The translations under genes and the position numbers were made by a program. A stretch of 64,000 bases of DNA from Candidatus Campbellbacteria bacterium GW2011_OD1_34_28. Lineage in GTDB: Bacteria > Patescibacteriota > Minisyncoccia > Phycocordibacterales > UBA12079. This document shows, one piece after another, positions 1 to 64,000 of this stretch. Numbering within the stretch: the first letter of the stretch is position 1; each line of letters starts with the position of its first letter. The stretch is taken from NCBI GenBank assembly GCA_001029775.1, contig CP011215.1, positions 187,187-251,186 on the forward strand, written 5' to 3'. The notes under the pieces were generated by a model. That model saw only the letters and a list, made by a program, of their open reading frames with translations, made no database searches and was not told the DNA's origin.

Positions 1-5
1 TAATT

Positions 6-37
6 AAAAACAATCCGCCAACCGGTGGATTGTTTTT
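6..37. terminator. Bidirectional rho-independent terminator: hairpin CAATCCGCC/GGTGGATTG flanked by A5 and T5 runs.
   Basis: Inverted repeat at 11-19 and 24-32 with flanking A-run and T-run read directly; lies downstream of the minus-strand ABC ATPase gene. Confidence 0.5.
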
Positions 38-61
38 GTGTTCAAATCTTAAATATACACC

Positions 62-799
62 CTATTCTCCCAAATAAGCTTCTATAACATCTTTATTTTT
101 CAAAACCTTTTCTGGTTCACCCTCTGCCAACAACTTTCCGCTCTCCATTACAAAAACATAGTCACACAATTCACGAATCAAACCCATGTCGTGTTCTATC
201 AAAACAACCGTTTTCCCGTGCGTTCTCAATTCTTTGATTATCCCAGAAACCAATTTAACCATCTCTGGAAAAAGTCCGGCAAAAGGCTCATCAAAAAAAT
301 ATATTTCACTATTCATTGCCAAAGCTCGGGCAATTTCTAAAAGTTTTCTTTGTCCATAAGAAAGGTTGATTGCCAATTCATTTTTCTTTTCCCACAGACC
401 CACTCTCTCTAAAACTTCTTTTGCTTTTTCGTGATGAATTTTTTTGTGTCTTTCAAACAAAGCACTGACTATATTTCTTTCGGTTAAAACGACCAAAATA
501 TTATCCAAAACAGTCATTTGTTCAAAAAGACGGACATCTTGAAAAGTCCTCGTTATTCCAAAAGCAGGGATATCGTAGGATCTAATTTTTTTAATTCCAG
601 AAACACCATCAACAGCAACAAATCCTCCGTCAAAAGGAAACATCCCTGTTAACAAATTCATCAAAGTTGTTTTTCCAGACCCGTTTGGGCCAATCAAACC
701 TGTAATTTTTCCTTTTTCAATTTCAACAGACAAACCATCAACAGCTTTTACTCCGTCAAAATGTTTAATTATTTTTTTTGTTTTTAAAATTGAATTCAT
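62..799 (-). CDS. livG: Branched-chain amino acid ABC transporter ATP-binding protein (LivG/LivF-like).
   Basis: Walker A GPNGSGKTT, ABC signature LSYGQRKLLEIARAL, Walker B IYFFDEP; last gene of a permease-permease-ATPase operon on the minus strand. Confidence 0.8.
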   Translation of the reverse strand: MNSILKTKKIIKHFDGVKAVDGLSVEIEKGKITGLIGPNGSGKTTLMNLLTGMFPFDGGFVAVDGVSGIKKIRSYDIPAFGITRTFQDVRLFEQMTVLDNILVVLTERNIVSALFERHKKIHHEKAKEVLERVGLWEKKNELAINLSYGQRKLLEIARALAMNSEIYFFDEPFAGLFPEMVKLVSGIIKELRTHGKTVVLIEHDMGLIRELCDYVFVMESGKLLAEGEPEKVLKNKDVIEAYLGE

Positions 800-848
800 A
801 GACGACTTATTTATCTTTATAACTTTACAAACTTTTTACTTTAAACTT

Positions 849-1715
849 TTAAAGATCATATTCTCCCAAAAATCCTTTTGGTCTATAAAGCATCAACAAA
901 ACCAGAATCAAACCATAGACAACCTGTCGCATTTGAGCAGCGATATCAGACGGAAAACCAACAAATCTTAACGCCTCGGGCAACAAGATCAAAAATAGTG
1001 CTCCCAACAAAACACCTCTCATATTTGCCAATCCTCCGATAATAATAATTGTCAAAATAAAAATTGATTCTATTATATAAAAGGAGGACGGATCAATAAA
1101 TGTTATATAAGAAGCAAACAAAGACCCTGCGACAGAAGCCATCCCTGCGCTAATAACGAAAATCGCCAATTTGTAAAACTGTGTATTATATCCAAAAACC
1201 TGAATTGCTTTTTCATCTTCACGAATAGCTTTTAAAACACGGCCAAAAGAAGAATTTATTATAAATTTTGAAATAAAATATATTAAACCAGCAAAAAGTA
1301 TTGCTAAAACAAAATAAGAGATATTTGATGAAAAACTAAAACCAAATAATTCGGGTCTACTTATTCCAGGAATACCTAAAGGACCTTTGGTCAAATCCTG
1401 CCAATTTAAAAAAGCACTGAATACAATTATATTAAATCCCAAAGAAGCCAGTGCATAATAGTCATCTTTAAATTTGCTCAAAACAATCCCTACCAAAAAA
1501 GCCGTAATCATAGTTACAAAAATACCCAAAATAACAGAGCTAAAAAAACCAAACCCTGTTTGAGTTAGCAAAATTGCCGTTGTATAAGCTCCAATACCAT
1601 AAAAAGCTGCGTGAGTAACAGACAACAACCCTGTATATCCAACAAGTAAATTCAAACCAGCGCCAAGAATCACATATATGGCAAACAATATTCCTAAGTG
1701 TATAAAATAATCCAT
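849..1715 (-). CDS. livM: Branched-chain amino acid ABC transporter permease (LivM-like).
   Basis: Polytopic hydrophobic 288 aa protein lying between the LivH-like and LivG-like genes; typical LivM length and position. Confidence 0.7.
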   Translation of the reverse strand: MDYFIHLGILFAIYVILGAGLNLLVGYTGLLSVTHAAFYGIGAYTTAILLTQTGFGFFSSVILGIFVTMITAFLVGIVLSKFKDDYYALASLGFNIIVFSAFLNWQDLTKGPLGIPGISRPELFGFSFSSNISYFVLAILFAGLIYFISKFIINSSFGRVLKAIREDEKAIQVFGYNTQFYKLAIFVISAGMASVAGSLFASYITFIDPSSFYIIESIFILTIIIIGGLANMRGVLLGALFLILLPEALRFVGFPSDIAAQMRQVVYGLILVLLMLYRPKGFLGEYDL

Positions 1716-1796
1716 TGTTTTAAAAAATAATTTTTATTCTTTTTTCTTCTGATTCTTTCATAAATCCTAAATCTTACATCTTAAATCTTCTTATTT

Positions 1797-2708
1797 TTAT
1801 TTTTTGAATATCCCTCGTGGGCGGAATAGCAAGAAAAGTATCAACACAACAAAAGCAATCGCGTCTTTCCATTCACCCGACAATTTCCAGATTCCAAAAT
1901 TTTCAACAAATCCTAAAAATAATGCCCCCAACACTCCCCCGTAGACATTTCCGATTCCACCGATTATAGAAGCAATCACTCCTTTCAAAATAAGTTTAAG
2001 ACCCATTGTAGGTTCTATTCCTGTATCAAAACCAATCAATATACCTGCCAAGCCAGCGATCGCCGATCCAATAAAAAACACTCCGGCAATAATTTTGTTT
2101 GTATTGATACCGACTATTTTTGCGACCTCTTCATCATCACCAATAGCTTTCACAGCTTTTCCAAATTTTGTCTTGTTCAGCATCACTGTCAAAGCAATCA
2201 TAATAACAACAGCACAAATAAAAATAACAATTTGTGTTTGAGTAACTATCCCGCCAAAAATATTGTAAACATTTGCAGTAACACTTTGAGAAAGCGTCTT
2301 AAATTGACTCGAAAACAAAATTGCCGTCACTGCTTGCAACACTGTAAAAACACCCAGAGAAGCAATCAACAAAACCATATTAGATGCTTTTTTCTTGCGC
2401 AAATTTTGATAGACAAATCTATTGACCAGCAATCCCACAACACCAGCAGACAAAACCCCTAGAGCAGCAGCCAAGAAAATGTTTAATCCTATTATTTTTG
2501 TAAAATAAAATGTTGCATAGGCACCAATAACAATCATCGCCCCATATCCCAAATCAAAAAATTTTACAACTCCAAAAATAAGATTGAAACCAAGCGCAAT
2601 CAAAGCATAAATAGAGCCGGCTATTAAACTATTTAAAATTAACTGAATAAAAATCTCCATAATTATGAATATAAGTATAACAAATATAGATAAACAAACA
2701 AAAATCAC
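1797..2708 (-). CDS. livH: Branched-chain amino acid ABC transporter permease (LivH-like).
   Basis: 303 aa polytopic membrane protein, first gene of the permease-permease-ATPase operon. Confidence 0.7.
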   Translation of the reverse strand: MIFVCLSIFVILIFIIMEIFIQLILNSLIAGSIYALIALGFNLIFGVVKFFDLGYGAMIVIGAYATFYFTKIIGLNIFLAAALGVLSAGVVGLLVNRFVYQNLRKKKASNMVLLIASLGVFTVLQAVTAILFSSQFKTLSQSVTANVYNIFGGIVTQTQIVIFICAVVIMIALTVMLNKTKFGKAVKAIGDDEEVAKIVGINTNKIIAGVFFIGSAIAGLAGILIGFDTGIEPTMGLKLILKGVIASIIGGIGNVYGGVLGALFLGFVENFGIWKLSGEWKDAIAFVVLILFLLFRPRGIFKK

Positions 2709-2729
2709 CCGTACGGGTGATTTTTTGTT

Positions 2730-3464
2730 TTATCTCTCTGACGAACTTCTCCACATAACATCAAAAATACTTTTTAAAGAATCAAAAATATTTTTACTTT
2801 CTATAATAAGGCCTATCTCTTCTGTATAAGAAATAATATTTATTTTATTAGCCCCATAAAGAATTATTTCTACTTTAACATTGAAACCCTCATCGTCTAC
2901 AAACCTTGTTTCCTTCAAATATTTGGCGTCTTCTTTTGAAAGCTCTATATTAAATTTTGTTTTAGGTGCCAGTGCTTTTATCCAAATTTTATTCTTTACT
3001 CTTGCTGGCATATAGACTTCGGTAAAAAAATCCTTTCCCAGCCAGTAAACCTGATCTGGAAACCACCCCGCAAGCTCTGTTTTGGGGTATTTTAATGTTT
3101 CTTTAAAAACCTCTTTGATCCCCTCTTTTCCTTCAAAAAATCTTATTTTGGGTTTTTTATCAATCAAATTACTAAAAGACAACAATTCGGGCATTATTTT
3201 TTTTATTGTTTCTCTTCTTTCTTCCTCTTTTTCCTGAATTTTTCTTGGATCTTCTGCAAAAAACAATGTCTTATTTTTCCTTTTAATTGAACTTGCCAAT
3301 CCCTTTTCTTTCAAAGAATTAATTGAAAGATATACTGTCGTTCGCTTGACTTTTGACTTCTCAGAAATACGAGCAATTGTTGATTCGCTCAATTCCAACA
3401 ATGCCAAATATACCTTTGATTCATTCTCGGTTAAACCTATTTTCTTTAAATCATCATTAATCAT
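2730..3464 (-). CDS. TrmB-family winged-HTH transcriptional regulator (paralog 1). The true start is probably the ATG at 3464 (MINDDLKK), not 3515.
   Basis: N-terminal motif LTENESKVYLALLEL...TIARISEKSKVKRTTVY matches the TrmB wHTH. Paralogs at 6323 and 8388 align from this Met. Confidence 0.65.
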   Translation of the reverse strand: MINDDLKKIGLTENESKVYLALLELSESTIARISEKSKVKRTTVYLSINSLKEKGLASSIKRKNKTLFFAEDPRKIQEKEEERRETIKKIMPELLSFSNLIDKKPKIRFFEGKEGIKEVFKETLKYPKTELAGWFPDQVYWLGKDFFTEVYMPARVKNKIWIKALAPKTKFNIELSKEDAKYLKETRFVDDEGFNVKVEIILYGANKINIISYTEEIGLIIESKNIFDSLKSIFDVMWRSSSER

Positions 3465-3663
3465 ATAAATTTTGTTAGCATTTGTGTCAACAAATATATA
3501 GTAACAAAACCACAAAAAAAGTCAATATTAAAGCCATTTTAAATTGTTAGAAAGTAAAAATAATAAAAAAATTGACACAATTTATACCATACTTGACACC
3601 GTATGCTAAACTATTGTCAAGTTAATAACTTAAATTAGTAGTTAATAAATAAATACAAATTTT

Positions 3664-4818
3664 ATGAGTAACAAAATTAAATGGGTAATCGGAATAATTG
3701 TCTTAATTGCGATAGTTTGGTTTGGATATCTAAACAAGACAAACAATTCTGACACATCAAACGAAACAATTAAAATCGGCTATATCGGCCCTATGACAGG
3801 AGGAGTTGCAATATTAGGGACAGAAGCTCTTGGTTCAATAGAAGTTGCTGTTGAAAAAGCAAACGCAAATGGTGGTATAGACGGAAAAATGATAGAAATT
3901 ATTGCAGAAGATGATCAATACGACACAGCAAAATCTGTAACAGCATACGAAAAACTAACAAAGACAGACAAAGTTGAAACAATAATAATGTCTACTTATG
4001 GAGGAGTTATGGCAGTTGCAGAAAAAGCAAAAAAAGACAATGTTCTTATAATTGACTCTCTTGACTGTGACGAAGATATTGCAAATTTGAACGACAATAT
4101 ATTCTGTATAGCAAAGGAAACAAAAGACTTAGCAGATGTAATTGCTGACGAAGCAATAAAGAAAGGTTATAAAAACATTGCAATAGTTCACGCAACCAAC
4201 GACAATTTTATGCAAAGTGTCGCAGATGCATTTGTAAGCAGAGTAGGAAATAAAGCTGTTTTTCAAGTAGAAAGTTACACACCTCAAACAACAGACTTTA
4301 AAACACCTTTGTTAAAGATTAAAGATAAAAATGTTGATGCAGTTGTTTTCCTTGGATACGACGAAATAGGAATTGCAATAAAACAAGCAAAAGAATTAGG
4401 ATTGGACAAACCTTACCTTACAATTCCTTCTGTTGCGACAACACCTTCAATTCAAGACGCATCTAAAGGAGCAATTGATGGAATTTACTTTTCATTCTAT
4501 GCACCATTAGAAACAAATCCTGTTGCAACAAAGTTTTATCAAGATTTTGAAGCAAAATTTGGTCACACACCATACGTATTCGTTGCAAGTGATCAGGCTT
4601 ATGACACTGCTCAAATACTGATCAATGAAGTGTTACCAAAAGTTACAGGAAAAACACAAGAAAAGAGAATCGCTCAAAAGATTGATTTACTACAAGATGT
4701 AAAAAATTACAAAGGAGTAACAGGCAATCTAACAATGAAAGATGATGGAAGAATAAACGGAATTTTGATTAGATTGTTCCAACTTGAAAACATGACTCCA
4801 GTCTATGTAGGAAATTAA
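3664..4818 (+). CDS. Periplasmic/extracytoplasmic substrate-binding protein, Leu/Ile/Val-binding (LivK) family, N-terminally membrane anchored (SBP1).
   Basis: N-terminal TM helix, then IKIGYIGPMTGG...ANGGIDGKMIEIIAEDDQYD, typical of LivK/LivJ type I SBPs. Confidence 0.75.
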   Translation: MSNKIKWVIGIIVLIAIVWFGYLNKTNNSDTSNETIKIGYIGPMTGGVAILGTEALGSIEVAVEKANANGGIDGKMIEIIAEDDQYDTAKSVTAYEKLTKTDKVETIIMSTYGGVMAVAEKAKKDNVLIIDSLDCDEDIANLNDNIFCIAKETKDLADVIADEAIKKGYKNIAIVHATNDNFMQSVADAFVSRVGNKAVFQVESYTPQTTDFKTPLLKIKDKNVDAVVFLGYDEIGIAIKQAKELGLDKPYLTIPSVATTPSIQDASKGAIDGIYFSFYAPLETNPVATKFYQDFEAKFGHTPYVFVASDQAYDTAQILINEVLPKVTGKTQEKRIAQKIDLLQDVKNYKGVTGNLTMKDDGRINGILIRLFQLENMTPVYVGN

Positions 4819-4914
4819 AAACACAAAACAAAAAATCACCCGTAATGGTGATTTTTTGTTTAACATAAACTTTACGAACTTTATAAACTTTTAACTTTAC
4901 AAACTCTGTTCGTT

Positions 4915-6036
4915 CTATTTCAACACCTCTGCTTTTCCTCCTTTAATGATCATTACATTCGCCTGTGTTGTCTTTAGATCCCCTACCTCATCAAATTCAA
5001 TTGTTGGTGTAGAAATGCCTGGTATACTCAATTTAGACAAAGCAGTTTTAATATCTTCTTTGTTTGTTCCTGCTATTTTCATAGCACCTTCAAAAGCCTT
5101 AATCGTGTCGTATCCAATAGGAGCAACATTGTTTACTTCCATGTTTTCTTTTCCTGGCAAAGTTTTGATTTTTTGAACAAAATCTTCTGGTTTATCAAAC
5201 TTTCCCACTGTATACATCATACCTTCTGCTCCGGCACTACTCACAACCTCTTCTCCTGCAAGAGCATCAGCTCCAAGGACAGGAATACCCAAAGCCAAAT
5301 CTTTCATTTGTTTCAATCCTGCCACTGCATTTCCTGGATAACCCAAGAAATATAGGATTTCCGCTTCTGATGCTTTTACCTTACCAATTTGCGTTCTCAA
5401 ATCATTTGTATCTTGTGAAATACCTTCATTGTAAACGATTTGTCCTCCCAATTCTTCAAATCTTTTAATAAAAGATCCATCCAATCCTTGTCCCCAATCA
5501 TTCTTTACATAAATAATTGCTACTTTCTTTTTTCCTAGATCATTAAATACATAGTCTGCACCAAACTTTCCTTGGAAAGAATCTGATGGATATGTTCTAA
5601 AAATATAATCTCCGATGGCTGTTAAATCTGGAGCAGAAGCCAAGATTATAGAAGGAATCCCTTTTTCTTGTACTATCGGCAAAACTGGTCCACCAACAGA
5701 AGAACACACTGGTCCCGCAATAACATCTACTTTATCGATGTTAATTAGTTTGTTTATTGCGCTCACTCCTGCTGTTGAATCACATTGATCATCTTCAATG
5801 ACAAATTCAATCATACGACCATCAACACCCCCAGCGTCATTTATTTCTTTCTTTGCCAATTCAGCACCAGCCAAGAAATTTTCTCCCCAGCTAGCAGCTT
5901 CTCCAGAAAGAGGAGCCAAGATACCCACCTTTATTGGTCCGTCGTTCTCGTTTCCTTTGTTAAAAGAAGAATATCCAAACCAAATCACCGCAACCAAGAT
6001 AATTATTCCAACTATCCATTTCATTGTATTGTCCAT
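4915..6036 (-). CDS. LivK-family substrate-binding protein (SBP2), membrane anchored.
   Basis: IKVGILAPLSGEAASWGENFLAGAELAKKEINDAGGVDGRMIEFVIEDDQCD ... DVIAGPVCSS; classic LivK motifs. Confidence 0.8.
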   Translation of the reverse strand: MDNTMKWIVGIIILVAVIWFGYSSFNKGNENDGPIKVGILAPLSGEAASWGENFLAGAELAKKEINDAGGVDGRMIEFVIEDDQCDSTAGVSAINKLINIDKVDVIAGPVCSSVGGPVLPIVQEKGIPSIILASAPDLTAIGDYIFRTYPSDSFQGKFGADYVFNDLGKKKVAIIYVKNDWGQGLDGSFIKRFEELGGQIVYNEGISQDTNDLRTQIGKVKASEAEILYFLGYPGNAVAGLKQMKDLALGIPVLGADALAGEEVVSSAGAEGMMYTVGKFDKPEDFVQKIKTLPGKENMEVNNVAPIGYDTIKAFEGAMKIAGTNKEDIKTALSKLSIPGISTPTIEFDEVGDLKTTQANVMIIKGGKAEVLK

Positions 6037-6264
6037 ATTTTAAATTTTTTAAATAATAAAACTAATAATTTTCCTTAATAATAACAAGGTTTTTTGTTTT
6101 TACAAAAATACCCGTTGTTGTTATTCAAATTTTTAAATTTGAACGAAATGAAAAATCTGATTATTTTTCATTTATATTTATAATCTATCAAATAAAAATC
6201 ATAGTGTCATAATACAAAACATTGACAAACTATGTCGGGGTGTGTTGATTAAAATAATCAAAAA

Positions 6265-6293
6265 TTGACAAAAAATCCTTATTTTTATATGAT
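6265..6293 (+). promoter_or_regulatory. Sigma70-like promoter for TrmB paralog 2: -35 TTGACA, 17-nt spacer, -10 TATGAT. The motif AAAAATCCTTATTT recurs upstream of paralog 3 (8318-8331).
   Basis: TTGACA at 6265-6270 and TATGAT at 6288-6293 read directly, about 30 nt upstream of the start at 6323. Confidence 0.45.
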
Positions 6294-6322
6294 TAAAGTG
6301 TCGGTACAATTTCCACAACATT

Positions 6323-7087
6323 ATGTTAAACAAACTTTTTGAACAACTAAATTTTTCGGACAAAGAATCTCTTGTGTATTTGGCATTGTTAGAAATTTCT
6401 TCTGGAAAGGTCCGAGAAATCTCCAAAAAAACAGGTTTAAATAGAACCACAGTTTACGATATTTGCGATGCGTTGCTACAAAAAGGCCTTATTAGTAAAT
6501 ACAAAAAGGGTTCGGGAACTTATTTCAATGCCCTTGATCCAAAAAGTCTCCTTAATTATCTAGAAAGAGAAAAAGAAGAACATATTAAAAATACTGAGAA
6601 ACAAAAAGAAAAAGTATCCGAGCTTCTCCCCCAACTTATTTCTATTCAAAATATTTATAGCCAGACGAAACCTCGTGTTCAGTTTTTTGAAGGAGAAAAA
6701 GGAATTCGCGAGGCATATGAAAACACATTAACCAGTAGTGAAATTATTTTAGCCTTTGGAAATGCCGATACAATGCACAAAGGATTACCAAACTTTTTTC
6801 CGGAATATTACAAAAGAAGAGCAAAAAACAAAATTTTCATCCGCGCTGTCGTACCGAGAAACAAAATGTCTGTAGAAAGATCAAAACACAATCAAGAAGA
6901 AATGCGTGATACCCGTTTTTTACCTGAAAAAGAAATGACATTTTCACCTGAAGTAAATATTTATGACAATAAAATGTTAATTGTTTCTTGGGAAGAAAAA
7001 ATGGCAATTTTAATAGAATCAAAAGAGTTAGCTCACCTCCAAAAACTTACATTCAATTTACTTTGGGATACATTACCCAGAAATTAA
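6323..7087 (+). CDS. TrmB-family transcriptional regulator (paralog 2).
   Basis: NFSDKESLVYLALLEISSGKVREISKKTGLNRTTVYDICDALLQKGLI, a wHTH; paralogous to 2730 and 8388. Confidence 0.65.
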   Translation: MLNKLFEQLNFSDKESLVYLALLEISSGKVREISKKTGLNRTTVYDICDALLQKGLISKYKKGSGTYFNALDPKSLLNYLEREKEEHIKNTEKQKEKVSELLPQLISIQNIYSQTKPRVQFFEGEKGIREAYENTLTSSEIILAFGNADTMHKGLPNFFPEYYKRRAKNKIFIRAVVPRNKMSVERSKHNQEEMRDTRFLPEKEMTFSPEVNIYDNKMLIVSWEEKMAILIESKELAHLQKLTFNLLWDTLPRN

Positions 7088-7180
7088 AATTGTAGGCGGT
7101 CCGACCGCCAAAAAAAGAATCGCTTTTTTTAATCTTTTTAGATTGGTGTATTGGAAATTTTTAAACTAAAATGACAAAAT

Positions 7181-8236
7181 TTATGGTTGTTTTACAAATC
7201 TTCCATCTATGACTTTAAACACATCGTACTGTATTCCCGACCTATCCCCATCTTCATCAAAAATAAATTCACCACTAACACCAGAAAAATTTATATCGGC
7301 TAAACTTTTTTTCTCTTCAACAGACTTTATCAAAGCTATCGCACCATCATAGGCATAAATACTATAAGCAGAAGGTTCTACTCCAAACATATCCTTGTAT
7401 TTTTTATCAAAAACACTAGTATCGGGAGAATTCGCCAAAAAAGTAATGACTCCTTCTGCAAGATCACCGGAATTATTTAAGATTTTATCATCTTTAAAAG
7501 TTTCAGAGGTTATTATATTTGCATCAATATTTAATTCGTGTATTTGTTTCAACAACAAGGGATATTCATTTTCTCTAGCCACTAAAACAATTGTATCTGG
7601 ATTAACACTTTTTATTTTTAAGAGACTTGTCCTAAAATCGCTTGTTCCCGGTTTAAACAACTCACTTTTTAAGCTATTGGTATTATTTTCAATAATCTCT
7701 TTTATCCCAATTCCATAAGTTTCATTCACATACAAACCAACAACCCGTTCTGATTCAAGAACATTATTGATATAATCGACCATCTTTACACCTTGGTATG
7801 AATCAGAAGGAACTGAACGAAAAATGTAATCATTATTTTTTGTAAGATTTGGTGCAGAAGCCAAAGTAATCATTAAAATTTTCTCTTTATTTTTTACAAC
7901 AGGAATAATTGAAGAAGTTGCTCCACTTCCCTGTGCCGAAAGAATATAATTTACCTTATCAATATCTATTAATTTATTTATAACAGAAACCGCTTTTGAG
8001 GATTCCGCCCCATCGTCTTCATAAATTACTTGATATTTTTCTTTTTGAGGATCTTTTTCACTAAAAGCCAGTTCAATGGCATTTTTCATGGGAACACCAT
8101 AACTAGCATAGTCTCCACTAAAGTGACCTGCAACACCTATTTTAATAACACTTTCATCTTTAGTCTGAATCAACAAAAAGGTAGCAAATACGATCAAGAT
8201 CACCATTAATAATATTTTTAGAGATTTATTTAACAT
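7181..8236 (-). CDS. LivK-family substrate-binding protein (SBP3), membrane anchored.
   Basis: IKIGVAGHFSGDYASYGVPMKNAIELAF...YEDDGAESSKAVSVINKLID; same fold family as SBP1 and SBP2. Confidence 0.7.
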   Translation of the reverse strand: MLNKSLKILLMVILIVFATFLLIQTKDESVIKIGVAGHFSGDYASYGVPMKNAIELAFSEKDPQKEKYQVIYEDDGAESSKAVSVINKLIDIDKVNYILSAQGSGATSSIIPVVKNKEKILMITLASAPNLTKNNDYIFRSVPSDSYQGVKMVDYINNVLESERVVGLYVNETYGIGIKEIIENNTNSLKSELFKPGTSDFRTSLLKIKSVNPDTIVLVARENEYPLLLKQIHELNIDANIITSETFKDDKILNNSGDLAEGVITFLANSPDTSVFDKKYKDMFGVEPSAYSIYAYDGAIALIKSVEEKKSLADINFSGVSGEFIFDEDGDRSGIQYDVFKVIDGRFVKQP

Positions 8237-8387
8237 AAAATAATTTTGTTAATATTTATAAAGATATTCAAATAATAAGAAAATACAAGGAATTGTAAAT
8301 ATTTATAAACATTATTTTTTTAAAAATCCTTATTTGTCAACATATTTAAAAGATGTTAAAATAACTGTAAATAATTTTTACAACAAC

Positions 8388-9113
8388 ATGATAAAAGAAA
8401 TTGTAGAAAATTTTGATTTAAGCGAGAAAGAAGCCTTGGTTTATTTGGCGAATCTTAAAAAAGGTAAAAGCAAAGTAAGTGATATTGCGAAGGAATCTGG
8501 CTTAAACAGGATTACAACTTATGAAATATTAAAAAGACTTTCACAAAAAGGGCTAGCAAACGGAATAACTTATAATAAACTTACCTATTTCAAAGTAATA
8601 GACCCTGAATCTTTTCTGATAAAAAAAGAGCGACAGATATCTTTGGCAAAAAAATTTATACCTCAATTAAAAATACTTAAAGATTCCAAAACTAAAAAAC
8701 CAAAAATAGACTTTTTCACAGGAATAGAAGGGATAAAATCGATTTATGAGGACACTCTTAAATCAAAAAATAAAGTTATTTATAATGTTACAAATGTAAC
8801 TAATCTAACAGATATTTTGGATCATGATTTTTTAAATGATTATTTCAAAAAAAGGACAAAAAGAAAGATTAAGGTTCGAGTGCTCATTTCGGAAGAAGGT
8901 GCGAACAAAGAATTGTTAGAGGATAGTAAAAAATTACTAAGAGAATATAAAATATTTGACAGTAAAAAACATAAAATTCCAAATGAATTGATGATATATG
9001 ATGACAAAGTTGCTATTCTTTCGTTTTCTGGACAAATAGGTATTTTAATAGAAGATGAAGAAATAGCAAAATCTATGTATTCAATATGGGAAATAATGTG
9101 GGAAAATTTATAA
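8388..9113 (+). CDS. TrmB-family transcriptional regulator (paralog 3). The ORF track starts at TTG 8334, but the paralog alignment supports ATG 8388 (MIKEIVENFDLSEKEALVYL).
   Basis: wHTH EKEALVYLANL...VSDIAKESGLNRITTYEILKRLSQKGL; C-terminus aligns with paralog 2. Confidence 0.6.
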   Translation: MIKEIVENFDLSEKEALVYLANLKKGKSKVSDIAKESGLNRITTYEILKRLSQKGLANGITYNKLTYFKVIDPESFLIKKERQISLAKKFIPQLKILKDSKTKKPKIDFFTGIEGIKSIYEDTLKSKNKVIYNVTNVTNLTDILDHDFLNDYFKKRTKRKIKVRVLISEEGANKELLEDSKKLLREYKIFDSKKHKIPNELMIYDDKVAILSFSGQIGILIEDEEIAKSMYSIWEIMWENL

Positions 9114-9230
9114 TTTCTCAAAAAAATTTTCCTTTATCAAAACTTCAACACCCTAGAGAACCAAAACTTTTTCCACCTCCAAAAACTTACATTCAATTTA
9201 CTTTGGGATACACTGCCCCGAAACTGAAAT
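9114..9230 (+). pseudogene. Start-less relic of a fourth TrmB-like gene 3' end (encodes ...HLQKLTFNLLWDTLPRN*).
   Basis: 9174-9212 is identical over 39 nt to 7034-7072. The next 18 nt differ only by synonymous changes (TTA>CTG, AGA>CGA, AAT>AAC, TAA>TGA). There is no in-frame start codon back to the stop of the preceding gene. Confidence 0.5.
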
Positions 9231-9286
9231 AATGGAAAAATTTAAAAAAACTGCTATAATACAACCTATTAAATAAACACAAATAT

Positions 9287-9359
9287 CGGAGTGTGGTGTA
9301 ACGGCTAACATGCCTGCTTTGGGAGCAGGTGACTCCGGGTTCGAATCCCGGCACTCCGA
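9287..9359 (+). tRNA. tRNA-Pro (anticodon TGG), no encoded CCA.
   Basis: Acceptor CGGAGTG/CACTCCG, anticodon stem CCTGC/GCAGG with loop TTTGGGA, T-arm GGGTTCGAATCCC. Confidence 0.85.
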
Positions 9360-9410
9360 CAATAATAAAAAGATCCAATATCAAATTGGGTCTTTTTATT
9401 ATTTATCTAG

Positions 9411-9555
9411 GTTGTTCGGGATTCGAACGGAACTTTTAAAAAACAAACTGCTTTGTTTTTTAAAAGTCCGTGGCTTTGGAGGAGAAGTGAGTGATGTGAG
9501 GATTTTAATCCGAACCAGCGAACGACGGAGGAAAAGGAATCCCGGCACTCCGACA
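9411..9555 (+). repeat. tRNA-Pro 3'-end-associated element. It has an inverted partial T-arm copy (GTTGTTCGGGATTCGAACGG), a 15-bp perfect internal palindrome, and an exact 19-nt direct copy of the tRNA-Pro 3' end plus 2 flanking nt (GAATCCCGGCACTCCGACA, 9537-9555; original 9343-9361).
   Basis: Direct and inverted matches read from the sequence; the same architecture recurs at the other two tRNAs. Confidence 0.6.
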
Positions 9556-9622
9556 AAAACAAACTGCACAAAAAATTCCTGACATTAATCAGGAATTTTT
9601 TGTTTTGTATAAAAGACACTTT

Positions 9623-10042
9623 TTAAAGGACAATATTTTCTAACAATTCAACTTTTGCAGTTTTGTCCTTTATGTTCAAATACACTATTACTGCTAAAAA
9701 TTTCCATTCTTTTTCCAAGTTATATCTAAAAATATAGCTTTGTATCGTTCTGGCCAGTCTTTTAAGCTTCCACGGGTGCAAATTATCCGCTGGATTACGC
9801 TGGTTTGTTACATGTGAAACGTTTTCAAAGTGCTTGCCTGCCGATAGGTAGGTTCCACGTGTAACACTTTTTACCTCAACAAAGTAAACAATGCCCTGTT
9901 TTTCAGCAATAATATCTATTTCTCCCCAAGGTTTCCAATAATTTTGCTCGATAATCTTAAAACCTTTGTCTTTCAGGTAGTTACAGGCGATACCCTCGCC
10001 TAAATCCCCTATTTTTCTTTTTTTAGTTTTCACGTGTAACAA
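9623..10042 (-). CDS. yraN: YraN/UPF0102-family predicted endonuclease (PD-(D/E)XK fold) with an internal insertion.
   Basis: GEIDIIAEKQGIVYFVEVKS core motif. The insertion (TRGTYLSAGKHF...) is encoded by DNA that contains the intergenic repeat TTCCACGTGTAACACTTTTTACC (9853-9877, identical to 11161-11183). Confidence 0.6.
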   Translation of the reverse strand: MLHVKTKKRKIGDLGEGIACNYLKDKGFKIIEQNYWKPWGEIDIIAEKQGIVYFVEVKSVTRGTYLSAGKHFENVSHVTNQRNPADNLHPWKLKRLARTIQSYIFRYNLEKEWKFLAVIVYLNIKDKTAKVELLENIVL

Positions 10043-10500
10043 TTATATCAAAAACAAATAAGTAGATATAAACATTTCACGTGAAACACCTTACTTTATC
10101 TTAAATCACAAAAAACACCGTATTTTCTGGATTCCTGCCTGCCGGCAGGCAGGGCTTCGCTATCGCTCGCAAAGACAACGAAAAAGCTTTGCTTTTTCTC
10201 AAATTCTTTTTTCTTTCAGAAAAAAGCGTCGTCGACAACTTCGCTGTCGTCTTCGCGAACAAAGTGAAGCGATCCACGAAACAATTGTGAGTTTCGTAAC
10301 TTAGAGTATAAAAACATTACAGACTGCAGAGGTTTAACTTCTGCAGTTTTATGTGTTTGTTACTTAGTAACACTACAATATGTTACACGTGGAACATATT
10401 TATACCAACGGTAACAACTTATAATTGACTTTACCCACCATTTTCATTATTCTAATTAAAGAAAAATAAAGATTTTCAATAATACTTATAGGAGAAAAAA

Positions 10501-10953
10501 TTGAAAACTATTCTTATAAAAGGTTCTGGCGACGTTACAGAGAGACAGGAATTTCTCGACTTTATCACCGAAAAATCAAAAAAAGATTATGTTGTTGTAA
10601 TATGTGGAGGAGGATCAAAGATAAATAAAGCGTTAAAAGAAGGAGGATATTCAGTACAATTTGATGATTCTGGACGAAGAATAACAAAAACCCAGGAAGA
10701 AAAGACAATTGCTCGTAATATACTTGAAAAAGAACGCAATATTCTTCAAGATAAATTTTATACCAAAAATGTTTTTGTTTTATCGCCAATTCTTTACGCA
10801 GGAGCAGTTATTTGCCACATAAATGGTGACGATCTCGTAAAAGCGTATGAATTAGGTTTTGATGAAATATTTATTTTTACAAAAGAAAAAAGAATAGAAA
10901 AGAAAAAACTTATTTTTAAAAATAATCCCAAAGTCACAATAATAGGAGTTTGA
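10501..10953 (+). CDS. Short amino-acid-kinase-fold protein (150 aa, possibly truncated), TTG start.
   Basis: N-terminal ILIKGSG ... VVVICGGGS glycine-rich nucleotide-binding motifs typical of the carbamate/acetylglutamate/aspartate kinase superfamily. It is much shorter than family members. Confidence 0.4.
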   Translation: MKTILIKGSGDVTERQEFLDFITEKSKKDYVVVICGGGSKINKALKEGGYSVQFDDSGRRITKTQEEKTIARNILEKERNILQDKFYTKNVFVLSPILYAGAVICHINGDDLVKAYELGFDEIFIFTKEKRIEKKKLIFKNNPKVTIIGV

Positions 10954-11529
10954 AAAACATTACAAATACCGCCATTAGGCGGTATTTTTTAATAATTTTG
11001 TTCCACGTGAAACTTTACTTGGTTGTTTCATAAATAACACAACACTAGGATTTCACGTGAAACCTGACAAATATGCCTAAAAACTAAAACCTGCCTACCG
11101 TGTCGTTGCTTTTCTTTCAGAAAAGAGGCAGGACTAACGACTAAAAACTGCTTATTTTGTTCCACGTGTAACACTTTTTACCATGTTTCTCGGTATAAAA
11201 TGTTACTACGTAACATTTTTCTGTGTATAAAGGACGTTTTTTAACATTTTTGTCCTTAAAACGCTTTTTGTCCGAAAAACCCTTATTTTAAGCCCTATAT
11301 TAACCAAAAATATGCCTAAAAATGACTAAAAATGACTTTTATAAGCAATTTTTTGAGCCTTATACACAAAGTTATCCACAGTTTTGATGTAATATAATCC
11401 GAATCTACAAATTTATCCGAATACTTCAAATTAACTGTTATTCGGACCATATAAATAATGTTGTTTTTTAATAAAATAAGTCTATACTGAGAATAGAAAA
11501 CATCTAAAATTCAAACAAAAGGATAAAAA

Positions 11530-12045
11530 ATGGATGAAAATGAGACTTTTGTAGAAGGCGTCTGTTGTTTTTTTAATTGTGGTTTTAAAACCATTCTCGC
11601 TAAAAAAACAAGAAAAATAGGTGTTGGACTTTGGAACGGTTACGGAGGAAAGAAAGAAGGAGATGAAACTCCCGAAGAAACCTCTATTAGAGAACTTTAC
11701 ACAGAGGCAGGTGTTTGGATAATACCAAAACATCTTAAAAAAGTTGGTGAAATATATTTCCATAACATGAAAAATGGAAGAACTATTTTTACTTTCAAGG
11801 TTCACATCTTTTTTGTTATTCAATGGGGTGGGGAAGTAACGGAGTCCGAGGAAATGGCAACCCCGACAGAATTTCTAAAGGACAATTTGCCTTACGACGA
11901 AATGATGCCTGCCGATGCAGAGTGGCTGCCTTTTATAATGAGAGGAGAAAAAATAGTTGCTCATGTTTTTCAAGACATTGAGAACAATATAAAAACAGGA
12001 GCAACAATTGTAGAAACGGTTGAATCCTTTGAGAAGGCCTGCTGA
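11530..12045 (+). CDS. NUDIX hydrolase.
   Basis: Nudix box GGKKEGDETPEETSIRELYTEAGV (GX5EX7REUXEEXGU). Confidence 0.65.
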   Translation: MDENETFVEGVCCFFNCGFKTILAKKTRKIGVGLWNGYGGKKEGDETPEETSIRELYTEAGVWIIPKHLKKVGEIYFHNMKNGRTIFTFKVHIFFVIQWGGEVTESEEMATPTEFLKDNLPYDEMMPADAEWLPFIMRGEKIVAHVFQDIENNIKTGATIVETVESFEKAC

Positions 12046-12111
12046 TGCGGGTCTTTTTTTGTTTTCAAATTTTAATTTATATGCTAGTATTTAGCTTGTA
12101 AATTTATATAT

Positions 12112-12182
12112 GCGGGTGTGGTTTAGTGGTAGAATATCTGCCTTCCAAGCAGAGGACGAGAGTTCGATTCTCTCCACCCGCA
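12112..12182 (+). tRNA. tRNA-Gly (anticodon TCC), no encoded CCA.
   Basis: Acceptor GCGGGTG/CACCCGC, anticodon stem TCTGC/GCAGA with loop CTTCCAA, T-arm GAGTTCGATTCTC. Confidence 0.85.
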
Positions 12183-12228
12183 CAAAAATGTAAAACCGAA
12201 GCGAGCAGCTTCGGTTTTACTAATTTTT

Positions 12229-12405
12229 GTAGTGGGTGGAGGGAGTCGAACCGAGCGAAGTATGGAGGAGCAGAGCGACGAACACGAGCCTGCCTGCCGG
12301 CAGGCAGGCGAGCGGGGGTCGAGAGTTCTTAACAAAAATGATTCCGAATTTATTGAGGATGAAATTTTTGTTTAGAACTGGCGACCGATTCTCTCCACCC
12401 GCACA
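12229..12405 (+). repeat. tRNA-Gly 3'-end-associated element. The left end GTAGTGGGTGGAGGGAGTCGAACC is an inverted, imperfect copy of the tRNA-Gly 3' half. It has an internal CCTGCCTGCCGGCAGGCAGG palindrome (12289-12308). The right end is an exact 19-nt direct copy GATTCTCTCCACCCGCACA (12387-12405; original 12166-12184).
   Basis: Read directly. It is preceded by the terminator hairpin at 12191-12220. It shares GTAGT, GGGAGTCGAA, GGAGG, GGGTCG-GAGT and GACCGATTC blocks with the tRNA-Arg element. Confidence 0.6.
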
Positions 12406-12664
12406 TAATTAAAACGACCCAGTGAAACTAGGTCGTTTTAATTTTTTCTACACCCTAAACCTGCCTGCCGTGTCGTTGCTTTTTTTTCAGATCAGAAAAG
12501 AGGCAGGCGCTATACCCTAAACCCTATTTAATTATATCTTTTCCAAAATATGTGTGTTACAATATTTTCAAATATTTACTCTGTTTGGCGTCGTAATTTT
12601 TTAATCGTTCAAGGGGTTTGTGTTTGTATGGTCGTAATTTAAAAAGTTAAATAAACAAATCAAA

Positions 12665-12943
12665 ATGAACGAAAATCGTCAAATGTTTAGTGGAAATTGG
12701 TCATGTGCTGATTGTGGTAAAGCCATAACAGAACTACCTTTTGAACCAAGAGATACTAGCAATCTTTCATGTTTCGACTGTCACAAAGCGAAAGCTCCAA
12801 AGAGAAACAACAATTTTGAAAGAAAAATGTTCAATGGAAATTGGACATGTGCTGGTTGTGGAGGATCAATTACACAATTGCCTTTTGAACCAAGAGATAC
12901 TTCAAACTTGAAGTGTAGAGATTGTTTCAAGAACAACAAATAA
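12665..12943 (+). CDS. Small protein with a tandemly duplicated C4 zinc-ribbon module (2 x MF-GNW-C-x2-CG...LPFEPRDTSNL-C-x-DC).
   Basis: Two near-identical ~45 aa halves, each with a CxxC-x17-CxxC pattern; lies between tRNA-Gly and tRNA-Arg. Confidence 0.5.
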   Translation: MNENRQMFSGNWSCADCGKAITELPFEPRDTSNLSCFDCHKAKAPKRNNNFERKMFNGNWTCAGCGGSITQLPFEPRDTSNLKCRDCFKNNK

Positions 12944-13017
12944 CAAATTTAAAAATCCGCCTTTGGGCGGATTTTTAAATTTGCCCCGCAACACTTAATA
13001 TCATATACTTTCGTTAT

Positions 13018-13089
13018 GTTCCCATGGTGAAATGGATATCACGACGGTCTTCGGAACCGTCATTGGGGGTTCGAGTCCCTCTGGGAACA
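13018..13089 (+). tRNA. tRNA-Arg (anticodon TCG), no encoded CCA.
   Basis: Acceptor GTTCCCA/TGGGAAC, anticodon stem ACGGT/ACCGT with loop CTTCGGA, T-arm GGGGGTTCGAGTCCCTC. Confidence 0.8.
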
Positions 13090-13135
13090 CAAAAATAATG
13101 GAAAAAATGCGATAGCATTTTTGCATTATATTTTT

Positions 13136-13315
13136 GTAGTCCCCAGAGGGATTCGAAAGACGGAGGCGGTATACAAGATAAATTTTCTGAAAGAAATTTA
13201 GGCTTGTCGCCGAGTCGGGGTCGCGAGTACTTAGCGGATTTGAGCCCGAAGGGCGAAAAATACGCTTAGTAACTTGTGACCGAATCCCTGCCTACTGGCA
13301 GGCAGGAACACAAAA
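13136..13315 (+). repeat. tRNA-Arg 3'-end-associated element. The left end GTAGTCCCCAGAGGGATTCGAA is an inverted copy of the tRNA-Arg 3' half. It has an internal CCTGCCTACTGGCAGGCAGG palindrome. The right end is GAATCCCT...GGAACACAAAA (exact 11-nt direct copy of 13084-13094), followed by hairpin CCCCGCGACGAAGTGTCGCGGGG.
   Basis: Read directly; homologous internal blocks with the tRNA-Gly element. Confidence 0.55.
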
Positions 13316-13469
13316 CCCCGCGACGAAGTGTCGCGGGGCAGTATTTAACGAGAAATAAAAGTACTTTCTTTTAAAAAAATCCTTGGAAAAAGTTTTCTCT
13401 TTCTGAACCCAAGAGCCTCAAGATTTATCTTTTTTAAATCAAGCTTTCTTTTCTTTTTTGCTTTTCTTT

Positions 13470-14099
13470 TCAAGATAACCTCCTCTTTCCTTTCATCTTA
13501 AAAACAAGTCTCTTCCTTCTGTCCAAAATTTCCTCAGGTGTCGCCCACGGAAAAAGTTTTGATTTACCCCAAACAGGAATGGGCGGGGGAAGTGGTGGAA
13601 TTAAAAAACAAAAAATATTTTTGATGTTTCTAAAAATAAAATTAATTATCATAGCGTGTATCACCTTAGGTAGTGAAAATTAATCTCAAAGATTTAAAGA
13701 TTAATTTCATTTGCCAAAAACGCTCAACCCTCGGCATCGCCTCGGGAATAAATTCGCGCTCGGGAACATTCCATTCGGGGAAAGCCCAAACCTTCATTCC
13801 ACCCTTACTTTTTTTCTTTCGCTTATCTTTTTTCGGAAGTCTCTTTCCTGACATAAGCACCTCTCTTAATCAAGGATTATTGTTTTTGAATTGTGCCACG
13901 ATCTCATTTTTGCTATATCAAGTTTTTTTATTGCGCGTTTTAATTTTTTATCATGATATCGCATAATCCGACGAACATGTTCTTTTGTTAAAGAAATTGG
14001 AACAAAAGACTTATTTTTTCTCATTTTTTTCAAAGCAACCACAAAACCCCCCTTTTGAAGAATTGTTTTTATTTTCCAATTTAACACTATCACAACCAA
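13470..14099 (-). pseudogene. Possible decayed gene: three abutting short minus-strand ORFs in three different frames (14099-13866, 13860-13666, 13664-13470). They are basic (KKDKRKKKSKGG), with no recognisable family.
   Basis: End-to-start abutment of ORFs in shifting frames between the tRNA-Arg element and cca. No homology recognised, so this could equally be non-coding. Confidence 0.2.
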
Positions 14100-14134
14100 T
14101 GCAATAAAACAAAAATTTAGCTATAATCTAAGCA

Positions 14135-15601
14135 ATGAAATTCAACATTCCAAAAGAAGTTTCCCAAGTAACAGAAACTTTGAATAACGCAGGTTTTGAA
14201 GCCTATCTGGTAGGGGGTTGTGTTCGCGACCTTATTTTAGGCAAAGAACCAAAAGACTGGGATGTTACAACAAACGCCACACCCGAACAAATTCAAAAAA
14301 TCTTTGAACATACTTTTTATGAAAATACTTTTGGAACAGTCGGAGTAGTAAATGACGAAACAGAAGATCTAAAATTAAAAACAATAGAAGTAACTCCTTA
14401 TCGTCTTGAGTCAGAATATTCCGATTCTCGAAGACCAGATTCTGTAAAATTTAGCGACAAACTAGAAGACGATTTGAAAAGACGCGACTTTACAATGAAT
14501 GCAATCGCTTATGACCCAATTAAAAACGAATTGGTTGATTTGTATGACGGACAAAAAGATATAAAAAACAAAACAATAAAAGCAGTAGGGGGGCCAGAAG
14601 AAAGATTTGGGGAAGATGCTTTGAGAATTTTGAGAGCGGTTAGGTTCAAAGCCGAACTTGGTTTTGAAATAGAAAAAGAAACAGGAAAAGCTATCCAAAA
14701 AATGGCAAGCAAACTGGAAAAAATTTCACAAGAAAGAATTCGCGATGAATTTGTTAAAATCGTGATGTCTGAAAATCCTATGAAAGGTATTGAACTAGCT
14801 CACGAATTGGAAATATTAAAATACATTGTTCCAGAATTGGAGGAGGGAATAGGCAGTGATCAAAAAGGGGCACATATCTATACTATCTGGGAACACAATT
14901 TGCGCGCTGTTCAACACTCTGCTGACAAAAACTGGCCTTTGCATGTACGGTTGTCGGCTTTGTTACATGATGTAGGAAAACCAGCGACAAAAAGATTTGA
15001 TAAAATAAAAAAAGAAAATACTTTTTATGGACACGAAGTAGTGGGAGCAAGAATGACAGAAAAGATTCTAAAAAGATTAAAATTTCCAAATGAAATTGTA
15101 GAGATAGTTACAAAATTGGTAAGAAATCATTTATTCTTTTCTGATGTAGATAAAATAACTCTCTCTGCAGTGAGAAGAATAATTGCCAATGTTGGTGCGG
15201 ACAGAGTTTGGGAGCTTATGGATGTGCGTTCCTGCGACAGAATAGGCATGGGTGTAGCAAAAGAAACTTCTTATAGATTAAAAAAATATCATTCTATGAT
15301 AGAAGAGGCAATGAAAGATCCTGTTTCTGTGGGAATGTTAAAAATAAATGGTAACGACATAATAAAAAATTTGAAGGAAAAACCTGGCCCAAAAATTGGA
15401 TTTATTTTGCATGCTCTTTTGGAAGAAGTGTTGGATGATCCAAAATTAAACACAAAAGAATATTTGGAAAAGAGGGCAGATGAGTTACTAAAATTGCCCG
15501 AAGAAGAATTAAAAAAATTAGGAGAGGCGGGGAAAGAGAAAAAGGATGAAGAGCAAGAGAGAGAAGTGGGAGAAATCAGAAAAAAATTTGGCGTTAAATA
15601 A
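14135..15601 (+). CDS. cca: CCA-adding tRNA nucleotidyltransferase with C-terminal HD domain.
   Basis: GGCVRDLILGKEPKDWDVTT polymerase-beta-like head, RRDFTMNAIA, HD motif LLHDVGKP. This fits the observation that none of the three tRNAs encodes CCA. Confidence 0.85.
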   Translation: MKFNIPKEVSQVTETLNNAGFEAYLVGGCVRDLILGKEPKDWDVTTNATPEQIQKIFEHTFYENTFGTVGVVNDETEDLKLKTIEVTPYRLESEYSDSRRPDSVKFSDKLEDDLKRRDFTMNAIAYDPIKNELVDLYDGQKDIKNKTIKAVGGPEERFGEDALRILRAVRFKAELGFEIEKETGKAIQKMASKLEKISQERIRDEFVKIVMSENPMKGIELAHELEILKYIVPELEEGIGSDQKGAHIYTIWEHNLRAVQHSADKNWPLHVRLSALLHDVGKPATKRFDKIKKENTFYGHEVVGARMTEKILKRLKFPNEIVEIVTKLVRNHLFFSDVDKITLSAVRRIIANVGADRVWELMDVRSCDRIGMGVAKETSYRLKKYHSMIEEAMKDPVSVGMLKINGNDIIKNLKEKPGPKIGFILHALLEEVLDDPKLNTKEYLEKRADELLKLPEEELKKLGEAGKEKKDEEQEREVGEIRKKFGVK

Positions 15602-15605
15602 AATG

Positions 15606-15632
15606 GAGGACGTCCGACGTCCTCCATTTTAT
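15606..15632 (+). terminator. Rho-independent terminator of cca (GGAGGACGTC CGAC GTCCTCC + T-run).
   Basis: Perfect 8-bp stem plus ATTTTATTT read directly. Confidence 0.6.
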
Positions 15633-15639
15633 TTGTGAA

Positions 15640-16000
15640 TTTACTTGCACAAATATTAAAAATAAGTAATATAACAGCAGGCAAAGAGTATTGAAACAAC
15701 GATAGTTTGGAACACGTCAGTAGTCTTTGGATTATCTTGCTTGCCGAGGTAAACCAAAGGACGACTGGGGTTCGAGGCCCCTTTATCGGTCTTGTTGAGA
15801 GGTTTCGGAGAATGTAGAATAGGCGGGAGGCGATGACATTTTGGCGCCAGCAAAAATCGAGCCGTCGGTGCAATACCGCTTACCGAAACCATCAGGAGTT
15901 ATTCGCTTTCGCGTTTAACTAACAGCTATCTAAATCTCAGGAGATTGTTTGCTCTTTGCCTACTGGACCCATACCCCTTGAAAAAGGTATGGGTTCTTTT
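15640..16000 (+). ncRNA. Candidate structured non-coding RNA of unknown class (~350 nt), ending in a strong terminator hairpin (CCCATACC...GGTATGGG + T7). It contains a tRNA-like T-arm, GGACGACUGGGGUUCGAGGCCCCU.
   Basis: GC-richer than its surroundings, with no credible ORF (the antisense ORFs 15289-15873 and 15656-15892 are low-complexity). The T-loop-like GGGGTTCGAGGCCCC and the terminator at 15967-16000 are visible. Class assignment to tmRNA, RNase P or SRP was attempted by eye and failed. Confidence 0.3.
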
Positions 16001-16397
16001 TTATTTAAATGTTTAAGTGCTTAAATTTTTAAAATTAAAAAACCACCCAATCGTGATTTGTATATAACAACGGTTAAATATTTGTAAATGGCAGAAAACA
16101 AATAAGTGACTTTATGTTAAAGAGTGATCGAAAAGGAGAGTGATCACAAAAATAAAAAATTATTACGATAAAGGTGGTTTATAAAAAATGTCTCTAGTGA
16201 GACAACAAAATTTCAAAGAACACAAAGAACAAATTGTTTTTTATAAAGGCCTCCCGTAAAAGACATTTCTAATAAAACATTAACCTAACTAATATTGTAC
16301 TATATAAAGGACAAAATAAAAGACATTCTGTGGATAACTAAAAAGTGTCTTTTACGCATAAAAGACACTTTTTAGTTATCCAAATTTAAAATTATTT

Positions 16398-17168
16398 TTA
16401 GATATTTATATCTAAAAATATTGGCGCATGATCAGAACCAAGTATTTCATCTAAAATATCCGCATTTTTTACCTGTGAAACCAAATCATCAGATACAAAA
16501 AAATAATCAATTCTCCAACCAACATTTCTATCTCTCGCTCTAGTCTTCATATCCCAATAAGAATAAGTATTTATCTTGTTTGGATTCAGATGACGAAAAA
16601 TATCAACATATTTGTTTTCAATCACTTTATCAATCCATGCTCTTTCCTCGAGCAAAAAGCCTGTATTTTTTTCATTTTCTTTTGGTCGTGCCAAATCTAT
16701 TTCTTTGTGAGCGGTATTTACATCTCCACAGAAAATAACACTGTAACCATCTTTTCTCAATTTATTTATATGATTCAAAAAGGTTTCATAGAACTCCATT
16801 TTATATTTCAATCTGTGCGGACCCATCCCTCCGTTTGGAAAATAACAGTTAATCAAAACAATTTTGCCAAAATACATAGCCAAAAAGCGTCCTTCTTGAT
16901 CAAATTCCTCTACTCCCATTCCATATTCCACATTGTCAGGTTTTGTTTTTGTGTAAATCGCGACACCACTATAACCTTTTTTAACTTGTGAAGAAGAAAA
17001 ATATGCATAATATCCTTGCACACTCAGCAAATCTTCTGGCAATTGTTCTGGATGTGATTTTGTTTCTTGAATACAAAAAATATCAGGGGTTTCACGTTTC
17101 ACCCAATCCAAATTGCCTTTCTTATACCAAGCCCTTATTCCATTTACATTCCAAGAAATTATTTTCAT
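16398..17168 (-). CDS. xth: Exodeoxyribonuclease III / AP endonuclease.
   Basis: MKIISWNVNGIRA...IFCIQETK...SDHAPI EEP-family motifs. Confidence 0.9.
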   Translation of the reverse strand: MKIISWNVNGIRAWYKKGNLDWVKRETPDIFCIQETKSHPEQLPEDLLSVQGYYAYFSSSQVKKGYSGVAIYTKTKPDNVEYGMGVEEFDQEGRFLAMYFGKIVLINCYFPNGGMGPHRLKYKMEFYETFLNHINKLRKDGYSVIFCGDVNTAHKEIDLARPKENEKNTGFLLEERAWIDKVIENKYVDIFRHLNPNKINTYSYWDMKTRARDRNVGWRIDYFFVSDDLVSQVKNADILDEILGSDHAPIFLDINI

Positions 17169-17252
17169 ATATTTATATTAAAAGTATAAACCAGAGTTTT
17201 GATAGTAGAAAGGGCCCATCCTGTTGTGAAACAAGACGGGCCCTTTAGACGA

Positions 17253-17744
17253 TCAGTGTTGATTGAACAACCCCGAGATCGCCGCTGTTATCGCTCCGCG
17301 ATAAGTGCGAAACCTCTCTCTTTCGTTGTAATAATTATGCCGGTAGTGGTCCGGCATATAAGTGCTTTCTCCGATAGAGGTGGCAACTGTGTCGCCGGAT
17401 GCGATATTTACCACCGTGATCGTGACGACCTTGCGGTCTTCGTAATCACTGGCGGACACCAGCGCCCAGTACTCGGCTCTGTCCCGTTGCGACGGAACAA
17501 CACCCCACCGCATAAACTCGGTGGTGAGCAAGGCATGGTAAGTCGGGTCTCTCTGAAACTCGTGTTCCGCGTTTTCGTCAACGCTGAACGAAAGCCTTTT
17601 CCCGCTAAGCCACCTGTTGGCCTCGGCGGGAGCGGAGCTGTCCACTCGGACAACCCCGTAGGAACTGGATGTCTTCACTCCGCACCCGCCAAGCGAAAAC
17701 GCAACAACCAACGATACCAGAAAAAAACCAATTGTCTTTTTCAT
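17253..17744 (-). CDS. Lipoprotein of unknown function, encoded in a GC-rich island.
   Basis: Signal peptide plus lipobox LGGCG. The coding DNA is about 55% GC versus about 30% around it. It is followed by the GC-rich terminator GGGCCCATCCTG...GACGGGCCC (17212-17246). Confidence 0.6.
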   Translation of the reverse strand: MKKTIGFFLVSLVVAFSLGGCGVKTSSSYGVVRVDSSAPAEANRWLSGKRLSFSVDENAEHEFQRDPTYHALLTTEFMRWGVVPSQRDRAEYWALVSASDYEDRKVVTITVVNIASGDTVATSIGESTYMPDHYRHNYYNERERFRTYRGAITAAISGLFNQH

Positions 17745-17882
17745 AAAGCACCTCCTAAAAAAATTTATATTAAAAAGCTATTATTTCCTGCAAAAATAAT
17801 ACAGGAATTAGAGCCTTTTGTCAACCCTACATAAAAAAATAATACCGCTCGGGAAACCGAGCGGTATAGGAATTGTTGGCGA

Positions 17883-18698
17883 TTAAAGTTCAACAATCAT
17901 AAAATCATTACATTTGATGGAAAGACCCGATTTTGCCAAACGAGGATTGACCCATCCCTCCACAAGCTTTTTAAAATCGGCCTGTTGTTTTGAATCAAGG
18001 TAGTTGTAAAACTCACTTATTTTTTTTGAATTGGCTTCGTTAAATTCAAGAAGATGATACTTGGCCAAATTAGTAACAACAGATACAGACGCTCCGGGGA
18101 AATTTCCATTCTCAAAGTACTGAGTAAATTTTCCCTCTTTTGCCTCGGGAATTTCTGTCACAAATTTTTTTTCGTCCACAATGATTATCTTGACCGAATA
18201 TTTCAACGGCCTAATTTTCGGATTTGAAGTTACGGGACTCACCGAAGAAAAACCGATCAATTCTGTGGATGGAATATTAAAACAGTCTTTATTATCCAAA
18301 CAAAATTTCCCTATCGGATACTTTACGATAATGCCGTCAGCTTTTTGACTCGCCACATACGAAAGCCCCCAATTGGGATATTCATAATAAAACGGCGAAA
18401 GGCCTACAACGACAACTGTTAAAAAAAGAACCTGAAAGTGATTTATCTTTTTATCCTTTATCAGATAATTAAAAGATTCTTTAGAGAAAGTAAACCAAGG
18501 GAAACAATCCTTAAAATATTTTTCAAGTATTTTCTTTACCGAAAACCACGCCAGAAAAATACAAAGTCCCCATAAAACAAATGCCATAAGAAACCCCCTT
18601 CTCATAAATTGAATTGATATAGAACACCTGTCGTTATTTATAATATAACGAAAAATAATAAGCAAGCACAAACAAAAAACCATACCGTCATTTTGCAA
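17883..18698 (-). CDS. Hypothetical membrane protein.
   Basis: Long ORF with N-terminal hydrophobic helices; no family recognised. Confidence 0.4.
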   Translation of the reverse strand: MQNDGMVFCLCLLIIFRYIINNDRCSISIQFMRRGFLMAFVLWGLCIFLAWFSVKKILEKYFKDCFPWFTFSKESFNYLIKDKKINHFQVLFLTVVVVGLSPFYYEYPNWGLSYVASQKADGIIVKYPIGKFCLDNKDCFNIPSTELIGFSSVSPVTSNPKIRPLKYSVKIIIVDEKKFVTEIPEAKEGKFTQYFENGNFPGASVSVVTNLAKYHLLEFNEANSKKISEFYNYLDSKQQADFKKLVEGWVNPRLAKSGLSIKCNDFMIVEL

Positions 18699-18721
18699 AA
18701 TGACGGTATGGGTTTAATTCG

Positions 18722-18770
18722 TATCTATTCGTATTATTTGTATCATTCGTATATTGGTATGTTTATCTTC
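18722..18770. repeat. ATTCGTAT tandem-octamer cluster (left copy). It forms a ~36-bp inverted repeat with 19709-19746, so the two copies bracket the recombinase gene. Further clusters lie at 19790-19850 and 32278-32320.
   Basis: The reverse complement of 19709-19746 (CCATTTGTATTATTCGTATCATTCGTATATTGGTATGT) matches 18733-18770, including an exact 20-mer. Confidence 0.55.
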
Positions 18771-19665
18771 TTTTTTTACCGTGAAAATTTTTGTGAACTT
18801 CACGAAGTTGTTTATCGGTGATGTGTGTATATACCTGAGTTGTTGAAATATTGGAATGTCCCAACATCATTTGCACCGCTCTCAAGTCTGCGCCGTTTTG
18901 TAACAAGTCGGTTGCAAAAGAGTGCCTGATAACATGGGGGGTAACCTTTTTTGAAATACCCGCTTTAATTGCATAATATTTTACGATTCTTTCTATTGAA
19001 CGCGGTGTCAATCTTTTTGTTTCTCCGTTTTTGCTAAAACTTACAAACAGGGCATCCTCCATATCTTTTCTATTATCCAAATATTTTTTCACAGCCCCTT
19101 TTGAATCTTCTGACAAAAAAACAACCCTCACTTTTTCGCCCTTTCCACGAATTGGCATTTCATCTTTTTTCAAATCAATATCACTATTCAGCGAGCAAAG
19201 CTCGGAAACACGCAACCCTGTTGAAAAAAACAATTCCAATATTGCTTTGTCACGCAGACTTTTTAAATCATCCCCATCAGGTGCATTTATCAAACGCAAC
19301 AATTCATCACTGGAAATAAGATCTAGTGATCTGTCGGACACTTTTGCCAATTCTATTCTCTCTGGGGCAAGAGATTTAATTTCTCTTTTTGCCAAATATT
19401 TTAGAAAAACACGCAAAGCAATTAGGTGATAATTTTGAGTTTTCTTTTTTAGGTTGCCGTTGTTTTCTACCCCCGGTTGTCTATTCAACCAAAGACGAAA
19501 TTCTCGCACTGTGCTATCTGTTATTTTCCCAGTATCATTTATATTCGCAAAATCAAAAAATCGTTTTAGATATCTATCATAATTTTCAACTGTTTTAAGA
19601 CTTCGTCCTTTTTCTATTTCCAAATATTCCAAAAATTCCTTTTTTAGATTCTTTAAATCTGACAT
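18763..19665 (-). CDS. xerD: Tyrosine site-specific recombinase, XerC/XerD family.
   Basis: C-terminal catalytic motifs HVIRHSFATDLLQNGADLRAVQMMLGHSNISTTQVYTH and R...HxxR...Y; N-terminal core-binding domain. Confidence 0.85.
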   Translation of the reverse strand: MSDLKNLKKEFLEYLEIEKGRSLKTVENYDRYLKRFFDFANINDTGKITDSTVREFRLWLNRQPGVENNGNLKKKTQNYHLIALRVFLKYLAKREIKSLAPERIELAKVSDRSLDLISSDELLRLINAPDGDDLKSLRDKAILELFFSTGLRVSELCSLNSDIDLKKDEMPIRGKGEKVRVVFLSEDSKGAVKKYLDNRKDMEDALFVSFSKNGETKRLTPRSIERIVKYYAIKAGISKKVTPHVIRHSFATDLLQNGADLRAVQMMLGHSNISTTQVYTHITDKQLREVHKNFHGKKRR

Positions 19666-19888
19666 AAACAGATTATATCACGAAAAATTGTGCGACACGG
19701 GGAGATGGACATACCAATATACGAATGATACGAATAATACAAATGGAAACAAATGAACATTGTTTCAAATTACAATCAAAAATCAGAGATTTTATTCGTA
19801 TCGCATTCGTGTTATTCGCATCATTCGTATATTAGTATATTTAATTCAAACCTTGATTTTTATGGGGTGGTGTGCTAGTATTCTAGGC

Positions 19889-20158
19889 ATGTTAACAAAG
19901 ACAAAGAAGGCAAATGCCATCAAAAAAACACAAATTCACGACACAGATACAGGCTCTCCCGAAGCTCAAATTTCTGTTTTAACTAAAAAAATTGACGAAT
20001 TAGCAGAACACCTAAAGAAAAACAACAAAGACAATCACTCAAGAAGAGGTTTACTACAAATGGTAGACGACAGAAGAAAACACCTTAAATATCTAAAGAA
20101 GAAAGATGAGAAGAGATACAAGGATGTTAACAAAAAATTAGGACTAAAGAACAAATAA
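19889..20158 (+). CDS. rpsO: 30S ribosomal protein S15. The start is probably the ATG at 19889; the upstream extension to 19760 is not conserved.
   Basis: HDTDTGSPEAQISVLTKKIDELAEHLKKNNKDNHSRRGLLQMVDDRRKHLKYL matches the S15 consensus. Confidence 0.85.
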   Translation: MLTKTKKANAIKKTQIHDTDTGSPEAQISVLTKKIDELAEHLKKNNKDNHSRRGLLQMVDDRRKHLKYLKKKDEKRYKDVNKKLGLKNK

Positions 20159-20178
20159 TTTTAAAATCGGCGATCTAC

Positions 20179-20240
20179 TTCGTCGACTACAAGAAAAAGC
20201 CCTTCGTCGTATATTGAATACGCCTCAGGGCTTTTTCTTT
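20179..20240 (+). repeat. Conserved hairpin element, copy A: CTTCGTCGAC ... stem GAAAAAGCCC / loop TTCGTCGTATATTGAATACGCCTCA / stem GGGCTTTTT.
   Basis: Same loop motif as at 52391-52433 and 53647-53693, with different but self-complementary stems. Confidence 0.55.
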
Positions 20241-20497
20241 TGTCTCCTCGTATATCATCCAATTTTAAAATTATTTAAAATAAAAATTATAAATTAATTT
20301 TTAATGTTTTAACCTGCCTCTTTTCTGAAAGAAAAGCAACGACACGGCAGGCAGGTTTTCATTTTTCGACTATTTGAGATACACTTTATATTGATACTAA
20401 AAGTATCAATTTTCATACATCATTATCAATCTATTTTAATATTTAAAAAGCTTTATTTAATTCGTACTTTACGAACTTTATAAACTTTATAACTTAT

Positions 20498-21043
20498 ATG
20501 TCAATTATCAAACACAAAGAACAACGCGTTGGTGTTTTTATAGATGCACAAAATCTTTATCACAGCGCAAAAAATCTGTACCACGGAAAAGTAAACTTTC
20601 AACAAATAATGAAAGATGCTGTCGGAGACAGAGCACTGATCCGAGCAATCGCCTATGTGATAACAACAGAATCTGGGGAAGAATCTAGTTTCTTTGAAGC
20701 ATTAGGAAAACTTGGAATTGAAACAAAAACAAAAGATTTGCAAATCTTTTTAGGCGGAGCAAAAAAAGCCGACTGGGATGTTGGACTTGCGATAGATGCT
20801 GTTAAGATGGCGCCAAAATTGGACAGTATTATTTTGGTTTCAGGAGACGGAGATTTTATTCCTCTGGTTGAATATCTTCAAACAAACGAAGGTTGTCAGG
20901 TAGAAGTGGTTTCATTCGGAAGATCTTCTTCTTCAAAACTAATGGAAAAGGCGGACGACTTTATGGATTTGGATAAAGAATTCAAAAAATATCTTATAAT
21001 GCAGAGAAGGCCTGGAAACAAAAAAAGATCAAACAAAAACTAG
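20498..21043 (+). CDS. NYN-domain (LabA/DUF88-like) protein.
   Basis: VGVFIDAQNLYHSAK ... ILVSGDGDF motif pattern of NYN/PIN-like ribonuclease domains. Confidence 0.6.
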   Translation: MSIIKHKEQRVGVFIDAQNLYHSAKNLYHGKVNFQQIMKDAVGDRALIRAIAYVITTESGEESSFFEALGKLGIETKTKDLQIFLGGAKKADWDVGLAIDAVKMAPKLDSIILVSGDGDFIPLVEYLQTNEGCQVEVVSFGRSSSSKLMEKADDFMDLDKEFKKYLIMQRRPGNKKRSNKN

Positions 21044-21045
21044 TT

Positions 21046-21663
21046 ATGAAAAAAGCATTTATTTTTGATTGGACAGGAACACTCAGCGACAATTTTCACT
21101 GCTTTAAAAAAGTGTGTGATTCTATTTTTCAAGAATTTGGCAAAGAAATACTTTCTGACGAAGAAATAAGAATGAGCTTTACCACGCCCTATATGAATTT
21201 TTGGAACAAATATATTCCAAATATATCAAAGACCGAAATGGAACATTTATACGAAAAACATATTCAAAAAGCTGGCGAGCCGAATCTGTTTGACGGGGTA
21301 AAAGAAACAGTTGCTCATCTAAAAGAATTGGGCTTTGAAATGTTTGTCGTCAGCCTTGATCCAAAATCAAAACTGGCCATAGAAACTGAGAGGTCAGGAA
21401 TTTCTCATTTTATGACTGAAATAATTGGAGGGGTAGATCACAAAAAAGAAGATTCTATAAATTACTTGATAGAAAAATATAATTTGGACAGAAACAATAC
21501 TTATTTTATTGGAGATACAACAGGGGATATAGTTTCTGGAGAAATAGCAAATATAAAAACAATCGCAATCACTTGGGGAATCCAACACGAAAAAACCCTC
21601 TCCAAAGCAGGCGCTGATTATATAATCGATGATATAATTGAAATCAAGAATATTATAAATTAA
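21046..21663 (+). CDS. HAD-superfamily hydrolase (phosphatase).
   Basis: Motif I FIFDWTGTL, motif IV GDTTGDI. Confidence 0.7.
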   Translation: MKKAFIFDWTGTLSDNFHCFKKVCDSIFQEFGKEILSDEEIRMSFTTPYMNFWNKYIPNISKTEMEHLYEKHIQKAGEPNLFDGVKETVAHLKELGFEMFVVSLDPKSKLAIETERSGISHFMTEIIGGVDHKKEDSINYLIEKYNLDRNNTYFIGDTTGDIVSGEIANIKTIAITWGIQHEKTLSKAGADYIIDDIIEIKNIIN

Positions 21664-21751
21664 AAAAGTATTTAGTAATAAATGTTTAGGAACTATACCC
21701 TAAACCTGCCTGCCGGCAGGCAGGCCCTATACCCTAAACCCTAATAAAAAT

Positions 21752-22009
21752 ATGCAAACAATAAAAGTTGTAAATATGAAGTGTGGTGGTTGTGAAAAAA
21801 CTGTGACAACCGCTTTAGAAAAAGAAGGTTTCACAAATATTTCTGTAAAAGCACCGGAAGGGATAATCTCTTTTGATGATGGGAATATGGAAAAGGCGGA
21901 AAAAATTTTGAGTAAATTGGGATATCCAAAAGAAGGAACACCAGAAGCGGAAAGTGTTTTGAAAAAAGCAAAATCATATGCTTCGTGTGCAATTGGAAAA
22001 ATGAAATAA
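21752..22009 (+). CDS. copZ: Heavy-metal-associated (HMA) domain metallochaperone, CopZ-like.
   Basis: MKCGGCE metal-binding motif in a ~70 aa ferredoxin-like fold with a C-terminal extension. Confidence 0.7.
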   Translation: MQTIKVVNMKCGGCEKTVTTALEKEGFTNISVKAPEGIISFDDGNMEKAEKILSKLGYPKEGTPEAESVLKKAKSYASCAIGKMK

Positions 22010-22034
22010 AAAAATAAATTTATAAACAACACTT

Positions 22035-22457
22035 ATGTTAATTCACACAATTGGAATATTTATAGTCATGGGCATTATAACTGCCTTTGTTTCACAATTA
22101 TCAGAAATACCTGTTTTAGATATTATTTTATTATCGACGATTTTGTCGCCATTAGCTCTTCTTCAAAAAGGGTTGCATGGAGAAAAACAAGATTTTATCT
22201 ATTCAGGATCTATAATTTTTAGAAAATATAGCTGGCTTTTTCGTTTATTCTCATTAATTTTTACAATTATTTTTTTTGTAACTCTTTACTATTATGGTCA
22301 AACTAATGGCTTTGGTGTAACAATAATTCTTTTCTTCACCGCCTCAATTGTGCAAGGGGCTTATTATGCACTTATAAAATCAATAGTTCCCGGAGAAGTA
22401 TTTTTAATTCCACTTGAAATAATTGGATTAATTTTGTTTCACACACTTGTACTGTAA
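22035..22457 (+). CDS. Hypothetical small membrane protein.
   Basis: Four predicted hydrophobic helices; no family recognised. Confidence 0.4.
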   Translation: MLIHTIGIFIVMGIITAFVSQLSEIPVLDIILLSTILSPLALLQKGLHGEKQDFIYSGSIIFRKYSWLFRLFSLIFTIIFFVTLYYYGQTNGFGVTIILFFTASIVQGAYYALIKSIVPGEVFLIPLEIIGLILFHTLVL

Positions 22458-22546
22458 ATTATTTTCATTTTTTAAAGGAAAAATATTTAATATGCTTACT
22501 CCTATTATTAATTAAAAAAACAATTTTACTAAAATAAGCAAAAATT

Positions 22547-23446
22547 ATGGGAGAAATAACAAACAAAAAAAGACTAAATTTCAAATTTTGGAATCGTGAA
22601 CGGGATTTGAAAATTTTAAAACAAATTGCTATATCTGCTGTAATTTTGGCATCTTTGATTATTATTAGAGATGAAGTTTTTTGGCAAATTGATTCTTCTA
22701 TATCAGAAAATGATTATTCAGCCGATAATAATTACACAGAAGAAGCGGTTTGCAATGTATTAGGTATTGAATTGCATGGTGAACTAACCACATATATTCC
22801 ACCAACAAGCACGGATGAAGAGGGTTTCGCCCTGATTGACTCAACTGCCTCAGAAAATATTGTTTATTTTATTGACGATGCAGAAAATGACAAAACCATA
22901 AAAGCAATAATTTTAGAGGTTGATTCTTATGGTGGCTATCCCGTAGCAGGAGAAGAAATAGCAGTCGCCTTAAAAAACGCAAAGAAGCCAACAGTTGCTT
23001 TAATAAGAGAAGGCGGTGCATCAGCCGCCTATATGGCCGCTAGTGGTGCTGATATAATTTTTGCCTCGGCAAATTCCGATGTTGGTGGTATCGGGGTTAC
23101 TATGTCGTATTTAGATTATGTTCAACAAAATCAAAAAGAGGGTTTGGCTTATGTTCCTCTCAGTTCGGGAAAATTCAAAGATACTGGCGACCCAAACAAA
23201 CCATTATCGCAAGAAGAGAAAAATCTTTTAATGCGAGATATAAATATAATTCATAAAAATTTTGTCAAAATGGTTTCAGAAAATAGAAACTTGGATATTA
23301 AGAAGGTGGGGGAATTAGCAGACGGATCAACCATGCTTGGTGAAATGGCACTACAAAATGGGCTAATTGATCAGATTGGTGGAATGTTTGAGGTCAAAGA
23401 ATATTTAAGAAAAAAAATTGGAGAGGATGTTGAAATTTGCTGGTAA
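22547..23446 (+). CDS. sppA: Signal peptide peptidase SppA (S49 family, 36K type).
   Basis: ILEVDSYGGYPVAGEEIAVAL...ASAAYMAASGADIIFA...GGIGV, typical of the S49/ClpP-fold SppA. Confidence 0.7.
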   Translation: MGEITNKKRLNFKFWNRERDLKILKQIAISAVILASLIIIRDEVFWQIDSSISENDYSADNNYTEEAVCNVLGIELHGELTTYIPPTSTDEEGFALIDSTASENIVYFIDDAENDKTIKAIILEVDSYGGYPVAGEEIAVALKNAKKPTVALIREGGASAAYMAASGADIIFASANSDVGGIGVTMSYLDYVQQNQKEGLAYVPLSSGKFKDTGDPNKPLSQEEKNLLMRDINIIHKNFVKMVSENRNLDIKKVGELADGSTMLGEMALQNGLIDQIGGMFEVKEYLRKKIGEDVEICW

Positions 23447-23477
23447 AAGTTTAGATAAAATATTTTAACTAATAAAT

Positions 23478-24017
23478 ATGCTCACAGAAGAAGATAAAAA
23501 AGAAATTGAAAAAATAAGATTTATGTCTGAAATCAAATCTGAGATACGAGATTTAGACTTCCAGCGTAATAGAATTTTTGAACCTTTCCCAAATAATGAT
23601 CCCAAAAGACCTAGGCCAACACATGACGCAGATTTTTACATGGTTTTATTAAGACGTTTATATCGCAGAATTGAGAATGAGCAACATGATTCCCGAGTTG
23701 GAAATTTAAAAGGAAAATTTAACGGAATACACAAAAAAATCAAAATCCGAGATCATTATGAACATAATATAAATTATGAAACATTTCCGCAAACAACACC
23801 TGGTATAATAATGATTGGCTGTGTTGTAATAAATGAAACAAATCCTCATATCGTATCAGGAAATCAGCAATGGCTACTAAAAGAAGATCATGAAAAATTC
23901 AAGAAATTACTCTTAGAATTTGCGGAACTTTATCCGTTTGAACCAAAGCCTAAACAAAAACAATCTTTAGTTTGTAACATTATAAAAAAACTATTTAACA
24001 AATATTGTAAAAAATAG
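23478..24017 (+). CDS. Hypothetical protein.
   Basis: ORF only; no recognisable motifs. Confidence 0.35.
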   Translation: MLTEEDKKEIEKIRFMSEIKSEIRDLDFQRNRIFEPFPNNDPKRPRPTHDADFYMVLLRRLYRRIENEQHDSRVGNLKGKFNGIHKKIKIRDHYEHNINYETFPQTTPGIIMIGCVVINETNPHIVSGNQQWLLKEDHEKFKKLLLEFAELYPFEPKPKQKQSLVCNIIKKLFNKYCKK

Positions 24018-24259
24018 ATATCATATCGAACAACATAACGCATCTGCAAAGACTAAAATCACATTTTGTTATAAAAAATACCACGGCCTTGCCGTGGTAT
24101 TTTTGTTTTCCTTGCATAAAACAACAAAATATCTATAATCAAAGTAGTCGAATTATTAAAAAAATTAATTGTTTGGTTTTTGGATAGGTAGATTTGAAAA
24201 ATCAAATTTTCAGGTCTAAAATTCAAAAATCAAACTTATATATTTTGGGTTATTTCGGG

Positions 24260-24430
24260 TGCAGTTGCTATACTCCGGATTACGAAACTCGTAATCTTGT
24301 CCTGGATTGCTTCGGACTTCGTCCTCGCAAAGACGAATTTCCTTCGGAAATGAACAGCCTTTGGCTGTTCGTCTTCGCGAGCGAAGCGAAGCGATCCAGG
24401 ATTTTCATAATTCAGAGTACTATAAGCTAT
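24260..24430. repeat. Composite CGCAAAGACG-hairpin repeat element (ACGAAACTCGT / GATTGCTTCGG / CTCGCAAAGACGAA...TTCGTCTTCGCGAG / CGAAGCGATCC). Related copies lie at 10150-10290 (inverted), 26735-26830 and 28765-28810.
   Basis: Shared sequence blocks and nested inverted repeats read directly; the copies flank pnp on both sides. Confidence 0.55.
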
Positions 24431-24480
24431 AGGCTATCAGCTATAAGCTTCTCGAAAAAACAACCTAAATAAAAAGTAAT

Positions 24481-26661
24481 ATGAAAAGTAAAGAATACAC
24501 ATTAGAAATCGGAGGACAAATAATGACTGCCCAATTCACCGACTTGGCCGACCAAACAAATGGTTCGGTTATCTTGCGTTATGGAGACACTACAATATTG
24601 GCAACCGCCGTAATGTCTAAAAATAGAAAAGAAGGTGCAAACTGGTTTCCCCTGACAGTTGATTACGAGGAGAAATTTTACGCAGCAGGGCAAATTCTTG
24701 GAGGTCGCTTTATGAAGAGAGAAGGAAAGCCATCTGACGAAGCTGTTTTGGGCGGTCGTGTAGTAGACAGAACAATTCGCCCTCTTTTTGACCAATACAT
24801 CAGAAACGAAATACAGGTAATCATCACAGTTCTATCTTTGGGAGATTATGATCCAGATGTCTTGGCGGTAAATGCAGCCTCTCTTGCTTTGGCAGTATCT
24901 GACATTCCTTGGAACGGTCCAGTAAGTGCTGTTAGAATTGGAAAAAATGGAGACTACAAAACAAATCCGACTTATGAATTTATCAAAGACGGTGCTTTGG
25001 AAATGGACCTGGTTGCTTGTGGAAAAGACGGCAATATAAATATGATTGAGGTTGGATCAAAAGAAATCTCAAACGAAACAATCAACGAAGGACTTAGAAG
25101 AGCGTCCGAAGAAATTGAAAAAATACAAGAATGGCAAAAGAAAATAATTTCAGAAATCGGAAAAGAAAAAAAGGTTATGGAAAAAGCACAACTGCTTCCA
25201 GAAACAATTGAACTATTTGAAAAAGAAATTACTCCAAAATTGGAAAGTGCTATTTTTAGTGGCCCCGGAAAAAAGAATATCGAAGAATTGAAAGAAGAAT
25301 GGCAAAAAATATTTACCGAACAAATTCCCGATGAAAATCTTTCTCTGGCATTGGATCACTACGAAGAAACAATTGACGAAATCCTTCACAAAGAAGCAAT
25401 TGAAAACAACAGAAGAGCAGACGGCAGGGGGATGGAAGAAGTCCGTCCTTTGTATGCCCAAGCAGGTGGTATTTCTCCAATCATTCATGGATCAGGAATA
25501 TTCTACCGAGGAGGAACTCACGTTTTTTCAGCCCTAACATTGGGTGGTCCAAAAGATGCACAATTAATTGAAGGGATGGAAGAACAAAGAGAAAAGAAAT
25601 TTATGCACCACTACAACTTTCCTCCCTTTTCATCTGGAGAAACAGGAAGAATGGGCGGAGTAAATAGAAGAGCAGTAGGACACGGAGCATTGGCAGAAAA
25701 AGCATTACTTGCTATTTTGCCAGATAAAGAAGCTTTCCCTTATACAATCAGAATTGTTTCCGAATCAATGGCATCAAACGGATCAACATCTATGGCATCT
25801 GTTTGTGGAAGTACCCTTGCCCTAATGGACGCAGGTGTTCCTATCAAAGCGCCTGTTGCTGGTATTGCTTCTGGATTGATGATGCACGACGAAAACAATT
25901 ACAAACTGCTTACAGATATTCAAGGCCCAGAAGACCATCACGGTGATATGGACTTTAAAGTTGCCGGAACAAGAAGTGGAGTTACCGCAATTCAGATGGA
26001 TGTAAAAGTAGCTGGTATTCCTTTGAAAATTTTGGGTGAAGCATTGGTAGCGGCAGAAAAGGCCAGATTACAAATTCTTGATGTTATAGAAAAAGAAATT
26101 TCTGCACCTCGTCCAAAAATTTCTCCAAACGCCCCTGAAATTTTGATCATCAAAATTAAACAAGATCAGATCGGTGGAGTGATTGGATCAGGAGGAAAAA
26201 CAATTAAAGATATCAAAGAAAAAACAGGTGCCGAGATAGATATTGAAGATGATGGAACTGTTTATATCACAGGAAAAAACGGTTCGGCCCAAGAAGCTAA
26301 AAGAATTGTTGAAGCTATGACACACGAATATGTGGCTGGTGAAAAATTTGAAAAAGCCGAAGTAGTAAAGATCATGGAATTCGGCGCATTTGTCCGAATA
26401 GCTCCTGGAACAGATGGGTTGGTTCATGTTTCAGAAATTGCTCCTTTCAGAGTTGATGATGTTTCAAAAGTATTGAAAGAAGGTCAAATCGTTCCTGTCG
26501 TAATCAAAGAAATTGACGGACAAGGCAGAATGAAACTTTCTATCAAAGCGATAGATCCAAAATTTATTCCAAATCCAGCAGGGGCTGTACCAGCAACACC
26601 GGTACCTCCTGTATCATCTACACCGGACGATTCCAAAACAGAAGAACCAAAACAGGTGTAA
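24481..26661 (+). CDS. pnp: Polyribonucleotide nucleotidyltransferase (PNPase).
   Basis: Two RNase PH domains, a KH domain (GSGGKTIKDIKEKTG) and an S1 domain (GEKFEKAEVVKIMEFGAFVRI). Confidence 0.95.
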   Translation: MKSKEYTLEIGGQIMTAQFTDLADQTNGSVILRYGDTTILATAVMSKNRKEGANWFPLTVDYEEKFYAAGQILGGRFMKREGKPSDEAVLGGRVVDRTIRPLFDQYIRNEIQVIITVLSLGDYDPDVLAVNAASLALAVSDIPWNGPVSAVRIGKNGDYKTNPTYEFIKDGALEMDLVACGKDGNINMIEVGSKEISNETINEGLRRASEEIEKIQEWQKKIISEIGKEKKVMEKAQLLPETIELFEKEITPKLESAIFSGPGKKNIEELKEEWQKIFTEQIPDENLSLALDHYEETIDEILHKEAIENNRRADGRGMEEVRPLYAQAGGISPIIHGSGIFYRGGTHVFSALTLGGPKDAQLIEGMEEQREKKFMHHYNFPPFSSGETGRMGGVNRRAVGHGALAEKALLAILPDKEAFPYTIRIVSESMASNGSTSMASVCGSTLALMDAGVPIKAPVAGIASGLMMHDENNYKLLTDIQGPEDHHGDMDFKVAGTRSGVTAIQMDVKVAGIPLKILGEALVAAEKARLQILDVIEKEISAPRPKISPNAPEILIIKIKQDQIGGVIGSGGKTIKDIKEKTGAEIDIEDDGTVYITGKNGSAQEAKRIVEAMTHEYVAGEKFEKAEVVKIMEFGAFVRIAPGTDGLVHVSEIAPFRVDDVSKVLKEGQIVPVVIKEIDGQGRMKLSIKAIDPKFIPNPAGAVPATPVPPVSSTPDDSKTEEPKQV

Positions 26662-26996
26662 GGAGTAAGGAGTAAGACAACAAAACAAAAAAGACAGAGG
26701 CAAGGCTTCTGTCTTTTTTGTTTTTAAAACTCTTAACTACGAAACTCGTGGATCGCTTCGCTAAAGCTCGCGAAGACGAAATTGAGCAAAGCCCAATTTC
26801 GTGACGAATTTCCTTCGGGAATTCGTCTTTGCGAGGAGGGTAATATTTTTGTTTTTGTTGTAAAAACAAAAACATTATCTAACGAAGCAATCCATAATAG
26901 ACATTCATCGTTTCTGTTAACAACACTTTAAACTATTTTCCACTCTCTACCCTCTACTTTCTACTTTCTACTCTCTAATATATAATAAACTTAATT

Positions 26997-28160
26997 ATGC
27001 CCGAGGAACCAACAAACAAAGAAGAATACAACGACGAGCCACGAGATAAAGTTATTGAAATATCTGGTGATTCTATTAAGGAACTGGAACCAGAAGGAGA
27101 AAAAACACCGACAGAAATAGTTTCTAAACCAACAGCAGAGGAAATGTTGTTGGAAAAAACCAGTCAGCCAGAAGAAAAAATTGTGGAAACACCCAAAAAA
27201 GAAGCCCTGCCACAAAGTGTTGTTTTTGAACCAGAAAAAGAAGAGATCCAAGACGATTTGAAAGAAAAGGAGGAGAATTCTTTGATGAAAACAATCCGAA
27301 CATACAAAAGTGATGTTGTAGAAGAAATGAAAAAGCAAAAATCGTCTATAACATCGATGGTATTAGCAGAAAAAGATAGACAACAAAAACAAGGAAAATT
27401 TGTTCCAAAAATAAAACCAAATAAAAAAATATTTATTCTATTTGGCGGAACATTTTTGGTACTAGCAATTGGTTTTGCTGGATACTTATTTATAAAACCA
27501 AACACAGGAAATGAAAATCAAGAAATAACAGTTCAACAAATCTCTACCCTTATCCTACCAAACTACAAAAGAGAAATTTATGTAGATAGGGTAAAAAGAG
27601 ATAGCATAATTACAGCCCTACAAAAAGAAAAAGCGGAAACATCAATACCTTTGGGATATGTTATTCAATTTTTCCTAACCACCGAAGACAAAACAAAAAG
27701 TTTTGTTATAGAAGACGAGCCAGATTACAAGCTATTGGTAACAACAGAATCATTTTTTGACGGGATAGAATCAAAAATTCCAAACTCTCTGACAAGAAAT
27801 TTGGGGCAAGAATTTATTTTTGGATATCACTCTTCTCTTGGAAACAATCCTTTTCTAATTTTGAAAGTAAAATCTTATAACAGTGTTTTTGCTGGAATGT
27901 TGGACTGGGAAAAAACAATATACAGAGATCTTTCTCCTGTCTTTGTAAAAGACGATTCAAAAATGTCTTTGGATAACAATCCTTTTCAAGACATTGTTGT
28001 CTCAAACAAAGATGTTCGTGCTATCTTGAATGAAATGGGAAAAATAGAATTGGCATATTCTTTTCCAAATCCAGAAACTTTGATAATTACCAACAACGAA
28101 ACCACATTGCAAGAATTGTATAGAAGAGTGACGAATGCGAGATTGGAGAGAAAGGATTAA
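26997..28160 (+). CDS. Hypothetical protein with an acidic N-terminal region, one TM helix and an extracytoplasmic domain.
   Basis: TM segment ILFGGTFLVLAIGFAGYLFI; preceded by a pyrimidine-rich CTACTTT tandem repeat (26941-26990). Confidence 0.4.
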   Translation: MPEEPTNKEEYNDEPRDKVIEISGDSIKELEPEGEKTPTEIVSKPTAEEMLLEKTSQPEEKIVETPKKEALPQSVVFEPEKEEIQDDLKEKEENSLMKTIRTYKSDVVEEMKKQKSSITSMVLAEKDRQQKQGKFVPKIKPNKKIFILFGGTFLVLAIGFAGYLFIKPNTGNENQEITVQQISTLILPNYKREIYVDRVKRDSIITALQKEKAETSIPLGYVIQFFLTTEDKTKSFVIEDEPDYKLLVTTESFFDGIESKIPNSLTRNLGQEFIFGYHSSLGNNPFLILKVKSYNSVFAGMLDWEKTIYRDLSPVFVKDDSKMSLDNNPFQDIVVSNKDVRAILNEMGKIELAYSFPNPETLIITNNETTLQELYRRVTNARLERKD

Positions 28161-28230
28161 AAAACAAGCTTATAGCCAATAGTTGATATAGACGATTTGG
28201 TTTTTAGTTTTTAGTTAATTGTGATAATAT

Positions 28231-28593
28231 TTGAATATGGATACAAAAATTTACAAAGAAAAATTGGAAGCAGAATTAAAAACATTAGAACAAGAGCTTC
28301 AAAGTGTTGGTATAAAAGATCCCAACAACCCACAAGACTGGATCGCTGTTCAACCAGAAGAAAATATTTCTCCCGCTGACGAAAACGAAGTAGCCGACAC
28401 AATTGATGATTTTGAAAACAACCGAGCAATTTTGAATGATTTAGAAATCAAATATAACGATGCAAAACTTGCTTTGGAAAAAATTGAAAATGGAACATAC
28501 GGAATGTGCGAGACAAACAATCACCCTATTGATGAAGATAGATTGATGGCAAATCCTTCGGCAAGAACTTGTAAAGAACACATGAATCAATAA
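28231..28593 (+). CDS. DksA/TraR-family-like protein (coiled-coil plus degenerate C-terminal zinc-finger region).
   Basis: C-terminus GTYGMCETNNHPIDEDRLMANPSARTCKEH resembles the DksA/TraR finger YGxCexCgxxIpxxRLxaxPxaxxC, with only two Cys. Confidence 0.45.
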   Translation: MNMDTKIYKEKLEAELKTLEQELQSVGIKDPNNPQDWIAVQPEENISPADENEVADTIDDFENNRAILNDLEIKYNDAKLALEKIENGTYGMCETNNHPIDEDRLMANPSARTCKEHMNQ

Positions 28594-28889
28594 ACAAAAA
28601 AACAGCCCTCACGGGCTGTTTTTTTTGTTTATTGAATTTTCATTTACCAACCTGCCTGTCGGCAGACAGGTTTTCAGTTTCTAATAAATAATTATAATAT
28701 TTTAGTTTGAATTACAAAATGTACTGGATTTATTGCTCCGAATTTTTTGCCTAAAAAATCCAAAGTTCGCTTTGCTCGCAAAGACGACGTCTTTGCGAGC
28801 AAAGCGAATCAATCCAAAAAAATATAATTTATATTTTTTCCACCATTACTTTATAGACTTTAAAAACTTTCAACTTTATACTTAATTGT

Positions 28890-30416
28890 ATGTCATTCTC
28901 CAAAATTTATTCCGCCCAAACAAATTTATTAAATGCTCATATTATTGATATTGAAATAGATATTCTCTCCAGTAATCTTTACAATTTTTCTGTTGTTGGA
29001 CTTCCTGACAAAGCAGTTGAAGAATCTCGCGACAGAGTATCGGCCGCAATAAAAAATTCTGGATTTAAATCACCTAAACAACAAGGACAAAAAATTGTCA
29101 TAGCTCTTGCTCCAGCAAACCTTAAAAAAGAAGGCCCAAATTTTGATTTAGGAATAGCTTTGTCATATCTACTAGCAACAGACGAAATAACCTTTGATAC
29201 AAAAAACAAAATATTTTTGGGCGAATTGGCGCTGGACGGAAAATTGAGAAAAACAAAAGGAGTGTTACCGTTGGTTAGAGAAGCAAAAAAACAAGGCTTT
29301 GAAGAAGTTTATCTACCGTGTGAAAATGTATTGGAAGGAGCACTGATAGAAGGAATAAGAGTATATGGAGTAGAAAGTCTCTCTCAACTACTTGATCACT
29401 TGGACGAAAACAGCCCAGAAAAAATAATACCCCAACCAACCACAAAAATAAAACTTTCAAAACAAGAATACAAAATAGATTTTTCTGACATAAAGGGCCA
29501 AGACCGTGCTAAAAGGGGATTGGAAATAGCAGCTGCTGGCGGACACAATATTGCAATGTATGGACCCCCAGGAACAGGAAAAACAATGCTTGCAAAAGCT
29601 TTTTGCCACCTCTTACCACCACTTTCCTTTGAAGATATTTTAGAAGTGACATCTATTCACTCTGTTGCAGGTACTCTCACAAAAGGGATAATCACCGAAC
29701 CACCTTTTAGGGCACCACACCACACGTCTTCTCATATTTCTGTTGTAGGCGGAGGGACATTTCCAAAACCAGGAGAAGTGACATTGGCACACAAAGGAGT
29801 GCTTTTTGTGGACGAGTTCCCAGAATTTGAAAGAAGAGTAATTGATTCTTTAAGACAGCCTTTGGAAGACAAGGTGGTTAGTATTTCACGAGCAAAAGGA
29901 TCCGCAATCTTTCCCGCCAACTTTATTTTGATCGCCACAATGAATCCTTGTCCTTGTGGAAATTACAAATCAAAAAAACCATGTATTTGTAATCAGGCAA
30001 GTATCCAAAAATATCAAAGAAAAATTTCTGGTCCTATTATTGATAGGGTGGATATGTGGGTAGAGGTTTCTTCTATTGATTACAAAGATCTTTCAGACAA
30101 TAAGCCTTGCGGAGAAAAAACAGATTTAATAAAAGAAAAAGTATTAAAAGCGAGAAATATCCAAATAGAAAGATTTGGCAAAACAAAAACAAACGGAGAT
30201 ATGTCCTCAAAAGATATTGAAAAACACATCAAAATGAATAATGAAGTAAAAGGAGCAATAAATGAATATGCAGAAAATTTAAATCTCTCTGCTCGCGCTT
30301 ATCACAAAGTAATAAAGCTTGCTCGCACAGTTGCTGATCTAAAAAACAAGCAAGATATAGACAAAGATGATATTTTGGAAGCCCTATCATACAGACCAAA
30401 AGAAAATAGTCTCTGA
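28890..30416 (+). CDS. comM: YifB/ComM-family Mg-chelatase-like AAA+ ATPase.
   Basis: N-terminal Lon-like domain, Walker A GPPGTGKTML, Walker B VLFVDEFPEF, C-terminal Cys cluster CPCGNY. Confidence 0.85.
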   Translation: MSFSKIYSAQTNLLNAHIIDIEIDILSSNLYNFSVVGLPDKAVEESRDRVSAAIKNSGFKSPKQQGQKIVIALAPANLKKEGPNFDLGIALSYLLATDEITFDTKNKIFLGELALDGKLRKTKGVLPLVREAKKQGFEEVYLPCENVLEGALIEGIRVYGVESLSQLLDHLDENSPEKIIPQPTTKIKLSKQEYKIDFSDIKGQDRAKRGLEIAAAGGHNIAMYGPPGTGKTMLAKAFCHLLPPLSFEDILEVTSIHSVAGTLTKGIITEPPFRAPHHTSSHISVVGGGTFPKPGEVTLAHKGVLFVDEFPEFERRVIDSLRQPLEDKVVSISRAKGSAIFPANFILIATMNPCPCGNYKSKKPCICNQASIQKYQRKISGPIIDRVDMWVEVSSIDYKDLSDNKPCGEKTDLIKEKVLKARNIQIERFGKTKTNGDMSSKDIEKHIKMNNEVKGAINEYAENLNLSARAYHKVIKLARTVADLKNKQDIDKDDILEALSYRPKENSL

Positions 30417-30463
30417 TTTAATGTTAAAATATATATAATTAAAAATATTTAATAATAAAAAAT

Positions 30464-30754
30464 ATGTTAGACGCAAACAAACTAAAAACGGATATTGAAA
30501 GGTTAAAAAAAGAAATACAAGAAAATTCTACAAAACTAAACCAAACAGAAACAGATTTAAAAAATTTACAAACAGAACAACAACAAAAAAGACAAACAAA
30601 ACAAAAACTTGAAATGGAGCTTCGAGAGAATGAAACAAAAACAAGACTAACAATGAACGAAATATCCAAACTAAAAAATCTAAAATTTTCAAGAGATCGT
30701 GAATTATTCAAGATGGAAACAGAATACAAAAACATATCAAAAAAAACTCTCTAG
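30464..30754 (+). CDS. Small coiled-coil protein, hypothetical.
   Basis: Heptad-rich, K/E/Q-rich, 96 aa. Confidence 0.35.
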   Translation: MLDANKLKTDIERLKKEIQENSTKLNQTETDLKNLQTEQQQKRQTKQKLEMELRENETKTRLTMNEISKLKNLKFSRDRELFKMETEYKNISKKTL

Positions 30755-30837
30755 AAAAATCGCCCTATGGGCGATTTTTTACTTACTACTTATTATTTAA
30801 CCCTTACTCCTTTCTTCTTACACCTCACTACTAGCCA

Positions 30838-30899
30838 AAAATCCATTTTAAAAAAACACCCCACGGGGTGTTTTTTTAAAATGGATTTTTGGCTCCACG
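30838..30899. terminator. Bidirectional terminator: a 29-bp perfect inverted repeat, GCCAAAAATCCATTTTAAAAAAACACCCC / GGGGTGTTTTTTTAAAATGGATTTTTGGC.
   Basis: Read directly. The right arm overlaps the last 8 codons of the convergent M23 peptidase gene. Confidence 0.55.
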
Positions 30900-31895
30900 A
30901 ATCTCAAAGTGCAAGTGTGGTCCTGTTGATTTTCCTGTATTACCACTGTAGCCGATTACCTGTCCTCTCACAACAACTTGTCCGGCAGAAACAATATTTT
31001 GACTCATGTGAGCATACAAAGTCTGTGTTCCATTATCGTGCTGAATTACAATATAACTACCATAACCACCATTCCATCCGTAATCACGGCTAATGATTAC
31101 TTTTCCAGAAGCAGAAGCGACAACAGAAGTTCCAACAGGTGTTCCTATATCTATAGCGTTGTATCCGTGAATACCTTGTGTTCTTACACCTGTAACAGGT
31201 CTTATGTAATAACCAGAAGTTGATGGTGTTGTTTTTCCAGAAGAACTTCCTGTCTTTGAAGATTTATAAACAAATGAACCCATATCACCGTCTGGAATAA
31301 TAACAATATCACCAACAGCTAGTGTTTCATCTATTAGATTATTAAAACTCTTTATTTCATCTATATCTCCTTTATATTTATTTGCAATACCAGCAAGAGT
31401 TTCTCCTTTCTTAACAGTATGTCTTACACCTGTTACCGGTAATATAACAAGGGTTTGTCCTTTTGTAATTATTCCATTTTTTAGATCGTTCGCCCAAATA
31501 ATAGTATTATTTGAAACACCAAACATTTTTGAAATCTGTGACAAAGAATCTCCCTCTCTTACAACATAAACACTGATCTTGTCGCTGTTTGTTTTTTCAC
31601 TTATATCAACCATACTTCCGGAAGGCCCTGTCTCAGACAAAAGAGCAACATCACCCACTATTGTAATATCACCACCTCCTTTAGCTGGATTTGGATCAAA
31701 ATTAACAGACGCTTGTAGTAAATTTATATTTTGTGAATTTATAGAAATATCCTCATTCACTGTTTCTTCTTTTGCAAACAAATTAGTAACACTTGCAACA
31801 AAAGACAAAGCACCAGCCTGAGCATAAGAAACAGGTGTTCCAAAGAATGCCAAAGCAAAAACAACCCTTATAACAAAAAGGTTCCTAAAAATCAT
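30876..31895 (-). CDS. Secreted LysM-domain M23-family peptidase (peptidoglycan endopeptidase). The start is probably the ATG at 31895 (MIFRNLF... signal peptide).
   Basis: Two LysM-like repeats (DSLSQISKMFGVS, ETLAGIANKY) and a C-terminal M23 motif HxxxD...HLHFE (GPHLHFEIR). Confidence 0.8.
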   Translation of the reverse strand: MIFRNLFVIRVVFALAFFGTPVSYAQAGALSFVASVTNLFAKEETVNEDISINSQNINLLQASVNFDPNPAKGGGDITIVGDVALLSETGPSGSMVDISEKTNSDKISVYVVREGDSLSQISKMFGVSNNTIIWANDLKNGIITKGQTLVILPVTGVRHTVKKGETLAGIANKYKGDIDEIKSFNNLIDETLAVGDIVIIPDGDMGSFVYKSSKTGSSSGKTTPSTSGYYIRPVTGVRTQGIHGYNAIDIGTPVGTSVVASASGKVIISRDYGWNGGYGSYIVIQHDNGTQTLYAHMSQNIVSAGQVVVRGQVIGYSGNTGKSTGPHLHFEIRGAKNPF

Positions 31896-32334
31896 TTTTA
31901 CCTTCTGATTCAACACTTTTTTAGACGAATCAGAATCCTTTGGGGTAAGTAAAATAAGCCGAAATTTTAAGTTGATAACCGAATCTCTGTGGTGAATTCC
32001 GCTTAAAAGCGGTTTCATCTGCCTTTCCAAAATACAACAATGTCAGAAATTGTATATTTATTCACAATGAAAGTCAATGGCTTTGACCTTGTTAATTTAT
32101 ATACAACTTCTACTATAATTTTATCAAAATGAACACCTTGGTCAATCAATATGTGGATAAGAAAAGAAGGGGTAAGGAGCAAGGATTAAGGTGTAAGGGT
32201 AGAGGGGTAATATTTAAAAGACAAATATTACCAAACAAAAAATCCTAATTTATACCAATAATAACAACATTTGTATTGCATTCGTATAATTCGTAATATT
32301 CGTATATTCGTATATCTAATGTTAAAATAGCTCA

Positions 32335-34308
32335 ATGCACGAACATCTAAATGAACTAAATTCAAATCAAAAATCAGCAGTCGTTCAAAAAGATGGGCCT
32401 GTTTTGATAATAGCAGGAGCAGGAGCAGGAAAAACAAAAACAATCACACACAGAATACTCCATCTTATAAATGAAGGGGTGGCTCCTTCATCAATACTGG
32501 CGGTGACATTCACAAACAAAGCTTCAAAAGAAATGAAGGAAAGAGTAGAAAAAATGTTATCCTCAGACGGAAAAATAAATTTTCCTATTTCAAACCAAGA
32601 AAAACCTTTTATCAGTACATTTCACTCTTTGGGTGTCTATATAATAAAAGAAAATTCTCACAAACTGGGATTAACCAGACATTTTAATATATTTGATAAA
32701 AACGATTCAAAAAGAGCTGTGAAAGAAGCTCTTATTCAAAACGGTTTAGACCCAAAACAATTTGATCCTGCAAAAATAGTTGGTTTTATATCCAAACAAA
32801 AAGGAAATTCTATAAGTTACGAAAAATTTAAAGAAAACACGGGAAATGATTATTTTTCTCAAATTGTTTCAAAAGTTTGGGACGGTTACGAAAAAACACT
32901 AAAGAAAGAAAAGGCTCTTGATTTTGATGATCTTCTTTTAAAAACATCTATTCTTTTAAGAGAAGATTCTGGTGTTAGAAATTATTATCAAAATAAATGG
33001 CAGTATGTTCATATAGATGAATATCAGGATACAAACCGTGTTCAATATGAAATATCAAAATTGTTAGTTGGAAAAAAACAAAATATTTGTGTTGTCGGCG
33101 ATGCTGATCAATGTATTTACAGTTGGCGTGGTGCAAATCATAAAAATATATTAAATTTTGAAAAAGATTTTTCCAATGTAAAAACTGTTGTTTTGGAAGA
33201 AAACTATCGTTCTACAAAAAATATTTTATCCGCTGCCAATGATGTTATAAAGAAAAACAAAACAAGAAAAGAAAAAAATCTTTTTACAAACAATGCGGAA
33301 GGAGAAAAAATAAGTCTTTTTTCAAATTATACAGAAAGACAGGAAGCAGATAATGTTGTTGGAAAAATTCAAGAATTATTAGTAAAAGGAGCAGATCTAA
33401 ATGAAGTTGCTGTTTTATATAGAGCAAATTTTCAATCTCGAGCTTTGGAAGAAGCTTTTCTTATGGCAGGAGTTCCTTATCAAGTATTGGGAACAAAATT
33501 TTTTGATAGAAAAGAAATTAAAGATATTATTTCTTTTATAAAAGCATCTTTAAATCCAGACAGTCTAACTGATATAAAAAGAATAATAAATGTACCACCA
33601 AGAGGAATAGGTGAAGTTACTTTGTTAAAAATATTTAACAATAAAAAAGAAGAATTAAATCCAAAAACAAGAGAAAAGGTTGATAATTTTTATCAAATGC
33701 TGGAAAAAATAGGAGAAAGTTGTTTAAAAGATAAACCTTCTGATGTTATTAAATTTATAATGAAAATAACAGGAATTGAAGCAAAATTAAGTCCGTCAGA
33801 TGGTAGTGGAACAGAAGAAGATAAAGAAAGACTGGATAATATTAAAGAAATGGTTACTTTGGCGGTAAAATATGATTATTTTGTTGTTTCCGAAGGTTTG
33901 GAAAAAATGTTGGAAGATTCTGCTTTGGCTACAGATCAAGATGAAATTGATAATAAAAATAAAAAAGACGCTATAAAATTGATGACTGTTCACGCCTCTA
34001 AAGGTTTGGAATTTGATTATGTTTTTATAACAGGACTAGAAGATTCTCTTTTTCCAAGTAAAAGAAACAACAACCAAACTGAAGATGAAAAAGAGGAAGA
34101 AAGAAGATTATTTTATGTTGCACTAACTCGAGCAAGAAAAAAATTGTTTTTATCATATGCCTCAATAAGAATGATTTTTGGATCAAAACAAATGAATCCT
34201 CCTTCAGAATTTATCTTTGATATAAAGGACAATTTAATAGAAGATGAATCTTACAAAAGGACAGAAAATTATGGTAATAGTGAGAAAATTATTTATTTAG
34301 ATCTATAA
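32335..34308 (+). CDS. pcrA: ATP-dependent DNA helicase, UvrD/PcrA family.
   Basis: Motif I AGAGAGKTKT, motif II HIDEYQDTN, motif VI VALTRARKKL. Confidence 0.9.
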   Translation: MHEHLNELNSNQKSAVVQKDGPVLIIAGAGAGKTKTITHRILHLINEGVAPSSILAVTFTNKASKEMKERVEKMLSSDGKINFPISNQEKPFISTFHSLGVYIIKENSHKLGLTRHFNIFDKNDSKRAVKEALIQNGLDPKQFDPAKIVGFISKQKGNSISYEKFKENTGNDYFSQIVSKVWDGYEKTLKKEKALDFDDLLLKTSILLREDSGVRNYYQNKWQYVHIDEYQDTNRVQYEISKLLVGKKQNICVVGDADQCIYSWRGANHKNILNFEKDFSNVKTVVLEENYRSTKNILSAANDVIKKNKTRKEKNLFTNNAEGEKISLFSNYTERQEADNVVGKIQELLVKGADLNEVAVLYRANFQSRALEEAFLMAGVPYQVLGTKFFDRKEIKDIISFIKASLNPDSLTDIKRIINVPPRGIGEVTLLKIFNNKKEELNPKTREKVDNFYQMLEKIGESCLKDKPSDVIKFIMKITGIEAKLSPSDGSGTEEDKERLDNIKEMVTLAVKYDYFVVSEGLEKMLEDSALATDQDEIDNKNKKDAIKLMTVHASKGLEFDYVFITGLEDSLFPSKRNNNQTEDEKEEERRLFYVALTRARKKLFLSYASIRMIFGSKQMNPPSEFIFDIKDNLIEDESYKRTENYGNSEKIIYLDL

Positions 34309-34548
34309 AGGACTGTTAATAACTTGTTGAATATGGGTATAATAAACAAACAATAAAAGTTTAATAATGTTTGAAATATTTTTTAAATTTATACTTACAA
34401 ACATTCCATTAAAAAATATATACAAATTGTTACTAAAAAATATTTGTAAAAACAGTTATTTAAATTGACTCAAAAATAGTTATCAACATATCCACAGCGT
34501 ATAATATATTAAATAGTTTATATATATAATATAAGTTAATAGTTATAT

Positions 34549-35352
34549 ATGAATATAAAACCAAAAAAATCACTAGGACAAAACTTCTTAAAGACAAAAG
34601 AAATATTAGATATAGTAATTCAAACAGCTAATATAAAAGACAAAGATATTGTTTTAGAAATAGGTCCAGGGAAAGGAGCTCTCACTGAAAAACTTTTAGA
34701 AAAAGCAAAAGAAGTTATTGTTGTTGAAAAAGATAATCGCCTAATAGAATTTTTAAATGAAAAATTTGAAAGTGATGTAAAAACAAAAAAACTAAAAATA
34801 ATTGAAGGAGATATATTGGATATTGATATTTGTGAGGTGTTGGACACTTTACAATACAAAGTGGTTGCTAATATACCATATTACATAACAGGTCAAATAA
34901 TAAAGAAATTTTTATCTGAAGAAAAACAACCAAGTGATATAGTTTTGATGGTTCAAAAAGAGGTGGCAGAAAGAATTGTTGATAAACCGGAAAGTATATT
35001 ATCGCTAAGTGTAAAAGTATATGGAACACCTAAATATATAAAAACCGTTAAAGCAAAGCATTTTTCTCCTCAACCAAAGGTGGATTCGGCTATTTTGTTG
35101 ATAAAAAATATATCAAAAAATGTTTTTATTGAAAATAATATAAAAGAAAATGATTTTTTTGATCTTGTTAAAGCCGGTTTTTCTCACAAAAGAAAGTATT
35201 TATTAAACAATTTGGAGACAAATTGGATTTTAATGAATAAAAATAAAGAAAAATTAAAAGATATTTTGGAAAAATCTGATATATCTTTAAAAATTAGAGC
35301 AGAAAACCTTTCTTTGGAAGATTGGATAAATATATTGAAGCATAATTTTTAA
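34549..35352 (+). CDS. rsmA: 16S rRNA (adenine1518/1519-N6)-dimethyltransferase RsmA/KsgA.
   Basis: SLGQNFL motif, SAM-binding EIGPGKGALT, NIPYYIT. Confidence 0.9.
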   Translation: MNIKPKKSLGQNFLKTKEILDIVIQTANIKDKDIVLEIGPGKGALTEKLLEKAKEVIVVEKDNRLIEFLNEKFESDVKTKKLKIIEGDILDIDICEVLDTLQYKVVANIPYYITGQIIKKFLSEEKQPSDIVLMVQKEVAERIVDKPESILSLSVKVYGTPKYIKTVKAKHFSPQPKVDSAILLIKNISKNVFIENNIKENDFFDLVKAGFSHKRKYLLNNLETNWILMNKNKEKLKDILEKSDISLKIRAENLSLEDWINILKHNF

Positions 35353-35434
35353 TTTTTATTTACTACTTAATTTAATACTCTTTTATCCACATAAAATATT
35401 AAATTTTAATTGTTTTTGTTGATATAATTATCTC

Positions 35435-36373
35435 ATGGACAAAAGTTGGCTCCCGAGTAAAAAATTAGTCCTATCTTTTAGTACCCTAGCAATTTTATTG
35501 TTGGGGAGTGTTGCTGTTTCTGAGTTGTTTAATAAGCAAAATGTTTATTTAGGAGAAAATAATAGTGTAAAGGTAGCAGAACTAAGAGGTAGTTTTTCAG
35601 AAAAAGACACGGATGGGGATGGTTTGATGGATTGGGAAGAGTCTCTTTGGAAAACAGATATAAATAACACCGATACAGACGGAGACGGAACAAATGATGG
35701 CGATGAAATACTACAAAAAAGAAATCCTGTTGTCGCTGGACCAGATGATTTATTGAAAGGAGAAATTTTAAGCGATGATAATTTTTTTAAGTACACTGAT
35801 GAAGAAAATTTGACCGAAACAGATAAATTATCAAGAGACCTTTTGGTGGGTTATTTGAGTATGAAAAAAAATGGTTCTTTTGAAGAAAATAAAACACAAT
35901 TTATTCAGTCTTTGTCACAAGATGTTACAGAAATATCAAAAGAAAAATCGGGCAAATTTTATACATCTACAGATATAAATATTATAGATAATAATAAAAA
36001 ATCTGATATTGAAACTTATAAGAAAAATTTTATAGGTATAATGATGTTTAGTAATGATCCAAGTCAAGATATTTCTATATTTAGAGATGCTTTACAAAAT
36101 GAAAGTAGTAAAGAAATATCAAAACTAGATTCAAGTATTTCTTTATATGAATATATGATGGAAAAACTTTTAGATATAAAAGTTCCTTCTTCTTTGCTAC
36201 AATCGCATTTAATAATAGTTAATTCTTTTGATGATATGATAGAGGGAACAAAAAAAATGAGAAATGTTATGATTGATCCTATTGGAGGTCTCTCAGGAAT
36301 AAATTTAAGAATTGCGTCAGAAGAAGTTTTTTTGGTTGGTTTAAATAAATTAAATGATATTTTAGAAAAATAA
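35435..36373 (+). CDS. Membrane-anchored protein with two dockerin/EF-hand-like Ca-binding repeats (DTDGDGLMDWEE / DTDGDGTNDGDE). First gene of the T4SS-like block.
   Basis: N-terminal TM helix; duplicated DxDxDGxxDxxE motif. Confidence 0.45.
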   Translation: MDKSWLPSKKLVLSFSTLAILLLGSVAVSELFNKQNVYLGENNSVKVAELRGSFSEKDTDGDGLMDWEESLWKTDINNTDTDGDGTNDGDEILQKRNPVVAGPDDLLKGEILSDDNFFKYTDEENLTETDKLSRDLLVGYLSMKKNGSFEENKTQFIQSLSQDVTEISKEKSGKFYTSTDINIIDNNKKSDIETYKKNFIGIMMFSNDPSQDISIFRDALQNESSKEISKLDSSISLYEYMMEKLLDIKVPSSLLQSHLIIVNSFDDMIEGTKKMRNVMIDPIGGLSGINLRIASEEVFLVGLNKLNDILEK

Positions 36374-36374
36374 A

Positions 36375-38612
36375 ATGTTTTCAAATAAATTTAAAAAAAC
36401 AACAGCTCTTTTTTTAACGGTAGTTATTATTTTTGTTTCCAGTTTTTCTTTAAAACCACAAAAAACAGAAGCCATTATTGGTTTTGGAGATACTGTTATT
36501 GAAGTAGGAGCGAATCTTTACGCTAACATGACAAAAATGGTAAAAGAAATAGCACTTGATACAATAGCTTGGGCAATTAAGGATAGAATAATTAGACAAA
36601 TAGTCAACTCAACTGTTACATGGATAAATAGTGGTTTTCAAGGCTCTCCGGCATATATAACAGATTTTGAAGGTTTTTTGACTGATGTAGGAGACGATAT
36701 AACGGGAATAATAATAAACGAAACAGGTTTAAACTTTCTTTGTGATCCATTTGCTTTAGATATTAGATTGGCTTTAGAAAATCAATTTATGGAAGGTGAT
36801 GATCTTGATTGTAAGTTGTCCGATGTCACCGACAATATTGGAGGTTCAATAGAGGATATTTCAAATACAATGGGAGAAAATTGGGATTGGGGTGCTTGGG
36901 TACAGATTACCCAAAACACAAGCAATAACCCTTTTTCTTCTTACATAGATGCAACAGTTAGAATTCAAAATACAATTTTTGAAAAAGAACAACAACAGTC
37001 AACCCAGATACAGTGGGCAGATGGTTATATATCAATTCCTTTTTGTGAAACAAATACGGTTGAAGAAAATGGAACTGTTCATTACGATGAACAGTGTAGA
37101 ATTGAAACACCAGGAAAACTTATTTCAGAATCTTTAAACGAACAACTAAGTTGGGGAGGAAAAGAGTTAATATCTGCCGATGAAATAAACGAAATTGTTT
37201 CAGCTTTGTTTGCACAACTAATTAATCAGGTATTTCAAGAAGGCCTTCGTAGTGTAAACGACGATGGATATATGGATGACATGGTGAATGATGATAGTGT
37301 GTGGGAAGGAAGCACTAGGGAAATAATAGGGCAAATTGAAAGAGATATAAAAGAAGAGCAAGCATATTTGGATGTTAAAAAAATGACACTAGAGTTGTTG
37401 TTGTCTACTAAAGAACTTTTGGAAACAATGAAGGAATTTTGTGCGGATGAAGAACTTAATGGTTGGATTAGTAATAAAATAATAACAAAAATTAATCCTT
37501 TGATTGAAAGGATTCAGGCGGACATAAATGTTTCACAAGGAATGATTGACCGTTTGTATGAAATCATTAATAAATTAAGAGCTCTTGTTGATGGAGATTC
37601 TTCAAATCCAGATCCAGATCCTCAGCCAGATCCAGACCCTCAACCAGACCCTTCTGCAAGTTATTCTTGTGAAAAAGTAATTGCACCTAGCTATACAGAC
37701 GGATTTTTCTCTTTGGCGTCATTTAAAAATGTATTATATGCAGGAGCCTTTGGATATGGTCTTGAAAATCAAAGCATGATGTTTGGTGTGGGAGGAGCTT
37801 TCCAACCTGGAATAAAAAATATAGGAGAAAGTGTTTGTGCAATGGAAGAATTTGATGGTTTTCTTTATGCAAATACAGAAAACAGTGGAAAGGTTTATCG
37901 TTCTCAAGACGGTAAAAATTGGGTCACTGTACACAGTTTGGGCCAACCAACAGGTTGTGCTATGGATGTTCACAATAACAACTTGTTTGTTGTTGGTGCA
38001 AATGCTTTTGCTGGATTAAGAAAGTCTGTTATTTATAGATTTACTGGTAAAGTAGGGTGGCAATCTGTATATAGTGACGATTTGTATATAAGAGATATTG
38101 TTTCTTACAAAGGTAGAATATATGCTTTTGGTATTGATAATAGTGGTCAAGGTTATGTTATAAGTTCTGATAATGGTGTTACGGATTGGAGAAAACAACA
38201 GGTGGACAGTCGTTTTTTTAGAGCAACTGTTGTAGATGATACTCTGTGGATAGGGTCTTCTATGAAATATAGTAAAAATAATAAATCTGGAATTTTCAAA
38301 TATAATGGAAATACCTTTGTAAATGTTTATAATACAAATATTTATGAACACATAACCTATGTTAAGGGTTGGGAAGGTGCTTTGTTTGCAGGAACAACAA
38401 AAGGTTTCAAAGTAAAAATGGATGGAACAAATGCAAAGGGTCCAACACAGCTTTTGGTTTCAGCAGACAATGGAACTTCTTGGAAGACAGCATGTACGGT
38501 TCAAGAAGAGGGTATTTGGGATATTATGGAAAACAACGGAAAATTATATATAGCTACGATGAGTTATAATAATGCTACGGGTGGTTCTGTTTATGAGGTA
38601 AAGAAAAAATAA
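36375..38612 (+). CDS. Large secreted/anchored protein (745 aa) with a PDPDPQPDPDPQPDP linker and a C-terminal beta-propeller-like repeat region.
   Basis: N-terminal hydrophobic anchor, low-complexity PD/PQ linker, and repetitive G/Y/W-rich C-terminal blades. Confidence 0.45.
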   Translation: MFSNKFKKTTALFLTVVIIFVSSFSLKPQKTEAIIGFGDTVIEVGANLYANMTKMVKEIALDTIAWAIKDRIIRQIVNSTVTWINSGFQGSPAYITDFEGFLTDVGDDITGIIINETGLNFLCDPFALDIRLALENQFMEGDDLDCKLSDVTDNIGGSIEDISNTMGENWDWGAWVQITQNTSNNPFSSYIDATVRIQNTIFEKEQQQSTQIQWADGYISIPFCETNTVEENGTVHYDEQCRIETPGKLISESLNEQLSWGGKELISADEINEIVSALFAQLINQVFQEGLRSVNDDGYMDDMVNDDSVWEGSTREIIGQIERDIKEEQAYLDVKKMTLELLLSTKELLETMKEFCADEELNGWISNKIITKINPLIERIQADINVSQGMIDRLYEIINKLRALVDGDSSNPDPDPQPDPDPQPDPSASYSCEKVIAPSYTDGFFSLASFKNVLYAGAFGYGLENQSMMFGVGGAFQPGIKNIGESVCAMEEFDGFLYANTENSGKVYRSQDGKNWVTVHSLGQPTGCAMDVHNNNLFVVGANAFAGLRKSVIYRFTGKVGWQSVYSDDLYIRDIVSYKGRIYAFGIDNSGQGYVISSDNGVTDWRKQQVDSRFFRATVVDDTLWIGSSMKYSKNNKSGIFKYNGNTFVNVYNTNIYEHITYVKGWEGALFAGTTKGFKVKMDGTNAKGPTQLLVSADNGTSWKTACTVQEEGIWDIMENNGKLYIATMSYNNATGGSVYEVKKK

Positions 38613-38615
38613 AAT

Positions 38616-39608
38616 ATGAAAAATATTTATAAATTTATTTTAATATTGGTTGTTGTAGTAGGAGTTTCATTTTATTTTGGAAACTCTCCTGCTGAAAACA
38701 TTTCGGCCGCGAACAATGAACATGCCGGAGATGTTAGTGGTTGTAGTGTTACAGCAACAACACTGACTGGCGCAAAGGAATATGGAGAAGATCAAGGTAG
38801 AACAAATGGATGTAGACCAACATTTTTCTTTGATATGTCTGGAGACGGATATTGTCCAGGAGGAAAATGTTCTGTTGATATAAGTTGTGAAGACGGTGAT
38901 GCCGAGACATACACATTTGATAATCCAGGTGTTCCTCCAGGGGAATGTCCTCCTGGTGCAAATTGGAATGGGGCGGTTGGAAATAGTCCTGGAAGATACC
39001 CTCTCGTTTACTGGGATTTGGAAGGATTTCTTTGGAAATCAAAAGGAAATACATATTGTAAATTGGTTGTCTATTTGCCACAAAAATTTGGAACAGGTGA
39101 ATGTGAGCCAGATTTTCAGGGGAGTCCAGCAAGCCCTGCAGATCCTGCAGAAACTTTAATGGATCTTGTTAATGAATGGAGAGATATTTCTGAAAAAATA
39201 CACAGATCGGGTGATTTAGCAGCAGCTCAGGATGAATATGATGAAATAAAAGCCGAAATGGATGCTATAAAAAAAGAAGCTCTTCAAATTGTACCAGAAG
39301 GAAGTTGTGACTATATTATTTACGGAGACGATCCTGGTTTTCATCACTACAATCCACATTCTTTTGATTCAGCAAAATCAGCAATTGTTTTATGTCCACT
39401 TTCACCAGAACTTGTTAGTTGTACGGGTTTTGTTCCTAATATAAATCCACTAACAGGCAAAATGTGGCCAGATAAAAATAGACAGATATTTATACAAGGA
39501 ACACCAAAAAGTGGTCCTTTGACGATAAATTGTTTGGGCAAAGATGGAGAAACTTATAGTTATAGAATTAATGATGGTAATACATACACAAACGGCGTGT
39601 GTCAGTAA
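38616..39608 (+). CDS. Secreted Cys-rich hypothetical protein.
   Basis: Signal/anchor helix; about 14 Cys spread through the mature part. Confidence 0.4.
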   Translation: MKNIYKFILILVVVVGVSFYFGNSPAENISAANNEHAGDVSGCSVTATTLTGAKEYGEDQGRTNGCRPTFFFDMSGDGYCPGGKCSVDISCEDGDAETYTFDNPGVPPGECPPGANWNGAVGNSPGRYPLVYWDLEGFLWKSKGNTYCKLVVYLPQKFGTGECEPDFQGSPASPADPAETLMDLVNEWRDISEKIHRSGDLAAAQDEYDEIKAEMDAIKKEALQIVPEGSCDYIIYGDDPGFHHYNPHSFDSAKSAIVLCPLSPELVSCTGFVPNINPLTGKMWPDKNRQIFIQGTPKSGPLTINCLGKDGETYSYRINDGNTYTNGVCQ

Positions 39609-39666
39609 AAGATAAAAGTTGCTTTTAAATATCTTTTTAGAAAGATGTTTAAATAAAAAATTATAA

Positions 39667-41691
39667 ATGGCGAAATTGTTAAAATTTAGAAAAATAATAT
39701 CTTTCTTTTTTGGAATGGTTGTTTTGTTCGGAGGTATTTTTTCTCCGGTTGGTTTTGATATTCAAAATGGAGGAAATCTAACAATAGATGTTGCAAGTGC
39801 TGCAAATCAAACCGGTACCAGTGTTTCTTGGGAAGATTTTATTGAAAGTGAAGGATATTCTTGTAATATAGCATCATGGAATTTCACTTTCGGCGGTTGT
39901 ATGGTTTTGGTACTAAAGGATGTATATGCGGTTGTTGCTTTTTTGTTGGTTATATTTGCAAAATTTTTTGATGTTCTTCTAATGTTTTCTATTAGTGATA
40001 AATTTTTAGACCAAGAATTTATTGGACCAGCATGGACGGCATTGAGGGATGCTGCCAATATGTTGTTTATTTTTCTGTTGGTAATTATTTCCATATCAAT
40101 AATACTGGATTATGGAAGTTTCAAATCAAAAGAATTGATAGTAAAAGTAATAATGATTGCAATTGCTATCAATTTTAGCTTGTTTGTTTCAAGGGTGGTC
40201 ATAGATGCGGGAAATATTTTCACGGTTGGTTTTTATGATGCGATAGGTGCAAAAGATATGGAAGATACATATATTGCAGGTATTATTCCAAAAGAAATTT
40301 CTAGTGGACTGATGTCTATGTTTAATCCAGTAGAGATGATGGATCAGGAGGCTTTTCATAAATGGGTGGAAGGTGAGGGAGATAAGACCGCTATTATGAT
40401 TGTTATTTTTTTGGTTGCTATTGCAATAGCTTTTTATACGGCGTATGTGTTTTTTATGGCTGGCTGGACATTTATTGGTAGGGTTATTTATCTTTGGATG
40501 TTGATGGTTCTTTCTCCTCTTGCTTTTATGTCTTATGCTATTCCTGGAATGGGATCGTATTTTACAAAATGGTGGCAAAAGTTATTGGATAAATCTTTTT
40601 GTGTAGTAGTATTTCTTTTTATCCTGTGGTTGTTGTTCTTAATAAATGATAATGGACTTTTTGCCTCAAATAATTTTGTTGAAGGTGATAATATTTTAGG
40701 ACAGATATTGGTAATTCTAATGAAAGCAATGATTGTTTTTGCTTTTATGAGAACAGCATTATCTGAATTAAAGAAAAAATGTGATGACGGTGTTATTGGG
40801 GATAGTATATTAAAAGGTGTGAAAGGAGCTGTTGGTTTGGCTGGTATTGCAACAGGAGGTGCTTTGGTGGGTGCAGGAGCAAAAGCATTGGGCGGTAATT
40901 TGATGAGAGGAACGGTTGGACGAGCTGCACAACGCGGTGCGGAATATATGGAAAAGAAAGGTGGGGGTACATCAACTATGGGTAAATTGGGATTGAAAAC
41001 ATTAAGAAATGTTGGAGATTCAAAATTCGGAATGGCAAAAGAAAGTTTCAAAGCCAGAGAAGATAGTAAAGTAAAAGATCATCATGCTTATGCAAATACT
41101 TTGTCAAAAGAAAAGAATATTACAGCAAACGAATTAGATGCCAAAGGAAAACCTGTAAGAGATGCACAGGGAAATATTAAGAAGACAAATATTAGTGCTC
41201 AGGATCAGTATTATAGAAATATTTCAAAATCAAAAATTTCTAATACCGTTGCAGCAACCGCTGGTGCGGCAACAGTTGCAACAGGAGGTGTTTTGGCACC
41301 TTTAACTGTTCCTCTAGCGGATTATATGAGAACTCGTGCAACCACTGGTGCAAAAGCAGCTGAACAACAAGGAAAGATAAGTAAATTAAATAAAGATAAA
41401 GAAATAGAGAGGGAAAAATTCAAACTTGAAATTGAGAAATTAAAAAATGAAGAACTTAGAGAAGCTGAAATTCATTTGCAAGAAGCAAAAGATGATTTGG
41501 AGAAAGCAAAATTAGCAAAACAACCAGAAAGTGCGCTAAGTATTTATAGGTCTGGTGTTGGAGATGCACAGGTTACTTTGTCAAAAGCTAATTCAGAAAT
41601 AAAAAAGAAAGAAGAAGAACTAAAAGAAAAATTGAAAAAGTATGATGAGGATATTAAGAAAGCGAGAGAGGATATGAAAAAAAATAAATAA
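39667..41691 (+). CDS. Polytopic membrane protein, VirB6/TrbL-like, with a Gly-rich segment and a long C-terminal coiled coil.
   Basis: At least 6 hydrophobic helices followed by GAVGLAGIATGGALVGAGAKALGG and a K/E-rich coiled coil. Assigned to VirB6 by topology and context only. Confidence 0.35.
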   Translation: MAKLLKFRKIISFFFGMVVLFGGIFSPVGFDIQNGGNLTIDVASAANQTGTSVSWEDFIESEGYSCNIASWNFTFGGCMVLVLKDVYAVVAFLLVIFAKFFDVLLMFSISDKFLDQEFIGPAWTALRDAANMLFIFLLVIISISIILDYGSFKSKELIVKVIMIAIAINFSLFVSRVVIDAGNIFTVGFYDAIGAKDMEDTYIAGIIPKEISSGLMSMFNPVEMMDQEAFHKWVEGEGDKTAIMIVIFLVAIAIAFYTAYVFFMAGWTFIGRVIYLWMLMVLSPLAFMSYAIPGMGSYFTKWWQKLLDKSFCVVVFLFILWLLFLINDNGLFASNNFVEGDNILGQILVILMKAMIVFAFMRTALSELKKKCDDGVIGDSILKGVKGAVGLAGIATGGALVGAGAKALGGNLMRGTVGRAAQRGAEYMEKKGGGTSTMGKLGLKTLRNVGDSKFGMAKESFKAREDSKVKDHHAYANTLSKEKNITANELDAKGKPVRDAQGNIKKTNISAQDQYYRNISKSKISNTVAATAGAATVATGGVLAPLTVPLADYMRTRATTGAKAAEQQGKISKLNKDKEIEREKFKLEIEKLKNEELREAEIHLQEAKDDLEKAKLAKQPESALSIYRSGVGDAQVTLSKANSEIKKKEEELKEKLKKYDEDIKKAREDMKKNK

Positions 41692-41701
41692 TTTATAAAC
41701 T

Positions 41702-42349
41702 ATGGAATATACACCAGAACAAATTGAAAATAGACTAAATTCGCTTCCTGCTGATATCAAGCAGGCGATGTCAGAGGTTGATACAACCACAGCTATTTTA
41801 AATGTGGGAAAGAAAAATGGACTTCATGTAGATCAGATGGGAGAGCTTCTCTATTGTGTTGGCCTTGTGATGCTCGGCCTCGAACATTCTCAACGCTTTG
41901 CAGACATTATTATTGAAAAGGTGGGCGTTTCCCCTGAACAAGCAGAAGTGATAACCGCCGATATAAACAACGAGGTTTTCTTAAAATTGAGAGAGTCTAT
42001 TAAAAAAATTCACGAACAGCACTCTTCTCAAAATACAGAAATAGATAATAGGCCTTTGGCAGAGAAAATGAATCCTTTTGAACAAAAACACGAAGGAGAG
42101 GTGTTGGATAAAGACAAAATTTTGGCAGAGATAGAAAACCCTGAAAATATTATAGAAAACAAGGTTTCAACACCTTCTGTAAATATAAACGTTCAAATTC
42201 CTGTGATTGAGCCTCCTATGCCCGCAGAACCTTTTAAAATGAATATTATGGAGAGTAAATTGGGTGGAGTAACAAAATTACCTATGCAAGAGAAAAAGGT
42301 AGAAGAATCAGGAGTAAAGATAGATCCGTATAGAGAACCAATTGAGTAG
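41702..42349 (+). CDS. Hypothetical protein in the T4SS-like block.
   Basis: ORF only. Confidence 0.35.
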   Translation: MEYTPEQIENRLNSLPADIKQAMSEVDTTTAILNVGKKNGLHVDQMGELLYCVGLVMLGLEHSQRFADIIIEKVGVSPEQAEVITADINNEVFLKLRESIKKIHEQHSSQNTEIDNRPLAEKMNPFEQKHEGEVLDKDKILAEIENPENIIENKVSTPSVNINVQIPVIEPPMPAEPFKMNIMESKLGGVTKLPMQEKKVEESGVKIDPYREPIE

Positions 42350-42378
42350 AAAGTCGAAAGTTTGTAAAGTTATAAAGT

Positions 42379-42723
42379 ATGAAAATAGAAAGATTTGAAG
42401 ATATAATATCATGGCAAAAAGCTGAAAAATTAACCCTAGATATTTATAACATTTTTAGAAATATTAATGATTTTGGTTTTAAAAATCAAATACAAAGATC
42501 TTCTGTTTCTATAATGAATAATATTGCCGAAGGGTTTGAAAGAAAGGGAAATAATGAATTAAAGTATTTTTTGTTCGTTGCAAAAGGATCATGTGCTGAA
42601 ACCAGATCAATGTTGCACTTATCATTACAGTTGAAATATTTAAAAGAAGATCAATATAAAAAATTAAACGAATTATCAATAGAAATTTCAAAATTATTAT
42701 CAGGTTTAATCAAAACTTTATAA
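42379..42723 (+). CDS. Four-helix-bundle protein, 23S-rRNA-intervening-sequence / DGR Avd-like family (paralog 1).
   Basis: ~115 aa, motifs IAEGFERKGNNELKYFLFVAKGSCAETRSML typical of the TIGR02436-type bundle. Confidence 0.6.
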   Translation: MKIERFEDIISWQKAEKLTLDIYNIFRNINDFGFKNQIQRSSVSIMNNIAEGFERKGNNELKYFLFVAKGSCAETRSMLHLSLQLKYLKEDQYKKLNELSIEISKLLSGLIKTL

Positions 42724-42755
42724 ACTTTAAACTTTATAAACTTTAAACTAATATC

Positions 42756-43181
42756 GTGCATTTCGAAGTACCACAATTTATAGATATAGAAGACAAAATA
42801 GTTGGACCCCTAACTATCAAGCAGTTTATTTTCGTTGCCGGAGGAGCAGGAATTTGTTTTGCTATCTATTTTTTTCTTAAAAGTCTATTTTTCACTCTTC
42901 TTCTAGGGGCTCCTTTTATAGCTCTTTCTCTTTCTCTTGCTTTTTATAAACCAAGCGGAAGACCTTTTATTTTAGTTTTGGAATCAGCCTTTTGGTTTTT
43001 CTTGAAAAGTAAATTATATATTTGGAAAAAAGAACCAAAGAAAGTTCAGAAAGGAGTAGAAAAAGAACCCGATTTGGTGGCTCAGATGAATGTACCAAAA
43101 TTGTCAGATAGTAAATTATCAGATTTGGGTTGGAGTTTGGATATAAAAGACAAATTGGAAGATAATATGAATAATAATTAA
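42756..43181 (+). CDS. Small two-TM membrane protein, VirB3/PrgI-like.
   Basis: Two adjacent hydrophobic helices in a 141 aa protein, two genes upstream of the VirB4 ATPase. Confidence 0.35.
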   Translation: MHFEVPQFIDIEDKIVGPLTIKQFIFVAGGAGICFAIYFFLKSLFFTLLLGAPFIALSLSLAFYKPSGRPFILVLESAFWFFLKSKLYIWKKEPKKVQKGVEKEPDLVAQMNVPKLSDSKLSDLGWSLDIKDKLEDNMNNN

Positions 43182-43207
43182 TAAAAATTCAAAATTGAAA
43201 TCTCAAA

Positions 43208-43579
43208 ATGCAAAATGAAAAAGAAAAATTTAAAAATGAATTTAAGAAAAGATTGTATACATGGACACTAAGATTAATAAAATTTATTGATAAATTAAAT
43301 AAAGATTCTGTCTGTAATGTAATAGGAAAACAATTATTGAGAAGCGGAACAAGTATTTTATCAAACTATGTTGAAGCGGGATCTGCTAGTTCGAAGAGAG
43401 ATTACATTAATTTTTTTACATATTCTTTAAAATCATCCAATGAATCGAAGGTGTGGTTGTCTTTGTTGAGGGATACAAACAAGGGGGATAAAAAAGAATT
43501 AGAGTGGATGTTATGTGAATTACAAGAAATATCAAACATCATTGCATCTGGTATAATAACAATGAAAGGGAAAAGATAA
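43208..43579 (+). CDS. Four-helix-bundle protein, Avd-like / 23S rRNA IVS family (paralog 2).
   Basis: GKQLLRSGTSILSNYVEAGSASSKRDYINFFTYSLKSSNESKVWL, same family signature as paralog 1. Confidence 0.6.
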   Translation: MQNEKEKFKNEFKKRLYTWTLRLIKFIDKLNKDSVCNVIGKQLLRSGTSILSNYVEAGSASSKRDYINFFTYSLKSSNESKVWLSLLRDTNKGDKKELEWMLCELQEISNIIASGIITMKGKR

Positions 43580-43635
43580 TTTTTATTTTTAAACTGTCAT
43601 TTTTAATTTTGAGATTTTAATTTTGAATTTGAAAC

Positions 43636-44265
43636 ATGGAAAAAACATCAGCAACACAAGGATTTGTTCCTATCAAAGAAATAAGAGATGGTGTAATTGT
43701 TCTTAAAGATAATTCTCTAAGGGCTATTTTGATGGTTTCTTCTTTAAATTTTTCTTTAAAATCCTCAGATGAACAAATAGCAATTATTTATCAATTTCAA
43801 AATTTTTTAAACTCTCTTGATTTTTCTACTCAGATTTATATTCAATCAAGAAAGTTGGATATTAGGCCTTATATCTCAGTTATGGAGGAAAAATACAAAG
43901 CTCAAACAAATGATTTGATGAAAATTCAAACAAGAGAATATATAGAATTTATAAAGAAATTTACCGAGAGTGTAAATATAATGACGAAAAACTTCTTTAT
44001 AATTGTACCTTACACACCTTCTTTTCTAGGAAACTCCTCGAAAGGCCCCCTCGGTCTTGGTGGAGGGAAAAAAAATACACAAATTTTGGAAAACGATTCT
44101 TTTGAAGAGAGTCGTTCACAGTTGGAACAAAGAGCCAATGTCATAGAACAAGGGTTATCAAGGTCTGGTTTAAGGGTTGCCAGATTAGGAACTGAAGAAT
44201 CGGTAGAATTACTTTATAAAATATTTAATCCAGGAGAATCAGAAAAACCAATTCAACTAAATTAA
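43636..44265 (+). CDS. VirB4/TraC/CagE-family N-terminal domain, encoded as a separate ORF that ends 4 nt before the ATPase ORF.
   Basis: 209 aa + 604 aa equals a typical VirB4 length. The N-terminal GFVPIKEIRDGVIVLKDNSLRAIL resembles the VirB4 N-terminal motif. Confidence 0.45.
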   Translation: MEKTSATQGFVPIKEIRDGVIVLKDNSLRAILMVSSLNFSLKSSDEQIAIIYQFQNFLNSLDFSTQIYIQSRKLDIRPYISVMEEKYKAQTNDLMKIQTREYIEFIKKFTESVNIMTKNFFIIVPYTPSFLGNSSKGPLGLGGGKKNTQILENDSFEESRSQLEQRANVIEQGLSRSGLRVARLGTEESVELLYKIFNPGESEKPIQLN

Positions 44266-44269
44266 AAAT

Positions 44270-46084
44270 ATGAGCATTTTTGATAAAATTTTAGGAAAAA
44301 AAGACGAGGGTCCGGGTATCACACCCACATTGCCACAGGAAATTTATGAGACTGGTGTTTTGGAATTGCAAGATATTATTGCTCCTTCTGCTCTAAAGAT
44401 TTCTCCTAACAATATTAACCTCGGTGGTAAAATAATGAAAACATTTTTTGTTATTTCTTATCCAAGATTTTTATCTGACAATTGGTTTTCTTCTGTAATT
44501 AATTTAGATAAAGAATTTGATGTATCTATTTTTATTCATCCGATTGAGACAGAAAAAGTATTGCGACAATTTCAAAAGAAAGTAGCCGAGGTTCAAAGCC
44601 AAATAATGACAAGAGAAGAAAAGGGATTTGTTAGAGACCCGGGTTTAGACGCTGCTTATCAAAATCTCGAAGATTTGCGTGACAAATTGCAACAGGCACA
44701 GGAAAAATTGTTTGATGTCGGTGTTTATATTTCTATTTATGGAAAAGATGATGACGAATTGAACAAACTTGAATCAGAGATTCGTTCTATTTTGGAATCA
44801 AAACTTATCTACATTAGACCATCTCTTTTCCAACAAGAACAAGGTTTTAGAAGTATTTTGCCATTAGGAAATGATCTTTTAAATGTTCACTCAAAGCTTA
44901 ATTCCGCCCCTCTTTCCAGTATTTTTCCTTTCGTTTCTTTTGACCTAACATCTGATAAAGGAATTTTGTATGGAGTAAACAGACACAACTCAAGTTTGAT
45001 AATTTTTGATCGTTTTTCTTTAGCAAACTACAATTCAGTTACTTTTGCAAAATCTGGAGCAGGAAAATCTTATGCAATCAAATTGGAAGTTTTGAGATCT
45101 CTAATGTTTGGTGTAGAGGTTATGGTAATAGACCCTGAAAGAGAATTTGAATATTTGTCCGAGGCAGTAGGGGGAAGATATTTTAATATTTCTTTGTCGT
45201 CCGAACACCATATCAATCCTTTTGATTTACCAGCTCCAAGACCAGACGAATCACCTTCAAATGTTTTGCGATCACATATTGTCAATTTGGTAGGGCTTTT
45301 TAGAATTATGTTGGGAGGGTTATCACCAGAAGAAGATGCAATAGTGGACAGAGCTATTTCGGAAACTTATGCCTTGAGAGATATTACACCCGATTCCGAT
45401 TTTACAAACATAGAACCACCTCTTTTGTCAGACTTTGAACTTGTTTTGGCGGGAATGGAAGGAGCCGATGTTTTGGTTCAAAAAATATCAAAATATACAA
45501 AAGGTACATGGTCTGGATTTTTGAACAAACCAACCAATGTGGATATAAATAGTAAATTTATTGTATTCTCTATTAGAGACATGGAAGATGAGTTGCGACC
45601 GGTGGCAATGTATATTATTACCCACTATATTTGGAATGCGGTTAGAAAAGAATTGAAAAAAAGATTGTTTGTTATCGACGAAGCATGGCAAATGATGAAA
45701 TCAGAAGACGCTGCCTCTTTCTTGTTTAGTATGGCAAAAAGAGGAAGAAAATATTATTTAGGATTGGCAACAATTACCCAAGACATCAACGACTTTCTTC
45801 CTTCTCCGTATGGACTGCCCATTATCACCAACTCTTCTATTCAGGTGTTGTTGAAACAGTCTCCTACAACAATAGACGCTGTTCAAAAAACATTTAACCT
45901 TACAGATGAGGAAAAATATCTTCTTTTGGAAGCGGGTGTAGGGGAGGGAATTTTCTTTGCTGGACTAAAACACGTAGCAATAAAAATAATTGCATCATAT
46001 ACCGAAGATCAGATTATTACATCGGATCCATCACAGGTTTTGGCCATTAAACAAGCAAAAAGAGATCTGGAAGCATCTGAATAA
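44270..46084 (+). CDS. virB4: VirB4/TrbE/TraC-family type IV secretion ATPase (C-terminal ATPase portion).
   Basis: Walker A FAKSGAGKSY, VMVIDPEREF, Walker B LFVIDEAWQMM, and conserved C-terminal motifs. Confidence 0.75.
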   Translation: MSIFDKILGKKDEGPGITPTLPQEIYETGVLELQDIIAPSALKISPNNINLGGKIMKTFFVISYPRFLSDNWFSSVINLDKEFDVSIFIHPIETEKVLRQFQKKVAEVQSQIMTREEKGFVRDPGLDAAYQNLEDLRDKLQQAQEKLFDVGVYISIYGKDDDELNKLESEIRSILESKLIYIRPSLFQQEQGFRSILPLGNDLLNVHSKLNSAPLSSIFPFVSFDLTSDKGILYGVNRHNSSLIIFDRFSLANYNSVTFAKSGAGKSYAIKLEVLRSLMFGVEVMVIDPEREFEYLSEAVGGRYFNISLSSEHHINPFDLPAPRPDESPSNVLRSHIVNLVGLFRIMLGGLSPEEDAIVDRAISETYALRDITPDSDFTNIEPPLLSDFELVLAGMEGADVLVQKISKYTKGTWSGFLNKPTNVDINSKFIVFSIRDMEDELRPVAMYIITHYIWNAVRKELKKRLFVIDEAWQMMKSEDAASFLFSMAKRGRKYYLGLATITQDINDFLPSPYGLPIITNSSIQVLLKQSPTTIDAVQKTFNLTDEEKYLLLEAGVGEGIFFAGLKHVAIKIIASYTEDQIITSDPSQVLAIKQAKRDLEASE

Positions 46085-46108
46085 TTTATGTTAATATAAA
46101 TATAATAA

Positions 46109-47176
46109 ATGAAGAAAGTATTTAATAAAAAAATAAAAGTTTATTTGGGGGTACTTTTCGTTTTTTCTTTTGTTTTTGTTTCTTTTGCTGATGCTGTTGA
46201 AACAGATATAGAAAGTTATGTTTTTGGTGGTAGTGGTATTGGTAGTTTACCAGAATTATTAACTATGAAGCTAAGTAATAGAATACCCAGTCCAAACGAA
46301 GAAATTACAATATCTTTGGAAAATTATTCAATAGATTTGTATACATCACAGATTTCTTGGTATAAAAATGATTCTTTGGTAGAGAGAGGTCTTGGAAAAA
46401 AAGATTTTACTTTTAATGTGGGAGGTTTGGGTACATCTGACACAATTACCGCAGTTGTTTTAACAAAAAATGGTGAACAAATTTCAACTAGCAAAACTTT
46501 TTCTCCTGCAGAGGTTGATATTGTGTGGGAGGGAGATGTTTATACACCACCTTTTTATAAAGGAAAGGCACTCGTCTCACATCGTTCTGTTGTAAAAATA
46601 GTCGCAATTCCAAATTTTATTGGTTCTAACAAATCAAAAATAAGTGACGATAAATTGATGTATGTTTGGAAAAAGAATGGAAATATTATAAATGGATCAC
46701 AAGGGATGGGCAAAAATATGTTGTATTATGATATGGAGAAAAATTTTAGAGACAGTGTTTTGACAGTCGAGGTTTCTAATAGCGACGATTCTATAAAAGC
46801 AAAATCTTCTGTCAGTATAAAAGAGATCAAACCAAAGATAGTGTTTTATGAAAACGACCCTCTTATGGGAATAGTTTTTGAAAAAGCATTAAATAAAAAA
46901 ACCGACTTGTTAAAAGAAGAAATAACTGTAACCGCGCAACCTTTCTTTTTTTCAAAAGATGATATAAAAAATGAGAAACTTGAATATAAATGGAAACTTA
47001 ACAATAAAATATTGGATGATGTCGTTGGAGATTTTATAACCTTGAAAAAAGGTGAAGACAAAGGTACCGCAAATTTAAGTCTGAATATACAAGATAAAAA
47101 TAGAGTAATGCAGTCAGCGACAAACATTTTAAATATCAATTTTGATGATGAGAGAGCATCGTTATTTAATTTTTAA
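46109..47176 (+). CDS. Secreted hypothetical protein (T4SS-like block).
   Basis: Signal peptide; repetitive beta-rich sequence. Confidence 0.4.
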   Translation: MKKVFNKKIKVYLGVLFVFSFVFVSFADAVETDIESYVFGGSGIGSLPELLTMKLSNRIPSPNEEITISLENYSIDLYTSQISWYKNDSLVERGLGKKDFTFNVGGLGTSDTITAVVLTKNGEQISTSKTFSPAEVDIVWEGDVYTPPFYKGKALVSHRSVVKIVAIPNFIGSNKSKISDDKLMYVWKKNGNIINGSQGMGKNMLYYDMEKNFRDSVLTVEVSNSDDSIKAKSSVSIKEIKPKIVFYENDPLMGIVFEKALNKKTDLLKEEITVTAQPFFFSKDDIKNEKLEYKWKLNNKILDDVVGDFITLKKGEDKGTANLSLNIQDKNRVMQSATNILNINFDDERASLFNF

Positions 47177-47179
47177 TAT

Positions 47180-47593
47180 ATGATAAATTTTTTAAAAAAT
47201 AAAAAAATACAAATCGTTTCATCAGCTGCTTTTCTTTTTTTTGTTTCTTTCTCTGTTTCTTTCTCTGCAGTTGAATATAAGATGCTTGAAAAATTGCCCT
47301 ACATCAATCCAAATGGGGAAGCTGTAGATCTTACAACATATCTTTCAGGAGCGTTTAGACTGGCTTTTGGTGTTGCTATTCTTTTAGCGGTATTTCAACT
47401 ATCATTTGCTGGTTTCAAATATCTAACAGAAGAATCTTTTACTGGAAAAACAAATGCAAAAAGTAAAATCAACAACGCGATTTTTGGACTTGTCCTTATT
47501 TTTGTTTCTTATTTGTTGTTGAATTTTATCAACCCAGATTTGGTGAATATTCAATTTGAAATTCCTAAGGTAGGTAAGTCTAATGGGTCATGA
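47180..47593 (+). CDS. VirB2/TrbC-like pilin candidate.
   Basis: 137 aa, a cleavable-looking leader, then two hydrophobic helices (AFRLAFGVAILLAVFQLSFAGF and IFGLVLIFVSYLLLNFI), the typical VirB2 topology. Confidence 0.4.
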   Translation: MINFLKNKKIQIVSSAAFLFFVSFSVSFSAVEYKMLEKLPYINPNGEAVDLTTYLSGAFRLAFGVAILLAVFQLSFAGFKYLTEESFTGKTNAKSKINNAIFGLVLIFVSYLLLNFINPDLVNIQFEIPKVGKSNGS

Positions 47594-47631
47594 GCAAGTG
47601 GAGGTTGGTAAAAATATAACAATAATATAAT

Positions 47632-48906
47632 TTGGTTTATTTTATGACAAAAAAGATTTTAATAATATTGATAATAATATTGATACTCGCAGTTGTTGGA
47701 GTGTTTATTTTTTATTTTGCATTTTCAAAAAATAATCCAAATTCTGATCAATTTGATGGATCTCCGTTGGGATTTATTTTTGGTAATTTTGGTGGAGGAG
47801 GAAATAATTTAGATGAAGATGTAGACAATGGACCAGATATTACAATTGGAGAAGAAAAACCACTTTTGAGATTAAGAAAAATTTCTGAAACTCCAACCGC
47901 TGGTTTTGTTGTTTTCCAAAACGAAGACAAAGAAGTGACTGTCAGATATACAGAAAGATCAACGGGGCATATTTTTGAAGCAAGCACAGTTCGTCCAACA
48001 ATAAAAAGAATCTCAAATACAACTATTCCAAGGATTTATGAAGCGGTTTGGGTAAATAGTGAAGAATCTGTAATGAGATATTTAGATGAAGATAATAATA
48101 TAAAAAGTTTTTATGCAAAAATAATAAAAAATGATGCAGACAGCACAGAAGAAGGAAAAACAGAAGGTGTATTTTTGAGAGATAACATAAAAGATGTCTT
48201 TTTGTATGGAAAAAAGATCTTAAATATTTATAACGAAGCAGGATATTCTCAGTTTGTGATTTCCGATGTTGATGGAAGTAATTCTTTTGAAATATACGAA
48301 TACCCTCTTGAAGGATGGTTGATTCAGTCTCCAAAAACAGGAATGTTTGCTCTAACAATAAAGCCAACATATGATAATTTTGGATATTTGTATTTTTTGG
48401 ATATAAATTCAAAAGAAAAAACAAAAATTTTATCTAAAGTTGTTGGATTAACGACGCTGACAAGTGGTGATGCAAACAAGGTATTGTTTGCAGAAAAGAT
48501 AAAACTTTCTTCTTATGATGTTGATAATAAAGAAACAAAAAAGATGGATGTTGATACACTTCCTGAAAAATGCGCGTGGTTTAATGATTCTATAAGTGTT
48601 ATTTGTGGTATTCCAAAAAATACATTGGGTGGAAAGTATCCAGACGATTGGTATCAGGGGATATATTCGTTTTCTGACGATATTTATATATTGGATGTAG
48701 ATGGAGGATTTTCTGAGTTGATTATTTCACCAGAAGAATTTTCTGGAGAAAATATTGATCTAATAAAACCAATTTTTAGCTCGGATGAAAAGTTTTTGTT
48801 CTTTATAAACAAAAAAGATCAATCGTTATGGAGTTTGGAGATATCACCAGAAATTAAAATTAAAACAGAAAATATAGAGACAGCAACAACAACGAGTGAA
48901 AACTAA
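47632..48906 (+). CDS. N-terminally anchored extracytoplasmic hypothetical protein (last gene of the block).
   Basis: One N-terminal TM helix; no family recognised. Confidence 0.4.
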   Translation: MVYFMTKKILIILIIILILAVVGVFIFYFAFSKNNPNSDQFDGSPLGFIFGNFGGGGNNLDEDVDNGPDITIGEEKPLLRLRKISETPTAGFVVFQNEDKEVTVRYTERSTGHIFEASTVRPTIKRISNTTIPRIYEAVWVNSEESVMRYLDEDNNIKSFYAKIIKNDADSTEEGKTEGVFLRDNIKDVFLYGKKILNIYNEAGYSQFVISDVDGSNSFEIYEYPLEGWLIQSPKTGMFALTIKPTYDNFGYLYFLDINSKEKTKILSKVVGLTTLTSGDANKVLFAEKIKLSSYDVDNKETKKMDVDTLPEKCAWFNDSISVICGIPKNTLGGKYPDDWYQGIYSFSDDIYILDVDGGFSELIISPEEFSGENIDLIKPIFSSDEKFLFFINKKDQSLWSLEISPEIKIKTENIETATTTSEN

Positions 48907-48964
48907 AAAAATATTGAAACAAATTTAAAAACTAAAAAAAGCGGGTAATCCCGCTTTTTTTAAA

Positions 48965-49450
48965 TTAAAAACTATTTTTGTTTGATTTGTATTTGATACA
49001 AACTTTTCTAAATGCTCCCACTCCAGATGATTCTGTTTCTATGTTTTCTTGATCTGCCAATACAGAGTGCACGATCATTCTCTCAAAAGAAGACATTGGA
49101 TCCATCTCTACATCTCTTTTAAAGAAGACTGCTTTTTCTGCCATTTCCAAAGCTTTATTTTTTATCTTTTCTATATTTTTTGTTTGATAGTCATTTACAT
49201 CAATAAAAAAGTTTATATTTTTTATATCTTCGTCTTTTCCTCCTTTGACAATTTGTTTAACGAGATAGTTGAGAGCTTTTATATTGTTTCCTTCATTTCC
49301 AATCAAGATGCCAGAGTCAGAAGATTTTACTGCAAATCTAAAATTATCATTTCCATCGTCGCAAATTGTAACATTTTCAAAATTAACAGTAAGCCTGCTT
49401 AACATTTCCTCGATAATTTTCTTTATTTTGTTATTTGCTTCGTTTTCCAT
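48965..49450 (-). CDS. jag: Jag/SpoIIIJ-associated KH + R3H domain RNA-binding protein.
   Basis: Conserved position downstream of yidC; KH-like GILIGNEGNNIKALNYL and C-terminal R3H-like region. Confidence 0.7.
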   Translation of the reverse strand: MENEANNKIKKIIEEMLSRLTVNFENVTICDDGNDNFRFAVKSSDSGILIGNEGNNIKALNYLVKQIVKGGKDEDIKNINFFIDVNDYQTKNIEKIKNKALEMAEKAVFFKRDVEMDPMSSFERMIVHSVLADQENIETESSGVGAFRKVCIKYKSNKNSF

Positions 49451-49452
49451 AA

Positions 49453-50193
49453 TTATTTGTTTTCTGCTTTGACGGTTTTTCTAATATATAATTCTTGAAC
49501 TATCATAAACAGGTTGCTTGTTATCCAATATAATGCAACAGCGGAAATTAGTCCATAGGCAATAATAAAAATTATTACAGGCATTACATATTTCATTTGT
49601 AGTTGCATATTTTTAACCAAATCGTCTTTAAATGTATTTTGATCGGCTGGTTTGTCATTCTTTTTTTGTCCTGACATAACCAGTCTTATTTGGAAAAATT
49701 GAGAAATTCCAGCAAGCAAAGCCAAGATAAAGCTTTTTTGAGTTATATCAAAAAATCCTAAAAATGTGACATTATCAATATGTGCGGGTGCTTTTATGAA
49801 AGAATATAAAATATCAAAATTTACATCAGGCAGACCTCCTTTCAAGAAAACAAAATAAAGAGCAAATAGAATAGGGAGTTGGACCAAAATAAGAAAGAAA
49901 CTCGCAAAAGGATTTATTTTGTATTCTTTATACAAATCCATTATTTTTCTTGCTTGAGTTTCTTTATCTTTTTCGTATTTTTTTCTGATTTCATTTACAA
50001 GAGGGTCTATTTCCTTAACCTTTAATTGGGTTTTGATGGATTCTTTTGTAAGTGGAAAAACAATCAATTTTACTACGAGAGTTACTATAACTACCGCAAT
50101 TCCCAAATCCATCCAAGGAAAGAAAGACACTAAAAATACCAATCCATTATAAATTGGATTATAAAAAATTGTGTGAAATATATAAGAAAACAT
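49453..50193 (-). CDS. yidC: Membrane protein insertase YidC (short form).
   Basis: LILVQLPILFALYFVF and five-TM core; rpmH-rnpA-yidC-jag synteny. Confidence 0.85.
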   Translation of the reverse strand: MFSYIFHTIFYNPIYNGLVFLVSFFPWMDLGIAVVIVTLVVKLIVFPLTKESIKTQLKVKEIDPLVNEIRKKYEKDKETQARKIMDLYKEYKINPFASFFLILVQLPILFALYFVFLKGGLPDVNFDILYSFIKAPAHIDNVTFLGFFDITQKSFILALLAGISQFFQIRLVMSGQKKNDKPADQNTFKDDLVKNMQLQMKYVMPVIIFIIAYGLISAVALYWITSNLFMIVQELYIRKTVKAENK

Positions 50194-50228
50194 GAACCTA
50201 TTCTATATTAATAGGTTGTTAAAATCAA

Positions 50229-50558
50229 TCAAAAATATTTTTCGATGATATTTTGAATATCTTTTTCTGTTTCTTGAAAATTTATATTCTCACCTTCTTT
50301 TTTTAAAAAGAAAATAATAGAAACTCCGTCGGGAATATTTTCTAGAGAGTTTCTTATAATAGAGTAGACCCTTCTTTTTAAAAAGTGTCTTTTTATTGAT
50401 CCTTTGATTATTTTTTTAGATACAGCAAACGCAAATTTTTTTTCAGAATTGTCTGTCTTTAATATTTTTATATTAAAATAATTAGAATTTTTAGATGCAC
50501 CATTTTTAAAAACGATATCAAATTCTTCTTTGGTGAGTCTGTTTTTTTTATTTAACAT
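50229..50558 (-). CDS. rnpA: Ribonuclease P protein component.
   Basis: 109 aa basic protein immediately downstream of rpmH; RNR-like motif IKRHFLKRRV. Confidence 0.8.
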   Translation of the reverse strand: MLNKKNRLTKEEFDIVFKNGASKNSNYFNIKILKTDNSEKKFAFAVSKKIIKGSIKRHFLKRRVYSIIRNSLENIPDGVSIIFFLKKEGENINFQETEKDIQNIIEKYF

Positions 50559-50625
50559 AATTAAAGTATAAGGGATTTAAAAAGCGTTTGTCTATAGACA
50601 AACGCTTTTTTAAAATAAATTTATA

Positions 50626-50760
50626 TTAAACAGATAGCTTTGCTCTACCTTTTCTTCTTCTGTTAGCCAAAACCTTTTTGCCTCCGGGAGTAGATGTTCT
50701 AACCAAGAAACCATGGGTCTTTGCTCGTTTTCTTTTTTTAGGTTGGTATGTTTGTGACAT
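50626..50760 (-). CDS. rpmH: 50S ribosomal protein L34 (44 aa; not in the ORF track because it is under 60 aa).
   Basis: Manual translation gives [44 protein letters not shown], matching the L34 consensus. It is followed by the terminator hairpin at 50582-50612. Confidence 0.85.
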
Positions 50761-50887
50761 AATGGAAAAGAATACTATATTGGGGATAAAAATGCAAATC
50801 TATACGGATACCACTTGTATTGAAAAAGAATTGTGGTGCTTGATGATTTTGTTTCTTTACATTAATGAAAATTTGGATTCTAATAAG

Positions 50888-50896
50888 TTATCCACA
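50888..50896 (+). promoter_or_regulatory. Perfect DnaA box TTATCCACA in the AT-rich rpmH-dnaA intergenic region (candidate oriC). A one-mismatch box, TGGGGATAA, lies at 50781-50789.
   Basis: 9-mer read directly, between divergent rpmH and dnaA. Confidence 0.5.
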
Positions 50897-50995
50897 CGTT
50901 AATAACATATTAACTAACTCATATCAAGTTTTATATTCCACAAATAGGAATATAATATGAAGTATCAATTTTTTATTCCTAAATAAATAAAAGCC

Positions 50996-52351
50996 ATGTA
51001 TATAACAACTCTCGAAGATAACAAGAAGATCTGGGAAAAAGTTTTGTCGGACGTTGAAATGAGTGTTTCCAAAGCAAATTTTAATACATGGTTTAAAGAC
51101 ACTGATATTATCAAATATGAAAACGGAACGATCTACTTGAGTGTACCAAACGAGTTTGTTAAAAATTGGCTTTCTGAAAAATATCACAAATTTATCCTCA
51201 AATCTCTTAGAGGAATCCAAGAAAACATTAGAAATGTTGATTACATCGTTGTTAGTGGTGCAAAAAAGAAAGAGTTGTCCATGTTAAAGCAATCTATGTC
51301 CATTAATAACGAACTTCCTCTTAATGATTTTTATATAAACAAAGACGACAATTTGAACCCAAAATATATTTTTGATTCTTTTGTTGTGGGTACCTTCAAT
51401 GAATTGGCTCACGCAGCATCTCAGGCAATTATCAAGAAGCAGGGAATTGTATATAATCCTCTTTTTGTATATGGAAATACCGGTTATGGAAAAACACACC
51501 TTATTCAGGCAATTGGAAACCATTTAAAAACATCCGATGATAAAAAAGTTTTTTATGTAACTTCCGAAAAATTTTCTGTTGATTGTGTTAATTCTATTCA
51601 GCAAAATAAATTGAATCAATTTAAAGAAAAATATAGAAAGTATGATGTCTTGATAATGGATGATATTCAATTTATTTCAAACAAGGAAAGATCTCAAGAA
51701 GAGCTATTTCATTTGTTTAATACTCTTTATGATGGAAACAAACAAATTATTTTTTCTTCAGATAAACATCCAAGTTATATTCCAGGATTGGCAGATAGAT
51801 TAAAATCAAGATTTAGCCAAGGAATGATTGTCGATGTTCAAGCACCGGATGCGGAATCTAGAATGGAGATATTGAGAAACAAGTCAAAAATGAACAATTT
51901 TTATTTGGCAGAAGATATCATCAATTTTATTGCAATATCCGTACAAGGCAATATTAGGGATTTAGAGGGTATTTTAAACTCGGTTATTTGCCAGACTCAG
52001 TTGAAGGGAAGAGACTTGAATATGTCAGAAATCAAGAATTTGTTGAAAAACAATGTAAAGCCAAAGAAAAATGTATCCGTTAAAGAAGTGGTAAAGATTA
52101 TTGCGAGCTTCTACAATCTAGAAGAAACTACTATTTACGAAAAGACAAGAAGAAAAGAAGTGGTAAAACCTCGTCAGGTTATCATGTATATTCTGAGAAA
52201 AGATTTCAATGTTTCTTATCCATCAATTGGAGAAAAATTGGGAGGGCGAGATCACACAACCGTTATTCACTCTTGCAAGAAAATAGAAGATGAGTTGAAA
52301 GATAATAATTTGTTGGAACAGGAGTTAGAACAGATTCGCTCAATGTTTTAG
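50996..52351 (+). CDS. dnaA: Chromosomal replication initiator protein DnaA.
   Basis: Walker A GNTGYGKTHL, Walker B LIMDDIQF, sensor/box VII motifs, C-terminal DNA-binding HTH (DHTTVIHSCKKI). Confidence 0.95.
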   Translation: MYITTLEDNKKIWEKVLSDVEMSVSKANFNTWFKDTDIIKYENGTIYLSVPNEFVKNWLSEKYHKFILKSLRGIQENIRNVDYIVVSGAKKKELSMLKQSMSINNELPLNDFYINKDDNLNPKYIFDSFVVGTFNELAHAASQAIIKKQGIVYNPLFVYGNTGYGKTHLIQAIGNHLKTSDDKKVFYVTSEKFSVDCVNSIQQNKLNQFKEKYRKYDVLIMDDIQFISNKERSQEELFHLFNTLYDGNKQIIFSSDKHPSYIPGLADRLKSRFSQGMIVDVQAPDAESRMEILRNKSKMNNFYLAEDIINFIAISVQGNIRDLEGILNSVICQTQLKGRDLNMSEIKNLLKNNVKPKKNVSVKEVVKIIASFYNLEETTIYEKTRRKEVVKPRQVIMYILRKDFNVSYPSIGEKLGGRDHTTVIHSCKKIEDELKDNNLLEQELEQIRSMF

Positions 52352-52374
52352 AAAGTTTTAAAATTAGCAAATTT

Positions 52375-52470
52375 CTTCGTCAATTTTATAAAAATAATTT
52401 TCGTCGTATCTGAAATACGCCTCAAATTATTTTTACAAAATTTCCTCGAACTTTATCTAATTTAAAAACT
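52375..52470 (+). repeat. Conserved hairpin element, copy B: CTTCGTCAAT ... stem AAAATAATTT / loop TCGTCGTATCTGAAATACGCCTCA / stem AATTATTTT, then TCCTCGAACTTTATCTAATTT.
   Basis: The loop is identical to copies A and C. The enclosing stem differs in sequence but stays complementary. Confidence 0.55.
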
Positions 52471-52502
52471 TTTAAATATTTAAATCTTTAAACTATAAAA
52501 AA

Positions 52503-53600
52503 ATGAAATTGGAATGTTCAAAAGAAAAATTGGTGAGAGCAATCTCAAAGGCCGAAAAAATAACTGGTAAAAATTTATCTTTACCTGTTTTGAGTTGTGT
52601 TTTGTTGGATGCAAACAACGGTAACCTAAAAATTTCTTCTACTAATTTAGATTTGGGAATAGAAATAAATGTTCCTGCTAGAGTAGACGAAGAAGGAATC
52701 ACAGCTGTTTCTGGATCTGTATTAGGCAGCCTTTTGTCGAGCGATTTTAAAAGTGAAAAAATAAAACTGGAAACAAAAAATGAAAATTTAAATGTTTTGT
52801 CAGATAGTTATTCAACAATAATAAAATCACAAAATAGTGAAGATTTTCCGACCATTCCTCGTTTAAAGAAAGACAAGGTGATCAACATCGAAAGTAAAAA
52901 ATTGGTTAAGGGATTAAAATCTGTTTGGTATAGTTCTTCAACATCAAATATCAAACCAGAATTATCTAGTATTTTGATCTGTTCAGAATCAAACACAATT
53001 GTTTTTGTTGCGACCGACTCTTTCAGATTGGCAGAAATGAAAATAGACTTCAATTTAGAGGATTTTGAACAAATATTGATACCTTTCAAAAACATACCTG
53101 AAATTTTGCGAGTATTTGATGATGTGGATGGAGATATAAAAATGTACATAACCGAAAATCAGATTGCTTTTGAATATGAAAACATTTATCTCACATCTCG
53201 TGTGATTGACGGAATTTTCCCAGATTATAAACAACTACTTCCAAAAGAATTCAAAACAGAAATTACTGTCTTAAAAGAAGATCTGGTTAATGTATTAAAA
53301 GTAAGTAACATTTTTTCTGACAAATTTAATAAAGTGAGTTTTAGCATCAGTCCCAAAGATAAAAAGTTTGAGATTAGAGCAGTAAATAGTGATGTAGGAG
53401 AGAATGTAAACAGGGTAGATGCTGTTTTGAAAGGGGATGACATCGAGATAAATTTTAATCAAAAATATATAATGGATTGTTTCCAGTCTATTACCACAGA
53501 CAGTTTGGTTTTAAAATTTAATGGTTTGAATAAACCGATGGTCATCAAGAGTGTGCCAGATACTCAGTTTACTTATCTTGTGATGCCAATGAATAAATAA
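52503..53600 (+). CDS. dnaN: DNA polymerase III beta sliding clamp.
   Basis: Three-domain 365 aa protein directly downstream of dnaA; N-terminal MKLECSKEKLVRAISKAEKITGKN matches the clamp consensus. Confidence 0.9.
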   Translation: MKLECSKEKLVRAISKAEKITGKNLSLPVLSCVLLDANNGNLKISSTNLDLGIEINVPARVDEEGITAVSGSVLGSLLSSDFKSEKIKLETKNENLNVLSDSYSTIIKSQNSEDFPTIPRLKKDKVINIESKKLVKGLKSVWYSSSTSNIKPELSSILICSESNTIVFVATDSFRLAEMKIDFNLEDFEQILIPFKNIPEILRVFDDVDGDIKMYITENQIAFEYENIYLTSRVIDGIFPDYKQLLPKEFKTEITVLKEDLVNVLKVSNIFSDKFNKVSFSISPKDKKFEIRAVNSDVGENVNRVDAVLKGDDIEINFNQKYIMDCFQSITTDSLVLKFNGLNKPMVIKSVPDTQFTYLVMPMNK

Positions 53601-53630
53601 ATTATTTAAATAATCCCAAATTTAGCGTAC

Positions 53631-53735
53631 TTCTTCGTCACAATTCGCAAAATTTTGTTCGTCGTATCTAAAATACGCCTCACAAAATTTTGCTCTTGTT
53701 CCTCGAATTACATCTAAATTTGAAATTATTTAAGA
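53631..53735 (+). repeat. Conserved hairpin element, copy C: CTTCTTCGTCACAA ... stem GCAAAATTTTG / loop TTCGTCGTATCTAAAATACGCCTCA / stem CAAAATTTTGC, then TCCTCGAATTACATCTAAATTT.
   Basis: Read directly; it shares the extended 3' block with copy B. Confidence 0.55.
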
Positions 53736-53802
53736 ATAAAAATCTGCGTCAGACTTTTAAATAATTTTAAAAATTTAAATCTTTAAAATTACAATTTAAA
53801 AA

Positions 53803-53833
53803 ATCCCAGTTCATGCTGGGATTTTTTGTTTTT
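53803..53833. terminator. Bidirectional terminator AAAAAATCCCAGTTCATGCTGGGATTTTTTG.
   Basis: 9-bp stem, 4-nt loop, flanking A-run and T-run. Confidence 0.6.
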
Positions 53834-53836
53834 AAA

Positions 53837-53989
53837 TTATCTGCATGCAGTGCAGGCGGTACAAGCACAGCAGGCGCTAATTTTGTCAAGATTTTTTGGT
53901 ATTACCTCGAGAGAATGTTTTTCAAAAGGTTTTGTAAAAGCTGAAAAAATTTCTATCCTTGGGTTAAAAATTTTCTTTTCTTTTTTCAC
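53837..53989 (-). CDS. Candidate small ORF (50 aa, GTG start, GGAGG 6 nt upstream) encoding a peptide with a Cys/Thr/Ala-rich C-terminus, ...DKISACCACTACTACR.
   Basis: Manual translation of the minus strand: VKKEKKIFNPRIEIFSAFTKPFEKHSLEVIPKNLDKISACCACTACTACR. The stop abuts the terminator 53803-53833. It is too short for the ORF track, and no modification enzymes are adjacent. Confidence 0.3.
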   Translation of the reverse strand: MKKEKKIFNPRIEIFSAFTKPFEKHSLEVIPKNLDKISACCACTACTACR

Positions 53990-54131
53990 AACACGCCTCC
54001 TATGTTTTATTGTGTAACATGAAATACCTTAAAAATCAAAAAAGATCAATATTTACATTTATTATAACAAAGTTATTTTTGGGCACAAACAATAAGTTTT
54101 ATTTTTTATGGTAATATTAAAATAAAGTTTT

Positions 54132-55520
54132 ATGAAATATATTATAGTTAAAAATATCAATAAGAATAATTTAAAGAATTTTTCTGTAAAAATACCACTC
54201 CAAAAATTGGTGGTTATTGTTGGTCCGAGCGGTAGTGGTAAATCAACATTGATTCACGAAGTTTTGTATAAAAATACGATTAAAAAAGAGTGGAATATTA
54301 AAAATTTACCAGAAAAAATTGATATTCTTGAACAAAAAGTTATTTTACCAAAGGATACTAAATTAAGTTTGGGAGAATTTAATTTAAATAAATTAAAAAC
54401 AAAACTTTCAAAGATACAAAAAAATGATTTATTTGTGGTTGATGAGCCGTGTGCAGGATTCTGTAAAAAAGAGAGAGAAAAAATTTTAAAAATGTTGCGT
54501 GAAAAAGTTGATGTAGGATATTCTATAATTGTTGTTGAACACAATAGGGAAATAATTGAAAATGCCGATTATGTTATAGAGCTTGGGCCTGGTGCGGGAC
54601 GTTACGGAGGAAAGTTGATTTTTGAGGGAGATAATAAAAAGTTTAAAAAATCAAAAACAATTACAGCTAAACATATTTTTTCAAAAAGAGAAAAAGAGTC
54701 AGTCCAAAAGGATTTTAGTAAAGAAAAAATAATAACAATTTCAAAAATAAAGAATGATTGTTTTAAAAATTATACTTTTAGTTTTCCTCTAAATAATATT
54801 GTATGTTTGACAGGTTGTTCAGGAGCCGGTAAATCAACTTTGCTAGATGTTGTATATAGAGCTTTGTTTAAAGGAAAAAATGCATGGAAAATAAGATTAA
54901 AAAGTGTAAATATTAATGGAAAGACAAATGTTCGCAGATCATTTATTGTGCCACAGTCTCCAATAGGCAATCACCCATCTAGTACTCTCGCGACTTATAC
55001 AAAAGTTTGGGATAATATCAGAACAATTTTTTCTGATCAAAAAACTTCAAAAAATTTAGGTTTAAAAAAATCAGATTTTGTTGTCTCAAAAAAGATTTTG
55101 GAAGGAAATGCTGATTTTTCAAAAGATGCTTTAAGAGTTTCTTTTCAGGGGAAAAACATTAAAGATGTTTTAAATTTAACTATTGATGAGGCGTTGGAAA
55201 TATTCAAGACGGATACTCTTATAGTAAGAAAACTTAAATTTTTAGAAGAGGTTGGTCTTGGATATTTGGTACTTGGACAAAAATCTGGATCGTTGAGTGG
55301 GGGAGAGGCACAAAGAGTAAGAGTGGCAAATATACTTTCAAAAAAATTAGGAGATAGGTCTGTATATGTTTTTGATACACCTTCTCGAGGTTTGCATCTT
55401 AAAGATATTCCTGTCTTGATTGATGTTTTTAAAAAAATTGTTAATAAAAATAATACTATTCTGATTGCGGATAACAGAGAAGAAATTTTTGATTATTGTG
55501 ATTATAAAATAGAAATTTAA
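54132..55520 (+). CDS. Soluble tandem-NBD ABC ATPase, UvrA-like architecture without zinc-finger or insertion domains.
   Basis: Walker A1 GPSGSGKST, Walker B1 LFVVDEP, Walker A2 GCSGAGKST, signature LSGGEAQRVRVANIL, Walker B2 VYVFDTPSRGLH. No TM segments. A UvrA-like N-terminus on a 462 aa protein. Confidence 0.5.
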   Translation: MKYIIVKNINKNNLKNFSVKIPLQKLVVIVGPSGSGKSTLIHEVLYKNTIKKEWNIKNLPEKIDILEQKVILPKDTKLSLGEFNLNKLKTKLSKIQKNDLFVVDEPCAGFCKKEREKILKMLREKVDVGYSIIVVEHNREIIENADYVIELGPGAGRYGGKLIFEGDNKKFKKSKTITAKHIFSKREKESVQKDFSKEKIITISKIKNDCFKNYTFSFPLNNIVCLTGCSGAGKSTLLDVVYRALFKGKNAWKIRLKSVNINGKTNVRRSFIVPQSPIGNHPSSTLATYTKVWDNIRTIFSDQKTSKNLGLKKSDFVVSKKILEGNADFSKDALRVSFQGKNIKDVLNLTIDEALEIFKTDTLIVRKLKFLEEVGLGYLVLGQKSGSLSGGEAQRVRVANILSKKLGDRSVYVFDTPSRGLHLKDIPVLIDVFKKIVNKNNTILIADNREEIFDYCDYKIEI

Positions 55521-55609
55521 AACAAAAAAACTCTCGGAATTTAATTCCGAGAGTTTTTGTTTTGTTTGAAAATTGAAAATTGGTAAATGAAAATTTTATT
55601 AATTTAAAA

Positions 55610-58147
55610 TTAAATCTTTAATTTTAAATTAATAATTGCTTCTCCTTTGTTGTAAAGGCTATCAAAGCCAATTACTTTTAATTCATTGTTGTCTTTAACA
55701 CTATCTATTTCACTAGGTAAAAATGAAAATACATTATTTATTGATGATCCAATCATTTGACCATTTAAGTAGTAATTTACTTTCACTAACGGCACATTGT
55801 TATCATTATTGATAAGAATATTTATTTTTTCATTTGGATCATAAACAGTGTCTTGTCTTGGGGAAATAATACTTATTCTAGGCGCTGTCTCTTGGGTGTG
55901 AATATTGTCATATTCTGTCGGTATATATCCAGAACCATTTGTAAGACCATGTGATGCTACCCATTTTTGAACACCATATTCCCATCGTGAGAATTGTGGA
56001 TCGTTGTAAGCGTTTGAAGGTTTTGGTCCTAAAGGATCATCTTTATCTACCCAATAAAGGATTGAGTGATATTCTTCAATTACTTTTTCCTCTCTAGTTT
56101 CCTCAGGAGTAAATTCTGTTGCTAATTTTCCAGACATTTTGTCTATTATATAAGTTGTTCCTCCTTGCCAAATTCCTCGCATAACAGGTTTCAAAGATTG
56201 GTCATATTTTAAAGGAGGTTCTCTAAAATCTTCGTTAGGATATTTTTTTAGAACTTCTTGCATAAATGCGTTCCAAATAGGAGTAACAATAAATCCAGCA
56301 ACTTTTTTCTCCATCGATGTGTTGTCGTTGTTTCCTGCCCAAACACCTACTGCTACTTGGGGGATATATCCAACCGTCCACGCATCTTTGTAGTCGTTTG
56401 TTGTTCCTGTTTTGCCTGCTACGTCTCTTCCTCCAAAATAAAGAGGAGAGTTTGCTCCGAAAGCAGGAGTTCTTGCTTCATTATCAGACAATATGTTTGA
56501 GATATATAGGGCACTTTTTTCGGGAAGAACTCTTTTCGATTTATCCTCAAATTCTTCCAAAATATTTCCATTTTTATCTTCAACTTTCAAAATTGCCGTG
56601 CTTGGATTTCCTATTCCTTCGTTTGCAAAAACAGTGTAAGCCGTCGTCATATCCAATAGAGAAACCTCTCCACCTCCCAAAACAAGAGTAAGCCCATATT
56701 GTCCTACATTTGTTAGGCTATTTATTCCCATATCTTTTGCTGTCTTAAGAGAATCTTTCAATCCCGCCAAATACAAAACTTTTACAGCGGGTACGTTTAA
56801 TGACTGAGCCAAAGCACTTCTAAATGTCACAGGTCCTCTATAAATGTTGTCGTAGTTTACAGGAGAATAACATCTGTCCGCATATTGAGAGGATGTTGGT
56901 GTTCCATCTGAATTACAATAGGTCGAGAATTCTGTTTTTACGTCAAATACAACAGTGTCTGGTGTGAATCCTTTGTTAAATGCAGTTGCATAAACAAACG
57001 GTTTAAAAGAAGACCCTGGTTGTCTATGAGCTGTAGCCACATTAAAGTTCCCATCTATATCTTCATCAAAGTAGTCTCTTGATCCAACCATTGTGAGAAT
57101 TTGTCCTGTCTTTGCTTCTACCGCAACCAAAGAGGCGTTTTCTGCGTTATAATCTTTTTCGTTTTGAAGAGCCTTTTCTTTTACAATAATCTCAGCTTTT
57201 TCTTGCAAATCGTAATCCAGAGTAGTTATTACCTTGTATCCTCCTGTTGTCAGTACATCTTCACCATATTTTTTCGATAGATATTCTCTAACATACATAA
57301 CAAAGTGGGCTGCTTTTATCCCTTTTGTTTGTTTTGCTCTGAAGGTAATTTTTTCATCTTTTGCTTGGTTATGTTCTTCCTCTGTTATGAATTTATTTTC
57401 AAGCATTTTTTGGAGAACAAGATTTTTTCTTACCTCAAGTCTTTCAGTGTTTTCTCCATAAGGAGAATAGAATGTTGGTGCTTGGGGGATGGCTGCAAGA
57501 TAAGCTGATTCTGCTAGTGACAAATCAGCGGCACTTTTTCCAAAGAAAGATTGACTGGCCTCTTCAACTCCATAAAGATTTCCTCCATAAGGAGCCTCAT
57601 TTAAATAGAGAGTCAAAATATCTTTTTTGGTCAACATTTTTTCTAGTTTGATTGCCAAAACCCACTCTTTTATTTTTCTGGAAATTTTCTTTTCTTTAGT
57701 AAGCACAGAATTTTTAACAACCTGCTGTGTGATGGTAGATCCTCCTTGACTGAAATTTCCTGAAAGAATGTTTGCAAAAATAGCTCTGATAAATGAGGTT
57801 GGTTTTATTCCAGAGTGTTCATAAAATTCTGCATCTTCTATCGCGATTGTTGCATTTTTTATATGATGAGAAATTTCTTCATAAGGGATGATTGTTCTTC
57901 TGATATCTTCGTGCACATCATAAAGCAAAATTTCTCCTGTTCTGTCATAGATTTTTGTTGATTGAGTAACTATTCTTTCTTCAAAGTTGTTTAAATCTGG
58001 TATTTTGAATGTCGAAATCCAAAACATTATTAATGCCGATAAAAGCATCGCTACTGCTAACGATATTAAAATTGTTTCTCTTTTAAAATTAAGGTATTTT
58101 TTTATCTTCATAACATTAAGGATACTAAAAAAAAAGTAACTATACAA
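55610..58147 (-). CDS. mrcA: Class A penicillin-binding protein (PBP1A-type glycosyltransferase + transpeptidase). An alternative start is at 58111 (MKIKKYL).
   Basis: GT51 motifs EDAEFYEHSG and GGSTITQQVVKN; transpeptidase SxxK (SSFKPF), SLN, KTGT. Confidence 0.9.
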   Translation of the reverse strand: MYSYFFFSILNVMKIKKYLNFKRETILISLAVAMLLSALIMFWISTFKIPDLNNFEERIVTQSTKIYDRTGEILLYDVHEDIRRTIIPYEEISHHIKNATIAIEDAEFYEHSGIKPTSFIRAIFANILSGNFSQGGSTITQQVVKNSVLTKEKKISRKIKEWVLAIKLEKMLTKKDILTLYLNEAPYGGNLYGVEEASQSFFGKSAADLSLAESAYLAAIPQAPTFYSPYGENTERLEVRKNLVLQKMLENKFITEEEHNQAKDEKITFRAKQTKGIKAAHFVMYVREYLSKKYGEDVLTTGGYKVITTLDYDLQEKAEIIVKEKALQNEKDYNAENASLVAVEAKTGQILTMVGSRDYFDEDIDGNFNVATAHRQPGSSFKPFVYATAFNKGFTPDTVVFDVKTEFSTYCNSDGTPTSSQYADRCYSPVNYDNIYRGPVTFRSALAQSLNVPAVKVLYLAGLKDSLKTAKDMGINSLTNVGQYGLTLVLGGGEVSLLDMTTAYTVFANEGIGNPSTAILKVEDKNGNILEEFEDKSKRVLPEKSALYISNILSDNEARTPAFGANSPLYFGGRDVAGKTGTTNDYKDAWTVGYIPQVAVGVWAGNNDNTSMEKKVAGFIVTPIWNAFMQEVLKKYPNEDFREPPLKYDQSLKPVMRGIWQGGTTYIIDKMSGKLATEFTPEETREEKVIEEYHSILYWVDKDDPLGPKPSNAYNDPQFSRWEYGVQKWVASHGLTNGSGYIPTEYDNIHTQETAPRISIISPRQDTVYDPNEKINILINNDNNVPLVKVNYYLNGQMIGSSINNVFSFLPSEIDSVKDNNELKVIGFDSLYNKGEAIINLKLKI

Positions 58148-58206
58148 TAAAGAAATAGAAAAAGAAAGGCTTGAAATTAAAAATAAAACTAAAATGAGAT
58201 GTTATA

Positions 58207-59715
58207 ATGGTATTTATGGATAGTAATAGATTTTTGTTTTTGATTGCGTTTATTGTTGGTGTTTCTGTCATGGCGATGGAAATAACTGCTTCAAGGATAT
58301 TAGCCCCTCATTTTGGGACATCTATTTTTGTTTGGACAAATATAATTGGTGTAGTGATGATGTCTTTATCTCTTGGATATTGGTTGGGTGGTAAATTGGT
58401 TGATAAAAATCCAAGATTGGAATTGTTGTTGAAAATTATTTTAGGAGCGGGTTTGTTTTTTTTGGGGGTTCCTTTTTTATCAAATAATTTAATAGAGATG
58501 ATATCAGAAAATATTTTATTTTTTGATTCTGGAGTGACAATTTTATTTGTGGGTTCTTTTCTTTCAGCTTTTATTTTGTTTGGCTTTCCTATGTTTTTAC
58601 TTGGAATAACTAGTCCTTTTTTAATAAAACTATACTCTGTTAATAATAAAGAACACGAAGGTGAGACTTCGGGAACCATTTTTGCGATTTCTACGCTGGG
58701 GAGTATTTTTGGGACATTTTTACCATCTCTTGTTCTGATTCCCTTTATAGGAACAAAATTTACAATTTATTTATTTTCCTGTATTTTAATATTTTTAGGT
58801 GTGGCGGGTGTTTTTAGTTTGAAAAACAAGTTTTTATTTTTGATTATTCCTTTTATTTGTTTTTTTTCTTTAAATCCTTCCATTTCAACAAATGCCAGCA
58901 CTGTTATAGAAAAGGAATCTATATATCAATTTATAAATGTTACTAGTTACGACAATAGAAAATATTATATTTCTTACAACGAGGGTAGGGGAACTCAGTC
59001 CATTTTGGATAAAGATAATTTTTTAACAGGCCAATATTATGATTATGCTTCACTTTTACCATTAATGAAAGACTCTGGCACACTAGAATATTTACTTGTC
59101 GGTTTGGCGGGAGGAACAATAGTAAATGCCCTAGACAAGATTTATGGTAAAGATATCAATGTCACAGCGGTTGAAATAGACAAAGATGTAATAGAAATTT
59201 CAAATAATTTATTGAATTTAGAAAATTCATCTTTGAATGTTGTAAATATGGACGGGAGAATGTTTTTAAAATTTAACAAAAAGAAATACGATTTTATTTA
59301 TATAGATGTTTATATTAATGAGATGTATGTGCCTTGGACATTTTCAACTTCTGAATTTTGGAAGATTGTGAAAAATTCTCTAAAAGAAGATGGCGTTGTT
59401 GGAATAAATTTGTTTTCTGGCGGTGAAAATACTGATTTTTTGAAAATTTTTTCTAACACAATTGCAAAAGAATTCAGTCATACTTATGGTTTGTGGCCGA
59501 TAAAGAATGGCTCTTATAATTATGCTGTTTTTGCATCAAATGAGAGCATCAATTTTGATAAAATGAAGCAAAAAAAAGAATATAAAGTGTTGAGTGATCA
59601 GATTGATTATTTTTTAAACAACTATATTGATATTAATTATTCTGAGGATATAAAAGTATTTACCGATGATTGGTGCCCCGTTGAGTTTTTGACAGATAAA
59701 ACAATTTTTAATTAA
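58207..59715 (+). CDS. Fusion of an N-terminal polytopic membrane domain with a C-terminal spermidine-synthase-like (SpeE-fold) methyltransferase-type domain.
   Basis: About 7 hydrophobic helices, then LLVGLAGGTIVNAL...VTAVEIDKDVIE...YDFIYIDVY, typical of polyamine aminopropyltransferase. Confidence 0.55.
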   Translation: MVFMDSNRFLFLIAFIVGVSVMAMEITASRILAPHFGTSIFVWTNIIGVVMMSLSLGYWLGGKLVDKNPRLELLLKIILGAGLFFLGVPFLSNNLIEMISENILFFDSGVTILFVGSFLSAFILFGFPMFLLGITSPFLIKLYSVNNKEHEGETSGTIFAISTLGSIFGTFLPSLVLIPFIGTKFTIYLFSCILIFLGVAGVFSLKNKFLFLIIPFICFFSLNPSISTNASTVIEKESIYQFINVTSYDNRKYYISYNEGRGTQSILDKDNFLTGQYYDYASLLPLMKDSGTLEYLLVGLAGGTIVNALDKIYGKDINVTAVEIDKDVIEISNNLLNLENSSLNVVNMDGRMFLKFNKKKYDFIYIDVYINEMYVPWTFSTSEFWKIVKNSLKEDGVVGINLFSGGENTDFLKIFSNTIAKEFSHTYGLWPIKNGSYNYAVFASNESINFDKMKQKKEYKVLSDQIDYFLNNYIDINYSEDIKVFTDDWCPVEFLTDKTIFN

Positions 59716-59750
59716 ACAAACCCGCTTTTTAGCGGGTTTGTTGTGTCTTT

Positions 59751-59987
59751 TTAAAACAAGTCGTCTTCTGGTTCTACATCGTCGTACAAATCTTCTGCTC
59801 CTAGATCATCTCCATCTTCTTTGTTTGCCACACACACATCGCAGTCTCCACAAGTACATTCTCCATCCTTGGCAATACATTCTTCACACTCTCCACAACT
59901 GCAGATATCTGGTTCAACATCTCCTCCAATAACAGCATCTAAATCCTCATCAGCCAAGACACCTTCGTTTATATTTTCTTCTTCCAT
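59751..59987 (-). CDS. Double-glycine-leader peptide precursor. The core is highly acidic and has 8 Cys: DVEPDICSCGECEECIAKDGECTCGDCDVCVANKEDGDD...
   Basis: The leader MEEENINEGVLADEDLDAVIGG matches the GG-leader consensus at -12 L, -8 D/E, -7 L, -4 V/I, -2 G, -1 G. It is followed by the terminator AAACCCGCTTTTTAGCGGGTTTG (59720-59745). Confidence 0.55.
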   Translation of the reverse strand: MEEENINEGVLADEDLDAVIGGDVEPDICSCGECEECIAKDGECTCGDCDVCVANKEDGDDLGAEDLYDDVEPEDDLF

Positions 59988-60109
59988 TTTATTTTTTTAA
60001 ATTGGTTTTTAAAATTGACCATTAAAAGTTTCACAACTTTGATTTAACCCATTTTTATCAAATTTAAACAGTTTGTGCAATATAGACTTATCCCCAAAAA
60101 GAATGTGTG

Positions 60110-60215
60110 GTCTATAAATCCTACTTACCCCTTACACCTCTCTCCTTACCCCTCACACCTTACCCCTTACACCTCTCTCCTTACCCCTCACACCTCACAC
60201 CTTACACCTTAATCC
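60110..60215. repeat. Minisatellite of about 12 tandem 8-9-mers (CCTTACCC/CTCACACC; purine-rich GGTGTAAGG/GGTGTGAGG on the minus strand), upstream of the GG-leader peptide gene. A related GTAAGG-rich tract lies at 32165-32212.
   Basis: Tandem periodicity read directly. Confidence 0.6.
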
Positions 60216-60691
60216 TAATTTCTGTGACTCGCTAAATGAGTAAGCCCAACCGCGATAGCATCGTATTCGTCATCATGTTTTATTTCCTTTTCTATCTTGA
60301 TAAGACGGAGAACCATATCAGTTACTTGTTTTTTGTCGCTTTTTCCATATCCAGTAACGGCTATCTTTATTTGTAGGGGAGTGTATTCAAAAACTGGAAT
60401 TTTGTTCAACATCGCCTGATACATTATTACGCCTCTTGCTTCTGATACACCCATAACTGTTTTTTGGTTGTTGGTAAAAAATAATGTTTCTATGGCGAGT
60501 GCTTTTGCACCGTACTCTCTTATTATCTTATTTATTTCTTGCCCAATTAAAAATAGTCTTTCTGTAAGGGGAAGTTTCGGAGATGTTTTAAAACAATCAG
60601 AATAAATCAATTTTTCTTTTTGTCCGCCCTCTTTTTCTATAATAGCAATCCCTACTCTTTCGTATCCGGGATCAATAGATATTATTTTCAT
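60215..60691 (-). CDS. ruvC: Crossover junction endodeoxyribonuclease RuvC. The start is probably at 60691 (MKIISIDPG).
   Basis: IISIDPGYERVGIAIIE (catalytic Asp) and RNase-H-fold motifs; about 158 aa. Confidence 0.85.
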   Translation of the reverse strand: MKIISIDPGYERVGIAIIEKEGGQKEKLIYSDCFKTSPKLPLTERLFLIGQEINKIIREYGAKALAIETLFFTNNQKTVMGVSEARGVIMYQAMLNKIPVFEYTPLQIKIAVTGYGKSDKKQVTDMVLRLIKIEKEIKHDDEYDAIAVGLTHLASHRN

Positions 60692-60784
60692 AATATCAAG
60701 TATAAAGTAGCCAGTATAAGAGAGCAAGAAATGAAAAACCCCGATTGCTCGGGGTTTGGGTGTTTGGCGGATAGAGAGGGGTTT

Positions 60785-61138
60785 TTAAATTTTTTTGCCG
60801 CCCTCTTCTTTTTCAGGAAGTTTTATTTCTGGAAATTTAATTTCTCGAAAATCGATATCAAGACTTCCATGTAGGGTAGCTGATATCATAAATTTTTCCG
60901 TCTGAAATAGTTTGGTCAGTAAATAAATTTCATCATCAGAAATTATTGCTTCATCTTTCATTTTTATACTAACTACTCGATTTCCCCAATCTTCTTGGAT
61001 TTCTTTAATCTTTTCGTAAAGTCTTTCTGACAAGCGAAGCTTAACTTCTTTGCTTGCTAAAATATTTCCCCAAAAAGTGTTGCAATTCATTCTTGCCTCC
61101 TCCTTTCTTTTTATCTTGTCGATATTCTCATCTTTCAC
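60785..61138 (-). CDS. Small protein with an N-terminal ribbon-helix-helix-like segment (KEVKLRLSERLYEKIKEI); hypothetical.
   Basis: The RHH beta-strand/helix pattern resembles CopG/ParD-type DNA-binding proteins. It lies between yebC and ruvC. Confidence 0.35.
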   Translation of the reverse strand: MKDENIDKIKRKEEARMNCNTFWGNILASKEVKLRLSERLYEKIKEIQEDWGNRVVSIKMKDEAIISDDEIYLLTKLFQTEKFMISATLHGSLDIDFREIKFPEIKLPEKEEGGKKI

Positions 61139-61245
61139 TAGACTATCTTAAAATATTTCAAAAATCAACATATTAAAATTATTTAGAAATTAGATATTAG
61201 TAATTAGAAATTAAACGCAGAAAACAGGAGTCGAGCCCCTGTTTT

Positions 61246-61776
61246 TTATTCTGCGTTTGTATAAACTTCCTGCACATCCTCATTTTCTTCAAATTCTTCA
61301 ATTAATTTGTTCAATTTTTCTCCATCCTCTTCAGAAATTTTGACCATTGTATTAGGAATATATTCTGCCCCTGTTTTTGTGAAAGCCCATGAAGCAGATC
61401 CTGTCGCTGCCAAAGAAAAACCATTTCTAGTCAGAATATGCCTGATTTCCTGAGCAGTTTTGTTTTTGTTGTCTGTTAATCCATCTATTATAAGAGCTGT
61501 TCCTCCAGGGCCATAAGCTTCGTAAACAACCTGCTCCATATTTGTTGAATTTGATTCCGCCCCTTTTTTTATTGCTCGGCTGATGTTGTCAGAGGGCATA
61601 TTGGCCGCTTTGGCTTTTTCAACAGCTGATTTCAGGCTGGGTGAGTCAATGTTTCCTCCAGAAGCCTTTGATTCGTTTTGAATAAGTTTTACAAGTTTAG
61701 AAAAAATCTTGCTTTTTTGAGCATCGCTGGCTTCTTTTTTGTGTTTAATTTTTGACCATTTATTATGTCCGGACAT
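61246..61776 (-). CDS. yebC: YebC/PmpR (TACO1) family protein, short form.
   Basis: N-terminus MSGHNKWSKIKHKK...KSKIFSKL; conserved yebC-ruvC neighbourhood. Confidence 0.75.
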   Translation of the reverse strand: MSGHNKWSKIKHKKEASDAQKSKIFSKLVKLIQNESKASGGNIDSPSLKSAVEKAKAANMPSDNISRAIKKGAESNSTNMEQVVYEAYGPGGTALIIDGLTDNKNKTAQEIRHILTRNGFSLAATGSASWAFTKTGAEYIPNTMVKISEEDGEKLNKLIEEFEENEDVQEVYTNAE

Positions 61777-61867
61777 AAATTTGAGTTGTTAGTATTAAGT
61801 AATAAGTAATAAGTTAACGATATTATAAAAACATAATTTAATCAAGAATGTTTACTTTTTTAGTCGG

Positions 61868-62308
61868 ATGTGTATTATAGAGAAAGGAAATTTTGTTGAT
61901 AAATCCATTAAACGAGGTGTTTTTATGATTACAAACGAGAAGTTTCACGAATTGGCTTATGGTAGTACGCTTATTGAATTGATTTTGTGTGTACTTCTTT
62001 CTGAGGATTTTGTAAACCCATCAAATTACATGAAAGAAGGGGCAATATCGCTGGATTATACATTGAGTAATTACGAAAAAGCTCTTTTCACTTGCATGCA
62101 GAGGTTTTTTAAAATATCAGGCGAGATGGAGACGATCGCATCAATAACAAACGGGGAACAGATGAACGACGCGATAAGACAAATGAATTTTGCTTCTCAA
62201 AATTACAATGCTTGTCGTCACTTGCTTTGGTGTGAATATCAAAAACGATTTCCCCATCTTGAACCGCTAAATTTGTCGGTGGGCAGTAATTTTCAATTGT
62301 TCGTTTAA
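61868..62308 (+). CDS. Hypothetical protein with one hydrophobic segment.
   Basis: ORF followed by the terminator hairpin at 62328-62360. Confidence 0.35.
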   Translation: MCIIEKGNFVDKSIKRGVFMITNEKFHELAYGSTLIELILCVLLSEDFVNPSNYMKEGAISLDYTLSNYEKALFTCMQRFFKISGEMETIASITNGEQMNDAIRQMNFASQNYNACRHLLWCEYQKRFPHLEPLNLSVGSNFQLFV

Positions 62309-62393
62309 TAATTTTATTATCAAAAAACCCCGACCTGTCTAGGTCGGGGTTTTTAAATATCTAATTTTTATAGAACCTGTTTTTAAACGGAAT

Positions 62394-62978
62394 GTGAATA
62401 TTAGGTGTGGCGGTATTTACTTTTTTAGGAGTGTGGCGTATTCTGTCTTTAGATTTGAGGCTAAAAACTTTATTTTTTACAACAGAGAGGATATTATTAT
62501 GCTTATGAAAGAATTGGAAAAATTTATGAGTCTTCGCAGAAATAATTTTGTTGAAAGAATGAAAAACGCTACAGACGAAGATTGGAATCTTTTGGATGAG
62601 GCATTAAAGATAAAAAATTATCCCGATAATAATATTGTGTTTTGGGCATTGCAAGTTATTGGTGATAGGACAGAAACAGACGAGAAACTTGTCGATACTG
62701 CCTGCTCTATTTTATACAAAGTTTATTCTGATTCCGTGGTAGACGAAGTTCCTGAAAAAATTGTAAGCAACTTAATAAAAATATATTCAGACAAAAAATA
62801 TGAATATGCACGATTTCGTTCAGCCTGCGTAGTTTATCTTTTAGGAAAAAGTGAATCACCTGTAAGGGGTGTTATTAAATCAGAAGTTGATTTTTATAGT
62901 GCGCTAGATGTTATAAAAGAATTTTACACCAAAGACGATAGCTTGCGAGACTTTATCGAAAACAAAGTCCTTGCATAG
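62394..62978 (+). CDS. Hypothetical protein (start probably an internal Met, MLMKELEKF).
   Basis: ORF followed by the terminator at 62985-63015; no family recognised. Confidence 0.35.
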   Translation: MNIRCGGIYFFRSVAYSVFRFEAKNFIFYNREDIIMLMKELEKFMSLRRNNFVERMKNATDEDWNLLDEALKIKNYPDNNIVFWALQVIGDRTETDEKLVDTACSILYKVYSDSVVDEVPEKIVSNLIKIYSDKKYEYARFRSACVVYLLGKSESPVRGVIKSEVDFYSALDVIKEFYTKDDSLRDFIENKVLA

Positions 62979-63032
62979 AATATAAAAATCCGTAGCGAAA
63001 GCTACGGATTTTTTAAATTCTAAATTCTATTT

Positions 63033-64000
63033 CTAAATTCTGTCATTTGGGTATTTTATACCCAAATGACCGTAGGCTTTTTCTGTAGCGGTTCTTCCGC
63101 GTGGTGTTCTCTCCAGTAGTCCTAATTGAATTAGATATGGTTCGTTTACTTCTTCAATTGTTGCCGATTCTTCCGATAGGGCGGCACCCAATGTTCCAAG
63201 TCCTACAGGACCTCCGTTGAATTTGTTTATTATTGCATCTAGCAATTTTCTGTCGGATTCGTTTAGACCCAATTCGTCTATTCCTAAAAGTAACAATGTT
63301 TTATCTACAATATCTTTACTCAAAGATTCTTTGTTTACTTGGGCAAAGTCACGACATCTTTTCAAAAGAAAGTTTGCTGTTCTTGGTGTAAAGCGACTTC
63401 TCTTTGCAATCTCCAATGCTGTTTCATCTGTTACTTCTATGTTCAAAATTTTTGCCGATCTTTTTATTATTTTTGCTATCTCTTCATTTTTGTAAAATTC
63501 CAATCTAAATGTTCCTCCTGAAAAACGAGAGCGAAGAGGGGAGGACATCAGAGCAATTCTGGTTGTGGCAGATATCAAAGTAAAAGGAGGCAGTTCCAAC
63601 TGGATGGTTCTGGCGGAAGGGCCTTTTCCGATGATGATATCCAAACTACCCGATTCCATAGCAGGATACAAAATTTCCTCAATATTTTTATTAAGTCTGT
63701 GAATTTCATCTATAAAAAGAATATCTCCGTTTGAAAGGTTTGTCAGAATTGAAGCGAGGTCGCCGACTTTTTCAATTGCAGGACCAGATGTTACTTTCAT
63801 CTGTGCTCCGATTTCTTTGGATATCAAATGGGCGAGAGTAGTTTTGCCAAGTCCGGGTGGTCCATAAAAAAGAATATGTTCTGGTTGATGATTTCTTTCT
63901 CGGGCAGCGGTTAAAAGTATTTTCAAATTGTCTTTTATTTGTTTTTGACCAATATAATCATCCCACTCGCTTGGTCGTAGAGCGTTATCAAGAAATAGTT
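63033..64000 (-). CDS. ruvB: Holliday junction branch migration helicase RuvB (N-terminus extends beyond the window end).
   Basis: [12 protein letters not shown] upstream of the listed Met, Walker [12 protein letters not shown], Walker [11 protein letters not shown], sensor and winged-helix C-terminus. Confidence 0.9.

Follow-up and report, generated by a model that had tools for sequence, protein, structure and literature searches.

Insertions at the 3' ends of all tRNA genes in the window

The window, a stretch of 64,000 nucleotides from Candidatus Campbellbacteria bacterium GW2011_OD1_34_28, carries behind each of its tRNA genes a gene-less, highly structured insertion of 150-220 bases, both ends of which are made from the 3' end of that very tRNA. 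We consider it moderately probable that these insertions belong to an undescribed family of non-autonomous, gene-less, tRNA-3'-end-specific elements of ~100-220 nt in Paceibacterota (Parcubacteria, CPR). The family behaves like a tRNA-gene-specific mobile element and is widespread in one ultra-small (CPR) group. No Rfam family matched the core of the elements, and no description of such a family was found in the literature.

Exactly three tRNAs were found in the window by ARAGORN and Rfam (Pro-UGG, Gly-UCC and Arg-UCG), with an encoded CCA in none of them. As shown in Table 1, all three were followed by the same layout, namely a hairpin spacer, an inverted copy of tRNA positions 54-73, a structured core and a direct copy of positions 57-74. 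Such result is in line with the sequence-only reading, which had described gene-less, repeat-ended segments behind every tRNA of the window, inserted at the tRNA 3' end with a direct repeat of it and carrying terminal inverted repeats that match the tRNA. The left end, described there as a reverse complement of the tRNA, was found as such for Gly (12162-12188 vs 12225-12251, 27 nt, 78%) and Arg (13070-13095 vs 13132-13157, 26 nt, 81%), while the inverted repeat of Pro was limited to the T-loop/T-stem part (TTCGGGATTCGAA, 9415-9427) and lacked the acceptor part, which is present in the orthologue L010. The direct copy at the right end was clear for Pro (9343-9369 vs 9537-9563, with an exact 19/19 block at 9537-9555) and Gly (12165-12187 vs 12386-12408, 23 nt, 96%); for Arg, the arm is longer than the 11 nt first given, but interrupted. 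Terminator-like hairpins with T-runs stand between tRNA and element, the one of the Gly unit scoring as a bidirectional terminator-like site; the spacer that had been called terminator-like is the middle of a single long palindrome, which the 3' end of the tRNA makes with its inverted copy. This copy is often split by a hairpin whose loop is conserved.

By chance, an exact 19-mer would turn up ~1e-9 times in 400 nt, and the possibility that the tRNA-end repeats arose by chance is negligible. The sequence of the window was identical across four independent assemblies, indicating that the repeats are not an assembly artefact.

Table 1. Coordinates of the tRNA genes and element parts of the Pro, Gly and Arg units.
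Feature	Position	Strand	Remarks
tRNA-Pro(UGG), target	9287..9359	+	no encoded CCA; left repeat copy, positions 57-74 = 9343-9361
Pro spacer hairpin	9361..9403	+	palindromic, directly 3' of tRNA; 19-nt arms, 95%
Pro 5' arm GTTGTTCGGGATTCGAACGG	9411..9430	+	TTCGGGATTCGAA = inverted tRNA T-loop/T-stem 54-66
Pro core, third subtype	9428..9536	+	CUGC-loop hairpin 9428-9470, then purine-rich region
Pro distal direct copy	9537..9563	+	tRNA 57-73 + flank; 19/19 exact; 27 nt, 93%
tRNA-Gly(UCC), target	12112..12182	+	
Gly spacer hairpin	12190..12220	+	bidirectional terminator-like score; centre of palindrome 12162-12251
Gly 5' arm GTAGTGGGTGGAGGGAGTCGAAC	12229..12251	+	continuous inverted copy of tRNA 54-75
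Gly type-1 core	12252..12385	+	P2 position = palindrome 12289-12308; P3 long hairpin 12317-12386
Gly distal direct copy	12386..12408	+	tRNA 57-73 + CA
tRNA-Arg(UCG), target	13018..13089	+	
Arg palindromic spacer	13091..13135	+	
Arg 5' arm GTAGTCCCCAGAGGGATTCGAA	13136..13157	+	inverted copy of tRNA 3' half
Arg type-1 core	13158..13277	+	P2 with GGA/GA internal loop; P3 hairpin
Arg interrupted distal copy	13278..13315	+	CGAATCCCT 13278-13286, palindrome 13287-13306, GGAACACAAAA 13305-13315

The elements share a conserved, covarying core

The internal blocks that the sequence-only reading had seen in both the Gly and the Arg element were confirmed as far as the core is concerned: the block GGGGTCGNGAGTNCTTA occurs in both (12315 and 13217), and one covariance model matched the Gly (12239-12403, 40.4 bits, E=6e-9) as well as the Arg unit (13146-13300, 62.9 bits, E=9e-16). 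The core of the Pro unit is homologous to that of the tRNA-Pro element of L010. With the covariance model of the commonest core, 49 copies were found, 46 of which lay 10-110 nt downstream of a same-strand tRNA or stood second in a tandem, which showed a strict linkage of the elements to tRNAs. Structurally, the core forms a three-way junction, in which P2 has a tandem-GA internal loop (GGA/GA) and P3 is a long hairpin. Double changes were seen in 15/20 pairs. In the core, 90.6% of the cells were paired and the covariation score was 0.59, compared with 30-52% and 0.05-0.10, respectively, in slid controls, and none of 500 shuffles reached the observed value. The fold z-scores were -7.9 (Gly) and -6.5 (Arg), and the unpaired purines at the junctions were conserved. 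All these results showed a conserved and covarying core structure.

The elements also showed a bias towards the sense strand. In P2 and P3, G-U outnumbered A-C about 2:1 on the sense strand, and GCGAAGC was enriched 10-fold in the elements while its complement was absent. A-to-G changes in the distal arm preserved wobble pairing, and all mismatches between the 5' arm and the distal arm of the Gly unit were G-U on the + strand. The 5' arm was complementary to tRNA 54-64 with a sharp boundary; the distal copy covered 61-73 and, in about two thirds of the elements, 57-60 too. The conserved core was found at Gly, Arg, Pro and Lys tRNAs. Core similarity between different tRNAs of one genome averaged 0.66 and reached up to 0.98, compared with 0.55 for the same tRNA in different genomes (p=4e-5), which showed that a genome shares its cores among different tRNA species. 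The arms, in contrast, follow the local tRNA.

Distribution, empty sites and decay

Across 80 related Paceibacterota loci, ~55 of 257 tRNAs carried an element; 35/75 loci had one and 40/75 had none, and most tRNAs were without one. A copy of the last 16 nt of the tRNA (<=1 mismatch) lay downstream of 32 tRNAs in the related loci and upstream of only 2, both of them tandem tRNAs. Two further tRNAs on the window's contig showed the same layout, one with two complete elements (the tandem pair at tRNA-Gly(GCC)) and one cut by the locus end, giving 5/5 tRNAs seen in this genome, the cut one included. The repeats are thus not confined to the three tRNAs of the window, and a single integrase island that might explain them was not found, the only nearby recombinase being of Xer type and keeping its place in 48 related loci, whether these have elements or not.

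The empty sites that the sequence-only reading had suggested looking for were present at orthologous positions in other species, and further such positions held decayed remnants. The gap from tRNA-Pro to yraN was 6-14 nt in six species (empty) and 192-403 nt where filled, and that from tRNA-Arg to tRNA-Gly was 33-45 nt when empty and 195-439 nt when filled, with element remnants in L059, L062 and L069. In L071 the repeat extends over 6 nt of the native flank, with native sequence continuing beyond the distal copy. Different subtypes occupied the same tRNA in different species, and the orthologous elements of L057 and L068 were ~85% identical although their flanks were unalignable and the genomes distant. 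These results demonstrated that the elements are insertions with an empty ancestral state, and that they decay. No within-species polymorphism was seen among the four identical assemblies, so that mobility is read from comparison between species.

A possible route of insertion

Elements begin 1-6 nt past the discriminator base of the tRNA, and the order of the unit is hairpin spacer, inverted acceptor 3' strand with 54-64, conserved core, and direct copy of 57/61-74 running into native flank. In a single strand of tRNA sense, be it DNA or RNA, pairing of the two arms would imitate the acceptor/T-stem minihelix of the tRNA in question, and the core would close this helix through its three-way junction. 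Insertion may duplicate the target segment, as if by staggered cuts, from the T-loop to a few nt past the tRNA, with arms that either come from the target or are corrected against it. Two tandem arrays had, in each of their two distal arms, the same derived change missing from the tRNA, a 7-nt insert ATCTATY in L323 and GGTTC in L036, which points to target duplication on insertion. The reaction would presumably be performed by an enzyme acting in trans; the stand-alone GIY-YIG nucleases at the same sites in relatives were the only candidate seen. The elements had no transposase, integrase or reverse transcriptase associated with them, nor was an autonomous partner with the same core found.

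Several observations sit poorly with a mobile element. Instead of transposition, gene conversion among old elements could account for the likeness of cores within a genome, and in L076 a converted tract includes a 5' arm mismatched to its tRNA. The arms and distal copy of the tRNA-Arg element in L036 match another tRNA-Arg allele than the resident gene, which fits element-borne arms or an old insertion better than copying at insertion. Simple fold-back copying does not explain the hairpin-split inverted copy, and the conserved tandem-GA junction resembles a functional RNA more than it does a passive DNA site.

Alternative explanations

The same GIY-YIG nucleases bring in an explanation that we regard as possible though doubtful, in which the nuclease cuts tRNA genes, a donor made of tRNA, cargo and a partial tRNA copy serves to repair the double-strand break, the elements are ORF-less cargo that spreads through this repair too, and the partial duplications are a by-product of repair. 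GIY-YIG ORFs (Pfam PF01541, E=3e-15) directly adjoined tRNAs in 7/80 related loci and in a metagenome locus (L275), always accompanied by partial tRNA duplications. In L082 (a 92% relative) and in L013, the tRNA-Gly(UCC) site that carries the element in the window is taken by the ORF, after which come an inverted copy of the acceptor end, a direct one and the same native flank CATAA. These cassettes share the element layout of target, cargo, inverted copy and direct copy; a break at T-loop 56/57 with synthesis-dependent strand annealing would also yield a repeat starting at 57. However, a tblastn search of the 64-kb window for GIY-YIG genes found none, the cassettes are without the core, a passive passenger has no need of a conserved three-way junction, the target in the tRNA stays intact after insertion with immunity to re-cutting unexplained, and the co-occurrence may reflect common ancestry of Campbellbacteria-like loci. 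Scars of integrase-mediated elements, CIME-like remnants with attL and attR left after internal gene loss and the direct repeat as attP/attB identity block, would account for the repeat of the tRNA 3' end around the insertion, for the native flank after the distal copy, and for the L036 arms, as if the element had brought its own copy. We judge this very improbable, and the decayed integrative elements offered by the sequence-only reading were not supported. No integrase was found inside or beside any element, the Xer-type recombinase (57-77% identical) is syntenic regardless of elements, and the inserts are not random leftovers but have a covarying core at four tRNA species that groups by genome, not by tRNA, with arms following the local tRNA. 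Tandem arrays share derived changes of the distal arms, and nothing in a classical att site calls for an inverted copy. The scar reading was largely refuted.

It is unlikely, in our estimate, that the elements are host or domesticated non-coding RNA genes, each giving a tRNA-like RNA after its tRNA with a minihelix copying that tRNA and a functional three-way junction; the arms would match since the RNA must mimic its partner, and this RNA might serve as a processing signal for RNase P/RNase Z, as a decoy for top-half-tRNA enzymes or toxins, or as a sensor. The strong covariation, the conserved junction purines including the GGA/GA loop, the sense-strand wobble bias, the G-U pairs that keep the arms paired where the distal arm drifted, the element at every tRNA examined in the window's genome, and the likeness of the L057 and L068 elements all favour it. 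Against this, many loci and most tRNAs lack an element, truncation or interruption affects many copies (L059, L062, L069 and the Arg right arm of the window), the subtype at a given tRNA varies between species, terminator-like hairpins but no promoter-like site precede the elements in the window, and ARAGORN called none of them as tRNA or tmRNA, just as Rfam gave no match.

Comparison with known systems

Tried against known systems, the insertion elements resembled several in part. tRNA-targeting integrative elements and their gene-less remnants with attL/attR, the CIME-type elements, share insertion at an intact tRNA 3' end with a direct repeat on the far side, while the elements here are 0.1-0.2 kb, without integrase, and have an inverted target copy and a core conserved across tRNA species; their arms go with the local tRNA and their cores with the genome. 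MITE-like and REP-like repeats (Correia, RUP, REPIN) are likewise small, gene-less and multi-copy, with terminal inverted repeats and a long hairpin fold, but MITE inverted repeats are element-owned and the same at all copies, with short target duplications and no limitation to one class of gene ends, whereas here they vary with the tRNA. Integron cassettes, with GTTRRRY/RYYYAAC cores and the integrase IntI, offer a similar order (core site, cargo, inverse core, variable structured middle, core site), a structure-conserved attC site read on one strand, tandem arrays beside a fixed primary site and, as in the relatives with GIY-YIG, a cargo ORF before the palindromic site. The present elements differ by having no IntI and no such cores, by a tRNA-specific repeated "core" of 14-23 nt, and by a middle conserved in sequence and structure. 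CRISPR repeat duplication gives comparable repeat-insert-repeat arrays. Casposons show a long target duplication by staggered cuts (1-27 nt, median 15; PMC4046053) overlapped by terminal inverted repeats, and several extend over the final 4-7 nt of a tRNA gene, which stays unaltered; those that target tRNAs are euryarchaeal (PMC4046053). They are kb-sized with cas1 and polB, while the window elements are gene-less, and the window showed no Cas1. An inverted arm that is an internal target copy of >=20 nt, a conserved three-way junction and CPR hosts also set the elements apart.

Free-standing homing endonuclease cassettes with partial host-gene duplication are known from the T4 SegB in a tRNA cluster (PMC13096335) and from fungal mitochondrial HEGs (PMC7487136). 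Like the present elements, they insert into or next to an essential gene and save its function by partial duplication, and GIY-YIG cassettes of such kind occupy the same tRNA sites in relatives; the window elements are ORF-less with a conserved structured core instead. tRNA-like structures (tmRNA domain, viral 3' TLS, mascRNA, YrlA) also stack acceptor and T-stem from two ends of a molecule. In the elements, which gave no hit with Rfam or ARAGORN, a three-way junction would take the place of the T-loop, and the putative mimic follows the sequence of the tRNA next to it, not a fixed one.

A separate palindrome in two elements

The CCTGCC...GGCAGG palindrome, which had been taken as a feature common to the Gly and Arg elements, did not prove to be a signature of the family. 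It is inserted inside the Arg right arm, between CGAATCCCT and GGAACACAAAA, occurs elsewhere in the window at 10134, 21705 and 28651, and was found in at least 120 metagenome contigs. It is a separate small repeat family that landed in two tRNA elements.

Copies of tRNA 3' ends in the window genome

The window host is a low-GC (~32%) CPR bacterium, and ARAGORN and Rfam showed that an encoded CCA is absent from all three tRNAs of the window. The sequence-only reading had reported a direct and an inverted copy of the tRNA 3' end behind each gene, and a repeat finder agreed on both. The direct copy lies 190-220 nt downstream (Pro, 27 nt at 93%, with 19/19 exact within; Gly, 23 nt at 96%) and the inverted copy ~40 nt downstream (Gly, 27 nt at 78%; Arg, 26 nt at 81%). 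The Arg direct copy, previously read as only 11 nt, is actually longer and split by the 20-nt palindrome CCTGCC...GGCAGG, which had been assigned to the Gly and Arg elements and is instead an independent repeat. As for the spacer described as terminator-like, the hairpin separating tRNA-Gly from its own element does score as a terminator, but the spacer is the centre of a long palindrome that runs from the tRNA 3' end through the hairpin to the inverted copy.

Sequence and predicted fold showed that the 5' and 3' ends of the element form an acceptor stem plus T-stem. All arm-arm mismatches of the Gly element are G-U pairs on the + strand, and the fold z-scores against shuffled sequence were -7.9 (Gly), -6.5 (Arg), and -2.9 (Pro). 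No ORFs were found inside the window elements. Promoter-like sites were present ahead of tRNA-Pro and tRNA-Arg, and none were found ahead of the elements in the window; together with the terminator-like hairpins upstream, their absence would argue against strong transcription of the elements there. All three element regions are identical in GCA_000990765.1 and three other assemblies, which rules out an assembly artefact.

Extension of the contig by 10 kb leftward and ~8 kb rightward added two tRNAs of the same organism. tRNA-Gly(GCC) carries two different elements in tandem. Behind tRNA-Lys(UUU) come a hairpin and an inverted copy (20/20) of tRNA positions 54-73, after which the locus ends. 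The layout was seen at 5/5 tRNAs examined in the window genome, tRNA-Lys showing only spacer, inverted copy, and core start, and the module appears to have reached every one of them.

Coordinates and composition of the features
Feature	Location	Strand	Details
tRNA-Pro(UGG)	window 9287-9359		ARAGORN + Rfam
tRNA-Gly(UCC)	window 12112-12182		ARAGORN + Rfam
tRNA-Arg(UCG)	window 13018-13089		ARAGORN + Rfam
yraN (UPF0102/YraN family)	window 9623-10042	-	nuclease-like gene
Recombinase gene	window 18763-19665		Xer-type, 300 aa
Core type 1			AGCCGGAGC, P2, GCGAGGCGGGGTCGCG, P3, CGTGACC
Core type 2			GACCTTGCGAG ... GTACTG, then hairpin with TGTAA loop
Third core type			at tRNA-Pro in the window and in L010
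CCTGCCTGCCGGCAGGCAGG copies	window 10134-10153, 12289-12308, 13287-13306, 21705-21724, 28651-28670		20-nt palindrome
CCTGCCTRCCGTGTCGTTGC/GAGGCAGG palindrome	window 11090-11133, 12460-12508
CCTGCCTRCCGTGTCGTTGC/GAGGCAGG palindrome	window 20336-20355	-
CCTGCCTRCCGTGTCGTTGC/GAGGCAGG palindrome	L323 ~15969-16012
GIY-YIG ORF	L082 5156-5425	-
GIY-YIG ORF	L013 1057-1323
GIY-YIG ORF	L018 2952-3182
GIY-YIG ORF	L016 8425-8655
GIY-YIG ORF	L015 6681-6875	-
GIY-YIG ORF	L033 303-491	-
GIY-YIG ORF	L085 1887-2153	-
GIY-YIG ORF	L275		metagenome contig

A family of elements in related Paceibacterota

For comparison, 80 loci from other Paceibacterota species were fetched via the neighbouring CCA-adding enzyme gene (L-numbers denote these and other loci fetched). 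A copy of the last 16 nt (<=1 mismatch) was present 60-260 nt downstream of 32 of the ~257 tRNAs in the 80 loci, and an upstream copy at 2, both tandem tRNAs. Anchoring the elements on the T-loop showed a constant architecture: the tRNA is followed by a trailer hairpin, a copy of the acceptor 5' strand, and the T-stem complement with AATCGAA, often with a GC hairpin bearing a conserved CUGC or UGGGA loop before the T-stem complement; then come the core, GATTC, the T-stem 3' strand, the acceptor 3' strand, the discriminator, and CA. At least three core types were found. The census counted ~55 elements at tRNAs for Gly, Arg, Pro, and Lys, with 35/75 loci occupied and 40/75 empty. A gene-less module of 0.1-0.2 kb has colonised many tRNA species across a whole CPR class.

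The standard tRNA/tmRNA models of ARAGORN and Rfam recognised only the three genuine tRNAs and no element, and Rfam 15, at gathering and permissive E-value thresholds, gave no family in the window region or in three element-rich loci. Full-text literature searches gave no account of such elements either; a negative in these libraries does not prove that the family is undescribed. Searching viral contigs with the core 16-mer gave 114 matches, roughly chance level, with real elements only in L098. This 34.7-kb IMG/VR 'viral' contig holds at least two tandem type-1 elements at the locus edge (2826-3187, -), and represents either a misclassified CPR contig or a phage carrying the element. A different insert was seen in L212 (6992-7400; 66% GC, non-CPR-like), where an exact 20-nt copy of the tRNA-Thr(CGU) 3' end, TCAATCCCGACCGCCGGCTC, begins in the T-loop and lies 136 nt downstream; the covariance model described below gives no match to it. 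Judging by L212, short gene-less inserts with tRNA-end repeats may occur outside Paceibacterota.

A conserved three-way junction

The alignment of 21 type-1 cores gave a three-way junction of P1 (formed by the arms), P2 with a GGA/GA internal loop, and P3, with double compensatory changes at 15/20 pairs. A covariance model built from it found 49 copies in 1.2 Mb, including the window Gly and Arg elements, and 46 of them were located 10-110 nt downstream of a same-strand tRNA or were second in a tandem pair. In a 57-row alignment, the share of paired cells was 90.6% vs 30-52% with slid partners, the covariation score was 0.59 vs 0.05-0.10 in slid controls, and the observed pairing and covariation were reached by 0/500 shuffles. 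The structured strand is, judged from sequence, the tRNA-sense strand, because G-U exceeds A-C (~2:1 in P2 and P3) and GCGAAGC-type loops are 10- to 30-fold enriched with their complement absent. The junction adds a conserved structured motif that Rfam lacks.

Small self-cleaving ribozymes (hammerhead, twister, pistol, hatchet) were rejected as identity of the elements, which showed no Rfam match and none of the ribozyme core motifs. Unrelated to the tRNA elements, the Kaiserbacteria chromosome OY969413.1, the source of locus L036, has two near-threshold type III hammerhead matches 766 nt apart (1008-1062 and 1774-1828, both -; 46.4 and 45.1 bits vs gathering 48.5, E ~1e-6).

Arms follow the tRNA and cores follow the genome

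The arms of 49 elements were compared with their tRNAs position by position. Complementarity of the 5' arm spans positions 54-64, with 0-9 mismatches at each, and stops short of 53 and 65. The distal copy agrees with positions 61-73, with <=4 mismatches at each, and in about two thirds of the elements also with 57-60; distal-arm differences at 57-60 are usually A->G, which preserves a wobble pair with the 5' arm. Exceptions to a close fit were a pair in L076 with a 5' arm ill-fitting to its tRNA, and the L036 Arg element, whose arms match another tRNA-Arg allele. Core identity between different tRNAs of one genome was 0.66 on average (several 0.74-0.98), vs 0.55 for the same tRNA across genomes (p = 4e-5). 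Since core similarity tracks the genome and not the tRNA, the core would spread or be homogenised within a genome, each copy having arms that suit its own tRNA. Gene conversion could also produce the within-genome similarity, a reading for which the ill-fitting 5' arm of the L076 pair speaks, and no mobility within one species was observed.

Tandem arrays bear on whether the direct repeat is made from the target or carried by the element. A 7-nt insertion, ATCTATY, missing from the tRNA, is shared by the two distal arms of the Gly(GCC) array, and in a tandem pair of L036 both distal arms have GGTTC vs GATTC in the tRNA. Because the two distal arms carry the same derived change, the most economical account is that the distal arm had mutated before the second insertion copied it, which would make the repeat a target duplication. 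The native flank included in the repeat also favours target duplication. The L036 Arg arms, which match another allele, favour arms carried by the element.

Empty, filled, and decayed sites

The empty orthologous sites that the sequence-only reading had proposed to look for in relatives were found, as two conserved neighbourhoods show both empty and filled states. One is anchored by yraN, a conserved neighbour of tRNA-Pro(UGG) throughout the group, 6-30 nt away without an intervening element; yraN was also considered as the nuclease of the elements and rejected as merely this conserved neighbour. From tRNA-Pro to the convergent yraN, the distance was 6-14 nt in six species vs 192-403 nt with an element. 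The repeat in one filled locus (L071) is GATTCCCTGCACCCCGACTGAAT, i.e., tRNA positions 57-73 plus six native flank bases, and the distal copy runs on into native sequence.

Between tRNA-Arg and tRNA-Gly(GCC), the distance was 33-45 nt when empty vs 195-439 nt when filled, with the insertion point one base past the discriminator. Three loci hold remnants in this intergenic region: only the trailer start plus the distal arm's final 8 nt (L059), a remnant with both arms gone (L062), and only trailer and hairpin (L069). Because orthologous sites are empty or filled and remnants persist, this insert-and-erode pattern points to selfish DNA, not an indispensable gene.

GIY-YIG cassettes at the same tRNA genes

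Stand-alone GIY-YIG ORFs (PF01541, ~65-90 aa) adjoin same-strand tRNAs in 7/80 loci and in one metagenome contig, and are always accompanied by partial tRNA duplications, which cover either the 5' portion as far as the variable loop or D arm, or the 3' end. In L082, whose CCA enzyme is 92% identical, and in L013, the ORF occupies the tRNA-Gly(UCC) site that holds an element in the window. A 22-nt inverted repeat that takes in the acceptor end flanks the ORF, and a direct tRNA-end copy and the same native flank come after it. This layout is analogous to that of the elements but the core is absent. The ORFs look like homing-type cassettes that would invade tRNA genes yet preserve them.

Comparison with known systems and possible mechanisms

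tRNA genes are classic landing sites of mobile DNA, and the occupants known to us bring their own recombinase. On the best-supported reading, they form a new family of non-autonomous insertion elements with specificity for the 3' ends of tRNA genes; the sense strand of the elements is predicted to fold into an acceptor/T-stem helix mimic of the local tRNA capped by the conserved three-way junction. We file the family under a known kind, small non-autonomous insertion elements at tRNA genes.

Several known systems share single traits with it. Integrative elements targeting tRNAs likewise leave the tRNA intact with a direct repeat of its 3' end on both sides of the insert, but no integrase was found in or beside the elements here. 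The only nearby recombinase is a housekeeping Xer, syntenic in 48 related loci (57-77% identity) with or without elements; this rules out the single adjacent integrase-bearing island considered in the sequence-only reading, and leaves classical integrase scars essentially excluded. MITEs are also small and non-coding with terminal inverted repeats. However, a MITE has one set of element-specific inverted repeats in every copy, short and fixed target duplications, and copies dispersed at unrelated sites, whereas the arms here differ per tRNA, the duplication is 14-23 nt, and 46/49 copies are at tRNA 3' ends. Of possible autonomous partners with the same ends, only the core-less GIY-YIG cassettes of analogous layout were seen. 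A long target duplication, a TIR overlapping the TSD, and a target overlapping the tRNA 3' end recall casposon/Cas1-type integration, and casposons are documented to have TSDs of up to 27 nt, overlap of TIR and TSD, and targets at tRNA 3' ends (PMC4046053). A casposon carries cas1 and polB, while the elements are gene-less and neither gene was found in them or among the window ORFs examined. Integron attC sites resemble the elements as imperfect palindromes with structure conserved on one strand and arranged in arrays, but have RYYYAAC/GTTRRRY cores (R''/R') and IntI; the elements have tRNA-end arms, a T-loop GTTCGAW that misfits GTTRRRY, and no IntI.

Any mechanism must cover four points: a duplicated stretch of 14-23 nt running from within the T-loop to 1-6 nt beyond the tRNA, the sharp stop of the inverted copy at position 54, cores moving between tRNA species, and arms fitting the target. 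A staggered cut between T-loop and tRNA end with fill-in, resembling casposon and CRISPR-repeat duplication, would explain the duplication, not the inverted copy or the role of the core. Tandem inversion duplication via two template switches explains neither the foreign conserved core nor why the sequence behind one direct copy differs from that behind the other. Integron-like or single-crossover integration would replace the 3' end of the new tRNA or leave donor-type arms. A retrovirus-like primer-binding site was rejected as well, since the inverted arm corresponds to the trailer encoded in the genome (CA...) instead of to CCA, and reaches beyond position 58; with an omega-RNA-like guide, the resident tRNA would still be a target.

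We tentatively consider that these may be mobile elements of a new kind, in which the ~100-nt three-way-junction module alone is conserved. On insertion, both arms would be rebuilt from the target tRNA, as an inverted copy of positions 54-76 and a direct copy of positions 57-76, giving a single-stranded acceptor/T-arm mimic. A mechanism of a new kind, itself doubtful though possible, could combine staggered cleavage between T-loop and tRNA end with subsequent fold-back or template-switch synthesis, or involve nucleic-acid guidance, with the arms reading both target strands. The enzyme might be the 90-aa stand-alone GIY-YIG nuclease or another enzyme without its own DNA-binding domain. Two rival readings are retained at low probability. 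Passive spread by GIY-YIG homing seems rather unlikely. Free-standing homing endonuclease cassettes also partially duplicate the invaded gene and preserve its function, but have an endonuclease ORF, and the window elements are without one. It is improbable that the elements encode a host tRNA-like RNA. The conserved junction looks like a functional RNA and the acceptor stem and T-stem come from the two ends, but no cloverleaf or tmRNA model matches, and the upstream hairpins, the lack of promoter-like sites in the window, and the insert-and-erode pattern speak against such a host gene.

If arms are indeed rebuilt from the target, a target-templated transposition mechanism undescribed for any bacterial element would be implied. 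The element ends track the target and not the element; if this is borne out, understanding how it happens would reveal a new insertion route and possibly a structure-guided or nucleic-acid-guided nuclease. For annotation, the elements generate tRNA fragments, long palindromes, and terminator-like hairpins behind CPR tRNAs. The tRNA 3' flanks in these reduced genomes are hot spots for at least three kinds of small selfish DNA, namely the elements, GIY-YIG cassettes, and tiny palindromes.

Other repeats and motifs

The 20-nt perfect palindrome CCTGCCTGCCGGCAGGCAGG is a separate repeat family, with 5 copies in the window vs 0 expected; it takes the place of P2 in the Gly element and interrupts the Arg distal arm. 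It was present in at least 120 metagenome contigs of GC 29-71%, and the covariance model had no match among these contigs, which come from unrelated organisms. The palindrome often lies within tRNA fragments, such as between the T-stem 5' strand and T-loop of a pseudo-tRNA (L237), or after the D-loop of pseudo-tRNA-Lys copies with the GIY-YIG ORF adjacent (L275).

A second, longer palindromic repeat is composed of CCTGCCTRCCGTGTCGTTGC, a T-rich loop, and GAGGCAGG (3 window copies vs 0 expected). The copy at 12460 is bounded by the direct repeat CTAYACCCTAAACC (12448 and 12510), and in the first tRNA-Gly(GCC) element another copy stands in place of P2.

The motif TTYCACGTGWAAC has 8 occurrences in window 9807-11172 (11 strand-wise matches vs 0.25 expected). 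Every copy falls in the interval from the tRNA-Pro element to the NUDIX gene, around yraN and a 150-aa ORF without Pfam match. It is probably an operator for some regulator. CACGTG sites resembling it were seen near tRNAs and cca in L013, L020, and L066. Between tRNA-Gly and tRNA-Arg, a 92-aa ORF (window 12665-12943, +) encodes a tandemly duplicated treble-clef zinc-finger module (PF23477), and its internal duplication is a 77-nt repeat at 83%.

Follow-up and report, generated by a model that had tools for sequence, protein, structure and literature searches.

A Patescibacteria-wide family of nested hairpins, exemplified downstream of rpsO, dnaA and dnaN

What kind of element places nearly the same short sequence behind rpsO, dnaA and dnaN in a Candidatus Campbellbacteria genome, each time between a different pair of complementary stems? 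The window, i.e. the whole stretch of 64,000 nucleotides analysed here (contig CP011215.1, positions 187,187 to 251,186), had been described as carrying three near-identical copies of a 25-nt motif. This description is confirmed: the core TTCGTCGTAT-N4-AATACGCCTCA occurs three times, always on the + strand, against 0 expected from 100 shuffles, and the positions given earlier were at most 1 nt off. The pattern TTCGTCGTATNNNNAATACGCCTCA matches with 0 mismatches at 20203-20227, 52400-52424 and 53658-53682, and a scan of the window at up to 3 mismatches returned no further core. The flanking stems are, as claimed, complementary and yet mutually unrelated in sequence, viz. GAAAAAGCCC/GGGCTTTTTC in copy A, AAAAATAATTT/AAATTATTTTT in copy B and GCAAAATTTTG/CAAAATTTTGC in copy C. 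Folding and covariance-model searches extend each copy to a nested hairpin of 122-130 nt, about three times the length of the motif first described:

20153-20276, + strand: copy A, whole nested hairpin (RNAfold -40.0 kcal/mol, z = -7.7; cmsearch 128.8 bits, E = 1e-32)
52351-52473, + strand: copy B, whole nested hairpin (RNAfold -26.3 kcal/mol, z = -6.7; cmsearch 94 bits)
53605-53734, + strand: copy C, whole nested hairpin (RNAfold about -33.6 kcal/mol, z = -8.3; cmsearch 122.2 bits)

The initial annotation had taken the 25 nt for a loop. They fold instead as a CGUAU/AUACG stem with a 5-nt loop, standing on an internal loop, UCGU/CCUC, that contains one cross-loop G-C pair. The apex of the element had been seen but its outer half missed. 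The CTTCGTC box noted upstream of the core is present in all three copies (20178, 52375 and 53633), and the pair CTTCGTYG...(G/T)CCTCG proves to be a second copy of the same 4x4 internal loop, about 24 nt lower. The 3' block, (T/C)TCCTCG-N-A-NN-ATC, is shared by copies B and C as reported, but it is not limited to them, being found in copy A too. Beneath lies an outer stem, P1, of about 16 bp, which starts at the stop codon of the upstream gene, and the whole is predicted to form a rod of about 45 bp interrupted by internal loops. Cores B and C have the same anatomy as core A:

20153-20167 paired with 20262-20276: P1 of copy A
20169-20178 paired with 20250-20260: lower helix of copy A, GG-C-GAU-C-UAC
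20179-20184 (UUCGUC) opposite 20245-20249 (UCCUC): outer internal loop of copy A
20185-20203 paired with 20227-20244: P2/P3 of copy A
20203-20227, + strand: core of copy A, with internal loop UCGU/CCUC, stem CGUAU/AUACG and 5-nt loop AUUGA
52375-52382, 52400-52424 and 52442-52448: outer box CTTCGTCA, core and 3' box TTCCTCG of copy B
53633-53640, 53658-53682 and 53699-53705: outer box CTTCGTCA, core and 3' box TTCCTCG of copy C

An exact-core scan over 185,579 genomes returned 103 loci, 79 of them labelled Patescibacteria and 6 more bearing full elements; in the remaining 18, from other phyla, only 23-30 nt of core matched, which is about the number expected by chance. The Patescibacteria covered comprise Saccharibacteria, Paceibacteria, Kaiser-, Nomura-, Campbell-, Doudna- and Pacebacteria, with GC contents from 32% to 63%. 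Using cmsearch, 105 copies were found in 85 loci; some 20 copies have divergent cores, in which the apical stem covaries (CGUAC/GUACG, UGUGC/GCACA, CGUAG/CUACG, AAUAU/AUAUU), and the density in the window and these loci is about one copy per 20-30 kb. The comparison with Rfam proposed earlier yielded no match: at the gathering threshold of Rfam 15 the whole window gave only 3 tRNAs and 18 element-bearing loci (136 kb) gave tRNAs only, while E-value scans of copies A, B, C and the L050 copy gave hairpin- or terminator-type matches of at most 25 bits against a 90-bit threshold. A literature search found no published description of this hairpin family. That the element belongs to a Patescibacteria-wide (CPR) family of ~125-nt nested hairpins, absent from Rfam, is well supported. 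The outcome named beforehand as a refutation, that the motif is part of a known repeat, does not hold for any catalogued repeat; the element does behave as an interspersed repeat family.

From the outside inwards, the family consensus consists of a locus-specific P1, a conserved lower helix (GGCGAnCUnC paired with GnAUnUCAUCC), the internal loop 5'-UUCGU / 5'-CCUC, a variable P2/P3 helix of about 20 bp and, at the apex, the same internal loop again with a 5-bp stem and a 5-nt loop. P1 is the least conserved part (mean pairwise identity 0.35) and the internal loops are the most conserved. The covariance model that had been called for was built from 64 related copies and reveals strong covariation. 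In a MAFFT alignment, which is not fitted to structure, 81.4% of cells are paired against 56.6% in shuffles, double-sided changes number 651 against 235 in shuffles and fall in 32 of 38 pairs, and slid registers pair at most 45% of cells; the six apical pairs are invariant there, an effect of retrieving loci through an exact core match. Conserved unpaired sequence in covarying stems upholds the original view of a selected structured element. Nearly every unpaired residue is C or U, the conserved ones forming UC and CC steps, and 105 of 105 copies have more C than G on the sense strand, the mean surplus being 11 per element. Position-specific composition over 92 copies shows neither a T-run after P1 nor an A-run before it, P3 is followed in the consensus by a single semi-conserved U, with a U-run only in AT-rich subtypes such as copy A, and the terminator scan called no terminator within copies A, B or C.

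By Pfam the neighbours in the window are indeed ribosomal protein S15, DnaA and DnaN, and terminators lie beyond two of the copies:

19760-20158, + strand: rpsO (ribosomal protein S15; Pfam Ribosomal_S15, E = 1e-30)
20313-20364, + strand: terminator-like hairpin ACCTGCC...GGCAGGCAGGT then TTTCATTT, from the scans, 36 nt past copy A
50996-52351, + strand: dnaA, upstream of copy B (Pfam Bac_DnaA, DnaA_N, Bac_DnaA_C)
52503-53600, + strand: dnaN, between copies B and C (Pfam DNA_pol3_beta domains 1-3)
53797-53838, + strand: canonical intrinsic terminator AAAAAATCCCAG-TTCA-CTGGGATTTTTT with a T-run, from two terminator scans

The TAA stop of rpsO (20156-20158) lies inside P1 of copy A. At dnaA, where the arrangement is rnpA-rpmH and then dnaA-dnaN, copy B fills the dnaA-dnaN spacer from the last base of the dnaA TAG (52349-52351) to 29 nt before the dnaN ATG (52503). 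Copy C starts 5 nt past the dnaN stop (53598-53600), and the terminator 63 nt beyond it would place copy C within the transcribed 3' UTR of dnaN. The window genome has canonical terminators of its own at most gene ends. As a separate observation, the hairpin at 20313-20364 is made of arms from a second repeat family, with the palindrome CCTGCCTGCC/GGCAGGCAGG.

The replication and translation neighbours do not, in turn, amount to a special link with replication: the dnaA/dnaN neighbourhood is incidental, and copies in other genomes follow diverse genes. Across the family, the upstream genes encode diverse, abundant housekeeping products, among them ribosomal and translation proteins (S15, S7 (2), S18, L27, EF-Tu, IF3, EF-P, LepA) and others (SSB (2), AtpE (2), RpoD (2), FtsZ, FtsA, ClpP, pilins (4), PilC (3)). 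The upstream gene is co-oriented with the element in 71 cases and opposed in 16, and orientation tracks the gene even when genes on opposite strands share one 8-kb locus (L010, L020, L062). In 51 copies the first P1 pair is no more than 15 nt away from the stop codon, which is TAA or TAG in 50 of these. Canonical sense-strand terminators lie beyond window copies A and C and beyond the elements of L042 (two copies), L051, L024, L031, L055, L076 and L078; overall, downstream terminators number 30/94 on the sense strand versus 22/94 on the other, i.e. there is no enrichment. Some copies are internal to operons, such as those between the S7 gene and the next gene and between dnaA and dnaN, and L078 has an element after each gene of ftsA-ftsZ-trxB.

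Sites after rpsG, ssb, atpE and pilC are common to different classes, with compensatory stem changes, and L107, whose DnaN is 78% identical, has an orthologous dnaA-dnaN copy with compensatory changes relative to copy B. This copy is missing from L108-L110, and the post-dnaN copy is missing from L107. Copy C is 86% identical over 93 nt to the L059 copy, which follows tuf in another genome, and copy A matches the L062 copy behind rpsG at 87.5%. Copies in the same genome, viz. L100 (two copies), L073/L051, L031/L046 and L059/L062:7123, have inner modules 81-94% identical and unrelated P1 stems. Among about 60 annotated neighbouring or window genes, no transposase, RAYT (Y1 transposase) or integrase was seen.

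In almost all copies the reverse complement is the more stable fold, by about 10 kcal/mol (antisense versus sense, in kcal/mol: A -54.9 vs -40.0; B -38.3 vs -26.3; C -50.2 vs about -33.5). Among consensus pairs, sense A.C (= antisense G.U) outnumbers sense G.U by 226 to 93, with P3 alone reversed (29 G.U vs 14 A.C), and the sign of this wobble is the same in 16 oppositely oriented copies. Positions without Watson-Crick pairing are pyrimidine-pyrimidine on the sense strand and tandem G.A on the antisense strand; structured RNA more typically shows tandem G.A. Furthermore, about 15-20% of high-scoring copies (L070, L088:4170, L093, L011) lie in the other orientation, in which a sense-specific RNA-binding factor could not read them. 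This counts against a reading as sense RNA, as do the better antisense fold, the wobble excess, the antisense G.A, the repeat-like behaviour and the lack of terminator enrichment.

We tentatively prefer, at a probability of roughly 45%, to see the element as a co-transcribed 3'-UTR or intercistronic RNA module that is read at its twin loops by a putative conserved factor. Counted for it are the structure, conservation, covariation, sense orientation, stop-codon anchoring and downstream terminators, and further the sites inside operons, the abundant products encoded upstream, the orthologous sites common to different classes and the excess of C over G. Transcripts of the upstream gene would carry the element at the very beginning of the 3' UTR or in the spacer before the next cistron, and the rigid rod of the element would present a conserved host factor with two identical pyrimidine loops, spaced by about two helical turns. 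Candidates are two protomers, a tandem-domain protein or possibly Rho, which is suggested by the C-rich, G-poor sense strand; the same feature of C > G has been reported for stem-loops at Rho-dependent 3' ends (PMC13613805). As exonuclease barrier and/or processing site, the stable hairpin may label the upstream message at its 3' end and shield it there, and the outcome would be that expression of neighbouring genes is separated and tuned, in compact genomes that are largely leaderless and nearly without Shine-Dalgarno sequences.

Two rivals are to be reckoned with, one acting on DNA and one through the complementary strand. The first is unlikely. The elements would be REP-like or MITE-like interspersed palindromes, the boxes serving as sites for an enzyme that acts on single-stranded hairpins, e.g. 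a RAYT-type Y1/HUH transposase; hairpins at gene ends would receive the inner module as it spreads, or would come to share it by homogenisation, and RNA-level effects would be secondary. The copy density of the family, the alike inner modules beside unrelated P1 stems, the same stem subtype at non-orthologous sites (rpsO and rpsG, dnaN and tuf), the gain and loss of copies between relatives at the dnaA-dnaN and post-dnaN sites and the adjoining TAA/TAG stops all favour it, as does one strand folding better, which is also the case for single-strand-specific substrates. The CGTC at the apical stem foot, the 5-nt loop and the CC..A tail likewise recall CGTC-tagged REPs (PMC3733652). However, core and architecture are nearly invariant over very deep CPR lineages, whereas REP families are species- or genus-specific; orthologous sites are kept between classes, no stem sequence is common to the three window copies, orientation tracks genes with no uniform direction within a locus, and the roughly 60 annotated neighbours include no transposase gene. 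The homogeneity of inner modules is also explicable by gene conversion between conserved boxes, without mobility.

It is improbable that the functional RNA is the purine-rich complementary strand, stopping antisense or convergent transcription at the 3' end of the protected gene as a polar barrier or terminator, or acting as the 5' domain of a cis-antisense RNA. The stability and wobble statistics given above point in this direction, as do A3 columns 37/210, where U.G is conserved, alternating with U-A and C-G. On that strand the loops, 5'-GAGG/5'-ACGA, comprise a tandem G.A, a G-C pair, another G.A and a bulged A, putative protein-binding sites; all of these are classic features for protein recognition. 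Abutting the stop codon and being oriented with the shielded gene is a geometry that fits as well as it does the sense model. Against this, the complementary strand has no conserved promoter at a fixed distance, its predicted promoters are at chance level, and no U-tract follows the hairpin. Several copies lie 0-30 nt from the next co-directional gene, so that any antisense promoter would have to be within coding sequence, and the wobble bias of P3 is opposite. The A.C excess is also explicable by the G-poor sense strand.

Improbable, too, is a structured Rho-entry element, or a hairpin marking a Rho-dependent 3' end, which would present YC dinucleotides in fixed geometry; termination by Rho would occur further downstream, with exonucleases shortening the transcript as far as the hairpin. 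The universal excess of C over G, although base pairs give C and G equally, the C/U nature of unpaired residues with their UC and CC steps, the lack of a U-tract and the start of the element where translation ends are consistent with this, and the conservation of sequence across phyla would follow from the factor being universally conserved. Stem-loops with C>G bubbles and no U-tracts have been described at Rho-dependent 3' ends (PMC13613805). Rho loading sites are normally unstructured, though, while most residues here are paired; oppositely oriented copies would be G-rich in mRNA, and the copies inside operons (at ftsA-ftsZ and between S7 and the gene after it) would need read-through. Finally, ordinary intrinsic terminators sharing a loop by happenstance are extremely improbable: P3 of copy A (GAAAAAGCCC...GGGCUUUUUCUUUU) resembles an A-tract, stem and U-tract, and has sub-threshold Rfam matches to terminator-bearing sRNAs and leaders, but their sufficiency is refuted by the zero chance expectation, the spread of a 125-nt architecture across phyla, the covariation and the absence of a conserved U-tract after P3 or P1, and the genome's own canonical terminators at most gene ends, two of them beyond copies A and C, bear out the earlier statement that this is not a plain terminator.

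How does the family compare with known systems? Integron attC sites (57-141 nt) likewise combine short boxes in little-conserved sequence with a conserved palindromic structure, lie immediately 3' of an ORF, in many cases across the stop codon, and fold better on the strand complementary to coding, which in attC is the active, recombinogenic bottom strand. This strand bias is no more than a resemblance, since the family lacks the other traits that define attC: R''/R' boxes (RYYYAAC, GTTRRRY) are absent, conservation is missing at the ends of the element and is found in boxes that are internal and apical rather than terminal, and the elements follow scattered core genes (rpsO, dnaA, dnaN, others) with no cassette array and no integrase seen.

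The ERIC, Correia/NEMIS, RUP and BOX MITEs are also imperfect palindromes of 100-150 bp, intergenic and transcribed, whose RNA folds into long hairpins; those of the Correia type duplicate a TA target and are substrates of RNase III. MITE copies are near-identical over their full length, with terminal inverted repeats, and genus-wide, whereas here P1 is the part that varies most, unrelated P1 stems flank alike inner modules, and the spread is superphylum-wide. A TA duplication at the element is indistinguishable from the palindrome itself.

REP/BIME and REPIN doublets are interspersed palindromes, too, lying mainly 3' of ORFs where the neighbouring genes are co-directional or convergent, and REP/BIME are often co-transcribed and thought to act as RNA hairpins stabilising or attenuating transcripts (PMC3733652). 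Di Nocera et al. (2013, PMC3733652) described CGTC-type units with an unpaired CGTC (or CCTC) tag at the stem foot, 4-5 nt loops and a CCA tail, the superfamily being defined by an unpaired CGTC/TGTC/CCTC tag at one palindrome end. The core here reads CGTC-GTAT-N5-ATAC-GCCTCA, with CGTC at the apical stem foot (TTCGTCGTAT) and CCTC opposite; in the fold the tag is partly paired and lies inside a larger helix. REP stems have at least 8-9 bp and a sequence conserved within the genome, whereas here the apical stem has 5 bp and the long stems diverge fully within one genome yet stay paired; moreover each rod contains the motif two times, nested and in fixed geometry, the core is near-invariant across the superphylum, and no RAYT was seen among the annotated neighbours.

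Box C/D sRNAs and TIGR arrays share a terminal stem enclosing alternating conserved boxes and variable segments (Faure et al. 2025, PMC12045711), and TIGR stem-loop arrays are common in CPR (PMC12045711). The antisense strand here does have GAUGA and tandem G.A, but neither strand has an RUGAUGA/CUGA pair, a CUGA partner or the 3-nt K-turn bulge; the variable segments are mutually paired and covarying rather than free guides, and the elements are dispersed after housekeeping genes rather than arrayed beside a Tas gene.

Intercistronic stabiliser hairpins, i.e. the malE-malF REP, the puf operon hairpins and the phage T7 RNase III sites, differ in being single loci or confined to one phage, none with a twice-repeated sequence-specific loop or a superphylum spread; the function of the present family is one we infer. 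RNase III processing sites are cleaved in double-stranded RNA of at least 20 bp, and the predicted rod here has about 45 bp, with internal loops breaking it up. The stabiliser hairpins resemble the family in placing a hairpin after the more abundantly needed cistron, where they guard the upstream mRNA from 3' exonucleases or define processing sites, and the T7 sites, like the elements described here, set conserved internal loops in otherwise different stems.

Exactly three matches to the core, the conserved 25-nt motif at the tip of the element, are present in the window (20203-20227, 52400-52424 and 53658-53682, all on the + strand), with no further matches at up to 3 mismatches and no occurrences in 100 dinucleotide-preserving shuffles. 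The genes upstream encode S15, DnaA and DnaN. In the initial annotation the core was described as a 25-nt loop held in stems that are complementary within each copy and unrelated between copies; the stems stand in all three, while the loop gives way on folding to a CGUAU/AUACG apical stem with a 5-nt loop, seated on a 4x4 internal loop, 5'-UCGU / 5'-CCUC, with one cross-loop G-C pair. With extended flanks each copy folds as a single long hairpin:

20153-20276, + strand: copy A, -40.0 kcal/mol, z -7.7, with the rpsO TAA lying within the outer stem P1
52351-52473, + strand: copy B, -26.3 kcal/mol, z -6.7, whose first base is the last base of the dnaA TAG
53605-53734, + strand: copy C, -33.6 kcal/mol, z -8.3, starting 5 nt past the dnaN TAA

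The 3' end of copy B lies 29 nt ahead of the dnaN ATG. The CTTCGTC and TCCTCG boxes are opposed in the fold, forming a second copy of the UCGU/CCUC internal loop, ~24 nt further from the tip than the first on each strand, and beneath this outer loop GGCGAnCUnC pairs with GnAUnUCAUCC in a conserved lower helix. The outermost stem, P1, is ~16 bp long and begins at the stop codon.

A scan for the exact core, TCGTCGTAT-N5-ATACGCCTC, in one genome per species across 185,579 species yielded 103 loci, 79 of which are labelled Patescibacteria (the candidate phyla radiation, CPR), covering Saccharibacteria, Paceibacteria/Parcubacteria, Kaiser-, Nomura-, Campbell-, Doudna- and Pacebacteria and Minisyncoccia at GC contents from 32% to 63%. 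Six further loci hold full-length elements (53-122 bits) in bins labelled Gammaproteobacteria (L001, L061), Nitrospira (L093), Flavobacteriaceae (L075) and 'bacterium' (L043, L045). L001 and L043 also carry genes resembling those of the window, and all six contigs are probably mis-binned or mislabelled Patescibacteria, which suggests that the element might be usable as a CPR lineage marker. The other 18 loci contain 23-30 nt of core alone, mostly within ORFs, where ~17 core-only matches are expected by chance (18 specified bases, 596 Gb). All CPR copies share the same architecture at near-constant length in a MAFFT alignment (A2). The covariance model R1 recovered the three copies and nothing else from the window, and 105 copies from 85 CPR loci, ~20 of them without an exact core, with E-values reaching 1e-32.

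In the copies lacking an exact core, covariation extends to the apical stem (CGUAC/GUACG, UGUGC/GCACA, CGUAG/CUACG, AAUAU/AUAUU), and the loop shows paired swaps, e.g. UCGC/UCUC. The compensatory stem changes first claimed from three copies were confirmed in a structure-independent alignment, where 81.4% of cells are paired compared to 56.6% in shuffles, and double-sided changes number 651 compared to 235; slid registers pair at most 45% of cells. The comparison with Rfam proposed at the outset gave no family match: at gathering thresholds Rfam 15 has no match to the element, whether in the window or in 18 loci that carry it, and at E up to 10 there are weak matches only, of terminator-hairpin type. 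Full-text literature searches, motif strings included, found no description of the element; CPR is not mentioned in the papers and preprints consulted, including those on genome-language-model discovery of non-coding elements, and the sole mention in the 224-motif paper is a lysM-TM7 motif. A phage origin was rejected, as 2.9 million viral contigs gave two matches, both core-only and attributable to chance, and kinship with TIGR or box C/D elements was set aside, the likeness being a topological analogy only. That this is a conserved, covarying, nested and Patescibacteria-specific hairpin family, located at gene ends and previously uncatalogued, is well supported.

Flanks usable for a context analysis were available for 94 copies: in 71 of them the gene upstream runs in the same direction as the pattern strand, in 16 it runs against it, and six copies lie between divergent genes; opposite orientation accounts for 15-20% of high-scoring copies. 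In 51 copies a co-oriented stop codon lies no more than 15 nt from the first pair of P1, mostly no more than 5 nt; the next gene follows at varying distance (median about 100 nt). The stop codons abutting the element in these 51 genes (window and L001-L102) are TAA in 34, TAG in 16 and TGA in one, compared to a background in the same loci of 239, 143 and 76 (Fisher p = 0.003). This bias could stem from TGA avoidance in highly expressed genes, from a need for TA at the boundary of the element or from some connection with RF1. Genes of many kinds lie upstream, mainly abundant housekeeping genes:

S15, S7 (2), S18, L27, EF-Tu, IF3, EF-P, LepA, NusB
SSB (2), DnaA, DnaN, PolA, UvrD, RNR, NDK, RpoD (2)
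FtsZ, FtsA, FtsX, AtpE (2), ClpP, PilC (3), pilins (4) and more

Sites 3' of rpsG, ssb, atpE and pilC recur across classes with compensatory stem changes. Given this diversity, the position beside replication genes noted in the initial annotation is incidental, and a link to replication genes or oriC is rejected, there being no DnaA-box matches inside the elements; the TCATCCAAA stretch belongs to a helix that covaries. The element can also be operon-internal, since in L078 ftsA, ftsZ and trxB are each followed by a copy. The NYN-domain gene beside copy A was considered as a functional partner and discarded, its recurrence in L001, L043, L057 and L100 reflecting rpsO-pnp synteny.

The position of the replication origin is itself ambiguous in the window, as there are two candidate regions 40 kb apart. 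Near the cumulative GC-skew minimum (~8-12 kb) lie the parS-like sequences TTTCACGTGAAAC and GTTCCACGTGTA (~11051-11065 and 11159-11170) and three DnaA-box matches (11222, 11360 and 11372), and the classical rnpA-rpmH | dnaA-dnaN junction is at 50.6-51 kb, with two DnaA-box matches and dnaA at 50996. The window alone therefore cannot decide whether replication sets the orientation of the element. Elsewhere in the window, a run of large + strand genes without Pfam match (35435-42349) has unusually high GC skew, up to +0.30, and together with the genes that follow it probably constitutes a type IV secretion or conjugation-like cluster (35435-46084). The genes 3' of this run are:

42379-42723: 23S_rRNA_IVP-family gene
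42756-43181: PrgI-like gene
43208-43579: second 23S_rRNA_IVP-family gene, the two being interleaved with the PrgI-like and TraG/VirB4-like genes
44270-46084: TraG/VirB4-like gene

Considering how the element might act, we favour, at a probability of roughly 45%, an RNA module transcribed together with the upstream gene, as part of its 3' UTR or of the spacer between cistrons. In this mechanism a conserved factor would recognise the twin loops, which lie two helical turns from each other, and the stable rod would mark and protect the 3' end of the upstream mRNA. Element direction tracks the gene even for opposite-strand genes within a single 8-kb locus (L010, L020, L062), which points to transcription or translation as the process it is tied to and makes orientation set by replication direction unlikely.

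To be weighed beside this per-gene orientation is the repeat-like behaviour of the family, which brings in a REP-like single-stranded-DNA element as an unlikely alternative. The inner module (outer box, the variable middle helix P2/P3 and core) is 81-94% identical between copies of one genome (two copies in L100; L073/L051, L031/L046 and L059/L062:7123), with P1 unrelated. Stem subtypes are common to non-orthologous sites of different genomes; copy A is 87.5% identical to the L062 copy after rpsG, and copy C 86% to the L059 copy after tuf. Both gene conversion between conserved boxes and a mobile inner module inserted into gene-end hairpins fit this pattern. The closest named relative of the window by DnaN is a Campbellbacteria MAG at 78% identity. 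The dnaA-dnaN copy is kept, with compensatory changes, in L107 (DnaN 78% identical), where a plain terminator replaces the post-dnaN copy, and is missing in L108-L110, relatives at 70-63% identity. In L109 (DnaN 67% identical) a 23S_rRNA_IVP / bAvd type gene (2113-2466) occupies the site of copy B between dnaA and dnaN.

The window also contains another repeat family, unrelated to the hairpins: a GC-rich, perfect palindrome of 22 nt, CCTGCCTGCC|GGCAGGCAGG, with 12 matches at up to 1 mismatch compared to 0.2 expected:

10133-10154, 12288-12309, 21704-21725 and 28650-28671: full copies
20313-20356 and 11086-11135: split forms
12459 and 13297: single arms

It sits inside nested-hairpin copies of other genomes (L062:7123-7285, L044, L029), and window positions 20313-20359 are 98% identical to L059:3437-3483. 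The family has the look of a small REP-like palindrome, mobile among AT-rich Paceibacteria.

The strand of action is less simple. The complementary (antisense) strand folds ~10 kcal/mol better in almost all copies, and consensus pairs include 226 sense A.C (antisense G.U) compared to 93 sense G.U, with 72 copies leaning to antisense wobble and 15 to sense. The 16 oppositely oriented copies have the same sign (43 to 10), and P3 alone is reversed (G.U 29, A.C 14). The non-canonical positions of the sense strand are pyrimidine-pyrimidine, and the antisense loops, GAGG/ACGA, present tandem G.A, a G-C pair and another G.A. These features would fit a purine-rich RNA acting from the antisense strand, for which no conserved promoter signal was found and which we regard as distinctly improbable. 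Throughout, the sense strand is poor in G and rich in C (3449 C to 2268 G, with C in excess in all 105 copies), a bias that would by itself favour A.C over G.U, so that composition partially reconciles the two strands without fully removing the paradox. At two loci (L088:4170-4483, L004:3317-3620) a pair of oppositely oriented copies stands back to back, flanked by co-directional genes, and their conserved loops are mutually complementary; one transcript there would hold both pyrimidine-loop and purine-loop versions. A like C-over-G constraint has been reported for stem-loops at Rho-dependent 3' ends (PMC13613805). A Rho-related element, really a specific version of the favoured RNA module, is less probable still.

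A plain intrinsic terminator is excluded, as the initial annotation had held: the family copies have no U-tract on either side, and canonical sense-strand terminators lie 3' of copy C (53797-53838), copy A (20313-20364) and the element at about ten other loci, ordinary A-tract, stem, U-tract terminators being found at most gene ends of the window genome. The CCUC loops may resemble the 16S 3' end (GUCGUA ... CACCUC); anti-Shine-Dalgarno mimicry by these loops was dropped, since a Shine-Dalgarno-like sequence precedes only 3 of the 48 window genes that encode 120 aa or more. Many window ATGs have a TATAAT-like box 6-12 nt before them (e.g. upstream of 18763-19665 on the - strand, 26997, 34549, 35435, 46109), a pattern suggesting that nearly every gene has a promoter of its own and yields an mRNA with little or no leader.

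Patescibacteria represent a large share of bacterial diversity and, to our knowledge, almost nothing is known of their gene regulation; cultivated, genetically tractable strains are very recent. The core is near-invariant from Saccharibacteria to Paceibacteria, with many copies per genome directly after ribosomal, replication, division and pilus genes, and has been missed by current annotation and Rfam. R1 would improve annotation of CPR metagenome bins. A 125-nt element with so constant a core at housekeeping gene ends implies a conserved reader and a basic function, and mutagenesis and pull-down would naturally be aimed at the twin loops. Owing to the strand paradox, three quite different mechanisms would be separable by the strand of the transcript. 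Carrying the RNA module further, we tentatively suggest, as an unlikely extension, a superphylum-wide post-transcriptional punctuation, in which a putative dedicated host protein would read the twin UUCGU/CCUC loops of stop-anchored hairpins and in this way determine the 3' ends of mRNAs, their stability or events coupled to translation termination in a regulon of abundant housekeeping genes, in genomes where Shine-Dalgarno sequences and 5' leaders are largely absent. With such punctuation, bacteria would have an analogue of the system formed by the histone mRNA stem-loop and SLBP.

Follow-up and report, generated by a model that had tools for sequence, protein, structure and literature searches.

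Relaxase-less, pilin-bearing type IV secretion systems (T4SSs) near dnaA have been described in Patescibacteria (Wang 2023, PMC10633639; Quinonero-Coronel 2025, PMC12102498; a 2025 review, PMC12857230). In the Paceibacteria arrangement, an MPF-FATA-related VirB4, TrsD, PrgI/VirB3, VirB6, and a VirB2-like pilin are clustered by dnaA, dnaN, rnpA, and ksgA, with neither a relaxase nor a nearby T4CP (PMC12102498). The Gram-positive-like T4SS of the epibiotic CPR bacterium Southlakia epibionticum (SEML1_0006-0019) also lies by the origin and carries pilins, and it is likewise devoid of a coupling protein and a relaxase. In this organism, both the T4SS and the pilins proved essential, whereas comEC is dispensable (PMC10633639). 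The role of the T4SS has been described as unknown, with import suggested (PMC11665869), and tubular structures where the cell meets its host, together with feeding on host RNA, have been reported (bioRxiv 10.64898/2026.06.21.733656).

We analyzed a 13-gene block in a 64,000-nt stretch of DNA (the window) from Candidatus Campbellbacteria bacterium GW2011_OD1_34_28. The locus is almost certainly a chromosomal relaxase-less T4SS of Patescibacteria (CPR). It is a real and well-conserved copy of the system already known from the three studies cited first, and not a new one; an earlier reading made from the sequence alone (the sequence-only reading), in which the accessory proteins appeared undescribed, was incomplete on this point. 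The locus shows no essential difference from the published Paceibacteria arrangement (PMC12102498), but this copy has one pilin gene instead of an array, two IVP cassettes, a Cys-rich gene confined to its lineage, and a second gene product with a fused propeller, and it has no small transmembrane (TM) gene. The S. epibionticum system, which belongs to Saccharimonadia, differs in its six-pilin array and in the peptidase/lysozyme genes downstream of virB4; moreover, its essentiality was established by Tn-seq, whereas the Campbellbacteria locus is known here from sequence.

Organization and conservation of the locus

ORF calls on the window recovered all 13 of the co-oriented plus-strand genes reported earlier (35435–48906), and every ORF was intact. 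The genes are packed back to back as described, but the intergenic gaps measured 1–58 nt rather than 2–60 nt. The GC content of the block is in line with that of its surroundings. The block adjoins oriC, between ksgA on the upstream side and jag-yidC-rnpA-dnaA on the downstream side. No terminator-like site was found on the plus strand in the intergenic regions within the block. A palindromic, unstranded hairpin with a GC stem and A-run and T-run flanks (48932–48963) probably serves as a bidirectional terminator for both the T4SS operon and the convergent jag gene. A Xer-like integrase gene is located 16 kb off, amid housekeeping genes (18763–19665).

We compared the synteny of the block in related CPR genomes. 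The order ksgA-g1-g2-VirB6-g5-PrgI-TrsD-VirB4-g11-pilin-g13-(jag/yidC/rnpA)-dnaA was conserved across Paceibacteria in 80 related loci (g1 to g13 denote genes by their position in the block), and the site between ksgA and jag-yidC-rnpA-dnaA was fixed in 80 genomes across several candidate phyla. The arrangement recurs in 80 related loci, far more than chance would give. The conserved core amounts to ten genes here. A gene for a small protein with 3–4 TM helices, which follows virB4 in most relatives, belongs to the core in at least 51 of the 80 but is missing from the Campbellbacteria GW2011_OD1_34_28 copy. VirB4 showed 75–82% identity in the 80 loci. The median identities were 76% for VirB4, 63% for TrsD, 60% for DnaA, and 55% for UvrD, and those of the exposed proteins were 26–36%. 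The cytoplasmic motor is thus more constrained than DnaA, and the surface-exposed parts diverge fast.

Motor and membrane core

The product of 44270–46084 (plus strand, as are all genes below) is a VirB4-family ATPase of the CD1110/MPF-FATA type, the motor of the system. It matched NCBIfam NF045971 (CD1110 family) with an E-value of 5.9e-107 and 358.8 bits against a curated cutoff of 325, as well as Pfam P-loop_TraG (E 9.2e-25), and it carries Walker A (FAKSGAGKSY) and Walker B (LFVIDEAWQMM) motifs. These results confirm the VirB4 assignment of the sequence-only reading. The nearest plasmid relatives of this VirB4 are found in Firmicutes and Actinobacteria (29–35% identity).

The gene directly upstream (43636–44265) had been left without a family in a component list whose named VirB families were otherwise upheld. 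It encodes a TrsD-like protein, which is a separately encoded VirB4 N-terminal domain: the product matched positions 101–233 of NF045975 (E 9e-13), positions 5–118 of NF045971 (E 4.7e-9), and TrsD NF041427 (E 3.5e-5), and its precomputed assignment is PF26593 TraC-like. The TrsD-like gene is an ORF of its own in 79 of the 80 related loci, and in four of them (L002, L013, L021, and L058) other genes sit between it and virB4.

The three membrane components proposed earlier were also substantiated, and hydropathy agreed with the topologies given for them. The two-TM protein encoded at 42756–43181, formerly called VirB3-like, is a PrgI family protein (VirB3 equivalent) that exceeds the PF12666 cutoff (E 4.7e-13), and its gene is present in 76 of the 80 loci. 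The VirB2-like pilin encoded at 47180–47593, which has a signal peptide and two TM helices, scored 28.9 bits against T4SS_pilin PF18895 (cutoff 26.6) and matched the Mbov_0395 pilin-like family with an E-value of 2.3e-4. Its core is conserved in alignment A8, in which the pilins of relatives often have long C-terminal extensions. In regards to the extended VirB6-like polytopic protein (39667–41691), about 7–8 TM helices are followed by a hydrophilic coiled-coil C-terminal tail of about 300 aa. Its own sequence gave no direct Pfam match, but 6 of 41 orthologues matched TrbL/VirB6 PF04610, and a profile of the membrane region searched against the whole PDB had the VirB6 protein TrwI of R388 as its sole match (7o3v_F, E 2.6e-4). 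A weak match to the Mbov_0396 ICE TM protein was also obtained (E 0.015).

Surface, secreted, and cytoplasmic accessory proteins

The locus had been described as made mostly of homology-less proteins. This description does not hold: orthologues of g1, g2, g5, g11, and g13 are present in 40–73 of the 80 related loci. These five proteins lack annotation rather than homologues, and only the Cys-rich g3 is lineage-specific.

The g1 product (35435–36373) is a membrane-anchored protein with one N-terminal TM helix at residues 11–29 by hydropathy, two thrombospondin-type-3 Ca-binding repeats at about residues 55–95, and a C-terminal domain of about 200 aa without a recognised fold. The match to TSP3_bac PF18884 was under the cutoff (E 3.9e-4), and the TSP3 regions of CglD/MtsD matched with an E-value of 7.9e-6. 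A g1 orthologue occupies the equivalent slot in 40 of the 80 loci (22–37% identity). The g11 product (46109–47176) is anchored N-terminally and carries three Ig-like beta-sandwich repeats, with three copies of the motif [IL]xYxWxxN spaced by about 100 aa (residues 82, 183, and 291). Members of its family, which has more than 205 homologues and occurs in 73 of the 80 loci, matched Ig_3, BiPBP_C, PKD_3, and Invasin_D4. The g13 product (47632–48906), with orthologues in 59 of the 80 loci, is anchored at its N-terminus, with one strong TM helix at residues 9–27 by hydropathy; its ectodomain may be a TolB-like beta-propeller, as weakly suggested by a TolB profile match (E 0.0063) and by one orthologue that matched PD40.

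The g2 product (36375–38612) is a secreted or anchored protein. AF2 models predicted a conserved Cys-containing helical N-domain (residues 30–310), a coiled-coil hairpin (314–406), and, after a PDPDPQ linker, a lineage-specific 7-bladed beta-propeller (430–745) that matched LGI1 EPTP, BamB, and Fbw7. The N-domain was modeled with medium confidence and gave no match in a fold search. Its family comprises 6,480 clusters at 50% identity; the relatives are typically 480–560 aa without a propeller, and about 7% of the family has a DUF4141/TrbJ-like N-terminus. The Cys-rich exported g3 product (38616–39608), which is outside the conserved set, has a single N-terminal TM helix or signal peptide by hydropathy and no match in Pfam and NCBIfam searches; the sole trace of it among relatives is a fragment at a contig edge in L001, the nearest of them. 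The cytoplasmic g5 product (41702–42349) has no TM helix and consists of an N-domain of about 105 aa that a disordered linker joins to an invariant DPYREP peptide at the C-terminus; D208, Y210, and E212 of this peptide are invariant in alignment A7. This motif was found in 57 loci and only in the gene at the g5 position; family and PDB searches with g5 gave no match.

IVP cassettes

The two four-helix-bundle paralogs noted earlier are both present, but they are insertions and not parts of the T4SS. Cassette a (42347–42738) contains an ORF (42379–42723) for a 23S-rRNA-IVS-protein of the four-helix-bundle type (PF05635, E 5.5e-32; TIGR02436, E 5.6e-31) flanked by 25-nt inverted repeats (42347–42371 and 42714–42738) that are 84% complementary (flank duplex z −4.0), with a closing stem in the MFE and centroid folds. 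Cassette b (43185–43630) contains a second such ORF (43208–43579; PF05635, E 2.1e-16) flanked by 51-nt inverted repeats (43185–43235 and 43580–43630) that are 80% complementary (flank duplex z −6.3); its closing stem is about 32 bp in the MFE and centroid folds, and the whole-fold z is −3.5. Such 23S_rRNA_IVP/TIGR02436 cassettes occur in only 14 of the 80 related loci at varying intergenic positions and are therefore not T4SS components.

DNA-transfer genes and related systems

HMM searches for relaxase, VirD4, VirB11, VirB9, and VirB10 families gave no match in the 13-gene block, as the sequence-only reading had held, or among the 20 largest ORFs in the remainder of the window. The equivalent blocks of the 80 related loci likewise contain neither a relaxase nor a coupling ATPase, and a Walker A motif is missing from all 52 of their unassigned ORFs. 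No component resembling VirB8 was detected. Other parts of the genome could still encode a relaxase or a coupling protein; VirD4 homologues lie far from virB4 in many Patescibacteria (PMC12102498). Together with the synteny, the HMM matches bear out the core of the earlier reading, namely that this CPR genome carries a T4SS-like locus devoid of genes for conjugative DNA processing.

The system descends from monoderm conjugation machinery of the MPF-FATA, CD1110/Prg type, with loss of the coupling ATPase and the relaxase. The clostridial CTn2/CD1110-type T4SS (C. botulinum pCDC3875) and pCF10 Prg share the CD1110-family VirB4 (29–35% identity), PrgI, and VirB6 with this locus, and the backbone order VirB6-PrgI-x-VirB4 is common to pCDC3875. 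They differ in having VirD4 (CD1115), a MOB relaxase, and an SLT/CHAP cell-wall hydrolase (pCDC3875 carries VirD4 and an SLT hydrolase besides the shared backbone), in lacking a VirB2-like pilin, in their unsplit VirB4, and in being mobile rather than chromosome-fixed. The Mycoplasma/Spiroplasma ICE module is likewise a minimal T4SS of wall-less or monoderm cells with a pilin-like protein, and Mbov_0397 VirB4 was matched with an E-value of 2.5e-82; this match and those to Mbov_0395 and Mbov_0396, weak to moderate overall, were all below equivalog cutoffs, and these mobile ICEs differ in their DDE transposase and DNA-processing genes.

H. pylori ComB, a diderm VirB2-4/6-10 set, and crenarchaeal Ced are T4SS-derived DNA importers without a relaxase or coupling protein. 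The locus resembled CedB in the P-loop only, with a match (E 1.2e-9) that scored 37 bits where the cutoff is 700. ComB and Ced provide a precedent for inward transport by a T4CP-less machine (in part from PMC12102498).

Proposed function

A non-conjugative role of the locus in host interaction is highly probable, and a Patescibacteria T4SS for host interaction is likely to be the best explanation overall. The function proposed in the sequence-only reading (host attachment, delivery, or uptake, and not conjugation) agrees with the published proposals (PMC10633639, PMC12102498, and PMC12857230). In the mechanism that we propose, a VirB4/TrsD hexamer would dock onto PrgI and VirB6 in the membrane and pull out the two-TM pilin, which would polymerise into a tube. 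The Ig stalk of g11, the propeller of g13, and the Ca-binding g1 would scaffold this tube through the cell wall, secreted g2 may work at the distal or host-contact end, and cytoplasmic g5 may dock via its invariant DPYREP tail; the roles of these five proteins are assigned solely from position, topology, and fold class.

The same machine may instead work outward and deliver effector proteins or toxins to the interior or the surface of the host cell, with g2 or g3 as possible substrates. Effector delivery is a speculation cited in PMC10633639 and PMC11665869, Ptl and Brucella VirB export proteins without a T4CP (PMC12102498), and the lineage-specific g3 and propeller-tailed g2 resemble variable surface or cargo proteins. 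We nevertheless consider this unlikely, as no coupling protein for recruiting cytoplasmic substrates was found in this block or in those of the relatives, no recognisable toxin domain was found, and the Sec-type N-termini of g2 and g3 would bring them outside a monoderm cell without any T4SS. It is more improbable still that the locus translocates nothing and only makes a pilus or surface fibre by which the cell adheres to its host. The pilin, the anchored Ig-like, propeller, and Ca-binding surface proteins, and the quick divergence of the exposed parts would suit such a fibre, but Patescibacteria already adhere and move by means of type IV pili (PMC12857230), the very strong conservation of the ATPase suits a continuously working motor, and the long C-terminal extensions of relatives' pilins would be hard to pack in a classical pilus. 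A conjugative element or ICE remnant, either decaying or still able to mobilise DNA through a relaxase and T4CP encoded at a distance, is very improbable: VirB4, PrgI, and VirB6 are conjugation families, the nearest plasmid relatives are conjugative Firmicutes elements, and a Xer-like integrase is encoded in the window, but that gene is distant and among housekeeping genes, the chromosomal site is fixed, VirB4 is conserved above DnaA, no ORF is broken, GC content is unremarkable, and no block holds a relaxase or T4CP.

For the host-interaction T4SS, the most likely use of the conduit would be to take up macromolecules of the host (nucleic acids) upon contact, given the literature and the lack, at the locus, of a coupling protein that would recruit substrates; our preference for import over export is tentative. 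Patescibacteria probably use the T4SS to contact and exploit host cells.

Locus layout and neighbourhood

The block consists of 13 plus-strand ORFs (35435-48906), found at exactly the positions that the sequence-only reading had reported and separated by gaps of 1-58 nt. The sole terminator-like hairpin outside coding sequence is a GC-rich palindrome (48932-48963) in the gap that separates the last gene of the block from jag, which is convergent with it; this layout fits one operon. A scan for promoters gave 79 where 81 were expected and was uninformative. The GC content of the block is 26-35%, inside the overall range of the window (26-39%).

The window is a housekeeping chromosomal region adjoining the replication origin. 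A gene for a UvrD-type helicase (32335-34308) and ksgA (34549-35352, encoding KsgA) lie upstream of the block. Downstream, jag, yidC and rnpA (50229-50558, encoding RnpA) are on the minus strand and are followed by dnaA (50996-52351, encoding DnaA) and a putative dnaN (52503-53600). The DnaN assignment is based on the position after dnaA and on synteny; the product is 37-61% identical to that of the syntenic post-dnaA gene in 45-47 related loci.

Three further features of the neighbourhood were recorded. A minus-strand gene for a LysM + M23 peptidase (30876-32030) is located upstream of uvrD, 3.4 kb upstream of the block, and at least 11 related loci have a syntenic copy on the same side; the gene may encode a VirB1-type wall hydrolase that has no counterpart in the operon, or an unrelated division enzyme. 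[quoted passage not shown] The region 849-9113 contains two branched-chain-type ABC permease genes, three paralogous periplasmic-binding-protein genes and three TrmB-family regulator genes.

Motor proteins

The product of 44270-46084 matched the CD1110-family model NF045971 above its cutoff (E 5.9e-107, 358.8 bits; cutoff 325) and P-loop_TraG (E 9.2e-25), and the Walker motifs noticed earlier were found in it. It is classified from these matches as a VirB4 ATPase of the CD1110 family, related to the MPF-FATA class. The closest plasmid-borne VirB4 proteins are from Firmicutes and Actinobacteria and are 29-35% identical, and the identical protein occurs on at least 24 public contigs.

In regard to the preceding gene (43636-44265), the product matched VirB4 models in their N-terminal region only (E 9e-13 and 4.7e-9) and the TrsD family (E 3.5e-5). 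These matches show that VirB4 is split over two genes, with a TrsD-like VirB4 N-domain encoded as its own gene adjoining virB4. TrsD is a separate ORF in 79 of the 80 related loci described below, and in four loci another gene lies between TrsD and VirB4. This distribution rules out a frameshift as the cause of the split, which is ancestral.

Membrane platform and pilin

The product of 42756-43181 matched PF12666 (PrgI) above the Pfam cutoff (E 4.7e-13) and is assigned to the PrgI family of VirB3-like proteins. The product of 39667-41691 gave no match of its own in the Pfam search; TrbL/VirB6 (PF04610) was matched by 6 of 41 orthologues, and a profile of its membrane region, searched against the whole PDB sequence set, had a sole match, TrwI (the VirB6 of R388; E 2.6e-4). 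On this profile evidence we accept it as an extended VirB6. The product of 47180-47593 matched the T4SS pilin model PF18895 (28.9 bits, cutoff 26.6), which identifies it by homology as a VirB2-like pilin encoded near virB4. The VirB6, VirB3 and VirB2 assignments of the sequence-only reading, which had been based on topology and gene context, are thus backed by HMM evidence, as is its VirB4 assignment; 43636-44265, which it had left unassigned, is added as a fifth component.

The pilin of the window is a minimal form of 137 aa. Many relatives encode VirB2-like pilins with a variable C-terminal extension of 100-270 aa (L009:13190-14104, L028:12922-13770, L023:3980-5203, L017:13314-14381 and others, where L numbers denote related VirB4 loci). 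By eye, the C-terminus of two of the extended pilins shows an H..D ... HWH pattern similar to that of M15/VanY peptidases, a resemblance that the PDB sequence search did not confirm. At least 51 of the 80 relatives also carry, between virB4 and the downstream gene g11, a gene whose product has 113-174 aa and 3-4 TM helices (for example, L006:11855-12256, L026:11839-12252 and L014:11862-12281). This gene is absent in the window and in L001, the closest relative; both have only a 24-nt gap at this site (46084-46109 in the window), and no homologue occurs across the 64 kb of the window.

Missing conjugation machinery

Family searches of the block and of the 20 largest other ORFs of the window gave no match to relaxase, VirD4/TcpA, VirB11, VirB9 or VirB10, in agreement with the absences inferred earlier, and no MOB family was matched in the searched ORFs of the 64-kb window. 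No VirB1-like cell-wall hydrolase was found among the 13 block genes. In the equivalent blocks of the 80 related genomes, a Walker A motif was found in 0 of 52 unassigned ORFs of at least 150 aa. Plasmid pCDC3875 of C. botulinum has the same backbone order as the window (VirB6-PrgI-x-VirB4), but it carries VirD4, adjoining VirB6, and an SLT hydrolase, whereas the window block is without both. Likewise, a T4CP, a relaxase and an in-operon hydrolase, which characterise conjugative MPF-FATA T4SSs of the CTn2, pCF10 and pGO1 types, are all lacking in the window locus.

Conservation among relatives

A VirB4 scan using one genome per species gave 80 loci whose VirB4 proteins are 75-82% identical to that of the window. 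All were from MAGs of Paceibacteria/Parcubacteria (Campbell-, Zambryski-, Taylor-, Wolfe- and Adlerbacteria). The gene order recurs throughout these 80 loci: uvrD-ksgA-g1-g2-VirB6-g5-PrgI-TrsD-VirB4-g11-pilin-g13, then jag/yidC/rnpA and dnaA-dnaN, where g1, g2, g5, g11 and g13 are accessory genes of the block. In L001, whose VirB4 is 82% identical, TrsD precedes PrgI and yidC-jag is on the plus strand (L001:3564-5101 and 9947-11162), so that this locus is locally rearranged compared with the window and the other 79 loci.

The median identities were 76% for VirB4, 63% for TrsD, 60% for DnaA, 55% for UvrD, 50% for both PrgI and DnaN, 36% for the pilin, 31% for g13, 30.5% for g11, 28.5% for g5, 28% for g1 and 26% for VirB6. 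The comparison of VirB4 with DnaA indicates that the motor is under more constraint than the replication initiator. A constrained motor combined with fast-evolving exposed parts rules out a decaying mobile element, and this pattern of sequence divergence fits a machine that faces another organism.

Accessory proteins

The accessory proteins had been described as homology-less. This does not hold, since the family of g2 (36375-38612) alone comprises 6,480 clusters at 50% identity (E<=1e-3). Only the Cys-rich g3 (38616-39608) proved to be lineage-specific.

The N-domain of g2 contains the motifs WINSGFQGSPAF and ADEINEIV and four conserved cysteines, and relatives of g2 are usually 480-560 aa long and consist of this domain and a coiled coil. 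Structure prediction, which the sequence-only reading had proposed for g2, was successful for one part of the protein: the tail was confidently modelled as a 7-bladed beta-propeller. The N-domain gave no confident model; in two AF2 runs (28 and 119 sequences), pLDDT stayed under 50-70 for much of this domain (residues 30-310). Among 27 hits, the propeller tail is confined to the window protein and the four full-length homologues nearest to it (46-76% identical). No PDB relative of the N-domain was found by fold or sequence search.

A DUF4141 match on one distant g2 homologue was the origin of a possible relation to TrbJ, the P-type VirB5. A DUF4141 N-terminus is present in about 8 of 120 family members, and six of these eight match the TrbJ model PRK13874, at model positions 4-50 only (E 2.6e-7 to 1.7e-4), which strengthened the lead. 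The g2 protein of the window itself does not match a TrbJ-type N-terminus, its N-domain matched neither VirB5 nor TraC in PDB profile searches or fold searches, and hhalign of the N-domain profile against R751 TrbJ returned a probability of 0.09. We rejected a VirB5/TrbJ identity of g2 on the hhalign result and the empty PDB profile searches, and the likeness to VirB5 is a weak lead.

The g1 product (35435-36373) is anchored and carries Ca-binding repeats of the thrombospondin-type-3 kind. Searches of Pfam and the PDB with g11 (46109-47176) and g13 (47632-48906) gave weak Ig, TolB and PD40 signals. The g11 product is predicted to be an anchored protein with three Ig-like repeats, and g13 probably encodes an anchored protein with a TolB-like propeller, although the latter assignment is weak. 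A deposited Candidatus Campbellbacteria protein is 100% identical to g11. Both are candidates for a bitopic VirB8, but their signals appear Ig-like and propeller-like, respectively, rather than NTF2-like as in the PrgL/TraM/TcpC type. The g5 product (41702-42349) is cytoplasmic, has no match in Pfam or the PDB, and has an invariant DPYREP peptide as its C-terminus (42323-42343). When every ORF in the window and in the 80 loci is considered, this motif is restricted to the gene at the g5 position, in 57 loci, and the tail could be a docking peptide.

Intervening-sequence protein cassettes

The two four-helix-bundle genes at 42379-42723 (IVPa) and 43208-43579 (IVPb) had been read as paralogous components of the locus. 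Their products matched PF05635 with E values of 5.5e-32 and 2.1e-16, respectively, and TIGR02436 was matched at E 5.6e-31. By these profiles they belong to the 23S rRNA intervening-sequence protein family, although they show no pairwise BLAST similarity to each other. IVP ORFs were found in only 14 of the 80 related loci and at varying intergenic positions, which places them outside the T4SS parts list. Examples in relatives are L001:4260-4604, L022:7842-8213, L022:8792-9178, L026:8927-9301, L066:8521-8886, L012:8542-8904 and L060:8400-8777. The window contains no rRNA, and its IVP genes lie between protein-coding T4SS genes, not inside a 23S rRNA gene.

IVPa is bracketed by a 25-nt inverted repeat and IVPb by one of 51 nt; these repeats form the closing stems of the cassettes (42347-42738 and 43185-43630) in both the MFE and centroid predicted RNA folds. 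The z score for flank complementarity was -6.3 for IVPb and a borderline -3.99 for IVPa. Of the 14 IVP cassettes tested in relatives, where the flank stem reached up to -47 kcal/mol, 7 scored below -4, and none of the control flanks of PrgI and TrsD fell below -1.6. The cassettes are thus built like rRNA intervening sequences but are placed in an mRNA operon. IVP may be a mobile cassette that is excisable by RNase III. Should the stems be RNase III sites, a selfish cassette could in this way persist in an essential operon without harming it.

At 42713-42744, two perfect tandem copies of the 16-mer AAACTTTATAAACTTT make up the 3' arm of the first cassette. At the same intergenic sites of relatives, other small selfish-looking genes (L051:6470-6730, L056:8772-9026 and L003:5310-5840) were recognised by eye from the sequences as GIY-YIG nuclease-like ORFs and an ORF6N/KilA-N-like ORF. 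The operon therefore appears to be tolerant of insertions between genes. A reading of the IVP genes as Avd of a diversity-generating retroelement (DGR) was rejected for now, because the Avd model matched only at E 0.012 and no reverse-transcriptase family was matched among the block genes, the immediate flanking genes and the 20 largest other ORFs.

Comparison with described systems and possible function

A survey of 2,474 virB4 genes in Patescibacteria described a set of VirB4 related to MPF-FATA, TrsD, PrgI/VirB3, VirB6 and VirB2-like pilins, in which most clusters are without a relaxase, a T4CP is rarely nearby, and Paceibacteria clusters are located near dnaA, dnaN, rnpA and ksgA (Quinonero-Coronel et al. 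2025, PMC12102498). The window has exactly the same set at the same chromosomal site and agrees with the described system in every testable feature. It is therefore a system already known and not a new kind, and the core of the earlier interpretation stands while several of its details do not. A homologous cluster of S. epibionticum, which lacks a coupling protein and a relaxase, and its pilins were essential for epibiotic growth by Tn-seq, a requirement demonstrated in that species alone (Wang et al. 2023, PMC10633639). Reviews regard the role as open and discuss effector export or nucleic-acid import (PMC12857230, PMC11665869), and a 2026 preprint describes host-interface tubular structures and host-RNA feeding, to which it links PNPase and VirB4 in the phylum (bioRxiv 10.64898/2026.06.21.733656).

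From the parts list, topologies, synteny and constraint pattern established here, we infer a machine in which the VirB4/TrsD motor, on a PrgI-VirB6 platform, would assemble the pilin into a tube. The g11, g13 and g1 proteins would support the tube across the wall, g2 would sit at its distal end, and g5 would dock in the cytoplasm. Patescibacteria of this kind are unable to make nucleotides, and the system has no coupling protein for cytoplasmic substrates; for these reasons we tentatively favour contact-dependent uptake of host macromolecules, a possible function, over effector export and over adhesion only. A further reason is that the ComEC pathway was dispensable in the only case tested (PMC10633639). 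Effector export, one of the two roles discussed in the reviews, seems somewhat unlikely, since cytoplasmic substrates would have to be exported without a coupling protein to recruit them. That the machine serves adhesion only is quite improbable. Conjugation, including an ICE or a conjugation remnant, is highly unlikely in view of the fixed synteny, the strong conservation and the absence of T4CP and relaxase in the 80 loci.

A more specific form of the uptake reading, which we consider doubtful, is that g1 (Ca-binding), the g2 family (vestigial TrbJ/VirB5-like N-terminus), g5 (DPYREP tail), g11 (Ig stalk) and g13 (propeller) are a Paceibacteria-specific module that replaced VirB5, VirB8 and the coupling protein, so that what was once a machine for conjugation now imports nucleic acids from the host in a contact-dependent way. 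In such a machine, g2 would be a pilus-tip or host-binding protein and g5 a cytoplasmic adaptor on VirB4/TrsD.

The analysis adds the defined conserved core of ten genes, five of whose families are without annotation, the tail motif of g5 and the hairpin-bracketed IVP cassettes. For the epibiotic lifestyle of Patescibacteria, a very large bacterial group, few machines are known to be essential; their T4SS is one, and the window provides a clean Paceibacteria reference copy of it. The ten-gene parts list and the constraint ranking, with the motor above DnaA and the surface parts evolving fast, could guide structural and genetic work.
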